DNA from: Parcubacteria group bacterium
GTDB taxonomy: Bacteria > Patescibacteriota > Minisyncoccia > Phycocordibacterales > CALRBT01
Direction of reading: 5' to 3'
Length of the DNA stretch: 64,000 nucleotides
NCBI GenBank assembly: GCA_943354475.1
Contig: CALRBT010000002.1
Location: forward strand, 16,361-80,360
This document shows positions 1-64,000 of the stretch, piece after piece. Each line of letters begins with the position of its first letter. Within the stretch, counting starts at the first letter, position 1. Both the position numbers and the translations under genes were made by a program. The notes under the pieces are model-generated. The model searched no databases. It was not told the DNA's origin and was given only the letters and a program-made list of their open reading frames with translations.

Positions 1-300
1 ATCCATATCATCATGAATCAAAATCACTTGTTCTGGCTTAAATACCCCCCCACCAGCTTTGGATAAAGACCTTATGGCCAAACCAGACTGATTCATAAAC
101 ATTTCTGGGATAATTAATGTCGCCGAGTTTTTATCGATTTTGATTTTAGCAACTTTTGCCTTTAATTTTTTATCTTCTTTCCAATCAGAATCTTCATGTG
201 CCTTTGCAAAGTGTAAAAGCACCTCCTTACCAATATTATGACGAGTGTTATCGTACTCCTCTCCTTTGTTTCCTAAACCTATAATGAGAAAATTTGCCAT
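1..300 (-). CDS. pth: peptidyl-tRNA hydrolase, N-terminal ~100 aa (gene continues past window start)
   Basis: Minus-strand translation from ATG at 298-300 gives MANFLIIGLGNKGEEYDNTRHNIGKEV..., the Pth GLGNPG/TRHN signature; ORF is truncated by the window edge and not in the ORF track. Confidence 0.8.
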   Translation of the reverse strand, partial: MANFLIIGLGNKGEEYDNTRHNIGKEVLLHFAKAHEDSDWKEDKKLKAKVAKIKIDKNSATLIIPEMFMNQSGLAIRSLSKAGGGVFKPEQVILIHDDMD

Positions 301-388
301 AAAAATATTTACTGTCTCTTTCAGAATTAATTATTTTAATCATAACAAACTTTTTACAAAATTTTACGTCACACCACGCAAAAATCTA

Positions 389-417
389 TTGTGTCAAACG
401 ACACAAGGTATTACAAT
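389..417 (+). promoter_or_regulatory. perfect 7-bp inverted repeat TTGTGTC-N4-GACACAA (389-406) overlapping a putative -10 TACAAT (412-417) about 20 nt upstream of the lepB ATG; also inside the pth/lepB divergent region
   Basis: palindrome and -10-like hexamer read directly from the sequence. Confidence 0.3.
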
Positions 418-437
418 TCACTCTAACTTCTTCTCTC

Positions 438-1055
438 ATGGAACTTTTTCAAGAAAAAAATCCTACTTCGGCGCACATCAAACCTGAACAGACAACAGTA
501 CAATTTATCAAAGAATTATTTTTCTTTGCATTCCTGGCTTTCCTTATTGTGATTCCAATTCGGATGTTCATAGCGAAACCTTTTCTCGTTGACGGACCAT
601 CAATGAATCCAACATTTGCAACAAGTCAGTACCTAATTGTTGATGAACTCTCATACCAATTCCAAAGCCCTGTTCGTGGTGAAGTCGTTGTCTTCAAATA
701 TCCCAAAGACAAAAAGAAGTCTTTCATTAAACGAATCATCGGACTCCCTGGAGAAACCATAATTATCCAACCTGATAAATTTGTCATTATAAACGCACTT
801 CATCCAGAAGGATTTAGTATTGTCGAACCCTACATCACCGGTCCGGTTACTTATCGAGAGAGTGCTATCACCACCCTTGGAGACGACGAATATTTTGTTA
901 TGGGAGATAATCGAGACCAGAGCTTTGACTCGAGATCATGGGGTCCAGTTAAGGAAAGTCTAATTGTCGGTAGACCCATTTTACGACTCTTCCCTTTCGA
1001 CAAGATTGGTTTATTTCCAGGAAGGTCTGAAAATCAAGTTGAGGTTGGCACATAA
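438..1055 (+). CDS. lepB: signal peptidase I (S26 family)
   Basis: N-terminal TM helix, GPSMNPTF catalytic Ser box, GDNRDQSFDSR box. Confidence 0.9.
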   Translation: MELFQEKNPTSAHIKPEQTTVQFIKELFFFAFLAFLIVIPIRMFIAKPFLVDGPSMNPTFATSQYLIVDELSYQFQSPVRGEVVVFKYPKDKKKSFIKRIIGLPGETIIIQPDKFVIINALHPEGFSIVEPYITGPVTYRESAITTLGDDEYFVMGDNRDQSFDSRSWGPVKESLIVGRPILRLFPFDKIGLFPGRSENQVEVGT

Positions 1056-1140
1056 CAAGTTGACCTGAGGGTATACACAGAGGAATCATCGCAAACAACA
1101 TTACTAAACATCATCATATTTTTAAAAAACAATTCCAAAT

Positions 1141-2442
1141 ATGACAAAAGTAATGACCCAACCAAAAACACCATCAAAAATTTTCTCTGAAGAGCAATTC
1201 TTGAAAAAATCAAGTGAAGTGGCACTTTATTATGGCTTTAGACCATTCCAAAACTGGCAAGAAGAGGCGCAGGAGAAGTTAAAAAATATTGAAGATAAGC
1301 ATCGTAGAAAAGAAGTTAAAGAACGGGGACAATTCAATTTTAACGACTGCGAGGAGAAAAAAGAGGACGCTTTCCAGACAGAGAAACTCAAAATATTAGA
1401 TCACTACGTCAAACACGCCTCTCTTCTTTCTTCACCAGCACTCTGTTTTTGGCATGGACGCATCAGCCATTCCAAAATTGCTGAGGGGACTCCTCTCTCC
1501 GTTTTTTCACTTGAAGCAATCGCTGGAAGCAAAAGTACCACCGAGGCGCTTCTTATACGGACCGCTAAAGCCATTCTCGATGAGCTACATTTTAAGAACC
1601 TTGGCATCCACATCAATTCGCTCGGCGACCGAGAGTCATTTGGACGTTTTGAACGTGAACTTGGTAATTTTTACAAAAAGAACAGTACTTCTCTGACAAC
1701 ACACTGTCGTAGCAACTTAAAAAAGGATCTTTTTAAAGTCCATAGTTGTACCGAAGAAAAATGCCTTAAGGAAATGAACGGTCTTCGTGAACGCGCCCCA
1801 AAGCCGATTAGTTTTCTCAATGGAAGTAGTAGAACACACTTTGGCGAAATCCTTGAGTTTCTCGAGACGATGGATATTCCTTACCAAATCAAACATTCCC
1901 TCCTTTCTGATAGCACTATGCGACTTAAAACTATTTTTGAGATTCACAGTGAAATGGCGACAGATGATGAAAGTAATGGAGATGGAGGAACCACTAAACC
2001 AAAATCCGTTCGATTAGCAATCGGAGGAAGGTATGATGCGCTCTCTCGAAAACTAGGACTCCGCAAAGAAATACCTGCTGTTGGCATTTCCATCTTCTGT
2101 CCAACAAGTCATGAAAAGAAACTGTCAATAACTATCAAGACCAAACAACCTCAGGTTTACTTTATTCAACTCGGCTTTGATGCTAAAAGGCGTAGTCTTG
2201 AGGTTATTGAGCTTCTCCGTCATGCCCGTATCCCACTCCATCAGAACGTTATTAAAGATAAACTAACTGTCCAACTCAGCCAAGCAGAGAAAATGAATGT
2301 TCCCTACATTTTGATCATGGGACAGAAAGAGGCGATTGAAGGAAGCTGTATTGTCCGCAACATGAATACGAGATCGCAAGAGACGGTGAATATCTCACTC
2401 CTACCGACATACCTTAAACACTTAGAAGAAGAGTTGGTTTAG
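1141..2442 (+). CDS. hisS: histidyl-tRNA synthetase-like protein (divergent; class II core with GGRYD motif and HisRS-type anticodon-binding C-terminus)
   Basis: LAIGGRYDAL (HisRS motif-3 region), C-terminal PYILIMGQKE...anticodon-binding-like domain; motif 1/2 regions are Lys/Glu-rich and poorly conserved. Confidence 0.6.
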   Translation: MTKVMTQPKTPSKIFSEEQFLKKSSEVALYYGFRPFQNWQEEAQEKLKNIEDKHRRKEVKERGQFNFNDCEEKKEDAFQTEKLKILDHYVKHASLLSSPALCFWHGRISHSKIAEGTPLSVFSLEAIAGSKSTTEALLIRTAKAILDELHFKNLGIHINSLGDRESFGRFERELGNFYKKNSTSLTTHCRSNLKKDLFKVHSCTEEKCLKEMNGLRERAPKPISFLNGSSRTHFGEILEFLETMDIPYQIKHSLLSDSTMRLKTIFEIHSEMATDDESNGDGGTTKPKSVRLAIGGRYDALSRKLGLRKEIPAVGISIFCPTSHEKKLSITIKTKQPQVYFIQLGFDAKRRSLEVIELLRHARIPLHQNVIKDKLTVQLSQAEKMNVPYILIMGQKEAIEGSCIVRNMNTRSQETVNISLLPTYLKHLEEELV

Positions 2443-2509
2443 ACCTAGCGTAGAAAAATTTGACTAAATAGGGCTATCCTTGTAGGATTTCGTCGGAACT
2501 AGAATCCGG

Positions 2510-3271
2510 TTGAAGAAAGGGTACTCTGTCATGACTCGCAAAACTTCGATGATAGTGTTCGCACTATTATTTGTGACCGCTCTTGGAATATCTGAAGCTC
2601 ACTCCGATTGCAAGACAATCGGCTACAGCGCAATTCAGACTGGCTATATTTATCAAGATTTCGGTGTCTGGGGGAATCGTAAACCAGTTCTACAGAGAGG
2701 CGCAACCGTGACCTGTGGAGGGCTCTCCCTCGATTTATGGACCTCAGCAGGTCTCACCGGGAACGGTAAGTTTGGTCGTCGTGGCGGAGAAGACGAAGGT
2801 GATCTGACCCTATTTTACAACAATAAGGTCGGGACCCCCCTGGGCGACTTCCGCTATGAGATTGGAGGAGCTTACTATGCCCTTGGGTACGGGGGCGGAT
2901 TGACTTCAACCCGCGATGACGTCGCTAACTTCTACGCACAGGTTGGCAGACCGTTCGAAATTCAAACCAACCTTGGAGCAATATCATTAACTCCGTTTGT
3001 CAGACCATCCCTGTACCGCCACATGAGTGGACCGCGTAATGACATGGTCATCCGTTCAGGGATCGAGTTTTCCATACCCCTTTCTCCATGGCTCAATTTT
3101 GAAGGAGATGTATCTATAGCGAATCTTGTGACGGGGAAACGTCAGACAGTGTTTCGCCCATCAGCTAGATTGGTGGCGAACGTCGGAGACGGATGGTCCG
3201 CAAATGTCGGGGTTAAGGGGACCGACAGAACAGGTAATGTTTTCTTGCTAGGGCTAGCCAAACATTTCTAA
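2510..3271 (+). CDS. secreted Gly-rich protein with C-terminal Phe (possible beta-barrel/outer-membrane-like); GC-richer than its surroundings
   Basis: signal peptide MKKGYSVMTRKTSMIVFALLFVTALGISEA, alternating amphipathic stretches, terminal ...LGLAKHF; local GC visibly higher than flanking genes. Confidence 0.5.
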   Translation: MKKGYSVMTRKTSMIVFALLFVTALGISEAHSDCKTIGYSAIQTGYIYQDFGVWGNRKPVLQRGATVTCGGLSLDLWTSAGLTGNGKFGRRGGEDEGDLTLFYNNKVGTPLGDFRYEIGGAYYALGYGGGLTSTRDDVANFYAQVGRPFEIQTNLGAISLTPFVRPSLYRHMSGPRNDMVIRSGIEFSIPLSPWLNFEGDVSIANLVTGKRQTVFRPSARLVANVGDGWSANVGVKGTDRTGNVFLLGLAKHF

Positions 3272-3291
3272 AGGCAGGCTCAGGAGATATG

Positions 3292-3326
3292 CCCGGCGCA
3301 CAACGTGCGCCGGGTACTATTGTTTT
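3292..3326 (+). terminator. rho-independent terminator (CCCGGCGCAC-AACG-TGCGCCGGG then T-rich tract)
   Basis: GC hairpin followed by tactattgtttt immediately after the 2510-3271 CDS. Confidence 0.55.
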
Positions 3327-3398
3327 ATGTATTACAGAGATTAACCTTGAGATTGAGACTTGCCCTGAAAACTCATATATGGTAAAGTCTTAGCCACT

Positions 3399-3641
3399 AT
3401 GGCAACAAATGTAGAAGTAGAAAAGAACGCAAATGAGAACAATCTCGGGGTTTTGAGGCGCTTCACCAAGCGTGTTCAAGGGGCGGGTATCCTTCCTCGC
3501 GTACGATCACTAAGGTACGAGCAACGAGATCCTACCAAATACGGTAAGAAAAAAAGTGCTCTCAAACGACTCTCAAAAAAAGAGGCAATTCTCGAACAAA
3601 TCAAATTAGGTAAAGTAGTCGAAAAACCTGCACGTCGCTAA
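3399..3641 (+). CDS. rpsU: 30S ribosomal protein S21
   Basis: VLRRFTKRVQGAGIL...KKKSALKRLSKK pattern matches bS21 (ALRRFKR..AGvl..R..yEKP..rKr). Confidence 0.8.
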   Translation: MATNVEVEKNANENNLGVLRRFTKRVQGAGILPRVRSLRYEQRDPTKYGKKKSALKRLSKKEAILEQIKLGKVVEKPARR

Positions 3642-3650
3642 TTTTAAACA

Positions 3651-4043
3651 ATGCGAGATACAGATCACTTCTCAATCTCAAATACCACAAAAGGCAAGCT
3701 TCCACGCTTGCCTTTTGTCATGATGAAAGAAAAAGTATTGGGTAAAAACTATGAACTCAGTCTTGTGTTTGTCTCTCCCGCAAAGGCAAAGAAACTCAAC
3801 CTTGAGTATCGCAAAAAAACGTACGTACCAAATATTTTAAGCTTTCCACTTAATGATTCCAGTGGAGAAATTTTTATTTGTCTCGACGTTGCTAAAAAAG
3901 AAGCTCCTCTCTACGACTTAAATTTTGAAAAATTCGTTGGATATCTCTTTATTCATGGGTTATTCCATTTGAATGGAATGGAACATGGTAGTACAATGGA
4001 AAAATCAGAAAAAAAATTACGAACGTTATTTGATATTAAATAA
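3651..4043 (+). CDS. ybeY: rRNA maturation endoribonuclease YbeY (alternative start possible at MMKEK, about 3720)
   Basis: HGLFHLNGMEH zinc-binding motif (HGxLHLxGxDH), LSFPL box. Confidence 0.85.
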   Translation: MRDTDHFSISNTTKGKLPRLPFVMMKEKVLGKNYELSLVFVSPAKAKKLNLEYRKKTYVPNILSFPLNDSSGEIFICLDVAKKEAPLYDLNFEKFVGYLFIHGLFHLNGMEHGSTMEKSEKKLRTLFDIK

Positions 4044-4101
4044 AAATTTATTTTATTTAATAATCAGACGTTTCTAATTATCTCTCTGATTCTTTTTTAT
4101 A

Positions 4102-5280
4102 ATGGCAAGAAAAATTGCAGTTGGTATTGATATCGGAACCTACCAGGTCAAAGTGGTGGTTGCTGAATACGTGCACCAGAACGACCAGACCTATCCGCAA
4201 ATTATTGCAACCGGTCTATCTGAATCAAAAGGGCTCCGTCATGGCTATATCATCAACGAGCGCGATATCATCATTAGCATCCAGCAAGCAGTAAGTGAGG
4301 CTGAGAAAATCTCTGGCATCCCTATCCGCAAAGCATACCTGGCTATCGGAGGTATTGGACTTGAGAGCACTGTTGCTTCTGGAAGTACGGTCATCTCAAG
4401 GGCAGATTATGAAATCACCGAACTTGATGTTGAGAAAGCCTTCGACGAAAGCCAAGCAAAAATTCCTCAATCTTCAATCCTCAATCGAAAAGTACTTCAC
4501 CGTATCCCAATCCAGTATAAAGTTGACGGTAAAACAGTTCTCGGTCGCCCTGCCGGAATGAAGGGAATTAAACTCGAAGTAAAAACACTCTTTGTTACTT
4601 GTCTTGAGCAACATCTAAATGACTTAATCCAGGCCGTTGAAAATGCTGGTATAGAAGTCCTCAGTGAAATCGCCTCACCAATAGCAGCGAGTCTCGTAAC
4701 TCTTTCAAAAACACAGAAAAAAGCTGGTTGTGTCTTAGCCAACGTTGGTGCTGAAACCGTCTCGATTATTGTCTATGAAAACAATACCCCAATTTCTCTT
4801 GAAGTCTTCCCTATTGGCTCGACCGATATCACTCATGATATTGCTCTAGGACTGAAAATCTCCATCGAAGATGCGGAGGAGCTAAAGCTCGGTGCTATTA
4901 CCCCATCTAGTTTCCCAAAAAAGAAACTCGAAGAAATTGTGACCGCCCGTCTTTCAGATATATTTGAACTTATTGAAGCACATCTAAAGAAGATTGGACG
5001 AGATGGTCTCTTACCCGCAGGTATCATCATCACTGGTGGTGGATCAGGAATCGCAACGATTGATGAACTCGCGCGATCTGTATTACGACTCCCTTCAAAA
5101 ATTGCAGGGCTTGAGAGTTTCGACTTTAGACAAACCAAAGTAAGGGATGCGACCTGGGCAGTTGCCTACGGACTTTGCATCATGAGCTTTACCGATAATC
5201 AAACTCAGGGTGGTGGTAGAAATCCAATTGCTGAATTTATAAAAATGATTATCAAGTGGGTCAAGCAATTTTTGCCATAA
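4102..5280 (+). CDS. ftsA: cell division protein FtsA (actin-like ATPase)
   Basis: IAVGIDIGTYQVKVVVAE N-terminal phosphate-1 motif, IITGGGSGIA, located directly upstream of ftsZ. Confidence 0.85.
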   Translation: MARKIAVGIDIGTYQVKVVVAEYVHQNDQTYPQIIATGLSESKGLRHGYIINERDIIISIQQAVSEAEKISGIPIRKAYLAIGGIGLESTVASGSTVISRADYEITELDVEKAFDESQAKIPQSSILNRKVLHRIPIQYKVDGKTVLGRPAGMKGIKLEVKTLFVTCLEQHLNDLIQAVENAGIEVLSEIASPIAASLVTLSKTQKKAGCVLANVGAETVSIIVYENNTPISLEVFPIGSTDITHDIALGLKISIEDAEELKLGAITPSSFPKKKLEEIVTARLSDIFELIEAHLKKIGRDGLLPAGIIITGGGSGIATIDELARSVLRLPSKIAGLESFDFRQTKVRDATWAVAYGLCIMSFTDNQTQGGGRNPIAEFIKMIIKWVKQFLP

Positions 5281-5423
5281 AATTTATTATTTTATAATGA
5301 ATTTATCGAGAAAAGTGCATTCGATAGGCAAATTCTGCAGAATGAAACTTTGACCCTGTCAAAGTTCCTTTGTTTTTCAAACTAGTATATTATTGGTCGT
5401 AAGGAAAACCCATAGACACCAAG

Positions 5424-6731
5424 ATGTCAAAGAAGAAACCGTTAAGCCATAATCCTCAAAATCCTATGCCCAAAATCAACCCTGATGTAGAAGCTTTCGC
5501 ACGTATCACTGTCGCAGGTGTTGGTGGTTCTGGGCGCAACGCCATTAACCATATGGTTGATTCTAAGGTAAAAGGCGTTGAATTCATGGTGCTTAACACT
5601 GACGCTCAAGACCTACACAACTCTCTAGCTAAGAAGAAAATCCATATCGGTAAGAACCTTACTCGTGGCCTCGGTACTGGAATGAACCCTGATCTTGGTA
5701 AACGAGCAGCCGAAGAAACAAAAGAAGAGATTCAAGAGGCACTCAAAGGATCTGATATGGTCTTCATTGCAGCAGGAATGGGCGGAGGGACTGGTACTGG
5801 TGCGGCACCGGTAGTTGCACGTACCGCCAAAGAACTTGGAGCCTTGACCATTGGTGTTGTTACCAAGCCGTTCTTCTTCGAAGGACCTCAGCGAATGAAG
5901 TTGGCCGAAGCAGGACTCGAAGAACTCCGCAAAGAAGTTGATGCCCTTATCGTCATTCCAAATGATAGACTCTTGGCGACCGTCGCCAAAGAAACAACGA
6001 TGAAGAATGCATTCGCGATGTGTGACGAGATCCTTCGCCAAGCAGTCGAGGGTATTTCAGACTTAGTCACCACTCCTGGAATCATCAATGTCGACTTTGC
6101 AGACATCAGGTCAGTCATGCAAAACGCTGGTTCAGCCCTCATGGGGGTTGGAACAGCGGGTGGTGAACATCGAGCCGAGGAAGCCGCTCGTGCCGCCATC
6201 AACTCTCCCCTCCTTGAACTTTCAATTACTGGTGCCAAAGGTGTACTCTTTGCAATTGCAGGAGGAGACGACCTAACAATGCTTGAAATTCAAGATGCTG
6301 CTAAAATCATTACCGAGTCAATTGACCCTGATGCTAAAGTAATCTTTGGAGCAATTAAAGATGATAAGGTTAAGAAAAATGAGGTTAAAGTCACCGTTAT
6401 TGCAACAGGCTTTCCAGAGTTCCCTTCACGAAAACTTTTCCAAGCTGAGTTAGATCGCCCAAGGCCTGCGATAGTAGCACCTACCCCATCTCGTGGAATC
6501 TTTAGTGATCGAACTGAACGTCCAGAGCGACCAACTGAACGTCCAGTTGAAGTAAAGGAAAATAGAATTTACAACACCTTCACTCCTGATATTACCCCCA
6601 CACCCCCAGTAGCTAATAAACCAGAACCAGTAAAGGAGATTCGAGAAACGATTCCTGAACCAAAAAAATCAATTGATGAAGATGATGATTGGCGCGCAGT
6701 ACCCGCATTTCTTCGCAGAACGAAGAAATAG
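5424..6731 (+). CDS. ftsZ: cell division GTPase FtsZ
   Basis: GGGTGTGAAPVVA tubulin signature, NTDAQDL, C-terminal conserved peptide DDDWRAVPAFLRR. Confidence 0.95.
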   Translation: MSKKKPLSHNPQNPMPKINPDVEAFARITVAGVGGSGRNAINHMVDSKVKGVEFMVLNTDAQDLHNSLAKKKIHIGKNLTRGLGTGMNPDLGKRAAEETKEEIQEALKGSDMVFIAAGMGGGTGTGAAPVVARTAKELGALTIGVVTKPFFFEGPQRMKLAEAGLEELRKEVDALIVIPNDRLLATVAKETTMKNAFAMCDEILRQAVEGISDLVTTPGIINVDFADIRSVMQNAGSALMGVGTAGGEHRAEEAARAAINSPLLELSITGAKGVLFAIAGGDDLTMLEIQDAAKIITESIDPDAKVIFGAIKDDKVKKNEVKVTVIATGFPEFPSRKLFQAELDRPRPAIVAPTPSRGIFSDRTERPERPTERPVEVKENRIYNTFTPDITPTPPVANKPEPVKEIRETIPEPKKSIDEDDDWRAVPAFLRRTKK

Positions 6732-6751
6732 TAACCAGAGGTATTAGATTA

Positions 6752-6792
6752 CACCAAAGCCTCAATAACTTTTAGTTATTGAGGCTTTGGTG
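6752..6792 (+). terminator. 19-bp perfect hairpin after ftsZ (CACCAAAGCCTCAATAACT-TTT-AGTTATTGAGGCTTTGGTG)
   Basis: read directly from the sequence; weak T-tract afterwards. Confidence 0.5.
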
Positions 6793-6810
6793 TTACAATT
6801 CCCTTTGTGT

Positions 6811-6875
6811 TTCCCTATCACCTAAGGGAATAGAGTGAACACTTAAGGGAACACTTATACTCTTGAGTATATGTC
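6811..6875. repeat. intergenic palindromic motif family 2 copy (GAACACTTA...GAACACTTATACTCTTGAGTATA)
   Basis: shares the GAACACTTAT(C/A)C-CTTGAG-(G/T)ATA core with 23559-23605 and 60481-60629. Confidence 0.5.
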
Positions 6876-6914
6876 GCGAAGTAAGACTATAATCTAACCC
6901 CTATACCCTAATTT

Positions 6915-7838
6915 ATGCTTTACGATTTAGCTATCATCGGTGGAGGACCTGCGGGCGTAGCAGCAGGCGTTTACGCTTCGCGTAAACGCCTCAAAACTAT
7001 TTTTATTACTGACGTTTTCGGCGGTCAGAGCACCGTATCAGACGACATCCAAAACTGGATTGGAACACCGTCAATTAGTGGCGTTAAGCTTGCTGAGGAT
7101 CTCGAAAAACACTTGCGCGCCTACGCCAGTGATATTGTCGATATTCATACTGGTGAAAAAGTGACCTTGATTGAGAAGGTCGGCGAAAACTTCAAAGTAA
7201 CCACCCCCAAAGGATCATATGAGGCTCGTGCTGTACTCGCCTGTGCTGGAAGTTTCCGCCGTAAACTGACAATCCCTGGTGCTGAGCAATTTGAGCACAA
7301 AGGTATCACCTACTGTGCTTCTTGTGACGGACCAATGTTTGGAGATCAAGACGTGATTGTCATAGGTGGAGGAAATGCTGGGTTTGAGAGCGCGGCTCAA
7401 CTCCTGGCCTATTGTAAGAGTGTTACCTTGATACAGCGAAGCAAGGAATTTAGGGCTGATCCAGTGACCGTAGCTAAAGTCCTAGAAAACCCAAAAATGA
7501 AAGCAGTTACCGACACTGAGCTCGTTGAGATTAAAGGAGAACAGTTTGCAAAGTCATTGGTATACAAAAACAACGCAACTGGAGAACTTGTAGAACTTCC
7601 AGCAACTGGAATTTTTGTTGAGATTGGGTTATTGCCAACCACTGACTTCCTCAAGGGTTTGGTTGATTTAAATGAAAATAATCACATCGTGATTGACCCC
7701 AGAACCCAACGAACCTCTGTAGATGGAATCTGGGCCGCAGGGGATGCTACTGACGTTCTCTATCATCAGAATAATATTGCTGCCGGAGATGCTGTACGGG
7801 CACTGGAAGATATTTACATCTATCTACATAGGAAATAA
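6915..7838 (+). CDS. trxB: thioredoxin-disulfide reductase
   Basis: IIGGGPAG FAD motif, CASCDG redox-active CxxC, VIGGGNAG NADPH motif. Confidence 0.9.
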   Translation: MLYDLAIIGGGPAGVAAGVYASRKRLKTIFITDVFGGQSTVSDDIQNWIGTPSISGVKLAEDLEKHLRAYASDIVDIHTGEKVTLIEKVGENFKVTTPKGSYEARAVLACAGSFRRKLTIPGAEQFEHKGITYCASCDGPMFGDQDVIVIGGGNAGFESAAQLLAYCKSVTLIQRSKEFRADPVTVAKVLENPKMKAVTDTELVEIKGEQFAKSLVYKNNATGELVELPATGIFVEIGLLPTTDFLKGLVDLNENNHIVIDPRTQRTSVDGIWAAGDATDVLYHQNNIAAGDAVRALEDIYIYLHRK

Positions 7839-7866
7839 CTAGCATCCTAGCATCACTGAAACAACC

Positions 7867-7890
7867 AAGGCCGGACAAATGTCCGGCCTT
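7867..7890. terminator. hairpin AAGGCCGGAC-AAAT-GTCCGGCCTT between convergent trxB and the minus-strand ORF
   Basis: perfect 10-bp stem. Confidence 0.5.
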
Positions 7891-7898
7891 CCCACAAA

Positions 7899-8153
7899 TC
7901 ATTTGCTTCCAGTAGTGCTGACTAACCTAGAAATGATCAGCAGTACAGCCATTTCCGCACAAGGGTCATCCGAGTGCAGAGCTCCCCGAAGGTTGATAGC
8001 AACCTCCTTAAGGTACATTCTAATCATTTCTTCGACTCTAGTTTTTAGGTCTGGAGATAAATTATCCAGAAGTCCCGCAGCTAGGTCGGACATTGTCCAC
8101 TCTACCTTCTCAAAACCGACCATTCTGTCTCGGTCATTAGTCCCAACAGTCAC
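7899..8153 (-). CDS. hypothetical small protein (84 aa) downstream of the ATP-grasp gene
   Basis: ORF 36 bp downstream of 8189-9415 on the same strand; no recognisable motif. Confidence 0.3.
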   Translation of the reverse strand: MTVGTNDRDRMVGFEKVEWTMSDLAAGLLDNLSPDLKTRVEEMIRMYLKEVAINLRGALHSDDPCAEMAVLLIISRLVSTTGSK

Positions 8154-8188
8154 CTATTTTCCCCTTGTTCAAAGCCACCGACACTCTA

Positions 8189-9415
8189 CTACGCCAACCG
8201 TTTGATAACAAGGTCAACCAAAGCCTTGGAGATATTTTGTGGTTTTCCGTACGTTGGAAAGTGGTGCATATCGATATACGGCAAGCTGTTAAGCTCGATG
8301 ACTGCACACATCTGATTCTTCCATGATTTGGAGATATCGGTAGCAAGAAAGTCAATTCCCACGATATCACTCTCAAAAATACTTGCCACATATTTAAACA
8401 GTTCAAGATTATCTGGATGGACCTCATCGGTCACTTCATAGAGGTCAGCCCCAAGATCAAGGATAACTTTTTCTTGTAGGAATACCACTTCATTTTTTTT
8501 GGGGATTGACTGCATCGAGAGACCTTTAGATTTGAGCAGTTTATCAGTCGTGCTGTTCACGATGATACGATACAGTGTCGTATCTTTTGCCTTTGGAAGA
8601 CCTCGCGCTGGGTCTTGGTTTTTTTCCTTGACCAAGACTTCGATGTTTCTCGTTCCATCGCCTACCACATGAGCTGGAATTCTCTCTACTGTAAAGACTT
8701 TTTCTTTACCAATGACGCTGGCTCGATACACCCGCATATCCGATAAATATCGCTCCACAATAAATGCGGGCGAATATACTAAAGCAGTCTCAATTGCACG
8801 CTTTAATCCAGATTCGTCAGTAATATTGGTCGTAATATGCTGACTCATTGAACCATTACGAGGCTTTACCATAAGTGGAAATCCCAGCCCTAGACCATAA
8901 GCTATCGCCTTATTCTTTTGAAGTGACTTTAAAGGCCAAAATGCCCAAAATGCCTTACCTTCCGCGACTCTCACCCCTGCTTCTTTGAGAACCTTCTTTA
9001 CTTCAATTTTATCATCAGCTTTGGCTGACCTACTACTTACTGGCGCACTAAAAGGTAAGCCTTCAAAAATCATAGAGGTATTCCCCACCTTCATTCTAAA
9101 TTGATTAAGATAGCCGTATGGACCCTTGAGCACCTCAAAAGAAAATCCACGCTTTACCCCCTCATCGATGAATACTGTCGTGCGTAGCGACACCTCACTA
9201 TTCTCATATTGCTTGACGTACCGAACGACTCCAAGAAGAGTCAGGATTTTGATGAATAACTTTTCACCAATATTTTGAATCCAAGGGATTGCTGGCAGTT
9301 TTGATTGAAAACCAAGTGAAAGAAAGGTATCGATATAGTTTTGAGTATGGTTCACTGGAAGTGGTCCGCATTGATCACAAATCATTGGATCAAAAATTTC
9401 ATTTAGTTTCTTCAT
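8189..9415 (-). CDS. ATP-grasp domain protein (RimK/cyanophycin-synthetase-like ligase domain)
   Basis: LGFPLMVKPRNGSMSQHITT (ATP-grasp B-loop like D-Ala-D-Ala ligase/RimK), VIELNSLPYIDMH C-terminal Mg-binding region. Confidence 0.6.
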   Translation of the reverse strand: MKKLNEIFDPMICDQCGPLPVNHTQNYIDTFLSLGFQSKLPAIPWIQNIGEKLFIKILTLLGVVRYVKQYENSEVSLRTTVFIDEGVKRGFSFEVLKGPYGYLNQFRMKVGNTSMIFEGLPFSAPVSSRSAKADDKIEVKKVLKEAGVRVAEGKAFWAFWPLKSLQKNKAIAYGLGLGFPLMVKPRNGSMSQHITTNITDESGLKRAIETALVYSPAFIVERYLSDMRVYRASVIGKEKVFTVERIPAHVVGDGTRNIEVLVKEKNQDPARGLPKAKDTTLYRIIVNSTTDKLLKSKGLSMQSIPKKNEVVFLQEKVILDLGADLYEVTDEVHPDNLELFKYVASIFESDIVGIDFLATDISKSWKNQMCAVIELNSLPYIDMHHFPTYGKPQNISKALVDLVIKRLA

Positions 9416-9463
9416 GATCCGAGATAGGAATTAAGTTGGGTGTGGTCGGGATGAATGCTTTGA

Positions 9464-9832
9464 TTAAGACTTAAATACCGCCTCAAGGTTATGGCCGTTT
9501 GGGTCTATTATGAATGTCGCGTAATACCCTGGCTCATAGTCGCGCAGACCTGGAGCACCGTTATCAGTTGCGCCTTGCGCCAGGGCACTGGTATGGAAAG
9601 CTCGTACCGTATCCTCACTCTTGGCAGTAAAGGCAACGTGTGTGGATTTAGAGACAGGAGAGTCTTCAGTTGACTGCGCCACCTCAAACATGTCATGAGG
9701 GTTCGTTCCAAATCCAACAACAACACCAGGAATCTCAAACACGACTTGATAGCCGAGCGAACCAAGAACTGCCTCATAAAACGGTCGACTTTGGGCTAAG
9801 TCTTTTACCTTAATTTGTACGTGATCAAACAT
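9464..9832 (-). CDS. VOC/glyoxalase-bleomycin-resistance family protein
   Basis: MFDHVQIKVKDLAQSRPFYEAVLG...GHNLEAVF paired beta-alpha-beta-beta-beta modules. Confidence 0.8.
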   Translation of the reverse strand: MFDHVQIKVKDLAQSRPFYEAVLGSLGYQVVFEIPGVVVGFGTNPHDMFEVAQSTEDSPVSKSTHVAFTAKSEDTVRAFHTSALAQGATDNGAPGLRDYEPGYYATFIIDPNGHNLEAVFKS

Positions 9833-9984
9833 ATTTTAAATATAATAAGCACTTAGGTCACTCCGATACTAAAAAATTCTGGAGTGACAGGACTCGGTCA
9901 CAGATAATTTTCTGCGAAAATTTCCGCGACCCCGACTCGGCGACAAGTCCGAGCAAAGCTCGTCTTGTATACCGCCTCCGTCTT

Positions 9985-10071
9985 TCGAATCCCTCACCTT
10001 GCCTCACAAACACAAATCATTCAATTCTACTCATTGAATTCATTGTTTGTGGGCGGTGAGGGATTCGAATC
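9985..10071. repeat. ~87-bp imperfect palindrome whose arms are tRNA T-arm/acceptor-like (TCGAATCCCTCACC...GGTGAGGGATTCGAATC)
   Basis: right arm 10050-10071 (TGGGCGGTGAGGGATTCGAATC) is a near-copy of the tRNA-Val 3' end. Confidence 0.5.
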
Positions 10072-10180
10072 TTACAGATTCTGTACACCTTTTTGATTTG
10101 TTCAAAGCAAAGCTTCTCACAAATAACAAAAAGCTCTTCAAGTCCCCCACGAAAGCAAAATTGTTTGCTTTCTACCGCCC
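10050..10180 (-). other. 131-nt tRNA-like segment sharing the tRNA-Val acceptor stem (5' GGGCGGT...3' ACCGCCCA) but with a non-canonical interior; tRNA remnant, intron-containing tRNA or structured element
   Basis: ends pair as an acceptor stem identical to tRNA-Val; T-loop TTCGAAT; no canonical D or anticodon arm could be folded by eye. Confidence 0.3.
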
Positions 10181-10227
10181 ACAAAGTTAAAAACCTGATT
10201 TGCTCTGGTTTTTAACTTTGTGGGCGG
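10175..10227. repeat. 21-bp perfect hairpin (CCGCCCACAAAGTTAAAAACC-11 nt-GGTTTTTAACTTTGTGGGCGG) overlapping the 3' acceptor end of tRNA-Val
   Basis: read directly from the sequence. Confidence 0.7.
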
Positions 10228-10293
10228 TGAGGGACTTGAACCCCCGACATCGTCAACGTCAATGACGCGCTCTACCAACTGAGCTAACCGCCC
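10221..10293 (-). tRNA. tRNA-Val (anticodon GAC), CCA not encoded
   Basis: reverse complement folds as GGGCGGT-TA-GCTC/GAGC D-arm-CGTCA/TGACG anticodon stem with loop TTGACGT-GGGGG/CCCTC T-arm-ACCGCCC-A. Confidence 0.9.
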
Positions 10294-10365
10294 TTTATTT
10301 GCAACACTTATGCGAGTACTATATCAAGTTTTTTAGCTTGTTTCTAGTCAACTTTAGTGGTGTGG

Positions 10366-10481
10366 CTGTCAGATTTGAGCAAAGTTCTAGGCGCGAGCCT
10401 TGCGTGTGACCAAGATGTAGTAGGCCTACTTCGCGGGAGCACGCAAGGCGAAGCAACAACGAAATTTGCCAAATCTGACAG
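10366..10481. repeat. intergenic repeat family 1, copy A (12-bp terminal inverted repeats CTGTCAGATTTG / CAAATCTGACAG)
   Basis: conserved 5' GTTCTAGGCG and 3' CAACAACGAAATTTGCCAAAT blocks shared with copies at 17330, 19490, 31185 and 41218. Confidence 0.7.
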
Positions 10482-10486
10482 TTCCA

Positions 10487-11254
10487 CTATTTCGTCAAAT
10501 TCTCGTTATAGTTCAATATCTTCCACCCTCTTCCTGCGGTTATCCATTTCTTCCATGGAGTATACTCGCAGACTGTTACTCCCCCGTTATCCGCTGGGTT
10601 AAAGAAGCTAAGTCTCACGTAAGCAGAATTATGTAAATCTTTTCCGTTTAAAATATATGACAGCAACATCTTAAGGAAGACACCGTGTGTCACCACAACA
10701 ATTCTCCAACTAAAACTGCTTCCCAGAAAATCTAAGCATTTCCGGGCGCGTTTTTTTAAATCATTAAAATTCTCTTCATCAGAATAACGCATGTCATCGG
10801 CATGATAACTCAGATCGATTAAATCAATTATTTTCTTTACTTCAAGGTCGTAATAGGATTTGCCAACAATTTCACTTGGATTTCGCCTTTCGACCAAGAG
10901 TGGACTATATCTAACAGAAGTATTTAGGGACTTATTGATGATTTCCGCAGTTTCGGTGGTGCGCTCATAAGGACTAACGTACATTTTTTGAATATTGTAT
11001 TGCTTCAAATATTCTCCTATCCGCTCTGCTTGCTCTTTACCGGCTTCGGTGAGTCCACCTTTATTATTCTGTTTAATGTGTTCTTTATTGAGAATCGTTT
11101 GACCATGGCGAATAAAGTAAAAACGCTTGGTTCGTAATCTAAAAATAAAATAGAGGAGGAAAACTCCTGCGCCAATAACTACCAGCCAATAATCTAAGTA
11201 TGCCTTCTCCAGATAATAGAGATAAAACTGAAAAATAGTATTGAGTTCGCTCAT
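10487..11254 (-). CDS. histidine phosphatase (PGAM-like) family protein with N-terminal TM anchor
   Basis: FYFIRHGQT (RHG catalytic motif), LTEAGKEQA, N-terminal hydrophobic helix. Confidence 0.75.
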   Translation of the reverse strand: MSELNTIFQFYLYYLEKAYLDYWLVVIGAGVFLLYFIFRLRTKRFYFIRHGQTILNKEHIKQNNKGGLTEAGKEQAERIGEYLKQYNIQKMYVSPYERTTETAEIINKSLNTSVRYSPLLVERRNPSEIVGKSYYDLEVKKIIDLIDLSYHADDMRYSDEENFNDLKKRARKCLDFLGSSFSWRIVVVTHGVFLKMLLSYILNGKDLHNSAYVRLSFFNPADNGGVTVCEYTPWKKWITAGRGWKILNYNENLTK

Positions 11255-11290
11255 GACTTCTCATTCTAACAAATTTAACGAAAGGGTGTA

Positions 11291-11935
11291 CTAAACATCT
11301 GACCTGATATTTGGGTTATCGATAGTATATCCATAAAGACCCCCTTGTTTCGAGAGCCATAGTACATCGGCTTTAGTAAAGGCGACACCAACCACTAATC
11401 TTACCTTGGGCATTGCTTGGATTACCCTAGGCAGAGAGACAAGTGACCAGACTAATTTAAATGCAAAACGCTGTATTCGATCCCCCCAACCAAGCAAAAT
11501 CATGTCAGGCTTGTACATTTGTGAGTACTTTGCAATATGTTGTGGCAAAGGGGCGATAATGCCGAGTTTGTGTTCCCTTGGTTCATTCCAAGGAAACTTC
11601 GATGCAATGTGGGGAAAGGCAAAGAATGTTACCCGCTTTTCTAGACCAAATTGTTTAACAAAATCGACTGCTAATTTATAAAACCTCTCCTCGTACTCCT
11701 TACATTCAATCAGTAATTCAAGCTCTGTTTCTCGAAGGTAGTTCAGTGCTTCCTCGAAGGTCAGCACCTTGTTATCTTTGGCACGATTATGAATCACGAC
11801 AATCGTCTTACCATCAACTCCATATCTAATATCAAACTCCACGCCATCAATCCCAGCCTCTTTTGATTTCTTAAACGCTTCAATCGTGTTTTCGCCCGCG
11901 CCAGCACTCCATCCTCGATGTGCAAATGATTTCAT
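11291..11935 (-). CDS. glycerophosphodiester phosphodiesterase (GDPD) family protein
   Basis: HRGWSAGAGENTIEAF...GIDGVEFDIR (GDPD HR...EN...E.D signature). Confidence 0.8.
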   Translation of the reverse strand: MKSFAHRGWSAGAGENTIEAFKKSKEAGIDGVEFDIRYGVDGKTIVVIHNRAKDNKVLTFEEALNYLRETELELLIECKEYEERFYKLAVDFVKQFGLEKRVTFFAFPHIASKFPWNEPREHKLGIIAPLPQHIAKYSQMYKPDMILLGWGDRIQRFAFKLVWSLVSLPRVIQAMPKVRLVVGVAFTKADVLWLSKQGGLYGYTIDNPNIRSDV

Positions 11936-11947
11936 GAAGTATGAGGT

Positions 11948-12634
11948 TTATTCTGCCTGTACAGACGCACGAGTCATCGGACCAAAAAATCCAAGTGTTG
12001 GTGTGATTCCTTTGCTCTCCTGATATCGCTTAACTGCATTTCTTGTAAGAGGGCCAAAGTACCCTTTGGGAACTCCTTGGGGAATTATCAAAAGAGATTT
12101 GCGTTCTAAAAAAGTTTGCAAAGCAACAACGTCTTCCCCGGTACTGCCCAACGTTAAATTCCTCGCGTATGCATAGACACTGAGGATAGTTGTAGAACTT
12201 TTTTCTTTATCCAACGCAATAACAGTTTGATCGTTCTCCGTGTCGTGTACCAAACTAGTACTTCCACAATCAATTCCACTCTGCAACCTACCACTCAACC
12301 TACCACTTCCCTCTGGATAGATGGAGGCGAACACAATATAGGTAGCTCCTTTTTGATAGAAAATATTACCGTCTACTAGACCAGTCCATGACCTAATGCC
12401 ATAAATTTTCATACTACTCGACACATCTCCCTTCCAAGATTTAATTAGAGAAAACTGCGCGTACTCATCTTCCCTTACAGTTGATGTATGTACTTCATTA
12501 GCGGTACCTAAGAAGATGACATCTCCTCGATCCAACAGCCTCTCTGGAGGTTGGATGCACGAGAGGGCTGAAGCATTTTGTGAAAAACCAAACAAAGTTA
12601 CGGAAATAATAAAAAGGCTAAGTAAAAATTTCAT
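11948..12634 (-). CDS. secreted protein with C-terminal peptidoglycan-binding (PG_binding_1-like) domain
   Basis: signal peptide; C-terminal GEDVVALQTFLERKSLL...GYFGPLTRNAVKRYQESKGI motif. Confidence 0.7.
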   Translation of the reverse strand: MKFLLSLFIISVTLFGFSQNASALSCIQPPERLLDRGDVIFLGTANEVHTSTVREDEYAQFSLIKSWKGDVSSSMKIYGIRSWTGLVDGNIFYQKGATYIVFASIYPEGSGRLSGRLQSGIDCGSTSLVHDTENDQTVIALDKEKSSTTILSVYAYARNLTLGSTGEDVVALQTFLERKSLLIIPQGVPKGYFGPLTRNAVKRYQESKGITPTLGFFGPMTRASVQAE

Positions 12635-12705
12635 GTATTAACTGTAGCATCAAACCAATAACTCAGATAGTTCAATTCTCTATAAGAAAAATGGGATAAC
12701 TTTTT

Positions 12706-12775
12706 GTGACCCTACGCGGAGTTAAATTGAGCTTACAGCCTTGAAAAGGCTCTAAGTGATGGGAATTTCATGCGA
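12706..12775 (-). pseudogene. degenerate partial copy of tRNA-Glu (3' end 16/16 identical, anticodon-arm region about 85% identical, 5' half diverged)
   Basis: TGACCCTACGCGGAGT...CTTACAGCCTTGAAAAGGC aligns to the 13111-13182 tRNA-Glu. Confidence 0.55.
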
Positions 12776-12783
12776 ATAAATGC

Positions 12784-13068
12784 CTAGTAGAAACCTGAAA
12801 TGGTAATTCCAAAAATTGCTATGAGAACAATGCCGGTTGCCACACAAACCAAACCCAATTGTTTCGTCCCGCGCCCTCCCGTCCTCCTAGAGTTGAATAG
12901 TATCTCGTCCGCTAGAGTAGGGTTATTGCTCAATCGTTTTAATATTTTTTTATCTATCCAAATGAGCCAAATACCTAATACCAGGAGGATCAATCCGAAC
13001 ACACCAATAAGATTCAACATCATAGTTTCAGACATATAGATAAGGATATCATGACTTGCTGGCTCCAT
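12784..13068 (-). CDS. hypothetical small membrane protein (2 predicted TM helices), lying between the tRNA-Glu 3' end and its partial duplicate
   Basis: ORF with two long hydrophobic stretches. Confidence 0.4.
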   Translation of the reverse strand: MEPASHDILIYMSETMMLNLIGVFGLILLVLGIWLIWIDKKILKRLSNNPTLADEILFNSRRTGGRGTKQLGLVCVATGIVLIAIFGITISGFY

Positions 13069-13110
13069 AAATCACACAATCTCACACAGGCGAGATGTTT
13101 GTGTCTTTTG

Positions 13111-13182
13111 TGACCCTACGCGGAGTCGAACCGCGCTTACAGCCTTGAAAAGGCCGTGTCCTAACCGATAGACGATAGGGCC
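13111..13182 (-). tRNA. tRNA-Glu (anticodon UUC)
   Basis: reverse complement GGCCCTA-TC-GTCT..GGAC-A-CGGCC-TTTTCAA-GGCTG-TAAG-CGCGG-TTCGACT-CCGCG-TAGGGTC-A. Confidence 0.9.
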
Positions 13183-13329
13183 AAATATTCTTGATTCCAA
13201 AACACCATTTTGTGCCACTATTCGGAGCTGTGGCAAACCGCGCCGATATAGGGCCAAATATTCTTGATTCCAAAACACCATTTTGTGCCACTATTCGGAG
13301 CTGTGGCAAACCGCACCAATAGGGCCAAA
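13178..13329. repeat. direct tandem repeat, 2.1 copies of a 72-bp unit that begins with the first 5 nt of tRNA-Glu (GGGCC) plus the adjacent 5' flank
   Basis: 13178-13249 and 13250-13320 differ at 3 positions; a third partial copy GGGCCAAAT at 13321. Confidence 0.85.
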
Positions 13330-13451
13330 TGGCTATTTGAACTTCAAGAATATAACACTTTTATGCGTTTTGTGCAAAAAATGCTAGTATGGCAAAATTG
13401 GCTAAACCGATTGCAAGCAATCGGTCGCCCAACCTGCAATATCAGGTTTAG

Positions 13452-13541
13452 GGAGACGTGGGTGAGTGGTTGAAATCACCGCTTTCGAAAAGCGGCGTAC
13501 GGGAAACCGTACCGGAGGTTCAAATCCTCCCGTCTCCGCCA
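13452..13541 (+). tRNA. tRNA-Ser (anticodon CGA), class II long variable arm, CCA encoded
   Basis: GGAGACG-TG-GGT..ATC-A-CCGCT-TTCGAAA-AGCGG-variable arm CGTACGGGAAACCGTAC-GGAGG-TTCAAAT-CCTCC-CGTCTCC-G-CCA. Confidence 0.9.
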
Positions 13542-13558
13542 GAAATCGAAAAAGCAAT

Positions 13559-14728
13559 ATGAAAATTCTCTCAATCGAAACCAGCTGTGATGAAACTGCC
13601 ATCTGCCTCCTTGAGGCGAGTGGTGGTAAAGAAGCACCTGAGTTTAAAATTCTCGGCAACGGACTCATGTCACAAATCGAAATCCACAAACCGATGGGGG
13701 GAGTGGTGCCCATGCTTGCCAAAAGAGCCCATGGGGTTAATCTCGTGCCAATCCTCTTGGAAGTACTGCGTGAGGCAGAAGTTCTCGAAACAGCCGATCA
13801 AATCGAAAACAAACCGACTGAAGAAATTTCAAAAATCTTAGAAAGAGAGCCGGAACTCCTTGATGCGTTTATCAACAACCTCCTCACCATAGAACCACCT
13901 GACATTGATGCTATTGCGGTCACTTCAGGACCGGGGCTTGAACCAGCACTCTGGGTCGGCATCAACTTCGCAAAAGCACTTGGACTCCTCTGGAATAAGC
14001 CAGTCATCGCTATCAATCACATGGAGGGGCATGTCCTCTCAGCTCTAATGGAAGGAAAATTGTGGTTTCCAGCACTGGCCCTGCTTATCTCAGGTGGACA
14101 CACCGAGCTGGTGCATATAACAGACTGGCTTCAATATAAAGTCATTGGTGAGACGCGTGACGACGCAGTCGGTGAAGCGTTCGATAAGGTGGCGCGTATG
14201 ATGGGACTTCCCTACCCTGGTGGTCCTGAAATTTCCAAACTTGCTGAAATCGCTCGTACACAAGGCATCGTCTCAACGTATAAACTTCCACGTCCAATGA
14301 TCAATTCTGACGATTTTGCCTTCTCTTTCGCTGGACTTAAAACTGCAATGCTCTACACGATTAAAAAAATTCCCGAGCTGACTGATGAAATAAAGATGGG
14401 GCTGGCGCGTGAATTCGAAGATGCTGTCGTCGAGGTCTTGATTGCAAAAACAAAAAAAGCGCTAAAACAATTTGGCGCAAAAAGTTTGATTCTTGGTGGT
14501 GGTGTTACGGCAAACAAGGAAATTCGCCGAGCATTCGAAGAAATGTTCGAAGAAGAAATGCTGGACGAGCTTCCGACCACGTCACTAATGATTCCTGATC
14601 GCCTCCTCTCAACCGATAACGCGATTATGATTGGTATGGCCGCCTACATCAGATTACTTCTTAATCCATCTTTAAAAGAGGAGGGTTATGAGTCAATCAA
14701 GGCTGAAGGAAATCTCAGACTAGGCTAA
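13559..14728 (+). CDS. tsaD: tRNA N6-adenosine threonylcarbamoyltransferase TsaD (Kae1/Gcp/YgjD family); the track ORF 13466 start lies inside tRNA-Ser, so it is trimmed to the ATG at 13559
   Basis: MKILSIETSCDETAICLL, HMEGHVLSA metal-binding motif, GGGVTANKEIR. Confidence 0.85.
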   Translation: MKILSIETSCDETAICLLEASGGKEAPEFKILGNGLMSQIEIHKPMGGVVPMLAKRAHGVNLVPILLEVLREAEVLETADQIENKPTEEISKILEREPELLDAFINNLLTIEPPDIDAIAVTSGPGLEPALWVGINFAKALGLLWNKPVIAINHMEGHVLSALMEGKLWFPALALLISGGHTELVHITDWLQYKVIGETRDDAVGEAFDKVARMMGLPYPGGPEISKLAEIARTQGIVSTYKLPRPMINSDDFAFSFAGLKTAMLYTIKKIPELTDEIKMGLAREFEDAVVEVLIAKTKKALKQFGAKSLILGGGVTANKEIRRAFEEMFEEEMLDELPTTSLMIPDRLLSTDNAIMIGMAAYIRLLLNPSLKEEGYESIKAEGNLRLG

Positions 14729-14744
14729 AACTAGTAAGGGCGGA

Positions 14745-14995
14745 GAGCGCTGCTCCCCGCCACCCTTCAATCGGTCTGCGAATCGTCTTTTTCGTGAAAA
14801 TCTTCCCCAGGCCGAGCGTCCGAGGGCTCCTTGATTGGACCGTACGGGAAGCCTGCGGTCGACATCTTCACCTCAGGTCTCGAGCCTTCTCCAGACACGG
14901 AGGATTGCTTTGCGGGCATAAGGGGTGTATCCCGCCGAATATGACGGCTAAGTCTACTCATGGTCTTTGCTCCCAGAGTTAAACGCTGTCAGTTG
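14745..14995. ncRNA. GC-rich structured intergenic block (candidate ncRNA; identity unresolved, weak resemblance to the SRP RNA helix-8 GGAAGC context)
   Basis: about 55-60% GC in a roughly 40% GC genome, nested hairpins (GGACCG..CGGUC, CCUC-GUCU..AGAC-GAGG), no credible ORF, sits between tsaD and valS. Confidence 0.3.
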
Positions 14996-15125
14996 AAGAA
15001 TTTAGGCACTTGTATCCATCCACAATAAAACCATTCACTATATATAAAGTCAATCATTACCTGTGAAGAAGTCGTAAAACTAGACTCTTTCAATCGAACA
15101 AATCATCTGGTATTCTGAGGATTCT

Positions 15126-17330
15126 ATGGATGATAAATTCTTAAAACCCTACAACCCCAAAGAAGTCGAGGGAAAAATCTACCAAACATGGGAGGATTCT
15201 GGCTATTTTAATCCCGACAAACTCCCCAATCAGTCAGGTGAGCCGTTTACCGTAGTTCTCCCTCCCCCAAACGTTACCGGTACGCTCCACGTTGGGCACG
15301 CTTATGAAGACACTTTGCAAGACATCGTTATCCGCTTCCAGCGAATGCGTGGAAAGAGAGCCCTTTGGATCCCTGGCACCGATTCGGCGGCAATCGCCAC
15401 ACAAGCACGTGTTGAGAAAAATCTGCAAAAAGATGAGGGGAAAACGCGCCACGACCTTGGACGTGAAGAAATGGTAAAACGGACTTATGAATTTGCTAAA
15501 AACAGCGAGAGCACCATCCTTAACCAGGTGCGAAAAATGGGTGCAAGCCTTGATTGGTCTCGTTATGCCTACACGCTCGACGACAAGCGAAATCTCGCTG
15601 TATTTACCGCATTCAAGCGTATGTATGATGCAGGACTGATTTATCGTGGATCGCGAATCATCAACTGGGACCCGAAGGGTCAAACGACCATATCAGATGA
15701 TGAAGTCGTCTATGAAGAGGAAAAGAGTAAATTCTACTATTTTAAATATGGACCATTTGTTATTGGTACCGCTCGGCCCGAGACAAAATTTGGCGACAAA
15801 TACGTCGTTGTCCATCCAGATGACAGCAGATATAGCGCATATACCCATGGTCAGAAAATTGAGCTCGAGTGGATAAACGGACCAATTATAGCTACGGTTA
15901 TCAAAGACTCGGCTGCCGACATGGAAATGGGTACTGGCGCCATGACCATCACCCCATGGCACTCACTCGTCGACTTTGAACTAGCGGAGAAATATGACTT
16001 GGATAAAGAACAAGTGATTGATAAGTATGGAAAATTACTACCAATTGCGGGTGAATTTGCTGGCATGAAAATAACTGAAGCGAGGGAGAAGATTGTAGAG
16101 AAACTCCAAGCTAAAGGGCTCGTAGAAAAAATCGACGAAAACTATGTCCACAACATCGCAACCTCTGAGCGCACCGGAGCAACCATTGAACCTCAGATTA
16201 TGGAACAGTGGTTTGTTGCGGTAGATAAAGAATTCACCATCCCCTACTCTGAAATCCCCGGTATTGAAAGTGGCAGCAAAATAACCCTCAAGGAAATGAT
16301 GCGAACCGCTGTTGAGGGCGGCGCAGTCGATATGCCACAAGAAGGTTTCCGTAAAACATATCTCCACTGGATTTTGAACCTCCACGATTGGTGTATCTCC
16401 AGGCAAATTTGGTTTGGACATCGTATTCCTGTTTGGTATAAAAATAACGAAATTTATTGTGGAGTTAGTGCGCCTGAGGGTGATGGTTGGGAACAAGATC
16501 CTGACGTACTCGACACCTGGTTTTCTTCTGCACTTTGGACATTCTCAACATTGGACTGGCCAGAGAAGACTGTTGACCTCAAGACATTTCATCCAACCGC
16601 TTTCATGTCCCCTGCTTATGAGATTTTGCAGCTATGGGTATCTCGTATGATCCTTATGAGTGGCTTCCACTTGGGACAAGCTCCGTTTAAAAAGGTATTG
16701 ATACACGGACTCGTACGAGCAAAGGATGGCCGTAAATTCAGTAAATCACTCAATAATGGAGTTGATCCACTAGACATGGTTGAAAAGTATGGAGCTGATG
16801 CACTACGAATGGGGCTTATCGTTGGTTCCGCTATTGGAAGCGATATTAAGTTCGATGAACAGAGAATTCGTGGATACAAACTCTTTGCTAATAAAATTTG
16901 GAATGTGACCAGATTTATATTAGAGAATGCGAAGGATTTTGATAGTGAAGCGAAACTTGTCGATTATACAGGTACAGATACAGGAGCTTACTCAATGCAT
17001 GCGACCTACCACAATCAACTTAAAACAAGTCTTGAAGATATAACGCTTGATCTTGAAAACTACCGTCTGTATTTAGCCGGTGAAAAGATTTATCATTATT
17101 TCTGGCACACTTTTGCAGATGAAATCATTGAATGGAGTAAACCACTACTTAAAAGTGGTGATGAAAAAGAAAAATGGGCGACTCAGCACCTGCTTTTATC
17201 TATTTTAGCTGATACAATAAAAGTACTTCATCCGTTCATGCCATTTGTTACCGAAGAAATCTGGAGTTCACTGCCCGCACAGCTCAAAAAACAAAAACTG
17301 CTGATGGTTGAGCCATGGCCATTATCCTAG
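15126..17330 (+). CDS. valS: valyl-tRNA synthetase (C-terminally short form, no coiled-coil tail)
   Basis: PPPNVTGTLHVGHA (HIGH region, ValRS-type), KFSKSLNNGVDP (KMSKS), CP1 editing insertion present. Confidence 0.9.
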   Translation: MDDKFLKPYNPKEVEGKIYQTWEDSGYFNPDKLPNQSGEPFTVVLPPPNVTGTLHVGHAYEDTLQDIVIRFQRMRGKRALWIPGTDSAAIATQARVEKNLQKDEGKTRHDLGREEMVKRTYEFAKNSESTILNQVRKMGASLDWSRYAYTLDDKRNLAVFTAFKRMYDAGLIYRGSRIINWDPKGQTTISDDEVVYEEEKSKFYYFKYGPFVIGTARPETKFGDKYVVVHPDDSRYSAYTHGQKIELEWINGPIIATVIKDSAADMEMGTGAMTITPWHSLVDFELAEKYDLDKEQVIDKYGKLLPIAGEFAGMKITEAREKIVEKLQAKGLVEKIDENYVHNIATSERTGATIEPQIMEQWFVAVDKEFTIPYSEIPGIESGSKITLKEMMRTAVEGGAVDMPQEGFRKTYLHWILNLHDWCISRQIWFGHRIPVWYKNNEIYCGVSAPEGDGWEQDPDVLDTWFSSALWTFSTLDWPEKTVDLKTFHPTAFMSPAYEILQLWVSRMILMSGFHLGQAPFKKVLIHGLVRAKDGRKFSKSLNNGVDPLDMVEKYGADALRMGLIVGSAIGSDIKFDEQRIRGYKLFANKIWNVTRFILENAKDFDSEAKLVDYTGTDTGAYSMHATYHNQLKTSLEDITLDLENYRLYLAGEKIYHYFWHTFADEIIEWSKPLLKSGDEKEKWATQHLLLSILADTIKVLHPFMPFVTEEIWSSLPAQLKKQKLLMVEPWPLS

Positions 17331-17451
17331 GACTTTGTATGACTGAGCGAAGTTCTAGGCGGAATCGAGGTTGCGACTGAGTCATACTAAACGTATGATG
17401 AAGGAGAAACTGAAGACTCCAACAACGAAATTCGCCAGTTATACAAAGTCC
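17330..17451. repeat. intergenic repeat family 1, copy B (inverted ends GGACTTTGTAT / ATACAAAGTCC)
   Basis: contains GAAGTTCTAGGCGGAATCGAGGTTGCGACT..CATACTAAACGTATG..GAAGGAGAAAC..CAACAACGAAATTCGCCA. Confidence 0.75.
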
Positions 17452-17454
17452 TAC

Positions 17455-18279
17455 ATGAGTTTTTTCTCACCTTTAAATATTTTAATTGCCTTTGCAATGG
17501 GGATACTCCCCGCACTTTTATGGCTATGGTTTTGGCTCCATGAAGACAGTCTGCATCCCGAACCAAAGAAAATCATCATTATCACCTTCATCGTTGGTAT
17601 GCTGGCAACAATTCCAGCACTCTTTGGTGAGAGTTATGTTTGTGGTTTATTTACAGAAACTAGCTCAGCAGGAAACTTTCTTACAAACATAGGGCTTGGC
17701 GCAGCCAATGATTTTAAAATTGATTGTATTGGAACATCCTTTGTAGGTAATCTTGCCCTTCTCGTTGTAATTCTATGGGTAGTCATCGAGGAAGTGGTTA
17801 AGTTTGGTGCTGTTTACGTTTCAGCACTCTGGAGAAAGGAGAACAATGAGCCGATAGATAGTTTGATTTATTTTATCACTGGAGCACTTGGATTTTCTGC
17901 TGCTGAAAACAGTCTTTATCTTCTCTCCGCACTAAGCACAGACGGTTCAGCTATTCAAAGTATCGTCTTGGGTAATTTCCGATTCCTCGGAGCAACACTT
18001 CTTCATACCGTTTCAACCGGTGCAATTGGACTCGCTTTGGCGCTCTCCTATTTTAAACCAAGGTGGCTTCGAAGTTCTGCGGTTATCATCGGAGTTATTA
18101 TCGCAATCGCATTGCATACGATGTTTAATTTATTTATACTTAGAAGTGATGATGGAAATTTCTTGGCGACGTTTGGTTTTGTTTGGCTCGCTTCAATTGT
18201 CCTATTACTCTTTTTTGAAAAAGTAAAAGTAGTTCACCAAAAATATTATTCCACTGAACCAATTACTCCAACTCTTTAA
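17455..18279 (+). CDS. PrsW-family intramembrane metalloprotease-like protein (start uncertain; the longest ORF from 17371 begins inside repeat copy B)
   Basis: multi-TM; VIEEVVKFG (EExxK), GFSAAEN, and His-containing TM motifs (LLHTVSTG, ALHTMFN) typical of PrsW/CAAX-like proteases. Confidence 0.65.
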   Translation: MSFFSPLNILIAFAMGILPALLWLWFWLHEDSLHPEPKKIIIITFIVGMLATIPALFGESYVCGLFTETSSAGNFLTNIGLGAANDFKIDCIGTSFVGNLALLVVILWVVIEEVVKFGAVYVSALWRKENNEPIDSLIYFITGALGFSAAENSLYLLSALSTDGSAIQSIVLGNFRFLGATLLHTVSTGAIGLALALSYFKPRWLRSSAVIIGVIIAIALHTMFNLFILRSDDGNFLATFGFVWLASIVLLLFFEKVKVVHQKYYSTEPITPTL

Positions 18280-18284
18280 AATTT

Positions 18285-18776
18285 ATGTCAAAAGATAAAC
18301 GCTCTTTTTTTGAAAAACTCTCCGGGGTAGTCCGAATTGAGGATGATTTTGAGCCACCACAGCAAGAAAGTAGGTCATTAACTCCTCGAGGAAACGGTCC
18401 ACAAGTAAGCAGGCAAAATCATGAGCTGAGCCCTGAAACAGTACAAGAGGCTGAATTAGCTGTTGATGTCTATCAACTACCAAATGAAATTGTTATTAAA
18501 GCCATGGCGGCAGGTGTCAGACCTGAAGATCTCGACCTTTCAATCACTAGAGACATAGTCACTATTCGTGGTCGTCGAGAAGAAACGAGGGGGGTTGATG
18601 AGAGTGATTACTTCCATAAAGAACTTTATTGGGGTTCATTTTCAAGAACAATTGAGCTTCCACAAGAGATTGATATCGAGAGCGCTACTGCTATTGAAAA
18701 ATTCGGTCTTCTTATTCTTACCCTACCAAAACTCAACAAAGAAAAGCAGGCGAAGGTCAAGGTCAAGTCTATGTAG
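18285..18776 (+). CDS. Hsp20/alpha-crystallin family small heat-shock protein
   Basis: alpha-crystallin domain AVDVYQLPNEIVIKAMAAGVRPEDLDLSI...GLLILTLPK. Confidence 0.85.
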   Translation: MSKDKRSFFEKLSGVVRIEDDFEPPQQESRSLTPRGNGPQVSRQNHELSPETVQEAELAVDVYQLPNEIVIKAMAAGVRPEDLDLSITRDIVTIRGRREETRGVDESDYFHKELYWGSFSRTIELPQEIDIESATAIEKFGLLILTLPKLNKEKQAKVKVKSM

Positions 18777-18851
18777 TTGGTTTAGGCGAAATTGACGATT
18801 ACTCAAAAAGTGTTATTCTCTTGATAGAGCTTGAAACATTAGGAGGTCAAT

Positions 18852-19280
18852 GTGGCCAACAGAGAGTGGAATGGCGACGAGAGAGCGGAGTTTAAGAAAC
18901 TTTGGGAGCAGAAGAATCCAGAACTCTCTGTGCGGGAAATAGCTCAGCGTCTTGGAAGAACAATGCCTGCAGTTCTGCATGAGCGCTTTAGGCTTAGGCT
19001 AACCCCACGAGCTTCGCCTATCAAACATAAGGGACTGGGAAAAGGAACAAAAATAGCTGGTGAGGCCACTGTACCTATTCAAACAACACCCCCAGAGAAA
19101 CCCAACAAGTCTAGTACTACCTGTTGCTGGCCGATTGGGGAGCCTGGGACAAAAAGCTTCTGCTTCTGTAGCTCTCCGTCCGAACTAGGACACCCATACT
19201 GCGCCTCACATTGTATCGATGCATACCCGAAAAGCTCCAGATTGGCAGAATGGCAAGCAAAACTTCGCCAAGCAACATAG
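18852..19280 (+). CDS. GcrA-like cell-cycle regulator family protein
   Basis: N-terminal W..DERAEFKKLWEQ..SVREIAQRLGRT (GcrA DNA-binding region) and C-terminal CCWPIGEPG..FCFC..PYCASHC, matching the GcrA C-terminal CxWPIGDP..FxFCG..PYC..H signature. Confidence 0.6.
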   Translation: MANREWNGDERAEFKKLWEQKNPELSVREIAQRLGRTMPAVLHERFRLRLTPRASPIKHKGLGKGTKIAGEATVPIQTTPPEKPNKSSTTCCWPIGEPGTKSFCFCSSPSELGHPYCASHCIDAYPKSSRLAEWQAKLRQAT

Positions 19281-19489
19281 ATACTAGGAGGGGGTCACCA
19301 CAAGGTGACCCCCCTAAATCGTTTTACGAGTTTATACACTACACTTCGTCAACGGTTTGAAATGACCCCTCTGAAACCAGTTCTATTTGTTTTTTCCCAA
19401 ATTTATGGTAGTTTTCTAGTATCGTTCCTGATTCTGGGGCTTCCATATTTGAATGAAATTCGACCCAGTACCGAGTAGGTCTTTTGACA

Positions 19490-19607
19490 AAAGAGGTCTT
19501 CCTGCTGAAAGAGGTGGAATCGAGGTTTCAACTGAGCCATACTAAAACGTATAGTGAAGGAGAAACCGATGATTCCAACAAAGAAGTTCGTCAAATATGG
19601 AAGTCCC
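19490..19607. repeat. intergenic repeat family 1, copy C; carries AAGGAG-N6-ATG and a 18-codon ORF (MIPTKKFVKYGSPHKKPR)
   Basis: GGAATCGAGGTTTCAACTGAGCCATACTAAAACGTATAGTGAAGGAGAAACCGATGATTCCAACAAAGAAGTTCGTCAAAT; ends 8 nt before tRNA-Phe. Confidence 0.7.
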
Positions 19608-19614
19608 CACAAAA

Positions 19615-19688
19615 AGCCGAGGTAGCTCAGTTGGTTAGAGCATCTGCCTGAAGAGCAGAGGGTCGGCAGTTCAACTCTGCCCCTCGGC
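19615..19688 (+). tRNA. tRNA-Phe (anticodon GAA)
   Basis: GCCGAGG-TA-GCTC..GAGC-A-TCTGC-CTGAAGA-GCAGA-GGGTC-GGCAG-TTCAACT-CTGCC-CCTCGGC-A. Confidence 0.9.
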
Positions 19689-19740
19689 ACAAACACAAAG
19701 AAAGCGCGCAACATTTGTTGCGCGCTTTCTTTGTGTTTGT
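19689..19740. terminator. 24-bp perfect hairpin (CAAACACAAAGAAAGCGCGCAACA-TTTG-TTGCGCGCTTTCTTTGTGTTTG) directly after tRNA-Phe; bidirectional terminator candidate
   Basis: read directly from the sequence. Confidence 0.6.
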
Positions 19741-19754
19741 GCCGATCCTTAAAA

Positions 19755-20051
19755 CTATTTCATGTCGGGAGATAGTAACTTTCTAATCCCTTCAAAACTT
19801 GGGGCATTCTGTGTCGTCGTAGAACTTGATCCAAAAAGCCCCTTTATTCCTTGATAATTTTTTACCACATCATCGAGATATGGTTGGATCACCAAGTAGC
19901 TCCAGAGCGTGATGCCGATAATGATTGCCCACTTAATCCATGAAAAAAAGTTTGACCAACGCTGTGTACGCTGCAAACTATGTAAAATTTTATTATTCTC
20001 TTCAGCAAGTTCGGTCAGATGTCTCATTTGACGAGTGATTTCTGGTTCCAT
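19755..20051 (-). CDS. hypothetical membrane protein (98 aa)
   Basis: one central TM helix, no recognisable motif. Confidence 0.4.
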   Translation of the reverse strand: MEPEITRQMRHLTELAEENNKILHSLQRTQRWSNFFSWIKWAIIIGITLWSYLVIQPYLDDVVKNYQGIKGLFGSSSTTTQNAPSFEGIRKLLSPDMK

Positions 20052-20106
20052 AAGTAACTCCAGTATACCAAAATTAAATAATCTGTTTTCCCCAGATTAT
20101 ATATTT

Positions 20107-21192
20107 TTAATTCTCATCTGAAATCCAAACATCATTTTGCCAATGCCAATCTGAATCCATTCCACCAAAAACAAAGATCTTATTCTTGAAAATTAACGCG
20201 GAGTGGTCCTCTCTACCGAGCCATGGTGGGTCAATCTTTGTCTTATTCCAGGTCAAAGCGTCGTCGGTGTACCAAATATCATTTGGTCCTCCTACCCCTT
20301 TGTCATTTAGTCTTCCAACTGTCCACAATTTGTCATGAAGTACCAGTAAGGCGTGACCTTGGCGCTCCAACCATGGTGGATTCTTGGTTACTAGCTCCCA
20401 ATGTAATCCATCGGTAGTCGACCAAACATCCTTGAATGTATTGTCGAGTAAATCCATCCCACCACTAAGATATATTTTTCCTTTAAATACAGCTGTTGCA
20501 TGATCCCACCTCGTACTCCACGGAATAGTCGTGGTTGCTTCCAGCCAATCAACACCATTCTCAGAGTACCAAACATCATTTTTCGTCTCTCGTTTGTCGT
20601 AATTAACCCCACCCATCATCCACATCTTTCCTTGAAAGACTTCAGTGGTTTGCCCCTCCCTCGGTGACCAAGGAGCCTTCGAAGCCACCTTTTTCCAGTT
20701 TATCGCATCATCTGACTGCCAAACATCACTCTGATAGCCACCGATAGGGCTCCAACCAGCAAACATCCATAACTTATTATTAAAGAGGACTACTGACATA
20801 GAACGCCTCAATGGCCAGGCTGCATGTGCTTTTTCTAATTTCCAATTAGCGCCGTCTGCCGTTGACCAAATATCATTAAAATGTGGCGCCTCCCAATACC
20901 GCACATTGTGCGCACCACTGTTGTTATTATTTCCATCGAGCCCTCCCATTGTCCAAATCTTATCTTGGAATACAAAACTAACCCCGGAGTCCCTCGTTTC
21001 CCACGGCGCTGAAGAAGTAGCCTTAGTCCACGATAAATTCTCTGGAGAAAAAGTGTCGACGATCTCTTGTTCTGCAGATGTTACAACAGACTCAACAGTT
21101 TGCTTTGACGACTTAACAAAAACTACCGCAAACACTAACAGAACAATAATTAATGCGCCGACAATTAATAGGATTTTTTGCTTTGAATTCAT
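20107..21192 (-). CDS. membrane-anchored Kelch-type beta-propeller repeat protein (6 blades)
   Basis: six repeats of W-x-K/E-x5-PW-x-R-x6-VF-x-(N/G)K-(I/L/M)W-x-(G/F)GG pattern; N-terminal TM/signal anchor. Confidence 0.7.
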   Translation of the reverse strand: MNSKQKILLIVGALIIVLLVFAVVFVKSSKQTVESVVTSAEQEIVDTFSPENLSWTKATSSAPWETRDSGVSFVFQDKIWTMGGLDGNNNNSGAHNVRYWEAPHFNDIWSTADGANWKLEKAHAAWPLRRSMSVVLFNNKLWMFAGWSPIGGYQSDVWQSDDAINWKKVASKAPWSPREGQTTEVFQGKMWMMGGVNYDKRETKNDVWYSENGVDWLEATTTIPWSTRWDHATAVFKGKIYLSGGMDLLDNTFKDVWSTTDGLHWELVTKNPPWLERQGHALLVLHDKLWTVGRLNDKGVGGPNDIWYTDDALTWNKTKIDPPWLGREDHSALIFKNKIFVFGGMDSDWHWQNDVWISDEN

Positions 21193-21248
21193 GCAGTAAT
21201 TAAAATAATCAGCACTCTTTAGTGCCTAGACCTTCATTGAAACGAAAA

Positions 21249-21542
21249 CTATTCCTTTTCCTCACCCCACTGCCAACGAGGTTTTTGACCCTTTAGATAA
21301 CAAACGAGGATAAATAATCCAGTAAGTACAAGAAAAGGCACTGCCATATCAATAAAAGTGTCGCTAATTGAATGAGAATTCTCATCAATCCTCATAAAGA
21401 GGTAGACGAGAGATAAAATGTAGATAAGTGTAGCTGCCCAACCTTGCCAAAGTGCAGGTACCCACCCCCAGCCATAGAGCTTCCGCTTGAACCAATATCC
21501 CTTAGGATTATTCTTTAGATAGGCGATATATTCGTTAATCAT
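21249..21542 (-). CDS. hypothetical small membrane protein
   Basis: 97-aa ORF with two hydrophobic helices. Confidence 0.4.
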   Translation of the reverse strand: MINEYIAYLKNNPKGYWFKRKLYGWGWVPALWQGWAATLIYILSLVYLFMRIDENSHSISDTFIDMAVPFLVLTGLFILVCYLKGQKPRWQWGEEKE

Positions 21543-21683
21543 ATTTTTAGTATACCAAAAAGCCTCTGATAAATCCCGGAGGCTAACAATAACCGCAGAT
21601 ACACTCTTGAATAGACCATTTCGGTAACAAATTGGAACTAATGACTACTTGTATAGATTAATTGGATAGTTTAATATGAAGTT

Positions 21684-22349
21684 ATGCGCAAACATGCTTT
21701 GGAAACTATTTTAGCCCTCAAGTCAGATCGAGAACAGGGGTTGTCTATTCCCCAACTAATGAATAAATATTCTCTACCCAAAACCACCATCTGGCACCAT
21801 GTAAAAGGGGTAGTCCTCACCAAACGCGCAAGAGCATTGGCACGATCAAACCAAGGTGGAAGTAAGTTGAGGAGTCAACAAAGTTGGGATCAAGCTGAGA
21901 CAAAAGCAATATTACTGCTAAAAAATTTTGATGAAAGCATAATTTGGCCAATTTTATTTTCTGCCCTTTATTGGAGTGAAGGAACAAAAAAGAGTGGTTT
22001 TGTATTCACAAACACAGATGAGTTTATGATTCGTGTTTTTCTAAAGATTTTACGTAAGCATCTACGAATTAAAAATGGTGATCTTGATATTCTAATACGA
22101 ACTTGCACCCCCATGAATCCATTAGAGTGTCGCCGACATTGGAGTGTGGTGACCGATATTCCCCATACAGATATTAAAATCAACCATAACAATGAACAAA
22201 ATAGAAGTAAAACAAGGTATGGTATTTGCAGAATTACGCTCAAAAAAGGTGGTTTTAATTTGAAATTAATGCATTGTCTTATTCAGGAAATTACTGCTAA
22301 GATACTGAAACGCCCTCGTAGTTCAACGGATAGAACTTCGCACTCCTAA
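21684..22349 (+). CDS. hypothetical protein with N-terminal HTH-like segment; weak LAGLIDADG-like stretch (LFSALYWSEGTKKSGF); last 38 nt overlap tRNA-Arg
   Basis: LSIPQLMNKYSLPKTTIWHHVKGV helix-turn-helix-like; ORF stop TAA lies in the tRNA-Arg anticodon loop. Confidence 0.45.
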   Translation: MRKHALETILALKSDREQGLSIPQLMNKYSLPKTTIWHHVKGVVLTKRARALARSNQGGSKLRSQQSWDQAETKAILLLKNFDESIIWPILFSALYWSEGTKKSGFVFTNTDEFMIRVFLKILRKHLRIKNGDLDILIRTCTPMNPLECRRHWSVVTDIPHTDIKINHNNEQNRSKTRYGICRITLKKGGFNLKLMHCLIQEITAKILKRPRSSTDRTSHS

Positions 22350-22386
22350 CGCGAGAATCCAAGTCCGACTCTTGGCGAGGGCACCA
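22312..22386 (+). tRNA. tRNA-Arg (anticodon CCU), CCA encoded; A31:C39 mismatch at the anticodon-stem base
   Basis: GCCCTCG-TA-GTTC..GAAC-T-TCGCA-CTCCTAA-CGCGA-GAAT-CCAAG-TCCGACT-CTTGG-CGAGGGC-A-CCA. Confidence 0.75.
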
Positions 22387-22419
22387 ACTAAGCAAAAAGT
22401 CTTACAAATGGGAGGTAAG

Positions 22420-22462
22420 GCCAAAAAATCAAAAAACGCCTATGTTGGCGTTTTTTGATTGG
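22420..22462. terminator. hairpin CCAAAAAATCAAAAAACGCC-TATGTT-GGCGTTTTTTGATTGG between tRNA-Arg and convergent grx gene
   Basis: stem flanked by A/T runs on both sides (bidirectional). Confidence 0.55.
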
Positions 22463-22477
22463 ATGAAGAGAAGAGAG

Positions 22478-22717
22478 TTAGGCTACAATCCAGAGAGCCT
22501 TGGCTAGAGCATCCCGATCAAACCCGACCATCATCTGTCCATCAATATCAATCACTGGTACCCCCATTTGGCCACTCTTCTGAATCATCTCATTTCGCTT
22601 CTCAAGGTTACTTGCAACATCAAATTCTTCAAATGGAACCTTGTGTTCATTCATAAAATCCTTTGCCATTTTGCAGTAACCACAGGTTGGTGTTGAGTAA
22701 ATTTCTACTTTTTTCAT
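22478..22717 (-). CDS. glutaredoxin-like protein (thioredoxin fold, CGYC active site)
   Basis: MKKVEIYSTPTCGYCKMAKDFM...VPVIDIDG (glutaredoxin/NrdH-like layout). Confidence 0.8.
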   Translation of the reverse strand: MKKVEIYSTPTCGYCKMAKDFMNEHKVPFEEFDVASNLEKRNEMIQKSGQMGVPVIDIDGQMMVGFDRDALAKALWIVA

Positions 22718-22800
22718 ATTTTTTCTGAATTAGCGCTTTTAAGTCAAGACATTGTACCATACTCGCTTTCATGAGCAAAAAAAGGGGTTTGATGAGATTG

Positions 22801-22823
22801 TGGTGCGAGTGGCGAGAATCGAA
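22801..22823 (-). repeat. 23-nt exact duplicate of the tRNA-Gly 3' end (TGGTGCGAGTGGCGAGAATCGAA), 112 bp downstream of the tRNA
   Basis: identical to 22935-22957. Confidence 0.7.
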
Positions 22824-22934
22824 ACTTACAGTTTCAGTACAGTTTTCGTATCACCTTGCGATATACTCAAACTTTTCGATTTTCGCTCACAGGCAAAGCA
22901 GTTTGCCTGCTCACTCGCACACTCACATTACTCC

Positions 22935-23008
22935 TGGTGCGAGTGGCGAGAATCGAACTCGCGTTACCTGCTTGGGAAGCAGGTGTATTACCACTATACG
23001 ACACTCGC
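22935..23008 (-). tRNA. tRNA-Gly (anticodon CCC), CCA encoded
   Basis: reverse complement GCGAGTG-TC-GTAT..ATAC-A-CCTGC-TTCCCAA-GCAGG-TAAC-GCGAG-TTCGATT-CTCGC-CACTCGC-A-CCA. Confidence 0.9.
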
Positions 23009-23012
23009 AATT

Positions 23013-23396
23013 TTATTTAAATTTAAAAAAATCGATAGTTCTAGAAAACCAGCCTTTTTTTGTCGAAGATGCTATACCACTTACGGGCTCTGCCTCAATA
23101 ATCACTGCCATTTGTTCTCCACTCTTAGCAACCCCGTATTTTTTTCTAAGCTCACTCTCCCTCCCTTCCACGGTATGTAACTTGGCAATCTCTTGCTCAA
23201 GGAACGCCTTGCGCGCCAAAAGCTCCTTCTCTTCAAGAGACACTCTATTTGCAGTCTCAGCGACCTCTGCCTTGCGTATGTGAGCGGTAAACGAGGCCTT
23301 GGCAAGAACTACAATAAGAACTAGTAGAATCGCAAGTGCAAACTTGGAGTGGAGGTATTTGCGCCATTTTCTTTTTTCTTGAATTTGAACTTCCAT
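23013..23396 (-). CDS. FtsB/DivIC-like septum-formation-initiator family protein (TM + coiled coil)
   Basis: N-terminal basic stretch, single TM (FALAILLVLIVVLA), following coiled coil LEEKELLARKAFLEQEIAKL. Confidence 0.5.
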   Translation of the reverse strand: MEVQIQEKRKWRKYLHSKFALAILLVLIVVLAKASFTAHIRKAEVAETANRVSLEEKELLARKAFLEQEIAKLHTVEGRESELRKKYGVAKSGEQMAVIIEAEPVSGIASSTKKGWFSRTIDFFKFK

Positions 23397-23558
23397 AGAG
23401 ATGATGTTAGTATACTACAATCATTATTTCCAGAATAATCACGTCAAATTAGTATGCTTTTTCACAAAAAAACCAAAAAAGTGATGAATGTCGTCAGTAT
23501 CGTCGTCGGAGTGACTGTTATTCTCAGCATGGTACTCCTCTCAATGGCTTCACTTTGG

Positions 23559-23605
23559 GGATAAGGGAGCGTTAGCGAACACTTATCCTCTGTGAGGATA
23601 GGAAG
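23559..23605. repeat. palindromic motif family 2 copy (GGATAAGGGAGCG-TTA-GCGAACACTTATCCTC-TGT-GAGGATAGG)
   Basis: same core as 60481-60629 and 6811-6875. Confidence 0.55.
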
Positions 23606-23722
23606 TCTAGATGTTAGGGTGTAGAGAATAGGGTTTAGTTTTGGAACGAAACCAGAAACCATCAGGACGAGCCTTCGGCTCGTCCTGATGGTTTAACCTA
23701 AACCCTATCCCCTATAACCTGT
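23605..23722. repeat. nested hairpin/motif family 3 element (ATAGGGTTTAG ... AACCATCAGGACGAGCC-TTCG-GCTCGTCCTGATGGTT ... CTAAACCCTATCCCCTATAACCTG); probable lepA terminator
   Basis: 17-bp perfect inner hairpin at 23659-23696 (AACCATCAGGACGAGCC-TTCG-GGCTCGTCCTGATGGTT); outer arms match motif GGTTATAGGGGATAGG(G)TTTAGGTT seen at 57005 and 57800. Confidence 0.55.
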
Positions 23723-23727
23723 CTATT

Positions 23728-25533
23728 CTACTCTCTCATCATCTTCATAAAGACATCGTGGGAAATATTCACCTTACCTAATTCCTTCATTTTCTTTTTA
23801 CCTTTCTTCTGTTTCTCGCGCAATTTCATCTTGCGCGTTATGTCCCCTCCATACAGATAGCCTGTGACATCTTTCTTCATCGCTGAAATTGTCCTTGAGG
23901 AAATAATTCGTCCCATTGCCTTACTTTGAATCTTGGTAGTAAACATCTGCCTTGGCAATATTTCATAGAGCTTCTCCACAGCCTTTTCTGCTTCTTCTTG
24001 TGCACGTCTGGTTGAAACCACTCGAGAAAACGCTGGGACGATCTCATCTGCGACCAGGATATCCATACGTACCACATCAGCCTCCCTTAATTCACCGACT
24101 TCGTAAGAGAGTGAGGCGAAACCAGAAGAAACACTTTTTAGCATATCAAAAAAGTTACGCATCAATTCGCGTAATGGTAAATCCGCAGTAATACTAATAC
24201 GTCGTTCGCCAAAATTCTCCGTCTCGCGAACCGTCGCCTCATGATCAAAGAGTAATTGCATAATTTGCCCGCTGTACTCAGGCGGTGCAATAATTTTAGC
24301 GGTAACCCAGGGTTCATAGATTTTCTCTGCAAGTCCATGGTCTGGAAAAATAGATGGGGAGTAAATCACCACCCGCTTACCAGATTTTAAGAGTGCCTCG
24401 TAGGTAATACTCGGTGAGGTAATAATCAAATCGAGATCAAATTCACGTCTGAGCCGTTCTGTAATAATCTCAAGGTGAAGCATTCCAAGGAACCCGCAAC
24501 GAAACCCCCTTCCAAGTGAGCCGGAAGATTCTTCTTCGTGTGAAAACGATGAGTCAGAAAGCCTGAGTCGTCCAAGTGCCTGACGAAGCGGGTCGAAGTC
24601 ATCCTGACTCTCCGGATAGATTGACGCCCAGACCACTGGACGAGGTCGTTGATAGCCCACCAGTGCTGGTAAGGGATTTTTAAAATACGTAACAGTGTCT
24701 CCAACAGAAGCGATGCCAGGCTCTTTGATTCCCGTAACAATATAACCAATCTCCCCTCCTGAAAGCGTCTCCTTTGGCTGCTCTTCCGGTGCGAACACAC
24801 CAACCTCAAGAGCGATGAACCGTTTACCCGCAACCGAGAACAGGAGCTCTGCTCCCTTTGAGATTACTCCATCGAGCATTCTGATATAGACAATCACCCC
24901 TCGGTGGTTGGAATATTGGAAATCAAAGATAAGTGCCCGCGCACTTTTATCATCAACAAATTCTTCTTTTGGTGCAGGCACCCGTTTAATAATCTCCTCA
25001 AGGAGCTTTGGAACCCCTTCGCCAGTCCTTCCAGAGACTTCCAGAACAGTATCAACTGAGACATCGAGGAGATTTGCCAACTCTTCCTTAACTGCAGGCA
25101 CGTCCGCTAGAGGCGAGTCAATCTTACTGACCACAGGAATGATTACGAGCCCACTCTCCCTTGCCATTTGAAGCGTTGAGAGTGTTTGTGCTTGTACACC
25201 TTGTGTTGCGTCCACCAACAGGAGCGAGCCTTCTACAGCCTTGAGCGCTCTTGAGACCTCGTAGGAAAAGTCGATGTGTCCTGGCGTGTCGATGAGATTG
25301 AGTACAAACTCTTCTCCAGCTTGTTTATAGGCCATTCGAACAGGTTGCATTTTAATCGTAATCCCGCGCTCACGTTCGAGCTCCATACTATCGAGTACTT
25401 GGTCGCGCATTTTACGCTTTTCAATCGTTGCCGTAACCTCAAGGAGCCGGTCGGCCAGTGTCGACTTACCGTGGTCAATATGAGCAATAATGCTGAAATT
25501 TCGAATATGAGATTTTGGGACTTGATTTGTCAT
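23728..25533 (-). CDS. lepA: translation elongation factor 4 (LepA)
   Basis: NFSIIAHIDHGKSTLADRLL G1 motif, DTPGHIDF, LepA-specific C-terminal domain. Confidence 0.95.
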   Translation of the reverse strand: MTNQVPKSHIRNFSIIAHIDHGKSTLADRLLEVTATIEKRKMRDQVLDSMELERERGITIKMQPVRMAYKQAGEEFVLNLIDTPGHIDFSYEVSRALKAVEGSLLLVDATQGVQAQTLSTLQMARESGLVIIPVVSKIDSPLADVPAVKEELANLLDVSVDTVLEVSGRTGEGVPKLLEEIIKRVPAPKEEFVDDKSARALIFDFQYSNHRGVIVYIRMLDGVISKGAELLFSVAGKRFIALEVGVFAPEEQPKETLSGGEIGYIVTGIKEPGIASVGDTVTYFKNPLPALVGYQRPRPVVWASIYPESQDDFDPLRQALGRLRLSDSSFSHEEESSGSLGRGFRCGFLGMLHLEIITERLRREFDLDLIITSPSITYEALLKSGKRVVIYSPSIFPDHGLAEKIYEPWVTAKIIAPPEYSGQIMQLLFDHEATVRETENFGERRISITADLPLRELMRNFFDMLKSVSSGFASLSYEVGELREADVVRMDILVADEIVPAFSRVVSTRRAQEEAEKAVEKLYEILPRQMFTTKIQSKAMGRIISSRTISAMKKDVTGYLYGGDITRKMKLREKQKKGKKKMKELGKVNISHDVFMKMMRE

Positions 25534-25578
25534 ATGTAAAGTTACTTTACCTGAGGTAGAGAATTAATCAACATCTCG

Positions 25579-27297
25579 TTATAGCTCCGTCTGTTCCCCA
25601 CCTACAATCTTAACCTTCCAAACTCTACGCCAAAAACGCTCTTGGAACACCTTGGTCATCTCCTTAAATTCAGCGTTTTTCAGTATTTGGAGAATAGACA
25701 TTCCTACTAATATCCCAACAATACCAGAGACTACTCCTTGTGTTAGAACTCCAGTAAATGAATTAAGGTCAAGATTTGGTGCAAGTAAGTTGAGTGTTAT
25801 ATACGCACCACCACCCATCAAAACCGAAGCTGCAAAACTATGGAAAAGAGTTCCCAGAGCTTCTTTACCCATACCTGGAAAGTCACGCTCAAAGAAAATC
25901 CAAAAAAGAATCACGTTAACCATTGAACCGATTGAAAACGCCAGTGGAAGCATTAATATTTCTGTTCCAGGAATCCCGTCAACTTTAAAGAGACGTTCGA
26001 TGAAAAAACGGAAGAACTGAGAGTATTCAAATAGACTTACCAGAATTACTGAAGAGATGAGTGTAATCATTGCTGAAAAACAGTTAATTAAAAGGGGCTT
26101 GCGCGTATTTCCTGCCGCATAGTAGCTACGGATAAAGAGCATTACCAAGCTTTGTGCTAATAGAGAGAGGGCAAAGATAGCCAAGGCGGCAGCTGTTAGC
26201 TTTGTGTTATCCCAACTAAATTTTCCCGATCCGAGAATAACCCTAATAATCTGCGCTCTTAGAACAATAAAAAGGACGAGTGCTGGCGTTGTCCAGAAAA
26301 TGATGTGCCTAAGCGCTACGGTAAAGTGCTCAATAAATTTTTTAGTATCCCCTTCAGTGTAAAACCTTGAAAGAAGTGGAAATGCCGCCACAGAGTAACT
26401 GACCGCAATAATGGAAAGTGGTACTGATTCGAGATTATAGGAAAAACTAAATATAGCAATTGATCCTTCAGTCATCCGAGACGCTTGCATGGTCAATATC
26501 ATGAGGCTAATCAGTTGTATTGAGAGTGTTATGGTTCTTGGTAGCGATACAGTAAAGACTTCACCTACCTCCTTCCATTGTAGGCGAAGTGACAGGGATG
26601 GCTTGTATCCTTCACCAAGCACAAACGGAATCTGCATCACCAAATGCAAAAATGCACCGAGTGCAACTCCCCAAGCCAAACCAGTAATCCCAAGAAATGG
26701 GTAGAGAACCAGAATACCGATAATAATGCCGATATTATAGAGAATTGGTGAGAGTGCGTAGATATAAAATCGATTATGTACTTGCACCACACTACTAAAG
26801 AGATTTGAAATACTAAGAAAGATTGGTGAGAGTAGGAGTATCCGTCCAAGGAGCACTGTTTGGTTCACTGCCTCGGCTGAAAAACCAGGAAATAAAAAAG
26901 GGATGATAATTGGAAAGAAAAAGAAGGCCAGAGCGGAGACAATCGAAATTAATATAGTAAAAGCCGAAAACAAATTGTTAACAAATTTCTTGCCTGCCAT
27001 ACTCATTACTGATGAAAGCCCTGATCCGTCAGCATTTTTATCTAAACGACTAATCAGCATCGGAATAATAATTCCTACTGAAACGAGAGAGCCGAGCGAA
27101 ACGAAAATAAAATCCGGTACCCGAAACGCCGCGTAGTACACATCAAGTGTCTGACTTGCCCCAAAAGTCCCTGCAAGTAATCGATCCCTCAGTAATCCCA
27201 AAATTTGTGAAAGAACTGCAGAAATACCAAGGATATAGGCAGCTTTGTGTAAACCACTTATTTCAAGATTGAGGAATTTTAATATTTTTGCAACCAT
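25579..27297 (-). CDS. murJ: lipid II flippase MurJ (MviN family)
   Basis: 14-TM layout, N-terminal ILGISAVLSQILGLLRDRLLAGTFGAS...DVYYAAFRVPDFIF MurJ signature. Confidence 0.85.
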   Translation of the reverse strand: MVAKILKFLNLEISGLHKAAYILGISAVLSQILGLLRDRLLAGTFGASQTLDVYYAAFRVPDFIFVSLGSLVSVGIIIPMLISRLDKNADGSGLSSVMSMAGKKFVNNLFSAFTILISIVSALAFFFFPIIIPFLFPGFSAEAVNQTVLLGRILLLSPIFLSISNLFSSVVQVHNRFYIYALSPILYNIGIIIGILVLYPFLGITGLAWGVALGAFLHLVMQIPFVLGEGYKPSLSLRLQWKEVGEVFTVSLPRTITLSIQLISLMILTMQASRMTEGSIAIFSFSYNLESVPLSIIAVSYSVAAFPLLSRFYTEGDTKKFIEHFTVALRHIIFWTTPALVLFIVLRAQIIRVILGSGKFSWDNTKLTAAALAIFALSLLAQSLVMLFIRSYYAAGNTRKPLLINCFSAMITLISSVILVSLFEYSQFFRFFIERLFKVDGIPGTEILMLPLAFSIGSMVNVILFWIFFERDFPGMGKEALGTLFHSFAASVLMGGGAYITLNLLAPNLDLNSFTGVLTQGVVSGIVGILVGMSILQILKNAEFKEMTKVFQERFWRRVWKVKIVGGEQTEL

Positions 27298-27339
27298 ACA
27301 CCACGTAATTAGATAGTATTACTATAACGGTAACTAAAG

Positions 27340-27390
27340 AAAAAAAGAAGCAAAACGGGCCAAAGGCCCGTTTTGCTTCTTTTTTATCTC
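27340..27390. terminator. bidirectional terminator hairpin GAAGCAAAACGGGCC-AAA-GGCCCGTTTTGCTTC with T-tracts on both strands
   Basis: read directly from the sequence, downstream of the 27394-29931 gene. Confidence 0.65.
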
Positions 27391-27393
27391 CTC

Positions 27394-29931
27394 TTACTGA
27401 TTTGTGGAACTTGATTCCTTAATAGGGGGAGTTTTTCTTTTCTCGGGAGTATTATCGAGCGGAGGTTTTACATTACTAAACGGCGTCCTGCCTGCTCGTA
27501 GATTAGTGAGGATTTGCTGCACCTCCTGATTATCCTGATTCGTCTTCTGAATCTCAACAAACTGTGCAATTGCCTGGTCTCGCATATCAAGGTTTGCATA
27601 ATCAAGCCCTAAGAAGTAGCGAGCATTTGCGTACTGAGGATTGAGTGTTACAGCTCGTTCAAGTGCGATTCCAGAATTTCTCCAGTCTTTATTGTTGTAG
27701 AGTAAGAATCCAAGTTGGAACATGACCGTTGGATCATTTGGATTAAGGACAGCGAGCTGTGCAACTGAATCGATTGCCCCCTTGAGATCATTACTCTGGA
27801 TTTGTAACTGCGTCTTAAGAATGATGGCTTCTGTATAGTTTGGTTTCTCCACAAGAGCCTTGTCTATATAAGCATATGCAGCCTTGAGATCCTTGTGAGC
27901 AACTTCAACTCGTGCGAGAGAGAGGTAAACCCCTGGATTATGTGGATTAAGTGCAATTACTTTCTGGTATTCAGAAACAGCTGTCTCGTACGCTTGTCCC
28001 ACTCCAATTGGTATGAGCGCCTCAGCCACACGTCCGAGGAGATCGTGGTTCTGATAGTTGTTTGGATTAAATTGGATTGCAAACTGAGCGTTACTAATCA
28101 TCGAATCACGGATCACTCCAAACTGTCCAACAAGGGCATCGGTTCGTTCCTTAGGAAGATTTGGTTGTGAAAGTTGATTAGCGAGAATATTCAACTTTGC
28201 TAGATTGAATTGAGCAATGGTGCCGTAATACGCATCGTTAGTCCAAAAAGCGTTTGCTCGCTTAACCAAATCCTCAGCATTAGTTAGACCAATCATCGCA
28301 GCTTCTTGATCAGGATATTGTCGGTTAGCAACAGCCTGTCCTTTTTGATAATAAACTGAAGAGACAAAACGTTGCAATATTAGATATGCACAAGCGATTG
28401 AAAGAATAATGAGGAGGACCATAACGAGCACCGACACAAAACCAAGCCGTGGATCTTTTAGGAAACCAACTCGCTGATCTTCAATTACATGAGTTTGTGC
28501 AAGTACCGCAATAAAGAGACCGGTAAATATGAACGCGAGAGAAACGATGGGAACCGTTGGCACATAGAAAATCATCATGACCCAAAGGTATAAGGTTCCC
28601 AAGAAAGACGAGAGTGTTAGGTAGCGAATGAAAGGATCTGTGGATGGTCTGAAGATGAGTTTGACCCCTTTGTATGCAATGAGTCCAAGGAAGGCAATCC
28701 ACGCTAGAAAGCCCAGAAGTCCTACGGTGACCAACTGTGAAGGAATAGTACCAATACCATTCGCAAAGTCTGTATTCCAGAAAATAGCATTATTTACCCC
28801 AGTTGGTTTAAATCGAAGCCATGATTCAACAAACTGATTTGGTCCAACTCCGAAGAAAAGTTCTCGCTTTGATGCAGAGAGTGTCCCCTTTGCAATCTCT
28901 GCAGTACCTGACCATGACGGACGAACCTCGACATACTGGACATTAAAGGTGCGGGAAATGAAATCACTAACTGGTTGTGTGGTACGACTAGGAAATCCTG
29001 AAATAACAAAGAAAAGTGAGACGACGAGCAAAACAAGAGGAAGAAGTGAAATTTTCTTTGATTTAATCAATCCTCGCAACTCCTCGTTGTACGCCTTAAC
29101 ACTTTTACCACGTTCAAGGCTTAACCCATCTCTATTAAAGAGTACTGTGTAGACGAAGAAAGAGAAAGAGAAAATCGCGAAGAATACCCAGAGGACATAG
29201 AAGTTAATAACAATAAGGAAGAAGAGTGAAACGAAAAAGACAACGTGAAGCGAGATTAGGAAGAGTCGCTTTAGTGTCAAAAACTGTAGCGTCACAACCG
29301 ACAAGATTGCCCCGAGACCGAAGAAGATAGCAAGGTCATACCATTTACCAACAATACTTGAAGCTGATGTTGGAATGAGGGAACCAAAAGAGAGAAAACT
29401 TGGTCCAAACATAAGACGAAGACCTTGGTAGACTGCAATTACAAGGAATGAAGCGAAGATTGCAAGATACAGATAGAAGACGCGCTCCTTGTTTCTCAAA
29501 AAGACTGAGGAAAGAAACATCAACAGAAACATCAACGCGAGTGAGACAGCTGTACCAAATTCAAATCCGAGACCTAGGAGTCCTGCAGACCAGTTTTTTG
29601 AGAAAAATGCTGATGCCAAATAAACAACTGGCAGGGCGAGTCCTGCAAGGAGAATCGGACTTTTAGGAATCGAAAATTTTCCATCTCGAAAACGTTCAAA
29701 AACCCACAAAGAGAATAGAACAATGACGCCGAGGATTACGAGGAGATTTTTTCCAAACTGGAAGAGAACGCTCTGTGATGGAACAAAGAAAACTGGAATC
29801 AAGAAAACTAGCCCAATAAAGATTCCGTACGACATCTTTTCAAGAAAGCTATTTCCTTGCTCTGCCTTACCTTCAAACTGACTATCCTGCTCTTTTGGTG
29901 GGATGTTTTCTTCGGTGTGTATAAGCTCCAT
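27394..29931 (-). CDS. large polytopic membrane protein with C-terminal TPR repeats (O-antigen-ligase/Wzy-like N-terminal region plus TPR)
   Basis: about 14 predicted TM helices, then about 6 TPR-like repeats (AYETAVSEYQKVIALNPHNP..., ALERAVTLNPQYANARYFLG...). Confidence 0.6.
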   Translation of the reverse strand: MELIHTEENIPPKEQDSQFEGKAEQGNSFLEKMSYGIFIGLVFLIPVFFVPSQSVLFQFGKNLLVILGVIVLFSLWVFERFRDGKFSIPKSPILLAGLALPVVYLASAFFSKNWSAGLLGLGFEFGTAVSLALMFLLMFLSSVFLRNKERVFYLYLAIFASFLVIAVYQGLRLMFGPSFLSFGSLIPTSASSIVGKWYDLAIFFGLGAILSVVTLQFLTLKRLFLISLHVVFFVSLFFLIVINFYVLWVFFAIFSFSFFVYTVLFNRDGLSLERGKSVKAYNEELRGLIKSKKISLLPLVLLVVSLFFVISGFPSRTTQPVSDFISRTFNVQYVEVRPSWSGTAEIAKGTLSASKRELFFGVGPNQFVESWLRFKPTGVNNAIFWNTDFANGIGTIPSQLVTVGLLGFLAWIAFLGLIAYKGVKLIFRPSTDPFIRYLTLSSFLGTLYLWVMMIFYVPTVPIVSLAFIFTGLFIAVLAQTHVIEDQRVGFLKDPRLGFVSVLVMVLLIILSIACAYLILQRFVSSVYYQKGQAVANRQYPDQEAAMIGLTNAEDLVKRANAFWTNDAYYGTIAQFNLAKLNILANQLSQPNLPKERTDALVGQFGVIRDSMISNAQFAIQFNPNNYQNHDLLGRVAEALIPIGVGQAYETAVSEYQKVIALNPHNPGVYLSLARVEVAHKDLKAAYAYIDKALVEKPNYTEAIILKTQLQIQSNDLKGAIDSVAQLAVLNPNDPTVMFQLGFLLYNNKDWRNSGIALERAVTLNPQYANARYFLGLDYANLDMRDQAIAQFVEIQKTNQDNQEVQQILTNLRAGRTPFSNVKPPLDNTPEKRKTPPIKESSSTNQ

Positions 29932-30048
29932 AATAAACGAAGAATTAATCTATAAAATGTACAGTTAAGTATATAAGATAAGTAGAACGCAATCAAATAA
30001 AATGTGTGTAAGTCTAAGGTTTTAGGGAGGTTTGGACTACAAAAACTA

Positions 30049-30077
30049 TTGAATTTTTTAATTATATATGGTATAAT
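30049..30077 (+). promoter_or_regulatory. sigma70-type promoter for rnpB: -35 TTGAAT (30049-30054), 17-nt spacer, -10 TATAAT (30072-30077)
   Basis: consensus hexamers with optimal spacing about 6 nt upstream of the predicted RNase P RNA 5' end. Confidence 0.65.
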
Positions 30078-30082
30078 ATTAA

Positions 30083-30437
30083 GTGGTAATCAGATAGTCG
30101 CTGGTATAGCAATATACTAGAGGAAAGTCCGAACATTCCCCTTTCCTGCTTGCAGGGAAGGGAGCAAGGTAGCAGGTAATCCCTGTCTGGAGTAATCCAC
30201 GAGGTGCGAGCAGAGACGCTCGAAGTGAAAACCTAGAGCATCCCTCCCTGCAAGCAGGGAGGGATGAGTCCCCATCGCAAGATGGGGGTTGAAACGGCAA
30301 AACCCTTACCCGAATGCAAGGCCGTGCCAGCGTAAGCTGGAGTGCCGCTTGACTCTGCGAGTGATTGCAGGGCTAGATAAATGACTATCGTTACGATGTA
30401 AGTCGTGACACAGAATTCGGCTTATCGATTACCAACC
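30083..30437 (+). ncRNA. rnpB: RNase P RNA (bacterial type A)
   Basis: GAGGAAAGTCCGAAC (P4 5' strand) and ACAGAATTCGGCTTATCG (P4 3' strand, cf. E. coli ACAGAACCCGGCUUAUCG); P1 pairing GTGGTAATC / GATTACCA. Confidence 0.85.
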
Positions 30438-30475
30438 AATGGAAAAACCACCGCAAGGTGGTTTTTCCATTGGCA
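30434..30475 (+). terminator. rho-independent terminator of rnpB (CCAATGGAAAAACCACC-GCAA-GGTGGTTTTTCCATTGG)
   Basis: 17-bp stem with U-rich 3' arm. Confidence 0.65.
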
Positions 30476-30533
30476 TAAATCGTTTAGGGCCCGAACGCAC
30501 GCGTTCGGGCCCACCAATTCACTTATGCTCAAG

Positions 30534-31130
30534 TTAATCCACGGGAACGAGAAACCCTCCCCGATAGCTGTGACCACCAACATTTCTCCTGGCCCCACAA
30601 TCTTCAACCCATTCATTACCTGAAAACCCTCCGAAGGTACCGCTAGGAGAATAATCATTACAATAAACTAACTCAAGACCACCTTCCGTCATACGAAACT
30701 CACGAGAGCCTCTACCTCCAAAGAAAAATTTTCTTGAATAAGCATTGGAGAGTGCACTCCTGACAATGGGGAGTACCGATGGTGAATACTTTTCCCCCTG
30801 ATAACTCATCACCCACAAAGGAAGTGTTTCCGTGTAGTGAGTCGCGAAGTATTGCAGTGAGATAATTGTACGTCCACCCTTCTCACCCCACTCGTCTGTA
30901 AAATACAGACCGTGCAAAGGATCAATATATTCTTCTTGATAGGTAACAACTTTCCAATCCTTAATAAGAGGGTGTGGTTTTATGTCAGGTGAATCTGATG
31001 GCCAACCCACTTTATTTTGTGCTCCAAAGAAGAAGTTCTCAACATCCTTCCCTAAACTAGGGAAGCGTCCTAGGTCAAAGGTTTCCGCTGCCATGACGCC
31101 CTCCTTGTATCCGGTTAAAGTTTGGTCCAA
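30534..31130 (-). CDS. hypothetical protein (198 aa)
   Basis: intact ORF with preceding GC hairpin (30486-30511) as terminator; no recognisable motif. Confidence 0.5.
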   Translation of the reverse strand: MDQTLTGYKEGVMAAETFDLGRFPSLGKDVENFFFGAQNKVGWPSDSPDIKPHPLIKDWKVVTYQEEYIDPLHGLYFTDEWGEKGGRTIISLQYFATHYTETLPLWVMSYQGEKYSPSVLPIVRSALSNAYSRKFFFGGRGSREFRMTEGGLELVYCNDYSPSGTFGGFSGNEWVEDCGARRNVGGHSYRGGFLVPVD

Positions 31131-31184
31131 GGAGAAATTTACAGTATTTATGCATCGAAAACAAGCACTCCCTTGGTTCTAAGG

Positions 31185-31300
31185 AACGCGCAAAACTGCG
31201 TGAAGTTCTAGAAACAAGGAGGCTGATTTCTGTAGACGTACTGAACGTACGGCGGAAGAAAGCGGCGACGCAGTGACAACGAAATTCGCCAAATATGTAA
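31185..31300. repeat. intergenic repeat family 1, copy D (variant central region with internal palindrome ACTGCGT..ACGCAGT)
   Basis: GAAGTTCTAG ... GACAACGAAATTCGCCAAATATG. Confidence 0.65.
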
Positions 31301-31305
31301 GCTCG

Positions 31306-33618
31306 TTAAACGATTTCGCAGACACCTGCAACACAAGCCAACTCCTTCTTGAGATCAGTCTCATTCTGCTTCTCGTACGTTACAATCTTTGAGAAATCAA
31401 TGTGAGTAAGTTGTGCCGCCAATTCTTTGTATCGCTTCTCATCAATAGCTTCGTATGGAGCGAGTTGGTAAACATGATTCTCTCTTGGCAAAAATGAAAG
31501 TCCCCCGATAATATCCCAATTCTCATAAACCCAATTGGCTACCGCAATCCACTCATCATCTCCGACAGAAATAGTGATCGATGGGTTATGCTCAGTAAAG
31601 TTTAGTTTAACCACCTTCCAGTATTCGAGTTGTTCAATTGCACTGAGGTCATTCTTAAAGACTGAGTTATCAGGAGCTTTAATCGGGAATTCTAGAACAT
31701 ACGTTGTTGCAGCCTCCTTTGATTGCCCTACTTCTGGATGATATGGAACCCCTTGATCTCGAAGCATTTTAAAGAGTGCATCCGTTGCTGAGATTCGAAC
31801 ACGTCTAATATAAAATGGAGCATGTCTTGGGTGCATTCCTGATGCACAATCTACTGTTTGAGAGACAGTTCCTGATGGCTTCACACAGGTGACGCAAGTA
31901 GAGACGTTAATTCCAAATCGTTTTGCATACACCGCGTTTACTTTGAGTGCCTCAGCTTTGAGTTTTGCTAGAACCTTTGGATCACGAACAGCAGGACAGT
32001 CCCATTGTCCGGTAATTGAACAACCAAGGAGTCTCTCCTCTTCACAGTTCTCCTTCCAGGCTTTTGAAAGATATGGGAAATTGGTCAGTGATGACTGATA
32101 GGTTCCGAGAATTGTTGCAATCCGCATTTTCTTCAAAAGAGTTGCTTCTGTGTCTTCTTTGCGGGCAACCACCTCTGAGAGATTACAGAATTGCTTGGAC
32201 TGCAAGATAATCTCACCACAAGGATTTGTACCAATAAGTCCGGTGATCGCTCCACCTGTGCTATCAAAGTACCCCTTGAGCACTTTGAGGCGTCGTTCAG
32301 GTAATGTCTTTGCAAGAGAACCACGGTTGAAAATACCACGCTCTCCACTCTTGCTCTTCACAAGCGCCATCCACTCATCCAAGAATTCTTCGTTGGTAGG
32401 CTTTTGGAGGTACACCGCTGAGTTATTTGCAAGACTTCGCTGAGGTTCGTTAACGTAGAACTGCCCTTTCTTTGAATCTCTAATCTCTGCATCATCAAGG
32501 TCAGAAAGTGAAATCATTGCACTACGCCTCACACCACCAGAGACGACACAATCACCTACCATACAAATAATATCGTGCACGTCGAGATTGGTGAGACGCT
32601 TTCCTTGCCTTTTCAATATTTTCTCTCGGGTAAACGCAAGGAGTCTTCGGAGCGGATCAGGCCCTGAGCTTTTTCCACCCATCGTTTTGAGACGTGCTCC
32701 TGCTGGACGAAGTCCTGAGAAGTCAAATTCCATATCTCTCCCCTCACTCCACTCTTTAGTGCCGAGAATAAATGCTTCGCACCATCCTTCTTTACTATCC
32801 CCAACAACATGAGTAGATATCTTTTTACCAGTCTGTGGAATAATTTGAGGGAATCTTTGAACATTCTGACTCTCAACTGACCATCCTACCCCTGTTCCAC
32901 ACATAGAAATGTACATAACCTCCGCAATATCTCTAAAACTCTCCGGGGCAAGGTAGGAACAGTTGTAAGCACAGACATTAGTTGCCCTCGCGGCCGCACC
33001 AGAGAACTGCATCAAACGCATAGAAGGAAGTGCTTCTTGTTTCAAAATAGCTTCTCTTACTTCATTGTATTCAGACTCTTTGAGTTTTGATCCCAAATTT
33101 TCCTTCATGAAATCAACGTAACGATCGACTGTCTCAATCCAAGTCTCTCGCCTTCCCTCTGCTTCAATCCATTTTGAGTAACTTCGATAATAGACAAACT
33201 CGCCAAGTGGATTTCTGAAATATTTTTTACTCTCAGAAGCGAGCTTTCGTACTTTCTCTGGCACTACCACACCCTTACTTCGGAGCTCAGAGCGCTTCTG
33301 TCTATAGAGGATATATGCTTTGGCTGTTTTTACATGTTCACTCAAAATAAGCTCCTTCTCAATAGTATCCTGCAGACCCTCAACTGTTGGAACAAAGTTG
33401 GTATACTTTTTAGAAATCCTTAGAACATCTGCGTAAACTGAATTGGCGACCAATGCAGCCTCCTCGACAGACCCTTCACTTGCAGCCAGCATAGCCTTAT
33501 GGACTGCAGTAACGATTTTAGAGAGATCAAATGACACCACAGACCCGTCACGTTTCTGTATATTCTTTACATAAGCACTTGGAGCTTTTGACATCACGGG
33601 TTTGGTTATGGTTGCCAT
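31306..33618 (-). CDS. nrdJ: ribonucleotide reductase, class II (adenosylcobalamin-dependent, NrdJ-like) with N-terminal ATP-cone
   Basis: ATP-cone (VKNIQKRDGSVVSFDLSKIVTAVHKAM), catalytic NPCGEI..C..NLSEV region, 770 aa monomeric size. Confidence 0.75.
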   Translation of the reverse strand: MATITKPVMSKAPSAYVKNIQKRDGSVVSFDLSKIVTAVHKAMLAASEGSVEEAALVANSVYADVLRISKKYTNFVPTVEGLQDTIEKELILSEHVKTAKAYILYRQKRSELRSKGVVVPEKVRKLASESKKYFRNPLGEFVYYRSYSKWIEAEGRRETWIETVDRYVDFMKENLGSKLKESEYNEVREAILKQEALPSMRLMQFSGAAARATNVCAYNCSYLAPESFRDIAEVMYISMCGTGVGWSVESQNVQRFPQIIPQTGKKISTHVVGDSKEGWCEAFILGTKEWSEGRDMEFDFSGLRPAGARLKTMGGKSSGPDPLRRLLAFTREKILKRQGKRLTNLDVHDIICMVGDCVVSGGVRRSAMISLSDLDDAEIRDSKKGQFYVNEPQRSLANNSAVYLQKPTNEEFLDEWMALVKSKSGERGIFNRGSLAKTLPERRLKVLKGYFDSTGGAITGLIGTNPCGEIILQSKQFCNLSEVVARKEDTEATLLKKMRIATILGTYQSSLTNFPYLSKAWKENCEEERLLGCSITGQWDCPAVRDPKVLAKLKAEALKVNAVYAKRFGINVSTCVTCVKPSGTVSQTVDCASGMHPRHAPFYIRRVRISATDALFKMLRDQGVPYHPEVGQSKEAATTYVLEFPIKAPDNSVFKNDLSAIEQLEYWKVVKLNFTEHNPSITISVGDDEWIAVANWVYENWDIIGGLSFLPRENHVYQLAPYEAIDEKRYKELAAQLTHIDFSKIVTYEKQNETDLKKELACVAGVCEIV

Positions 33619-33870
33619 ACAATATATCTATTATTAATTAAAATGACGTTTTATTTGAACTTTAAACTAAAATAGGGACACAAGAGACCCAAGGTGGTAC
33701 TAGATACACCTACATTGATATTCTACTGCAATGGGAAACATGCAGGGAGTGGATAAGTACAAAAAGTACTGCCACAGAACAAAAGAAAGTTGGTGTAAAG
33801 ACAACTTTTTTGATACTTCAAAAATGTCTCACAAATAAAAGATATTTTGGTTATCTTTTTTTAAAAAAAA

Positions 33871-34362
33871 TTAAAACTCTAAAAATTCGCCAAGTTTGAT
33901 CTTATGTGCATCTATAAAACCAGCCGGTAATTCGAGTACATATTTTGCTTTTTGTTTTGGATAAGAGATTTTTGGGTAGGTTGAGGTTGCCCAGTTTGAA
34001 ATAGAGTCAATGATTTGTTTGTTTTCATCAATCCAGAGGATATCAATCGGAAACTTCATGTCTTTCATCCAGAAACCGTGATTAGCAGTCTCATCAAAAA
34101 CAAATAACATGCCACCTCCTTCTACCAATTCTCTCCGACCAGAAAGACCCAGCTCTCTCTTGGTCTGTGTATCGGCAATATCAGCAATTATTTCCGCATT
34201 CTGGAATTTGATAGCAACTTTTTGATAAATAAGAGTAGAATCTACTGTTTTCTTTTCTGTATTTGGGGTGAGGCCTGCCATAACAATGATAAGTAAGAAA
34301 CAAGCAAAGATTATCGATATGGAGAGACACCAAAAAACAGCTTTTCTAAATAAAGTGCTCAT
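33871..34362 (-). CDS. DUF192 family secreted protein
   Basis: signal/TM anchor; GGMLFVFDETANHGFWMKDMKFPIDILWID matches DUF192 core. Confidence 0.7.
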   Translation of the reverse strand: MSTLFRKAVFWCLSISIIFACFLLIIVMAGLTPNTEKKTVDSTLIYQKVAIKFQNAEIIADIADTQTKRELGLSGRRELVEGGGMLFVFDETANHGFWMKDMKFPIDILWIDENKQIIDSISNWATSTYPKISYPKQKAKYVLELPAGFIDAHKIKLGEFLEF

Positions 34363-34453
34363 TCTATTTATTTACTTATCAACACCCTCCTGCACAATCC
34401 ATCAAAATATCCGCGAAAATCTTAAAGAAGCTAGGGAGTTTAGATAGAAAGGA

Positions 34454-35119
34454 TTAACATCCTTTCTGTGTAGCATATACACCACCAGAAGTCATATAAA
34501 TTGATTTAGTAGTGCCTCCAGCAGTGCTAGGGTCGGGGTCAGTACAATTTCCACTCGCCGTTATTGGCAATCCACAACGTGTTGCTTGCCCTGATGCATT
34601 GAGATTTTGATTGATCAAGCTTGTGGCAAAATTTTTCATATTTTCAGGATTTAAGTACGACATAAGACAGTAGTCCTTTCCGTCAGATCGATACAAGTAG
34701 CCACCAGAACCACTTATTGATTTTGGATCTCTTGGGATAGTAGGTAAATATTTCTTTGTAATAAGCGCGCTACTATTGAGATTCGTTGCTGTCGTATTCA
34801 CTGGATCTACTGCAATAACATTATCAGTAAGGTATGCTGCGGTAGTGCAGTCGAAACACACGAAGCTAAGAGCCCCACTACTGTTTACTGCTCTTGGATA
34901 CTGTCCAGCATCATTTCGATATTGATCTAGAGCGGTTCGTATCTCTCGAAGAGTTGTAACTCTAGCAAGGTCTCGAGACCTTACCCTTGCTGAATTAAGT
35001 GGTGCTAGAACGATAGCTGATAGCAAACTAATGATTGCAATGACCATGAGGAGTTCTATCAGAGTAAACCCTCTTTTATCCCCTGAGTTAGGCTGTTGTG
35101 ATTTTAAAAATACTTTCAT
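34454..35119 (-). CDS. prepilin-type N-terminal cleavage/methylation domain protein (type IV pilin/pseudopilin-like)
   Basis: KRGFTLIELLMVIAIISLLSAIVLAPL class III signal peptide. Confidence 0.75.
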   Translation of the reverse strand: MKVFLKSQQPNSGDKRGFTLIELLMVIAIISLLSAIVLAPLNSARVRSRDLARVTTLREIRTALDQYRNDAGQYPRAVNSSGALSFVCFDCTTAAYLTDNVIAVDPVNTTATNLNSSALITKKYLPTIPRDPKSISGSGGYLYRSDGKDYCLMSYLNPENMKNFATSLINQNLNASGQATRCGLPITASGNCTDPDPSTAGGTTKSIYMTSGGVYATQKGC

Positions 35120-35141
35120 GGTACACTATTTATTTTAAATA

Positions 35142-35423
35142 TTAAGTTGTTATTAGAGAACTAATCGCTATTGGAAAATCAACTTCCTCGTTTTGAAAAA
35201 TATTACCAATTCCCGAGTTAATCCAGAAAACAACCCCTGCTAAAATAAATATTACTACAGTGGCGATAAGAATAACCGTTTTCGCTTGCTCTTCGTTACT
35301 AACGATACGGTGCCTCAAAAGCCACCCTATCATTCCCCCCCCACTAATAGTTTGCGCCTCCGTAATCGCAATCGAAGCATTTCGCTGTCGGTCATCGTCA
35401 AAAGATACTCCTTGAAATGGCAT
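35142..35423 (-). CDS. hypothetical small membrane protein
   Basis: 93-aa ORF with C-terminal TM helix. Confidence 0.35.
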   Translation of the reverse strand: MPFQGVSFDDDRQRNASIAITEAQTISGGGMIGWLLRHRIVSNEEQAKTVILIATVVIFILAGVVFWINSGIGNIFQNEEVDFPIAISSLITT

Positions 35424-35535
35424 AGTGTTCTTAGTATAGCCTGGCTGGATATTTTTAGAAAGTCTCTCTGTTAATAACTAAATGACGCAATCGGTGTGGA
35501 AAACGGCTTCTTTAAAATTTAGTATACTGTGATAA

Positions 35536-36501
35536 ATGAAGTTGTCTTTCAAACATATCTCCATCTTTCTGTTATCAATAGGTGTCCTAGCGTTATTTGG
35601 CTATGTCGCGACCAACTCTGGCAAACTTCCTCCCTACATACAAAACTTGGAAGACTCTGCCGCATCTGTTTTCTTTACTGAGAGTTCAAACCCAGTGACC
35701 TTGAAGAATAAGTATGATGCTGTGGCCAAAACAGGCAAGAAAGTGAAGATTTTGATTGTTCCAGGTCACGAACCAAAATCAGGAGGTGCTTTGTACAAAA
35801 ACCTAAAGGAGCGTGACATGACGGTTGATCTCGCCTTAAAAATGGCAGAACTATTCAACAAAGACCCACACTATGAAGTAGTCTTGACGAGAGGAAAGGA
35901 AAGTTGGAACCCCGACTTTGAAAATTACTTTACTACCCACCAAAGTGCTATCGAGGAATTCATCAAAACCAAAAAAGCCGAAATGAACAGGCTCGTGGAT
36001 ACAGGGGCTGTTACCAAAGTAGCCGATGGTATTGAGCACGTTAACGCAACACCTGATGTCGCCAGACGTCTGTACGGAATCAACAAGTGGGCAAATGAAA
36101 ATGGTGTCGACATGCTTATCCATATCCACTTTAGTGAATATCCCAGGCCTAAACAAAAAAGTCCAGGCAAATGGACCGGTTTTGTCCTCTATATTCCCGA
36201 TGCCCAATACTCAAATGGTGAAGTAACCAATTCAATTGCCAACTATATGCTCTTCCGCCTCGCCTCAGTCTTTCCCATAAGCAACCTTCCAAAAGAAAGT
36301 TCTGGAATTGTAAAGGAGCAAGATTTGATTGCAATTGGATCATTTAACACACTGGATAGTCCAAGTGTTCTGGTTGAATACGGCTACATTTACGATGAAC
36401 TCTTTGCTACAGAAACAAAGCGAGAGACGACATTTAATGGTATGGCCAAGCAGACCTTTCTTGGGATACAAGATTTCTTCGCTGCCAAAATAGCGCAGTA
36501 A
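35536..36501 (+). CDS. N-acetylmuramoyl-L-alanine amidase (Amidase_3/CwlD-like) family protein
   Basis: signal anchor; KILIVPGHEPKSGGA...DMTVDLALKMAELF...VLTRGKE resembles the Amidase_3 GHGG..D.GA..E....L.R motif layout. Confidence 0.5.
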   Translation: MKLSFKHISIFLLSIGVLALFGYVATNSGKLPPYIQNLEDSAASVFFTESSNPVTLKNKYDAVAKTGKKVKILIVPGHEPKSGGALYKNLKERDMTVDLALKMAELFNKDPHYEVVLTRGKESWNPDFENYFTTHQSAIEEFIKTKKAEMNRLVDTGAVTKVADGIEHVNATPDVARRLYGINKWANENGVDMLIHIHFSEYPRPKQKSPGKWTGFVLYIPDAQYSNGEVTNSIANYMLFRLASVFPISNLPKESSGIVKEQDLIAIGSFNTLDSPSVLVEYGYIYDELFATETKRETTFNGMAKQTFLGIQDFFAAKIAQ

Positions 36502-36520
36502 ACTGACTAGCTAAATTTTA

Positions 36521-37018
36521 CTAATAGTTATCAAGCGCCTCTATCATCTTATCTATTGCTTCAATTCTCTGATCTTCTGGTAGATCACAAATATCATTGA
36601 AGAGTGGCTCAACTATTGAAGAGGGAGCGGTGTTTCCCTTAAAGAAATTGAAACTGAGACCTTTCTGACTAAGCCTGAGGTCAATTTGTTTCAAAATTTC
36701 CGCTTCTTCTGGCTTACCTAGTTGATACAAACTCCTCAAGAATAGTCCTGCCTTATTTGTACGATCAATAACGGTGGGGTCCGTAAAGAGGTCGGTTAGT
36801 CCAACCAATTCTTTTCCCGCGGACTCACTTTTAGAATATCTACTCCCTGAATTCATTGGTCCCTCCATAGATTTTAAACTAAATAATAATGACCTTATTT
36901 TAACATGGGTCTTGATAGTCTGTCCAGCATTGGCTGAACAGGAACAGATTTCTTCGCCATAACAAACCCCAACACAGTTGTTACTGGAAGACACTCGAGT
37001 GAGTGCGTCCACCAACAA
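36521..37018 (-). CDS. hypothetical protein (true start possibly the internal MEGPMNSG, about 36869)
   Basis: ORF only. Confidence 0.4.
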   Translation of the reverse strand: MLVDALTRVSSSNNCVGVCYGEEICSCSANAGQTIKTHVKIRSLLFSLKSMEGPMNSGSRYSKSESAGKELVGLTDLFTDPTVIDRTNKAGLFLRSLYQLGKPEEAEILKQIDLRLSQKGLSFNFFKGNTAPSSIVEPLFNDICDLPEDQRIEAIDKMIEALDNY

Positions 37019-37047
37019 CTATATACCCAAATAAATTGTCTGTAAAA

Positions 37048-37950
37048 CTATTTTCCTTCGCGCAATAGTCTAATGCGATCTTCAACCGGTGGATGTGTTG
37101 CAAACAGGCCACCGATACGTGCTCCAATACCACGCTTGCTCTCCCCTCCTGTTGGATCTGCAATAAAGAGATGTGCGGTTGCATTACTTTGTTTTTGCAT
37201 CGGAATACCAGCCTTGGCAATTTTGGAAAGTGCAGAAGCTAAGCCTTCTGGGTAACGAGTGAGGAGCGCACCTGACGCGTCTGCCAAATATTCTCGTTTG
37301 CGTGAGATTGCAAGTTTGATGAGCTGGGCTGCAATCGGAGCGAGGATGGAACCTGCAATAGCCATAACAATCACGATCGGGCCGAGCTTGCTATCATTAT
37401 CCCTCCCTCCCCCAAACATTGACGCACGCAAGAACATATCGGCAACGATTGCTACAAATCCAGCCAGCACCACTGCAACGGTCATTACTAACATATCGCG
37501 ATTACCAACATGCGATAGTTCGTGGGCGATCACTCCCTCGAGCTCTGTTTTATCGAGAATCGCGAGGAGTCCTGTAGTGACCGCGACCACTGCATGCTTT
37601 GGATCACGTCCTGTAGCGAAAGCGTTTGGTGATGGATCTTCGATAATGTAAATCTTGGGTATTGGCAGTCCCGCGGTAATCGAGAGGTTCTCGACAATAC
37701 GATAGAGCTCTGGATTGTCTTTTAGCTCTGTTGGATGCGCACCGGTCATGCTAATCACGAGCTTGTCTGAAAACCAATAACTTCCAACGTTCATCAAGAG
37801 CGCAAAGCCAACAGCAATGTAGAGGATGAATGGGTTTCCCATGTACAAACTAATCGCCCAGCCGATAGCAACAACCACCATGAGGAAAACCCCCATCAGT
37901 AGATAGGTCTTGGTAACATTTTCTGATTGATGGGTATAGAGGGTGGCCAT
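37048..37950 (-). CDS. htpX: zinc metalloprotease HtpX (M48)
   Basis: two N-terminal TM helices, HELSHV (HExxH) zinc motif, adjacent to lemA. Confidence 0.9.
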   Translation of the reverse strand: MATLYTHQSENVTKTYLLMGVFLMVVVAIGWAISLYMGNPFILYIAVGFALLMNVGSYWFSDKLVISMTGAHPTELKDNPELYRIVENLSITAGLPIPKIYIIEDPSPNAFATGRDPKHAVVAVTTGLLAILDKTELEGVIAHELSHVGNRDMLVMTVAVVLAGFVAIVADMFLRASMFGGGRDNDSKLGPIVIVMAIAGSILAPIAAQLIKLAISRKREYLADASGALLTRYPEGLASALSKIAKAGIPMQKQSNATAHLFIADPTGGESKRGIGARIGGLFATHPPVEDRIRLLREGK

Positions 37951-38062
37951 TTTGAATAAGAGTTAGGAAGTAAGAATCAAGAATTAAGAGGAAGCAACCA
38001 GAAACCACTAAAATTAATTTAGAATTCCGTTAGTTACAAACCTCTAACCTAAACGCTAAACC

Positions 38063-38704
38063 CTAGAAACTAACTTTCACTGGTTCTTTGGCGGCGCTAT
38101 CAGCCTCGGTAAGTTCAAAGAAGTCCATCTTGGCGAAGTTGAAGATTCCGGCGAGCATGTTTCCAGGAAATACTTGGAGTGCGGTGTTGAGGTCTCGTAC
38201 ATTACCATTGTAGAAACGGCGAGCTGCTTGAATTTTATTCTCAGTATCTGAAAGCTCCGCTTGAAGTGAAAGGAAGTTCTGGTTGGCTTTGAGGTCTGGG
38301 TACGCCTCGGAAACGGCAAAGAGAGATTTGAGTGTTCCTGAGAGCATATTCTCGGCTTCTGCTTTCTGTGCAGTCGTACCAGTACTTTCCGCTTGCATAG
38401 CTTGGGCGCGAGCCTGCGTCACTTTGTCGAAGGTTGCACTCTCGTGAGCCGCGTATCCCTTGACCGTGCTGACAAGATTTGGAATCAAATCGTAGCGGCG
38501 TTTGAGCTGAACATCAATGTCAGCCCAAGCTTCTTTAGTTTGATTAACCAAGCGGATAAAGCTGTTGTACATCGAGATGAGCCAGAAGACTACTACAACG
38601 CCAATAGCAATCAGATTCAAACGCCAGTCGACTAAGTCAAAGAAACCGCTGGCGATAAGCAGGAGGACGAGGCCACCAAAAATCATGTTCCAAAAATTAG
38701 TCAT
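38063..38704 (-). CDS. lemA: LemA family protein
   Basis: N-terminal TM, RRYDLIPNLV..AHE..TF..VT.AR LemA core. Confidence 0.85.
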   Translation of the reverse strand: MTNFWNMIFGGLVLLLIASGFFDLVDWRLNLIAIGVVVVFWLISMYNSFIRLVNQTKEAWADIDVQLKRRYDLIPNLVSTVKGYAAHESATFDKVTQARAQAMQAESTGTTAQKAEAENMLSGTLKSLFAVSEAYPDLKANQNFLSLQAELSDTENKIQAARRFYNGNVRDLNTALQVFPGNMLAGIFNFAKMDFFELTEADSAAKEPVKVSF

Positions 38705-38858
38705 AAATATTGTAAAGATTAATTCAATTAAAGTAGTATAGGTAAATTATGACATAAAGGATTTTAAAGGCAAGGTCTATCCTCTATCCTGAAAAATATT
38801 GACGGATCAGCCTTGATGGTGTTTTATATGCTGAGTAAAACGTTTTTGGGAGGATAAC

Positions 38859-38996
38859 GTGAGTCAGAAAATGATAGGAAATATCATTCTATTCCTAGGT
38901 TCAATAATTCTGATTATTTTCGTGATACTACTGGATACCCTGTTCGCAGAAAAAACAGGACAACATGTCGTATTCACGTTTTTGAATATAAACTAG
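38859..38996 (+). CDS. candidate small hydrophobic peptide (45 aa from GTG, or 41 aa from ATG 38871)
   Basis: GGGAGG Shine-Dalgarno 5 nt upstream of GTG; MIGNIILFLGSIILIIFVILLDTLF; followed by hairpin terminator at about 39040-39075. Confidence 0.3.
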   Translation: MSQKMIGNIILFLGSIILIIFVILLDTLFAEKTGQHVVFTFLNIN

Positions 38997-39086
38997 CGGA
39001 CAACCCGCTCTTAAGTTGCCAATCTCACCAGCAAAAAAGACCGTTTGGAGGACGGTCTTTTGCATTTTAGCACCACAGATCGATTT

Positions 39087-39392
39087 CTATTTTTTTACTG
39101 CAGGTGTCGGAGTAGATGCTGAAACACCCAGCATTTCTCCAACCGCATCGAGCTCTTGTTCAATGGTTAACTCTGGCGCTGGAGTAGCTGGGATAACAGT
39201 GGTCATCTCAATAACCGTCGCTGAATTCTGTCGCATCATCTCGTTGGGAACCATCATTCTTAGACTTAGTGGATTATCAAAAGAGCTGGCGATAAAGACA
39301 ATTGCCATTGTAAACATCGCTGCGCAAGAAATAAAAACTGCGTCGTCGTTGTCGAGGTGGGCACCAGAAGTAGCTCGAGAAGTTGGCTCCAT
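39087..39392 (-). CDS. hypothetical protein (101 aa); mutually exclusive with the overlapping plus-strand ORF 39016-39405
   Basis: ends next to a bidirectional terminator hairpin at 39040-39065; composition more protein-like than the plus-strand alternative. Confidence 0.3.
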   Translation of the reverse strand: MEPTSRATSGAHLDNDDAVFISCAAMFTMAIVFIASSFDNPLSLRMMVPNEMMRQNSATVIEMTTVIPATPAPELTIEQELDAVGEMLGVSASTPTPAVKK

Positions 39393-39456
39393 AAATTTAC
39401 ATTAAAAAATAATTACTTAAAGTATAGCAGGTTGTGAATTCCAATTCCAAAGACTT

Positions 39457-39499
39457 ATCAACACACCCCCGCAAGCGAAGCTTGCGGGGGTGTGTTGAT
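39457..39499. terminator. 20-bp hairpin ATCAACACACCCCCGCAAGC-GAA-GCTTGCGGGGGTGTGTTGAT followed by TTTTTC on the plus strand; its core CCCGCAAGCGAAGCTTGCGGG recurs at 57862
   Basis: read directly from the sequence, downstream of groEL. Confidence 0.55.
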
Positions 39500-39523
39500 T
39501 TTTCTATTGACGTCCTCCGATTC

Positions 39524-41335
<1,812 letters not shown>

Positions 41336-41740
41336 TTAGTTAAGAATTGCTAAAATGTTCTCCTCTTTAAGAATATAATATTCTTTCCCGTCCTGTTTGA
41401 GTTCTTCGTAGCTATACTTGGAGAAGACAACCTTATCCCCTGCTTTGACCTTGAGTGGAACTACTTCTCCGTCTTCTGTATACCAACCTTCTCCGACTGC
41501 TACAACAATTCCACGGTCTGATTTTTCCTTATCAACAGTATCCGGAATAATGAGTCCAAACGACGTTGTATTTTCATCTACCTCAAGGAGACGAACGAGT
41601 ACCCGATCTCGAAGTGGAGTGATTCCTGATTTATTTACCGTACTACTGGTAGCGGTAGTTACCGGTTTTTTTAAAACTTTTTTTGAAACAGTAGATTTTG
41701 GCTTTGCCTTTGGTTTTTGCTTTTTGACAGTTTTTTTCAT
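41336..41740 (-). CDS. groS: co-chaperonin GroES with ~38-aa Lys-rich N-terminal extension
   Basis: ITPLRDRVLVRLLEV...GDKVVFSKYSYEELKQDGKEYYILKEENILAIL is full-length GroES; no in-frame ATG/GTG/TTG at the conventional start. Confidence 0.85.
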   Translation of the reverse strand: MKKTVKKQKPKAKPKSTVSKKVLKKPVTTATSSTVNKSGITPLRDRVLVRLLEVDENTTSFGLIIPDTVDKEKSDRGIVVAVGEGWYTEDGEVVPLKVKAGDKVVFSKYSYEELKQDGKEYYILKEENILAILN

Positions 41741-41854
41741 ATGTCTTTAGAATTAGCTGTTAAGTTAAGCTGTAACGAGCCTCTGTAAAGAGGCTGTTTT
41801 GTGTGCACAGTATAGAGAATAGATAGAGAGACTGTCAACGAGCCTCTGCAAGTT

Positions 41855-41878
41855 GGGCGCCCGTATCCTCGGGCGCCC
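41855..41878. terminator. GC hairpin GGGCGCCCG-TATCCT-CGGGCGCCC immediately after the 41884-42360 gene
   Basis: read directly from the sequence. Confidence 0.45.
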
Positions 41879-41883
41879 ACCAT

Positions 41884-42360
41884 TTAACCTCTGTCAGCCA
41901 TCTGCACAGCCTTGATCAAGGTATCTCTAAGGGTGTGTTTAATCGGAACCTTAAACTTTTTTGCCAAAAGATCGAGGTATTTCATTTTAGGCGCACCTAC
42001 CGGATACCCAAGGATGATTTTCCCCGACCTGACATAAAGTCCAAATTCCACATTCGTGGTAAATCCAGGCAAATAGTTGAGATCTCGCGGAATCCAAAAA
42101 GCAATGCAAGTCGCCCCTTCCAGGTATTTAAGTTCCCAAGACACCTGAGCATCATACTCTGGCGACCAGTTACCATCACGAGGCAAAGGAACGTAAACAA
42201 TACCTGTAAAACCAATCTCCTTAAGAGTATCGACTGCTCCAGGTCTCCAATTTATATCTTCAGCAGACCTTGGACTTGGTCCTGCCAGAAAAATTCCTCG
42301 TTCTCCTTTTGCAGATTCAGGAGGACATTCGTGGGCATATACGACATGCATTTTAGACAC
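41884..42360 (-). CDS. nucleoside 2-deoxyribosyltransferase-like (NDT/YtoQ-like fold) protein
   Basis: IFLAGPSP (cf. IYLAGP), SWELKYLEGATCIAFWIPR, TNVEFGLYVRSGKIILGY (cf. E.G.A.A.GKPV) layout of the Nuc_deoxyrib_tr superfamily. Confidence 0.5.
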   Translation of the reverse strand: MSKMHVVYAHECPPESAKGERGIFLAGPSPRSAEDINWRPGAVDTLKEIGFTGIVYVPLPRDGNWSPEYDAQVSWELKYLEGATCIAFWIPRDLNYLPGFTTNVEFGLYVRSGKIILGYPVGAPKMKYLDLLAKKFKVPIKHTLRDTLIKAVQMADRG

Positions 42361-42442
42361 TCCCTTATGTTTTCCTTCTGTCTTTATTTAACAGTAAAGC
42401 AGTCAAAAAGTCACGCTGATGTAATTAACGCAAAAACAGAAA

Positions 42443-42473
42443 CACCCGACCGAAGCCGGGGCTCCGTCGGGTG
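42443..42473 (-). terminator. hairpin CACCCGAC-N15-GTCGGGTG followed by a T-rich tract on the minus strand; terminator of the 42495-43151 gene
   Basis: read directly from the sequence. Confidence 0.5.
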
Positions 42474-42494
42474 ATGGATTCTTGTACTCCTTAC

Positions 42495-43151
42495 TTAATA
42501 GTATATGGTGAAATCCCCTGGTTTCCCGTAACGCGAGTAGGTCAGGGTGACTTTGACAGTACGCCCATCCACCTCCGCCTCAAGTTCCAATGTTCCAGAA
42601 TCGTTATTCAAGACGTGCGCAATGAACCGTGCGAACGCTGACTTTGTGCATTCAGCGGTTAGTTCAACTCTGGCAAACCCAGGCGAATCAGTCCCCGAAA
42701 TAGATATTGGTATTTTGTGATCAGAAACATCTGGAAACTTTTCAGCAAAAAGCCTGAGTGTTCTTTGAAGGTCAATAGTGACAACTTGATAGACAGCTTT
42801 CCTGAGTTCTCCTTCTCCGACAGCGCCATCAGTTGAATCTCCTTGATCAACCGGGGCTTCTGCCGGCTGACCTTGTTCAGACTCCAGTGGCGGAAGCTCC
42901 ATGCCAAGATAAAGACCGTAATGTGAGAGAAAATCGATAATTCCGTTCAGTGTACCCCTTCCAAGACCGGGTCGGGCGAGTAGTTTTTTCTCGGTCATCC
43001 CCAATAATTGGCGAACTGTGGCGATCTCTTCGAATGAACCTGTGTCTGTCGACATTTTCTTGAGACAGTTAGCGGTCCGAGCGTCAAGTCCTAACTCAGA
43101 AATTGGTAGGTCAAGAATTGAAAAATCAGGTTCCTTAGGTGTTGCGTTCAT
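42495..43151 (-). CDS. protein with N-terminal RNA-polymerase-alpha-CTD-like helix-hairpin-helix domain and C-terminal domain of unknown function (start moved to ATG 43151 with GGAGG SD; longest ORF reaches 43190)
   Basis: DLPISELGLDARTANCLKKMS...TVRQLLGMTEKKLLARPGLGRGTLNGIIDFL resembles RpoA alphaCTD (LELSVRSANCLK...L...NLGKKSL.EIK..L). Confidence 0.5.
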   Translation of the reverse strand: MNATPKEPDFSILDLPISELGLDARTANCLKKMSTDTGSFEEIATVRQLLGMTEKKLLARPGLGRGTLNGIIDFLSHYGLYLGMELPPLESEQGQPAEAPVDQGDSTDGAVGEGELRKAVYQVVTIDLQRTLRLFAEKFPDVSDHKIPISISGTDSPGFARVELTAECTKSAFARFIAHVLNNDSGTLELEAEVDGRTVKVTLTYSRYGKPGDFTIYY

Positions 43152-43336
43152 TATATTGGCCTCCAGCCAAATTGATTGCACCGACCACACAATAAACTGT
43201 TAGTTACATTATGTCAACAAGCTACATCTAGAACCTAGGGGGTGGGCTCGGATAAAAAGAAACGCCGCGCACCCTGGGGTGCGCGGCGGGGACGAACAAG
43301 CACTTATTCGCCTAAGAGGGCGGGACGTGTGTCGTT

Positions 43337-44283
43337 CGTCAAGGTGATGAGACAGCACACTGTGCGTCCAACAGGGCAACCGCAGACTCGTCTCATCGTG
43401 GGGAAGGAACAACTATTTTGACGTCTTTCCAGACAGGCAGCCAATCGTTCCATAGAGGTGACCAGACACAGCATTGAACGCTCAAGTAGAGCAATCACTT
43501 CTTCGTCTCGTCAGGGTGGCGGACACCTCATTTGTCATCTTTTTACAAAGATAAACGATGTGTCGTCCGCCGAGGTGAGGGTACATACTGAAGAACATTC
43601 CGAAGAACACCTACTGCATCGTACCCTCGATTGGAAATCTCGAACGAGTCGAGATCTCCAGAGAGGGCCGGAGACGCGCAAGCGCCTCCGGACCGGTGGT
43701 GAACAATACAATGATCGTGGACAAGCCACATTGTCCTTTTCGTTCACCATAGAGATGAGACAACGGAAGACTCGCCCACCTAAGAGCGCTGTCAGAATCG
43801 TCTCGTCGGGGTGGCGGACATTGGGGGAATCGTCCCGAAGGACAGATTTCCATTCGTCCGCCGAGGTGAGGGTACACTGGTTAACTCGTTCAAAGAACGG
43901 ACAGTCCTTCGCACCCTCGATTGGAAATCTCGAACGAGTCGAGACCTCCAGAGAGGGCCGGAGCGTTTTTAAGCGCTCCGGCTGGTGGTGAACAATGCTT
44001 TGATCGTGTACAAGCTACATTGTTGTTCTCATTCACCAAGATGATGAGACATGTAGGTATACGCTCTCAGTAGAGCAACCGTTTTATCGTCTCATCGAGG
44101 TGGCGGACAAATCATTGCTCATCTCTTTCGAGACATGATCATCATCGTCCGCCGAGGTGAGGGTACAATTCCATAGTCGCTCAAGGAACAAGTGGCGATT
44201 CGCACCCTCGAGGTGGAGAGACAATCATCCGACCGTCCTTACGGACAAATGTCACCTCGTCTCTCCTTTGTACAACTTACATA
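43337..44283. repeat. periodic degenerate direct-repeat array, part 1: about 17 units of a 23-26-bp repeat (consensus about TCGTCTCATCGAGGTGAGGGACAA) + 31-37-bp spacer, 59-bp period; five repeat subtypes in fixed order A-B-C-D-E give a ~290-bp higher-order unit (2.4 copies); related sequence extends back to about 43209
   Basis: subtype-A repeat TCGTCCGCCGAGGTGAGGGTACA at 43563, 43854 and 44146 (periods 291, 292); B/C/D/E variants at about 58-bp offsets; GC-rich. Confidence 0.8.
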
Positions 44284-45906
44284 GCTTCGATCGATATCTA
44301 GTCTACCTGACTCTTTGGTGGACGGATACCTTGCACGCTCTTGCCTTTGTCGAAGTCACAGAACGCATAGGCCATCTGCTCGACGAAGCGAGTGAGGGTG
44401 CGCCAACGAGCCATCTTGAAGATATGCCCGTCGGTGTAGCGCTTCTTGCCCTCCACAGTCTCAACGGCCGGATGCTTCTGTCGCAGATTCGCCTTCATCT
44501 GATTCAGATACACACCCCATGGCGAGTTTGGTCGATAGATTGACCACTGGTCGGCCAGAAGGTAAAGACCTTGCCTCGCGTCGGGATTCCAGTTGGCAAC
44601 TTGGCCAGAGCGCTTGCGTGCAAACCGACCGTCTTCGAGTACATGCACGCCACAAAATGCTTTCAGCTTGGCCGCTGTTTTCTGCCGCGCTTTGTGACGC
44701 ATTTGCGCGCGAGTCTTGTGACAGGCGATCGCTTGGTCAAGTAAGGCCGCTTCACTCCCCTTGCCGATGCGTCGTTTGTAGCTACGCACCAACTGGAGGG
44801 TTCGGAATTTCTTGTCTCCTTTCGTTAGCTTGTCTTCAATCCTCCCAATATCAGCTTCGAAGTTGCCCTCCTTTTCAAGGCGTTCACTCTCTTCGTAGAG
44901 CCGTTGCATTTCCGCTTCGTCAGGCCCGACGATAAACTGCCGGTAGTCAACAATGGCAGAGAGAATTCTCGCTGCCGCCGATGGTCCGAGACCTTCGACT
45001 TGTTTGAAAAGTTGCTGATAGATATCAAGTCCTTCGAGCGCTTTGGCCAACTGACGATCTCGCGCCGCCTCTTCCCTTTCGAGATTCTGCAGTACGATAT
45101 CGTTTGCCTTTCGCAAGTCAAACGCGTGCTCGACGTCACCTTCGGGATATATGTCGCTCCGAAAGGTCTCACCAATAACCAACTGCCGAAGCCGTTGTTC
45201 ACAAGCGATGCGGGCCTTCATCGCATCCATGCGTGCACGATAGAGTTCGCGGACGGTGATGAGAGCGAGGTCACGGTTGTCAGACGAGTAAAAAAATTCG
45301 GGCGTTTCTTCGAGCAACCTTGCAAGCAAGTCCGCGTCGTCGTCCTTGTTTCCTTCACCACGAGCAATACTGAGCTTTGATGGTGGAATGCGATAAACGG
45401 ATGCATCGATTGACTTGCCACGGCGCGTGAGCGCATAGGCGAGCGAATCACCGCTACCGCCGAGCACCATTGCAACCCTGTCGTGGGCTTTGAGGCCGTC
45501 GTAGGTGCTGGGGATCTGGTGGGCACGGTAGTATGTCCGGCCATCTTGTCGGACGTGCGAATCGGGCAGACCATGAGCCTGATCGACAGAGGTAAGCTTG
45601 CGCCATTTGATATGGTGGCGCTTTACTTTCGTTAGGTCTTCCCTCTCCTCCACATTTCTGTGTGCGGTTGGGAAGATGCCAGAGGCGAAATCCAGTTCAG
45701 CTTGTTCATCGCCAAGATCAAGAAGGGTTACCTTCTCTCCCTCGACGATGCAGACTTGCGTCGGGCGAGCTTCGCCCTTGGCTGTCTGCTTTACACGGTG
45801 TCGTATGCCAATAGTGCGGGGCATGTGGGTTCCTTCTCGGTTTGGGTTGTAGAAAGAACGGGGATGAGACATGTCCATATTCGCTTCATAGAAAGAAGCT
45901 ACGCGA
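44284..45906 (-). mobile_element. possible IS110/IS1111-family element (gene plus short flanks) interrupting the repeat array in phase (array reads ...A-B | gene | D-E-A-B-C...); ends not definable
   Basis: the transposase-like gene occupies the position of roughly one missing C-type unit; IS110-family elements have no terminal inverted repeats and often target repeats. Confidence 0.35.
44298..45824 (-). CDS. IS110/IS1111-family DEDD transposase-like (bridge-RNA recombinase family) protein; 508 aa from ATG 45824 (GAAGGA SD 7 nt upstream) or 537 aa from GTG 45911
   Basis: C-terminus: VEGLGPSAAARILSAIVDYRQF (cf. IPGIGPLTALAILAEIGDIHRF), KLKAFCGVHVLEDGRFARKRSGQ (cf. KLAAYAGLVPRQHQSGNRQRTGR), then LYLLADQ...WGVYLNQM (Transposase_20-like), with a ~70-aa coiled-coil insertion; N-terminus: TIGIRHRVK, AMVLGGSGDSLAYAL, KDDDADLLARLL align to the GIDVSK / mEATGgY / KTDrlDA RuvC-like motifs. 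Confidence 0.65.
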   Translation of the reverse strand: MPRTIGIRHRVKQTAKGEARPTQVCIVEGEKVTLLDLGDEQAELDFASGIFPTAHRNVEEREDLTKVKRHHIKWRKLTSVDQAHGLPDSHVRQDGRTYYRAHQIPSTYDGLKAHDRVAMVLGGSGDSLAYALTRRGKSIDASVYRIPPSKLSIARGEGNKDDDADLLARLLEETPEFFYSSDNRDLALITVRELYRARMDAMKARIACEQRLRQLVIGETFRSDIYPEGDVEHAFDLRKANDIVLQNLEREEAARDRQLAKALEGLDIYQQLFKQVEGLGPSAAARILSAIVDYRQFIVGPDEAEMQRLYEESERLEKEGNFEADIGRIEDKLTKGDKKFRTLQLVRSYKRRIGKGSEAALLDQAIACHKTRAQMRHKARQKTAAKLKAFCGVHVLEDGRFARKRSGQVANWNPDARQGLYLLADQWSIYRPNSPWGVYLNQMKANLRQKHPAVETVEGKKRYTDGHIFKMARWRTLTRFVEQMAYAFCDFDKGKSVQGIRPPKSQVD

Positions 45907-53868: not shown

Positions 53869-54600
53869 TTAACCAAATCGTTCTGTTTTGATACTTTTTG
53901 GATTAAATCCAGCCGCAACTAAGATGCCTGAAAGTGTTTCAACAAAGGAGTTTGATCCACAGACATAAAATAATGGCCTCTTATCGTGGAGTTCACCGAA
54001 AAGTTCATTGATCATCACCTCGTCTGCTCTTCTTGCATACCCTGTCCAACCGATTGGCGCTTCCTCAGTGAGGGTAAGTGCTAAGTGGAAATTCACGTCA
54101 TCCCTTGAAAATTTCTCAAGTTCATCTTTGTAAAGTACGTGCCCAATTGTCTTGGCGCTAATCAAGAAAAAGACCTCTCTCTCAGAGTCATCTGATAAGT
54201 GAAGTTTGTGGTGACGCACCATACTCATGAGTGGAACAACCCCCGAACCACCACCAATAAGTACGAGAGGTCCTGGGGTTGCTATGTCCCAAAGGAAGTG
54301 TCCACCAAGGGGTCCTCGCACCTCAATTTGGGCCCCTGGTTCGAGTGCGAAAAGATACGGGGAAACTTCACCCTCTTCAAGCAATTCAATGCCAAGCTCG
54401 ATTCTACCTTCCTCCTCTATGGTGCTAGCAACCGAATAACTCCGCTCTGCTTGATAACCATTAGCTGCAGTCAATCTAATATCAATATACTGCCCTGGAG
54501 TGTGTCCTGGCCACCAAGGTGCATCAAACACTAATGCCATTACGTTAGTGCCAATCATCTTTGATTCAAGTAATGTAACCAAATTCCATTTATTCTTCAT
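53869..54600 (-). CDS. ferredoxin-NADP reductase-like FAD/NAD(P)-binding oxidoreductase
   Basis: RSYSVAS (FAD RxYS motif), GGGSGVVPLMSM (NAD(P) binding), partner of the adjacent Mo-enzyme. Confidence 0.75.
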   Translation of the reverse strand: MKNKWNLVTLLESKMIGTNVMALVFDAPWWPGHTPGQYIDIRLTAANGYQAERSYSVASTIEEEGRIELGIELLEEGEVSPYLFALEPGAQIEVRGPLGGHFLWDIATPGPLVLIGGGSGVVPLMSMVRHHKLHLSDDSEREVFFLISAKTIGHVLYKDELEKFSRDDVNFHLALTLTEEAPIGWTGYARRADEVMINELFGELHDKRPLFYVCGSNSFVETLSGILVAAGFNPKSIKTERFG

Positions 54601-54635
54601 AGAGATTGTTTAGAAAACTTTTAAAATTAAGAATT

Positions 54636-55235
54636 TTAGTCGTCTAAGTAGCGCTGCTCTTTCCAGGGGTCACCATAGTTATGGTAACCTCGCACTTCCC
54701 AAAATCCAGGAATGTCACCGTTTACGAATTCTAGTTTTGAAAGCCATTTGGCACTCTTCCAAAAATAAAGATGGGGTACAAAGAGTCTTGCGGGGCCTCC
54801 ATGAGGAGTAGAGATCGGCTCCTTCTCAAAGGAGGTCGCAATCATCGCCTTTCCACCCCGAACATCCTCAATTGGAAGGTTGGTGGAGTATCCATCATAA
54901 CTATGAGCAATGAGGTGGGTGGCGCTCTCTGAAACAATAACCTGTTCAATAAGAAAGTCCATTGAAACACCGCCCCAGAGGGTGTCTAACTTTGACCACT
55001 TCGTGACACAATGGATATCAGTTTTCATTTCTACCCGTGGAAGTCTTTCGAACTCTGTCCAGGTAAAAACCTGTGGCGCCTCCACGAGTCCGGCAATCTC
55101 TAGCTTCCAATCATTAATAGAGATATCTGGAGTTGGACCGAGGGAGAGTACCGGGAAATCATTTACCACGTATTGACCGGGAGGAACTTTTGGATTGACT
55201 TGTCGTTTTGGTATGAATCCATCATTGATAATCAT
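54636..55235 (-). CDS. molybdopterin-dependent oxidoreductase (sulfite-oxidase fold, YedY/MsrP-like catalytic subunit)
   Basis: HCVTKWSKLD...WGGVSM (Mo-cofactor Cys motif region), HNYGDPW. Confidence 0.75.
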   Translation of the reverse strand: MIINDGFIPKRQVNPKVPPGQYVVNDFPVLSLGPTPDISINDWKLEIAGLVEAPQVFTWTEFERLPRVEMKTDIHCVTKWSKLDTLWGGVSMDFLIEQVIVSESATHLIAHSYDGYSTNLPIEDVRGGKAMIATSFEKEPISTPHGGPARLFVPHLYFWKSAKWLSKLEFVNGDIPGFWEVRGYHNYGDPWKEQRYLDD

Positions 55236-55251
55236 ATTTCTAAATTAGAAA

Positions 55252-55773
55252 TTATTGGAGATATAACTTGAATGCAATTGGCAATCGGACCTCCTTGTCA
55301 TTTTTTGGATCCCCTGATGGATTATCTTTCTTAAAGACGATATACCCATCCTCTGCGTCTGTTTTCTTGAATGTTACTTTTGCTTCAAATGGAACCAGCT
55401 CGTTCGTCATCCAGTCACCCTTTGCTTGAGCAACCCCTTGACCTAATATATTTCCAAGACTATCTTCGATCTCAATTGGAAACGATCCTTCAAAATACCA
55501 TGATCCTGGGATTTGGCCTTTAATCGTAACTGGACTGGTTATAAATGCGTCCTCTCCTAGTGTGTCGAGAACAAGTGGTGAAATGTCTACTAAGACCTGG
55601 AACGTAGTTGTTGCTGTAATGTCTGTTGATGGTGTGTACGCGGTATCAACAAGATTCTCTTGAGTATTCCCTACGAAGAGCTGGTTACGTAAACTTTTTG
55701 ATGCAACAAGAGCAATACTTGCCAAAAAAAGAATACTGATAAAAAGTATGATGAGGAATGATTTTTTAGACAT
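55252..55773 (-). CDS. hypothetical secreted/anchored protein
   Basis: N-terminal TM/signal; no motif. Confidence 0.45.
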   Translation of the reverse strand: MSKKSFLIILFISILFLASIALVASKSLRNQLFVGNTQENLVDTAYTPSTDITATTTFQVLVDISPLVLDTLGEDAFITSPVTIKGQIPGSWYFEGSFPIEIEDSLGNILGQGVAQAKGDWMTNELVPFEAKVTFKKTDAEDGYIVFKKDNPSGDPKNDKEVRLPIAFKLYLQ

Positions 55774-55787
55774 AATCTTTAGGCTAG

Positions 55788-56231
55788 TTATTGTTTTTTA
55801 AAAACATGTAGAGTGTTAATAAAGTAAGAGAGTGAACCAACAAGTATTGCGACCAACCCACGGATAAACAAGAGCATCAGCTTGGTATCTGGGTGAAAGT
55901 ATTTAACAAAAAAACGAAAGAGGCCGATAGTGAGAAAAAAGGCTAATACGTTAACAATAAAAAAGTTTATATATCTACTCGTACTACTCCCATAAAACGG
56001 GCCCGTATAGACCCAGGCGTGAACAAAAAGGTAATGAACGAGCAATCCAACAGCAAAAGCCGCAGTAATTGCTAACTTAATATTAACCTCAAGAAATTCA
56101 ATCAAGAGGTAGAAGAGTACTAGGTCAATTACCGTCGCCAAAATACCGAAAAAGCTATATCTCATGAAATGAGCCTTCTGTGGATGTTTAACACTTACTG
56201 CGTCTATGTACTTATTGAGATATAAAAACAT
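55788..56231 (-). CDS. GtrA-like family membrane protein
   Basis: 4 TM layout, FMRYSFFGILATVIDLVLFYLLIE...FVHAWVY resembles GtrA N-terminal signature. Confidence 0.5.
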   Translation of the reverse strand: MFLYLNKYIDAVSVKHPQKAHFMRYSFFGILATVIDLVLFYLLIEFLEVNIKLAITAAFAVGLLVHYLFVHAWVYTGPFYGSSTSRYINFFIVNVLAFFLTIGLFRFFVKYFHPDTKLMLLFIRGLVAILVGSLSYFINTLHVFKKQ

Positions 56232-56262
56232 TTCAGATAAATCACCTCAAAAACCCTATGGC

Positions 56263-56649
56263 TTATGATTTTTTTGAGGCAGCTTTTTTGGTCGGTTGCT
56301 TAACTATCCCCACTTTAATTTCTTTCTTGAGATTTTTCCAGTGACCTTTCAGCTCTCGCTTAAGACCTTCAACGTCAGTGAGATCAATCGTTTTAATCTT
56401 TTTGTATTTCTCAGAAACTTTATCAACGAGCGTATTGTAAGTACTCTCATCAATCGACTTTAATTTCTCAATACCTTCAAGTACTTCTCCCTTCGCCTTT
56501 AGTGCCCAACCTTTTACTTTCTTTCGATTTTTTGCAGCATCCTTACTTCCATAGAGAAAATAAGTTCCCGCCGTTGCAGCAATAGCTACTAATCCAAGGC
56601 CCGCCATAACACCACCTCCGTTACTATTTTTTGTTTCTTTTTTTGGCAT
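56263..56649 (-). CDS. hypothetical Lys-rich protein with N-terminal TM
   Basis: ORF only. Confidence 0.4.
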   Translation of the reverse strand: MPKKETKNSNGGGVMAGLGLVAIAATAGTYFLYGSKDAAKNRKKVKGWALKAKGEVLEGIEKLKSIDESTYNTLVDKVSEKYKKIKTIDLTDVEGLKRELKGHWKNLKKEIKVGIVKQPTKKAASKKS

Positions 56650-56674
56650 GATTGTATATTAAAATTAGTATTAA

Positions 56675-56980
56675 TTATTCGTCACTCTTTTCACTTTTAT
56701 GCTTCCCCTTTCGTCCTTTGCGGTGAACGAGTGAGAAAAGTCCAAAAAGTGAAGCGATTGTGTGACTTTTTTCTTTAACAAAATGCCTCACCGAAGTCAC
56801 ATCATCGAGCACGGCCATACCCTCCTCTTTTGCGCGTTTTGAGAAATCCTTGAGATTACGCAGAATGATAATGAGGTAAACGAGGGCGATGAGTGCCGCG
56901 AGTGAAAGGATCACGATAGCAATCGTTGTAACAAAGAAAAATATATCCGCATGAACCAGCTGTTCCATGTGGTTAATCAT
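56675..56980 (-). CDS. hypothetical small membrane protein
   Basis: ORF, one TM. Confidence 0.4.
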   Translation of the reverse strand: MINHMEQLVHADIFFFVTTIAIVILSLAALIALVYLIIILRNLKDFSKRAKEEGMAVLDDVTSVRHFVKEKSHTIASLFGLFSLVHRKGRKGKHKSEKSDE

Positions 56981-57004
56981 ACCACAAGGCTAGGTTTTAG
57001 GTTA

Positions 57005-57103
57005 TAGGGTTTAGGCTATTAGGGGCGCGGGCCGTAGGCCTGCACCTCTAATCTTGGTTGAAACCAATACCCCATAACCTAACCTCTACAAGCTAGTTCG
57101 TGC
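57005..57103. repeat. motif family 3 palindromic element (TAGGTTTTAGGTTATAGGGTTTAGG ... GGGCCGTAGGCC ... CCATAACCTAACC)
   Basis: shares GGTTATAGGG(GA)T(AGG)TTTAGG with 57800 and 23685. Confidence 0.5.
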
Positions 57104-57115
57104 TAGTATGCTCTT

Positions 57116-57814
57116 ATGCGAATACAGAAATATCTATCTGAACAAGGAATTGCCTCTCGTAGAGAGGCTGAAACCCTTATGCAGGGGGGCTTAATCAGCG
57201 TTAATGGCCAGATCGTCAAAGACCTTGGTCGTCAAATCGATCCCTTAGTCGATAAAGTTACCCTCTCTCCTGCTGCCCAAAAAACCACACTTCAAAAGCA
57301 AAGCGTGTTGATTTACAAACCTCGAGGAACTGTCTCCAGCAACTTACGAAACGAAGGTAAAACGATTGCCGAAGCTTTCCCAAATTACAAACACCTCTTT
57401 CCAATCGGAAGGCTCGATAAGGCAAGTGAGGGTCTCCTCATTCTTTCAAATGACGGGACCCTAGCAAAGGTACTCACCAGTGGACATCTTATTGAAAAAG
57501 AGTACATCGTCACTGTTCAGGAAGAGCTTACTCCACACCACATTAAACTCTTTAAACAGGGTCTTAACCTCTCTGATGGTAAGACACTACCCGCTAAATC
57601 AGAGCTAATCAATGCACACACGTATTCAATCACCCTCAAAGAAGGGAGAAATCACCAGATTAGACGTATGGCTGAGGAGCTACGCCTAACGGTTACTAAT
57701 CTAAAACGAATACGAATCGGAAACGTACGGATTGCCAGAATGAAACCTGGAGAATCAAGAGCTCTGAAGCCTTCGGAGATACAAGAACTCAAAGTTCTAG
57801 GTGGTAGGTTATAG
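57116..57814 (+). CDS. rRNA pseudouridine synthase (RsuA/RluB family, S4 + PseudoU_synth_2)
   Basis: MRIQKYLSEQGIASRREAE (S4), GRLDKASEGLLILSNDG catalytic Asp motif. Confidence 0.85.
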   Translation: MRIQKYLSEQGIASRREAETLMQGGLISVNGQIVKDLGRQIDPLVDKVTLSPAAQKTTLQKQSVLIYKPRGTVSSNLRNEGKTIAEAFPNYKHLFPIGRLDKASEGLLILSNDGTLAKVLTSGHLIEKEYIVTVQEELTPHHIKLFKQGLNLSDGKTLPAKSELINAHTYSITLKEGRNHQIRRMAEELRLTVTNLKRIRIGNVRIARMKPGESRALKPSEIQELKVLGGRL

Positions 57815-57895
57815 GGGATAGGTTTTAGGTTTAAACCAAGAACATCCCGAAAGCGAAGCTTGCGGGATGTTCCCTATCACCTATCACCTAAAAGC
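57800..57895. repeat. motif family 3 element + terminator-core repeat (GGTTATAGGGGATAGGTTTTAGGTTTAAACC ... CCCGAAAGCGAAGCTTGCGGG ... CCTATCACCTATCACC)
   Basis: read directly from the sequence; hairpin core nearly identical to 39473-39493. Confidence 0.55.
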
Positions 57896-57901
57896 TAAAT
57901 C

Positions 57902-59743
57902 CTAATTTCTCTTAGCTTTTACTCGATCATTTTCAGTTAAATACTGCTTTCGGAGACGCACACTCTTCGGTGTTACTTCGAGATATTCATCTTCCGCCAT
58001 CGTCTCAAGTCCTCGCTCGATGGAGAGTGTGATTGGTGGGACAAGGTCAATGTTCTCATCTGATCCTGAAGCGCGCATGTTGGTAAGTTGTTTACCTTTA
58101 GTAGGGTTTACCATCATTTCCTCACCCTTTGATGTGTTTCCAATAACCATTCCCTCATACACCTCAACGGTTGGCCCAATATAGAGAACCCCTCGATCCT
58201 GGAGATTGTAGAGTGAAAAACCGAGTGCCTTACCAGCTGCCATTGAAATCATCGAGCCTACCTGTCGTTTCTTGATCTCACCTGCATATTTCATAAACCC
58301 AATAAATCGTGAGGAGAGAATTCCTTGACCCTTGGTATCGATCACAAACTGACCTCGGTATCCCAAAAGTCCGCGAGTTGGACCCTCCATGGTTAGACGC
58401 ACTGACATCTCGTGCTGTTTCAAATCCTTCAAGATAAAACTGCGCTGCCCTAATTTTTCAATTACAGCTCCCTGAAACTCAGATGGAATATCGATAATCA
58501 CCTCTTCAAACGGCTCGCTTCTTACTCCTTCAATATCCTTAATAATTACCTGAGGTTGAGAAACCTGGAGCTCATACCCTTCTCGTCGCATGTTTTCAAG
58601 CAAAATAGAGATGTGAAGCTCTCCGCGTCCGTATACTTTGAAAAAATCATTTGCCCCAAAATCAACTTTGAGTCCAACGTTAATTTCAAGTTCCTTCTCA
58701 AGTCGCTCTCTGATCTGACGTGAAGTAACAAACTTACCTTCTCGTCCGGCAAAGGGAGAGTTGTTAACCAAAAAGTTAAGTGCGATCGTTGGTTCGTCCA
58801 CGGCAATAGCGGGAAGTGCGACAGCATCGTTGCTATCAGCAATCGTTTCTCCGATATAAATATCAGGAAGTCCTGCAATAATAACAATGTCTCCGGCAAA
58901 AGCCTCCGTCACCTCTTTTCTATTTAGTCCCTCAAAGGTAAATAGCTTGGTAACCTTTCCTGTTCGCTTTTCTCCATCTGGTTTGATAATAACCAAGTTT
59001 TGTCCTGTTTTTATACTTCCCTCATAAACACGGGCAATGGCAAGACGTCCCATGAAATTGTCGTAACCGAGATTAAATGGCTGGGCACGTAGTGGAAGGG
59101 TTGAATCGCTCTGTGCAGGAGGAACGTGGGCAAGGACAGTCTCAAGTAGTGGACTGAGATCCTTTGAATCATCCGTTAGCTTATTCTTGGCGATTCCCTC
59201 TCTTCCAATAGCATAGACCACGGGAAATTCACTCTGGATATCATTAGCCCCTAGCTCCCAGAAGAGTTCGAGTACCTGTTCTTCACAACGAGCAGGATCA
59301 GCTGCAGGCTTATCGATTTTGTTGATAATAACAATTGGTCGTAGTCCAAGTTCAAGAGACTTCTTGAGCACAAAACGTGTCTGAGGCATGGGGCCTTCCT
59401 GGGCGTCCACAACAAGGAGAACGCAGTCAATTGACCTTAAAACCCGCTCAACCTCTGAACCAAAGTCGGCATGTCCTGGTGTATCAACGATATTTATCTT
59501 GGTATCTTTATAGAAAATAGAAGTGTTTTTGGCGTAAATAGTGATGCCGCGCTCTTTTTCAAGTGCGTTTGAATCCATAGAGACTCCCTCCTCGCCAAAA
59601 CCGCTCTGCTTCATCAGGGCGTCGGTTAGGGTCGTTTTGCCATGGTCCACGTGGGCAATAATGGCGATATTTCTGATTTCTTTTGTAGGTTCCATTTGTT
59701 TTTGAATTAAAAGGCCCGCACGTGCGGGAAGTAACCATATCAT
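57902..59743 (-). CDS. typA: ribosome-associated GTPase TypA/BipA
   Basis: [20 protein letters not shown]1, DTPGHADF, BipA C-terminal domain. Confidence 0.95.
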
Positions 59744-59911
59744 ACCATAGATTTAAAAAAGTGAAAGTATGGCCCAACTTAAGCCTTCACGCGATAATTT
59801 AAGGCAAATTTTAAGTATTGACGAATAAAGAATTTTGATGGAACTCAACCTTCTAAACACAAAACAACCCCGAACGAACGAGATTGTTTTGTGTTTAGAA
59901 ACTAAAACTAA

Positions 59912-60313
59912 CTAGCAAGAAGTTCCGGAAGGAGCTGCTGTCTTCATAGTTGAAGTTCCAGTCCAGTCAACACACCAGTAACCACCTGCACCCTTCAAGC
60001 CTGCAGAGGCTCGCCAGACACTTACTCCATCAGCGCAAGTAACCGCGGAAGCCGCCTGAGGACTAATTCCACCAAACATGGTTGTATTAGCACTTGCACA
60101 GAAGCCTGCGTAAGAGTTTGTGTTTGAATCATAGTAAAGTTCTGCTTGAACCCTTACCTGAGCCAAACCTGATTTCACTGATGCATCAGCCCCCTTGTTA
60201 CGAGCGGTATTAAGTGACGCAAGTACCACCGATGAAAGGATACCGATAATCGCGATAACGACAAGAAGTTCGATAAGTGTAAAACCTTGTGTTTTTGTTT
60301 TCATTGTAAACAT
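59912..60313 (-). CDS. type IV pilin (prepilin N-terminal methylation domain)
   Basis: KTQGFTLIELLVVIAIIGILSSVVLASL class III signal peptide; 133 aa. Confidence 0.85.
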   Translation of the reverse strand: MFTMKTKTQGFTLIELLVVIAIIGILSSVVLASLNTARNKGADASVKSGLAQVRVQAELYYDSNTNSYAGFCASANTTMFGGISPQAASAVTCADGVSVWRASAGLKGAGGYWCVDWTGTSTMKTAAPSGTSC

Positions 60314-60480
60314 GAAATTAATAATATTTGATTAAACGATAAAGTTAAATGTACAATTTTTTCGATTTCCTGTTCTTCTTGATTTTCGACCGACTCGTCG
60401 TACGTCGTACGAGAAGCTCATTTATTTATAATGTACAGTAGTATTATAACGTACCTAAGTTTCTACACAAAGCCACCTGT

Positions 60481-60629
60481 GGATAAGGGAGCGAAGCGAA
60501 CACTTATACTTTAGTGCAAGGGGACGTAAAAACTCGAAGGAGTTTTTACGGGACACTTATACCCCGTGGGTATAAGGGAGCTTATGCGAAGTATAAGCGA
60601 ACACTTATCCTCTTGAGGATAAGGAGTGT
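60481..60629. repeat. cluster of motif family 2 palindromes upstream of the pilin gene (GGATAAGGGAGCG-AA-GCGAACACTTATAC; CACTTATACCCC-GTGG-GTATAAGGGAGC; GCGAACACTTATCCTC-TTG-AGGATAAGGAG)
   Basis: read directly from the sequence. Confidence 0.6.
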
Positions 60630-60676
60630 GCCTCATGCCGTAAGTGAAGAGAGCGAAGTACTTCTTGTGCTCTACT

Positions 60677-61885
60677 TTAACTAATTCCCGAAGAAATATT
60701 GTAAATCGGAATCAAGACTGAAGTAAGGAGGACACCAACACCGAGTCCTAGCATGACAATCATTGCAGGCTCAATCAAATAAACGAGACTATCGACTGCA
60801 TTATTCACCTCACGGTTATAGAATTTTGCCAAAGTTTGAAGGATGTCAGAAACCTGACCTGACTCTTCCCCCACTTTTATCATTTGAATCATAATCGATG
60901 GAATTTGAGGGTACCGTCCCATTGCATCAGAGAGCGTGCTTCCTGTCCGTACCGCCTCTCCTGTTGCGGTTAGAATGTTTCGATAGACTACATTATCCAC
61001 CACCGAAGCTGTCGTTTCAATCACTTTGATCATTGGGATACCGCTCGAAAGCATTGTCCCGAAGTTATCAGCAATACGTCCGAGGTAAAGTTTTCGGAAG
61101 AGATCACCAACATAGGGTATAGTAATCTTAACCTCATCCATATAGAGCTTACCTCCCGGTGTCATGAAGAATCTGACAAGGAAAAATCCTAGAACCACCA
61201 TTGCACCAACAAAAAATAACCCGTAATTAACCAAAAAGTCACTGACTCCCATAACAACTTGTGTGTAAATAGGAATAGCTTGACCTGAATCCTTGATAAT
61301 TGCACCGAGTTTTGGAATAACCACAACAAGCATCAAGATCATCACCGCCATAAAAGTAAAGATAACAAAGGCTGGATAAATAAGTGCATTCTTAGCCTTG
61401 GATGAGACTGCGTAGGTTCTGTCGAGATAATCAGCCAGATATTGAAATGTCTGGTCGAGTTTTCCCGCTTCCTCACCTGAACGAATCATATTCACGTAAA
61501 ATTCAGAAAAAATGTCAGGATGTTTGGAGAGTGCTTTGGAAATAGAGCTTCCACCTTGGAGATCGTCAGCGACTTCAATGAGGCGTTTTCCTAAAACCTT
61601 ATTACCAGAGGCTTCTCCAAGTAATCTAAAAATTCGGAGTGCTGAAATCTGGGCTTGGAAGAGTGTTGCCATCTGGCGAGAGAGAATCACCACATCCTTA
61701 TTTGAAACACCTGAAAAGATGTTGATATCAAATTTTGATGTCCAAGAAGCTCCTGCATCAGTAATAGAGGTAATGATGAATTCCCTTCTTTGCAATGCAT
61801 TTATTGCCACATCGACATTGAGCGCATCAATACTCCCCGACGTCTCCTTACCTGCTTGATCTAGTGCTCTATAGTTAAATAACAT
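60677..61885 (-). CDS. pilC: type IV pilus assembly platform protein PilC (GspF family)
   Basis: two T2SSF domains, 3 TM, 402 aa. Confidence 0.9.
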   Translation of the reverse strand: MLFNYRALDQAGKETSGSIDALNVDVAINALQRREFIITSITDAGASWTSKFDINIFSGVSNKDVVILSRQMATLFQAQISALRIFRLLGEASGNKVLGKRLIEVADDLQGGSSISKALSKHPDIFSEFYVNMIRSGEEAGKLDQTFQYLADYLDRTYAVSSKAKNALIYPAFVIFTFMAVMILMLVVVIPKLGAIIKDSGQAIPIYTQVVMGVSDFLVNYGLFFVGAMVVLGFFLVRFFMTPGGKLYMDEVKITIPYVGDLFRKLYLGRIADNFGTMLSSGIPMIKVIETTASVVDNVVYRNILTATGEAVRTGSTLSDAMGRYPQIPSIMIQMIKVGEESGQVSDILQTLAKFYNREVNNAVDSLVYLIEPAMIVMLGLGVGVLLTSVLIPIYNISSGIS

Positions 61886-61889
61886 ACTA

Positions 61890-62954
61890 TTAAATTAGTT
61901 TCTCTAGAATTTTTGGGTTAAGAGAATGTAGATAGGCATTCTCCAAACTGATTTCACCTCTTCGAACCAAGTCAGCCAAGCAACGATTCATATCAATCAT
62001 TCCCGACTCCATTCCTGTTTCAATCACGGTATTAATCTCATGAGTTCGTCTTTCACGAATAAGACTTGAAACGGCACTGTTATTAATCAGAAGCTCATAG
62101 GCAGGGACCTGTCCTCCAGAGACTCTTGGAATCAAGCGCTGAGAGAAGATACCAGTAAGTGACGTTGAGAGTTGTACCCTAATCTGATCTTGCTGAGTCG
62201 AAGGAAACGAGTCAATAATACGGTCAATGGTTTGGGCGGCGTTGTTGGTGTGGAGGGTTGAGAACACCATATGTCCCGTTTCGGCCGCGGTCACTGCGGT
62301 TGAGATTGTCTCAGGGTCACGCATCTCACCAAGGAGAATAACATTAACATCTTCTCTAAAAACAGAGGTGAGCGCGGTCTTAAAGTCGGCAGTGTCTGTC
62401 CTGATCTCACGTTGATGAATTGTCGACTTCTTTTCCTCGTATTGGTATTCAATTGGATCCTCAATCGTTATGATACGTTCTGCCCGCTCAGTGTTGATTT
62501 TTTCTATCATCGCAGCCAGCGTTGTTGTTTTACCCTGACCGACAGGCCCTACCACAAGAAAGAAACCCTGGCGCTTTTGAGTAAATGATTCAATGATTGG
62601 AGGCAGGTTAAGCTCAGCAATACTTTTTATTTTTTTAGGGATCAGTCGTAGTGCAATACTTATGCCAGCTTGTTGAAAATAGCCATTTCCTCGAAAACGG
62701 ACTTTATCACCCAGCGCATAAGAAAAATCAACCTCTCGTTGTTTCAAAAATAATTCTTTGTTCTCTGGTGATACGAGTGCCCCAAGTAACCCCATCATAT
62801 CCTCTTTGGTAAGGATAGGCTTTTTTAATAACGGTATGAGTGTACCTGAAACACGAACTGTTGGATGTCTCCCTTCAGAAATATGGAGATCAGATGCTCC
62901 TTCGTTAGCAACAATCATCACCAAATCTTCTAGTTCTTTTTTGTAATCATTCAT
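61890..62954 (-). CDS. pilT: type IV pilus retraction ATPase PilT/PilU family
   Basis: GPVGQGKTTTLAAMI Walker A, Asp box, His box, 354 aa. Confidence 0.9.
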   Translation of the reverse strand: MNDYKKELEDLVMIVANEGASDLHISEGRHPTVRVSGTLIPLLKKPILTKEDMMGLLGALVSPENKELFLKQREVDFSYALGDKVRFRGNGYFQQAGISIALRLIPKKIKSIAELNLPPIIESFTQKRQGFFLVVGPVGQGKTTTLAAMIEKINTERAERIITIEDPIEYQYEEKKSTIHQREIRTDTADFKTALTSVFREDVNVILLGEMRDPETISTAVTAAETGHMVFSTLHTNNAAQTIDRIIDSFPSTQQDQIRVQLSTSLTGIFSQRLIPRVSGGQVPAYELLINNSAVSSLIRERRTHEINTVIETGMESGMIDMNRCLADLVRRGEISLENAYLHSLNPKILEKLI

Positions 62955-62959
62955 ATTTT

Positions 62960-63409
62960 TTAGCTAAGAATACGATTAGCGATTTTAACAACTTCTCTAA
63001 GTACTTCAGAAGGGATGGAGCTTGCTTTAACAATGTACCCATCAACCTTTAAGGCTGAAGCTCTGTCGATATCTGACTGTTGACCTTGATTTGAAAGGAT
63101 AATCACCACAGATTTTTTTGATAAATTTAACTTCTTAACTTGCTCCAATAGTTCAAGCCCATCCATTCCAGGCATCACTAAGTCAAACATGAAAATATCT
63201 GGCTCATAACCACCCTTAAGTTTTTCAAGAGCATCTTCGCCCCGCAGTGCTGTTGTCACTTGAAGCCCTCCCTCAGTAAACTTTACTGAATACATATCAA
63301 GGAGAAACTTATCGTCATCTACCATAAGCACTTTGTATTTTTTCTCTGGAGTAGACCCTCCCACGTTGCCGGTGGTAGCGTTTTCTTTTACTTCTTTTGT
63401 ATCATCCAT
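62960..63409 (-). CDS. CheY-like response regulator receiver domain protein (stand-alone)
   Basis: KVLMVDDDKFLLDMY...FDLVMPGMDGLELL receiver motifs. Confidence 0.8.
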   Translation of the reverse strand: MDDTKEVKENATTGNVGGSTPEKKYKVLMVDDDKFLLDMYSVKFTEGGLQVTTALRGEDALEKLKGGYEPDIFMFDLVMPGMDGLELLEQVKKLNLSKKSVVIILSNQGQQSDIDRASALKVDGYIVKASSIPSEVLREVVKIANRILS

Positions 63410-63473
63410 AGATTAAGTTGATTAGAAATAAAAGAAAATTCGTTACAAGCTTAAGTAAGTACTATTAAGTATA

Positions 63474-64000
63474 CTATAGTGTATTAATTTCTTCAAAAGG
63501 GATTTCCTTGTTAAAAGCTTTCAAGATACCGTCTTCTCGCATCGTCAACATTCCCTTGCTTCGTAACTGTTTGAAGATGCTTGGCTCACTGGCATCCTTA
63601 AGAATTGAGCTCTCAATCTCTTTATCCATTTTGAAAATTTCAAAGACACCCATACGACCACGGGTTCCGCTGACACATTCGTCTGTTGGTATTGCCTCGT
63701 ATACATTTTCGCCAATAATAACCTTCTTACGAAATTCATCCGGAAGGTCTTCGAACTGCTTTTCAAATCTAATTTTAAGTGCGCCTTCAACAGGCACTGC
63801 CTTGCCACCACCAGGACAAAGTACTTTTACGAGTCGTTGAGCAATCGTGAGGATAAGTGTTGGTGCAATCAAGTATGGCTCCACACCCATATCAACCAAA
63901 CGAGGGATTACTCCGACTGCAGAGTTAGTGTGGATAGTTGAGAGCACGAGGTGACCAGTAAGTGCCGCCTGGATAGCCAGCTCCGCGGTCTCTTTATCTC
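63474..64000 (-). CDS. pilB: type IV pilus assembly ATPase PilB/GspE, C-terminal part (gene continues beyond window end)
   Basis: [34 protein letters not shown] (GspE His-box region), CxxC zinc motif (CPGGG...). Confidence 0.85.

Follow-up and report, generated by a model that had tools for sequence, protein, structure and literature searches.

The window analysed here is a 64,000-nucleotide stretch of the genome of a Parcubacteria group bacterium (assembly GCA_943354475.1, contig CALRBT010000002.1). ARAGORN and Rfam identify six tRNA genes in it, those for Val, Glu and Gly on the minus strand and those for Ser, Phe and Arg on the plus strand. In a BLAST comparison of the tRNAs with the whole window, each minus-strand tRNA gave one significant extra match: nucleotides 60–74 of tRNA-Val recur at 10063–10049 (15/15, E = 0.003), nucleotides 29–73 of tRNA-Glu at 12750–12706 (45 nt, 89%, E = 3e-9) and nucleotides 52–74 of tRNA-Gly at 22823–22801 (23/23, E = 5e-8). 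The Val match can be extended by eye to about 10069 with two T-loop mismatches, and the Glu match continues as degenerate similarity to about 12762. All three copies have the orientation of their tRNA and lie downstream of it; no direct copy of the plus-strand tRNAs was detected in the window at E < 0.05. The sequences are identical in two independent assemblies and in one near-identical genome record (L086–L088) and are therefore not an assembly artefact.

These matches bear out an earlier sequence-only reading of this DNA, which had reported a partial 3'-end duplicate near each minus-strand tRNA: a Val copy some 150 bp away, a Glu copy with a degenerate anticodon-arm part and an exact 23-nucleotide Gly copy. 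The hairpin that it described in the Gly interval is of a conserved type, its loop recurring in other genomes. To this we add a further degenerate Val copy behind a second cassette, and inverted (antisense) copies of the same part of the tRNA within both the Val and the Gly inserts (Table 1). Across the window and 80 related loci, 21 of 183 tRNAs have an exact copy of at least 13 nt of their own 3' part; with the exception of one adjacent T-arm repeat, these copies all lie 110–390 nt downstream on the same strand, and the layout is uniform across all of the duplicate-bearing loci.

Table 1. Features at the three minus-strand tRNA loci of the window.
Feature	Position	Strand	Evidence
tRNA-Val(GAC), intact	10220/1–10293	-	ARAGORN; Rfam 67.9 bits
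Hairpin directly 3' of tRNA-Val	10183–10219	-	
Antisense of Val acceptor 3' strand (GTGGGCGGT)	10174–10182	-	
P2, small branching hairpin splitting the Val antisense segment	10151–10172	-	
Antisense of Val T-stem 3' strand and T loop (GTGGGGGACTTGAA)	10137–10150	-	
Class A core, Val cassette 1	10060–10143	-	Model R2, 68.8 bits, E 3.9e-13
Direct copy of tRNA-Val 3' half (reported earlier)	10049–10069	-	
Hairpin after first Val copy	10008–10048	-	
Antisense segment, Val cassette 2 (GTGAGGCAAGGTGAGGGATTCGAA)	9984–10007	-	
Class B core, Val cassette 2	9891–9989	-	Model R1, 73.3 bits, E 3e-21
Second, degenerate copy of Val 3' half (GAGTCCTGTCACTCCAG)	9879–9895	-	
tRNA-Glu(UUC), intact	13110–13182	-	ARAGORN, Rfam
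Orphan 94-aa ORF between tRNA-Glu and pseudo-copy	12784–13068	-	
tRNA-Glu pseudo-copy, anticodon arm to 3' end	12706–12762	-	45 nt at 89% plus degenerate extension
tRNA-Gly(CCC), intact, CCA encoded	22935–23008	-	ARAGORN, Rfam
Antisense of Gly acceptor 3' strand (GTGCGAGTG)	22912–22920	-	
P2 hairpin (reported earlier as CAGGCAAAGCAGTTTGCCTG), loop AACUGCUU	22890–22909	-	
Degenerate antisense of Gly T arm (GAGCGAAAATCGAA)	22875–22888	-	
Class A core, Gly cassette	22814–22881	-	Model R2, 48.8 bits, E 2e-8
Direct 23/23 copy of tRNA-Gly 3' end, T loop to CCA	22801–22823	-	

At tRNA-Val and tRNA-Gly, the duplicates mark the outer boundaries of small cassettes, 110–160 nt long, which are non-coding and highly folded. 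Read along the tRNA, a cassette consists of the 3' half that completes the intact gene, followed by a hairpin; the antisense of that 3' half, made up of the acceptor strand, a small branching hairpin, and the T stem and T loop; a conserved core of 70–125 nt containing two hairpins, which occurs in two related classes, A and B, the latter always ending in GUGAC; and a second tRNA 3' half, beginning again at C56 of the T loop. The tRNA remains intact because the cassette brings a complete 3' half beside the gene body. At tRNA-Val two cassettes stand in tandem, class A and then class B, followed by the third, degenerate copy. The last 20 or so nucleotides of this tRNA are repeat copy A1, and the adjoining hairpin, the flanking tRNA end and its antisense together form a 25-nt inverted repeat (10174–10198 / 10204–10228) that is 96% complementary. 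The antisense segment of the second Val cassette matches the T loop of the copy immediately upstream, and its core ends in GTGACC at 9896–9901. Placement of all three tRNAs on the minus strand is probably a coincidence, since cassettes elsewhere occur on either strand of their loci.

Base pairing on the tRNA-sense strand joins the antisense segment to the downstream 3' half, the 3' strand of the closing helix in Val cassette 1 and in the Gly cassette, and the core is thereby enclosed in a helix mimicking the acceptor and T stems of the adjoining tRNA. Because it helps to close the predicted fold in this way, the downstream copy is, on this model, a target duplicate and a structural part at once. 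Compensatory changes are found at 13 of 18 pairs of the class B fold and at 12 of 15 pairs of the class A fold. Among 79 distinct metagenomic class B copies, 94.9% of cells are paired, compared with 74.7% for shuffles and 22–44% for slid controls, and the covariation score is 0.52 versus 0.16. G.U pairs outnumber A.C pairs in the stems by 127:14; together with the covariation, this asymmetry indicates a fold specific to the tRNA-sense strand. We note that copies that fold well are the ones a model-based search picks up most readily, so that structural integrity appears higher than it is. Folding of the window units gave the predicted structures, with z-scores of -6.0, -7.7 and -3.8. In first units the core lies 26–76 nt from the tRNA, and no separating terminator or promoter pattern was found in this interval.

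Two covariance models were built in this analysis, R1 for class B (the core of Val cassette 2 is one of the seed sequences of alignment A1) and R2 for class A (the core of Val cassette 1 is one of those of alignment A2). In 1.27 Mb of related loci they recover 41 copies of class B and about 15 of class A; the window adds three, all at tRNAs. Of 178 orthologous tRNA loci in 80 related Patescibacteria genomes, 33 (19%, or about one tRNA gene in five) are occupied, and the same tRNA may carry different core classes across orthologous loci. In an unbiased metagenome sample of 80 cores, 45 have a same-strand tRNA within 300 nt on the 5' side, six have one on the 3' side and three have an opposite-strand tRNA. 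Cassettes are carried by 24 isoacceptors in metagenomes, with a median tRNA–core gap of 63 nt; a 3'-half copy follows 33 of 50 metagenomic cores and antisense precedes 36 of 50. One copy lies behind a tmRNA gene. The module also interrupts extra, disrupted tRNA copies that adjoin an intact gene, sitting in their D-arm region, variable region or T loop. The 3' ends of these copies are truncated, and five of six lack two tRNA nucleotides instead of carrying them in duplicate; such junctions match no standard mechanism. Location in an ORF is limited to one of 80 copies, and one cassette lies in frame inside mnmA, the closest homologue of which has no insert. Another genome has, at this very point of mnmA, a palindromic insert of a different kind. 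Low-scoring and truncated copies exist. In all, the same architecture is seen at about 130 loci; as no matching family was found in Rfam 15 and literature searches returned nothing similar, the cassettes are apparently undescribed so far.

Arrays gain or lose whole units between repeated tRNA segments: one presence/absence difference was seen between related genomes, where one of the orthologous tRNA-Trp loci L159 and L091 has exactly one more unit than the other, 155 nt long and delimited by the repeated tRNA segment. In orthologous pairs, identity is 74–93% for the core, 78–85% for the tRNA and 42–60% for the upstream flank, values obtained from two informative species pairs. Core and tRNA are conserved to a similar degree, which would equally fit a non-mobile RNA beneficial to the host, and the post-tRNA hairpin shows compensatory changes between orthologous loci. 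Copies within one genome are just 78–93% alike and have only the core in common; there is therefore no sign of recent transposition.

In our view, the most consistent interpretation, to which we assign a probability of about 0.58, is that the cassettes form a family of mobile elements, of structured RNA or single-stranded DNA, that targets tRNA genes and resides in the T loop of Patescibacteria tRNA and tmRNA genes. It takes in the observed anatomy, fold, strand specificity, tRNA/tmRNA link, patchy occupancy and conservation in orthologous loci. Against it count the non-standard junctions and the divergence of copies within one genome; moreover, neither an enzyme nor a circular form or a transcript was observed, and no autonomous parent element was found, a scan of viral contigs giving spurious matches only. 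A purely selfish miniature DNA element, akin to MITEs or Rickettsia palindromic elements (RPEs) and with no RNA role, is the next candidate but a distinctly less likely one. Folded single-stranded DNA would here be moved by a transposase encoded elsewhere, the tRNA sites being merely survivable. Small size, hairpin-rich, non-coding, multi-copy character, patchy occupancy, truncated and low-scoring copies, the in-frame mnmA copy and the other palindromic insert at that spot all suit such an element, and a strand-specific fold is also expected under single-stranded-DNA transposition. RPEs likewise invade ORFs and RNA genes: R. felis has 728, of which 85 lie within ORFs and three in RNA genes (PMC1166351). 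With these and other miniature palindromic repeats the cassettes share their small, hairpin-forming, non-coding, multi-copy nature, their setting in small genomes of host-dependent bacteria, and their occurrence in frame inside protein genes and at RNA genes. However, they strongly prefer tRNA-like genes in a fixed, almost invariant orientation, carry tRNA-derived sense and antisense segments, show deep covariation rather than simple palindromy, and are rare in ORFs (1/80). Furthermore, the usual terminal inverted repeats and target-site duplication are absent, no transposase is encoded in the window, and in orthologous pairs with saturated flanks the core and the tRNA show similar conservation.

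Single-strand transposons of the IS200/IS605 type choose their target by base pairing of an internal guide with it. Their hairpin-ended non-autonomous derivatives have strand-specific hairpins near both ends, as the cassettes do, and the guide resembles the internal antisense segment of the cassette. The cassettes differ in having no fixed tetra- or pentanucleotide target, in their variable junction dinucleotides and in an antisense segment of about 20 nt rather than 4, and no TnpA or TnpB partner was seen for them.

It is rather unlikely that the cassettes are instead non-mobile, host-functional RNAs appended to tRNA transcripts that arise each time anew when the 3' part of a tRNA is duplicated locally. 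Such an RNA could be a tRNA-shaped noncoding RNA processed by RNase P and RNase Z, or a 3' element that influences the expression of the tRNA. Covariation and G.U asymmetry on the tRNA-sense strand, mimicry of the acceptor stem by the closing helix, the lack of a terminator between tRNA and core, in-situ conservation together with compensatory change in the hairpin behind the tRNA, and the intact structure of old within-genome copies are all consistent with this explanation. Nevertheless, the same core families occur behind 24 isoacceptors and a tmRNA gene, in disrupted tRNA copies and in an ORF, which points to movement of the core rather than to local, independent origins. Occupancy of only 19% of orthologous loci, differing core classes at the same tRNA, tandem arrays of mixed class (A then B at Val) and decayed copies also argue against it. 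Known tRNA-shaped or tRNA-linked noncoding RNAs include the tRNA-like domain of tmRNA and tRNA-linked small RNAs; the cassettes resemble them in their acceptor-stem-like closing helix around a foreign module, and in being co-oriented with the tRNA, with co-transcription probable. However, the acceptor mimic copies whichever tRNA adjoins, D and anticodon arms are lacking, the module replaces the T loop and there is no Rfam match. Introns in tRNA genes, group I in bacteria and bulge-helix-bulge at non-canonical positions in archaea, similarly interrupt D-arm, variable-loop or T-loop positions, but the cassette-interrupted copies are not functional genes (two nucleotides missing, 3' ends truncated) and have an intact tRNA alongside. 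Group I introns are excluded by the cassette size and the absence of Rfam matches.

The sequence-only reading had left the choice between decayed integration remnants and a small family of elements at tRNA 3' ends; conserved, covarying folds favour the latter at Val and Gly, and narrow sizes and the lack of an integrase speak against the former. As remnants of integrase-mediated integrative elements, the copies would be attL and attR left after internal deletion, which we consider improbable. The direct repeat does begin within the T loop, a feature of classical att sites of the T-loop class, the 26-nt attP core of mycobacteriophage Ms6 being the T loop and 3' end of tRNA-Ala (PMC1762012), and a tandem arrangement is also typical. 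As with such elements, the tRNA is left intact, the far side is bounded by a direct repeat of its 3' part, and new units adjoin the gene with older ones further off. In contrast, the cassettes are only 110–160 nt long and non-coding, occur at no fewer than 24 tRNAs and a tmRNA gene as well as in D-arm and variable regions of extra copies, and hold antisense of the target and a conserved structured core, neither of which an integrase scar predicts. The searches suggested earlier yielded no integrase gene in the window, where transposase and reverse transcriptase genes were likewise not found, and no larger, integrase-carrying version among 160 loci. The Val and Gly inserts are conserved family members rather than random leftovers, and their narrow size, conserved core and structural role argue against decayed scars. 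That the copies might instead be functional, as the earlier reading had allowed, agrees in part with our results: the orthologous cassette is about as conserved as the tRNA, and the downstream copy helps to close the fold.

The duplicate at tRNA-Glu arose separately: here a 388-nt insert unique to the lineage lies between repeats that extend from the anticodon arm to the 3' end, and of the three loci it is this one that classical integration would fit best. No cassette is present. The orphan ORF in the insert has no Pfam match, and no homologue was found in the 80 related loci or among 5.8 billion proteins.

Chance similarity or assembly artefact, to which only the short Val match (15 nt exact) lends any support, has a negligible probability, being already refuted by recurrence of the architecture at about 130 loci, by the E values for Glu and Gly, and by the identical sequence in the near-identical record and two independent assemblies.

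We thus return to a mobile, tRNA-targeting cassette family. It would have spread by insertion at exposed parts of tRNA-like genes, with the mobilising machinery presumably supplied in trans because the cassette encodes nothing. Our preferred route is recombination via the tRNA-identical segment, which might resemble a miniature attP/attB system or homology-guided insertion, and the folded core may be the part that is recognised or tolerated. Once in place, the cassette would be co-transcribed with its tRNA as a tRNA-shaped RNA.

The window is a chromosomal segment with housekeeping genes from the Patescibacteria (CPR, Paceibacteria-like), and a contig in NCBI assembly GCA_943354935.1 matches it at 99.99% identity. 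Six tRNAs were located in it using ARAGORN and Rfam, and each was compared by BLAST with the whole window. Each minus-strand tRNA gave one significant extra match, in all three cases downstream and in direct orientation, and no such copy was found in the window for the three plus-strand tRNAs. The duplicated 3' ends reported for tRNA-Val, tRNA-Glu and tRNA-Gly by the sequence-only reading are therefore borne out by BLAST. As at attachment sites, an insert is flanked by a direct repeat of a tRNA 3' segment and the tRNA is regenerated; in class B, one of two core types described below, the downstream copy begins at T-loop C56, and the Glu repeat starts in the anticodon arm, both of which are canonical att sublocations. 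Just before their copies the Val and Gly loci share a sequence on the tRNA strand (GTACnGAAnCTGTAAG...), and both inserts contain the reverse complement of their own tRNA 3' part. In the window and 80 related loci, retrieved with the adjacent aminoacyl-tRNA synthetase at their centre (78% amino-acid identity at best), the own 3' part was copied exactly (at least 13 nt, within 2 kb) for 21 of 183 tRNAs. With the exception of one adjacent T-arm repeat, all of these copies share the strand of their tRNA and follow it at a distance of 110-390 nt.

Positions of the features discussed, in the window and in records from other genomes (L-numbers)
Feature	Position	Extent, score or identity	Basis
Copy of tRNA-Val 3' end	window 10049-10063, by eye to about 10069	15/15 nt	BLAST
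Copy of tRNA-Glu	window 12706-12750	45 nt, 89%	BLAST
Copy of tRNA-Gly 3' end	window 22801-22823	23/23 nt	BLAST
Class A core, Val	window 10060-10143	68.8 bits	model R2
Class A core, Gly	window 22814-22881	48.8 bits	model R2
Class B core, Val	window 9891-9989	73.3 bits	model R1
Degenerate third copy of Val 3' half	window 9879-9895		
Tandem repeat, 73-nt unit	window 13175-13330	2.2 copies, 96% matches	
Perfect hairpin at tRNA-Phe	window 19684-19745	30/30 nt	
Similar hairpins at gene ends	window 27341-27385, 6751-6793		
RNase P RNA, bacterial class A	window 30082-30440 (+)	106.8 bits (gathering score 100 bits)	Rfam
Type IV pilus / type II secretion genes	window 59912-62954 and 34454-35119		
Disrupted tRNA copy, module in T loop	L020 Glu; L002 Gly-CCC		
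Disrupted tRNA copy, module in variable region	L048, L070 Phe		
Disrupted tRNA copy, module in D-arm region	L124 Ser; L132 Asn		
Class B module in mnmA	L143 2480-2900 (-)		
Palindromic insert in mnmA	L211 660-830	15-bp perfect terminal inverted repeat, -49 kcal/mol	
Class B cassette behind tmRNA gene	L133 489-1054 (-)	tmRNA 124.6 bits	Rfam
Three class B cores	L021 3226-5567 (+)	2.3 kb	
Recurring aaatttGGAAGTACTCTnnGGTG motif	L002 ~9600-9700 (-); L022 16420-16470; L002 ~5650 (-)		

The Val and Gly inserts belong to a family of conserved non-coding cassettes which have a strand-specific fold and are linked to the 3' portion of tRNA-like genes. One layout is found throughout: the tRNA is followed by a hairpin, an antisense acceptor strand, the P2 hairpin, the T stem and T loop in antisense, a core and a tRNA 3' half. 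This downstream tRNA copy is at once the displaced target segment and the strand that completes the closing helix on its 3' side. The cassettes are co-oriented with the tRNA, and no terminator or promoter pattern was found between tRNA and core. Two core types, class A and class B, were searched for with covariance models (R2 and R1, respectively) in place of core motif regular expressions, which were dropped as mis-registered or far too loose; beyond the three tabulated cores, neither model gave a credible match in the 64 kb window. At tRNA-Val the class A and class B cassettes stand in tandem in that order, each with its own hairpin and antisense segment, and the degenerate third copy of the Val 3' half follows the second. 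When folded as RNA, all three units adopt the structure predicted for them, in which an acceptor-like helix on the outside is followed by the branching P2, a helix derived from the T stem and then the core; the energies are -51, -59 and -54 kcal/mol (z-scores -6.0, -7.7 and -3.8). The hairpin that had been remarked upon in the Gly interval is P2, and its loop, AACUGCUU, is seen again in other genomes.

The class B consensus reads ...CGAAAGAC-GGAGC-(hairpin)-CGA-GUC-GG-GGUCGCG-(hairpin)-CGUGAC. Individual class B sequences fold concordantly, and 13 of the 18 pairs are retained via double changes in a 16-sequence alignment. Among 79 distinct metagenomic copies 94.9% of cells are paired, compared with 74.7% in shuffles and 22-44% in slid controls, and the covariation score is 0.52 versus 0.16. 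Class A has an 8-bp stem around GAGC and a hairpin, a GUACUG linker and a 7-bp hairpin running into the T loop, with compensatory changes at 12 of 15 pairs. We regard the two classes as related because they agree in topology and both have GGUC/GACC at the foot of the last hairpin. In the stems G.U outnumbers A.C by 127 to 14, and the fold has therefore been selected on the tRNA-sense strand only, be it in RNA or in one of the DNA strands. Covariation above controls and a strand-specific fold, the marks of a structured RNA, are both present. Using Rfam 15, only the tRNAs and RNase P reached their gathering scores in the window, and nothing credible covered the Val or Gly locus at E<=10; the cassettes are described nowhere in the literature and libraries searched. 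A hammerhead-like reading of the class B 'GAAA-GAC...GUC' was discarded, as the A15.1-U16.1 pair is impossible (checked by hand) and the Rfam ribozyme models gave no match.

Two further properties of the cassettes are of limited use. The antisense segment resembles the upstream tRNA copy better than the downstream one by 22 to 2, a preference that is uninformative, as it is mostly due to the absence of T54-T55 from the downstream copy. A hairpin that pairs back onto the tRNA end is found at 36% of occupied loci versus 5% otherwise, and was rejected as a diagnostic because long perfect hairpins are the ordinary gene-end style of this genome. The strongest inverted repeat of the window (TCGGCAC...GTGCCGA) overlaps the 3' end of tRNA-Phe by 7 nt; it is like the first part of a cassette, lacks a core and, with similar long perfect hairpins at other gene ends (two are tabulated as examples), may represent a local terminator style. 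An optional conserved 14-nt segment, AAGCGTACTCGCGG, separates the T-loop CGAT from the 3' strand of the T stem in some downstream copies (L159, L091, L020 and L114), and is found in T-loop remnants across different genomes and different tRNAs. The motif aaattt...aaatttGGAAGTACTCTnnGGTG recurs in a pseudo-tRNA-Gly anticodon stem and within class A cores, and may be a third small element type.

Among relatives, cassettes occupy 33 of 178 scorable tRNA loci (Phe, 7/53; Arg-CCT, 9/42; Val-GAC, 6/22; Glu-UUC, 5/19; Gly-CCC, 1/17; Ser-CGA, 3/14; Glu-CUC, 2/8). The same tRNA bears different core classes in different genomes, and the cassettes are not significantly clustered by genome (permutation p of about 0.15). 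A metagenome scan with a class B signature, which is unbiased regarding tRNAs, returned 80 good copies: 45 follow a tRNA of the same strand at no more than 300 nt, six have one on the 3' side, three have an opposite-strand tRNA and 26 no tRNA, several of these last being at contig ends or beside decayed tRNAs. These copies involve 24 isoacceptors, with a median gap of 63 nt. In L133 a class B cassette stands behind a tmRNA gene and contains sequence antisense to its tRNA-like 3' end. For Val and Gly, the suggestion of a small element family associated with tRNA 3' ends is upheld by this spread of conserved, folded cassettes. We also note three class B cores in one record (L021), one of them 5'-truncated and the first flanked by tRNA-Glu-like antisense and sense segments; neither ARAGORN nor Rfam placed a tRNA near them.

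The module of P2 and core also occurs within extra, disrupted tRNA copies adjoining an intact gene, at the positions listed in the table. Exactly two tRNA nucleotides are absent at the junction in five of six such copies. The class B core ends in GTGAC (GGAAC in L048), after which, in the standard arrangement, the downstream copy continues from C56. These copies are not intron-bearing tRNAs, given the two absent nucleotides, the want of proper 3' parts and the adjacent intact gene. IS91 targets GTTC, and serine recombinases and IS110-style elements keep a 2-nt crossover on both sides; a fixed target and a shared crossover were both rejected because the junction dinucleotides vary and are lost, not shared. 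In L143 a class B module resides in frame and free of stop codons inside mnmA, as RPE elements reside in protein genes; the closest MnmA homologue (L210, about 72-81% identity) has an empty site, and in L211 the position is taken by a palindromic insert of another, unrelated kind. Only one of the 80 copies is in an ORF. In Paceibacteria in-frame inserts of about 25-45 residues are concentrated in this MnmA loop, which is bounded by ATGHY and KDQSYFL, and several other homologues have further, different inserts there.

The window cassettes are unchanged across three near-identical assemblies, and no strain-level polymorphism was found. The sole variation among the three is in the copy number of the 73-nt repeat directly upstream of tRNA-Glu (one unit fewer in L087), the unit of which comprises the first 8 nt of tRNA-Glu (GGCCCTAT) and upstream sequence. 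The orthologous tRNA-Trp loci of L159 and L091, with collinear flanks, are distinguished by a single complete class A unit of 155 nt with the repeated tRNA segment at its borders, and the joint sequence suggests that L159 lost the unit by recombination between two T-loop remnants. This pair and L147/L096 are the two informative orthologous pairs for conservation. For L159/L091 the identities are 0.85 for the tRNA, 0.73 for the hairpin and antisense segment (with compensatory changes), 0.93 for the core and 0.60 for the upstream flank; for L147/L096 they are 0.78, 0.72, 0.74 and 0.42, respectively. Copies at different sites in one genome have only a core of roughly 70 nt in common, at 78-93% identity, and nothing therefore points to a recent burst; either the cassettes persist where they are or genomes exchange them.

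In our view the cassette family probably is or was mobile, because it is found at many unrelated tRNAs, a tmRNA, disrupted copies and an ORF, in mixed-class tandem arrays and with unit-level presence and absence. It would be harmless, because the gene-proximal part provides an intact 3' half and hairpin, and its machinery would be supplied in trans. The favoured route would be recombination via the tRNA-identical segment, either as a miniature attP/attB pair or as homology-guided insertion. Mechanism is the weakest part of this reading, which does not account for the two missing nucleotides or for the sense and antisense matching to each new tRNA. Pilus and secretion genes in the window (T2SSE, T2SSF and N-methyl pseudopilins) are relevant only if the cassettes spread via DNA uptake.

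There are two main rivals. A purely selfish single-stranded-DNA element would suit a fold selected on one DNA strand, and the cassettes are short, non-coding, multi-copy and hairpin-forming in the manner of MITEs. Target-site duplication and terminal inverted repeats were not found (2 nt of the target are gone and the ends are tRNA-derived), nor was a fixed 4-5 nt target of the IS200/IS605 type (the junction contexts are GT, CT, GA, TT and AG), and neither TnpA nor TnpB was seen in the 64 kb window. A non-mobile host RNA would suit the covariation and the strand-specific fold, and would have to accommodate the disrupted copies and the copy in an ORF. We consider it unlikely that the cassette encodes a new kind of RNA in the shape of a tRNA, with a core replacing the T loop inside a helix that imitates the acceptor stem of the tRNA next to it, which is cut from the tRNA transcript by processing enzymes, acts as RNA and spreads by RNA guidance rather than by a recombinase. 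Such an RNA might be self-inserting or self-cleaving and target exposed tRNA loops; a possible tandem G.A motif in the core was recognised only by eye. Alternatively, the cassette might serve as a spare 3' half, from exactly C56, for tRNAs damaged in the T loop. Classical insertion with a flanking repeat would fit tRNA-Glu, where the 388-nt insert holds ORF94 (94 aa, without a homologue among 5.8 billion proteins or in relatives), the pseudo-copy extends from anticodon arm to 3' end, and core and antisense segment are both absent; it does not fit the structured cassettes at Val and Gly, which have no integrase. Decayed integrase-borne elements, the other option raised for Val and Gly by the sequence-only reading, are not supported: these inserts are non-coding, none of about 60 window ORFs is an integrase, transposase or reverse transcriptase, and no larger version with genes was found in 160 loci. 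No phage-borne copy was found in a scan of viral contigs with the class B signature; five GC-rich viral contigs considered as a parent element scored only about 12 bits by the model and are spurious.

Annotation pipelines leave these cassettes blank, and the partial tRNA copies could pass for prophage or island boundaries. The genomes of Patescibacteria rank among the smallest and most streamlined in bacteria, with few recognised mobile elements. Despite this streamlining, 110-160 nt of conserved and highly structured non-coding sequence are found at about a fifth of the tRNA loci. If mobile, the cassettes would exemplify the harmless colonisation of essential single-copy tRNA genes, bringing a replacement 3' half and their own hairpin, and would offer a tractable marker of gene flow among uncultivated lineages. 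If expressed, they would constitute an abundant new class of RNA shaped as the acceptor arm of the adjacent tRNA.
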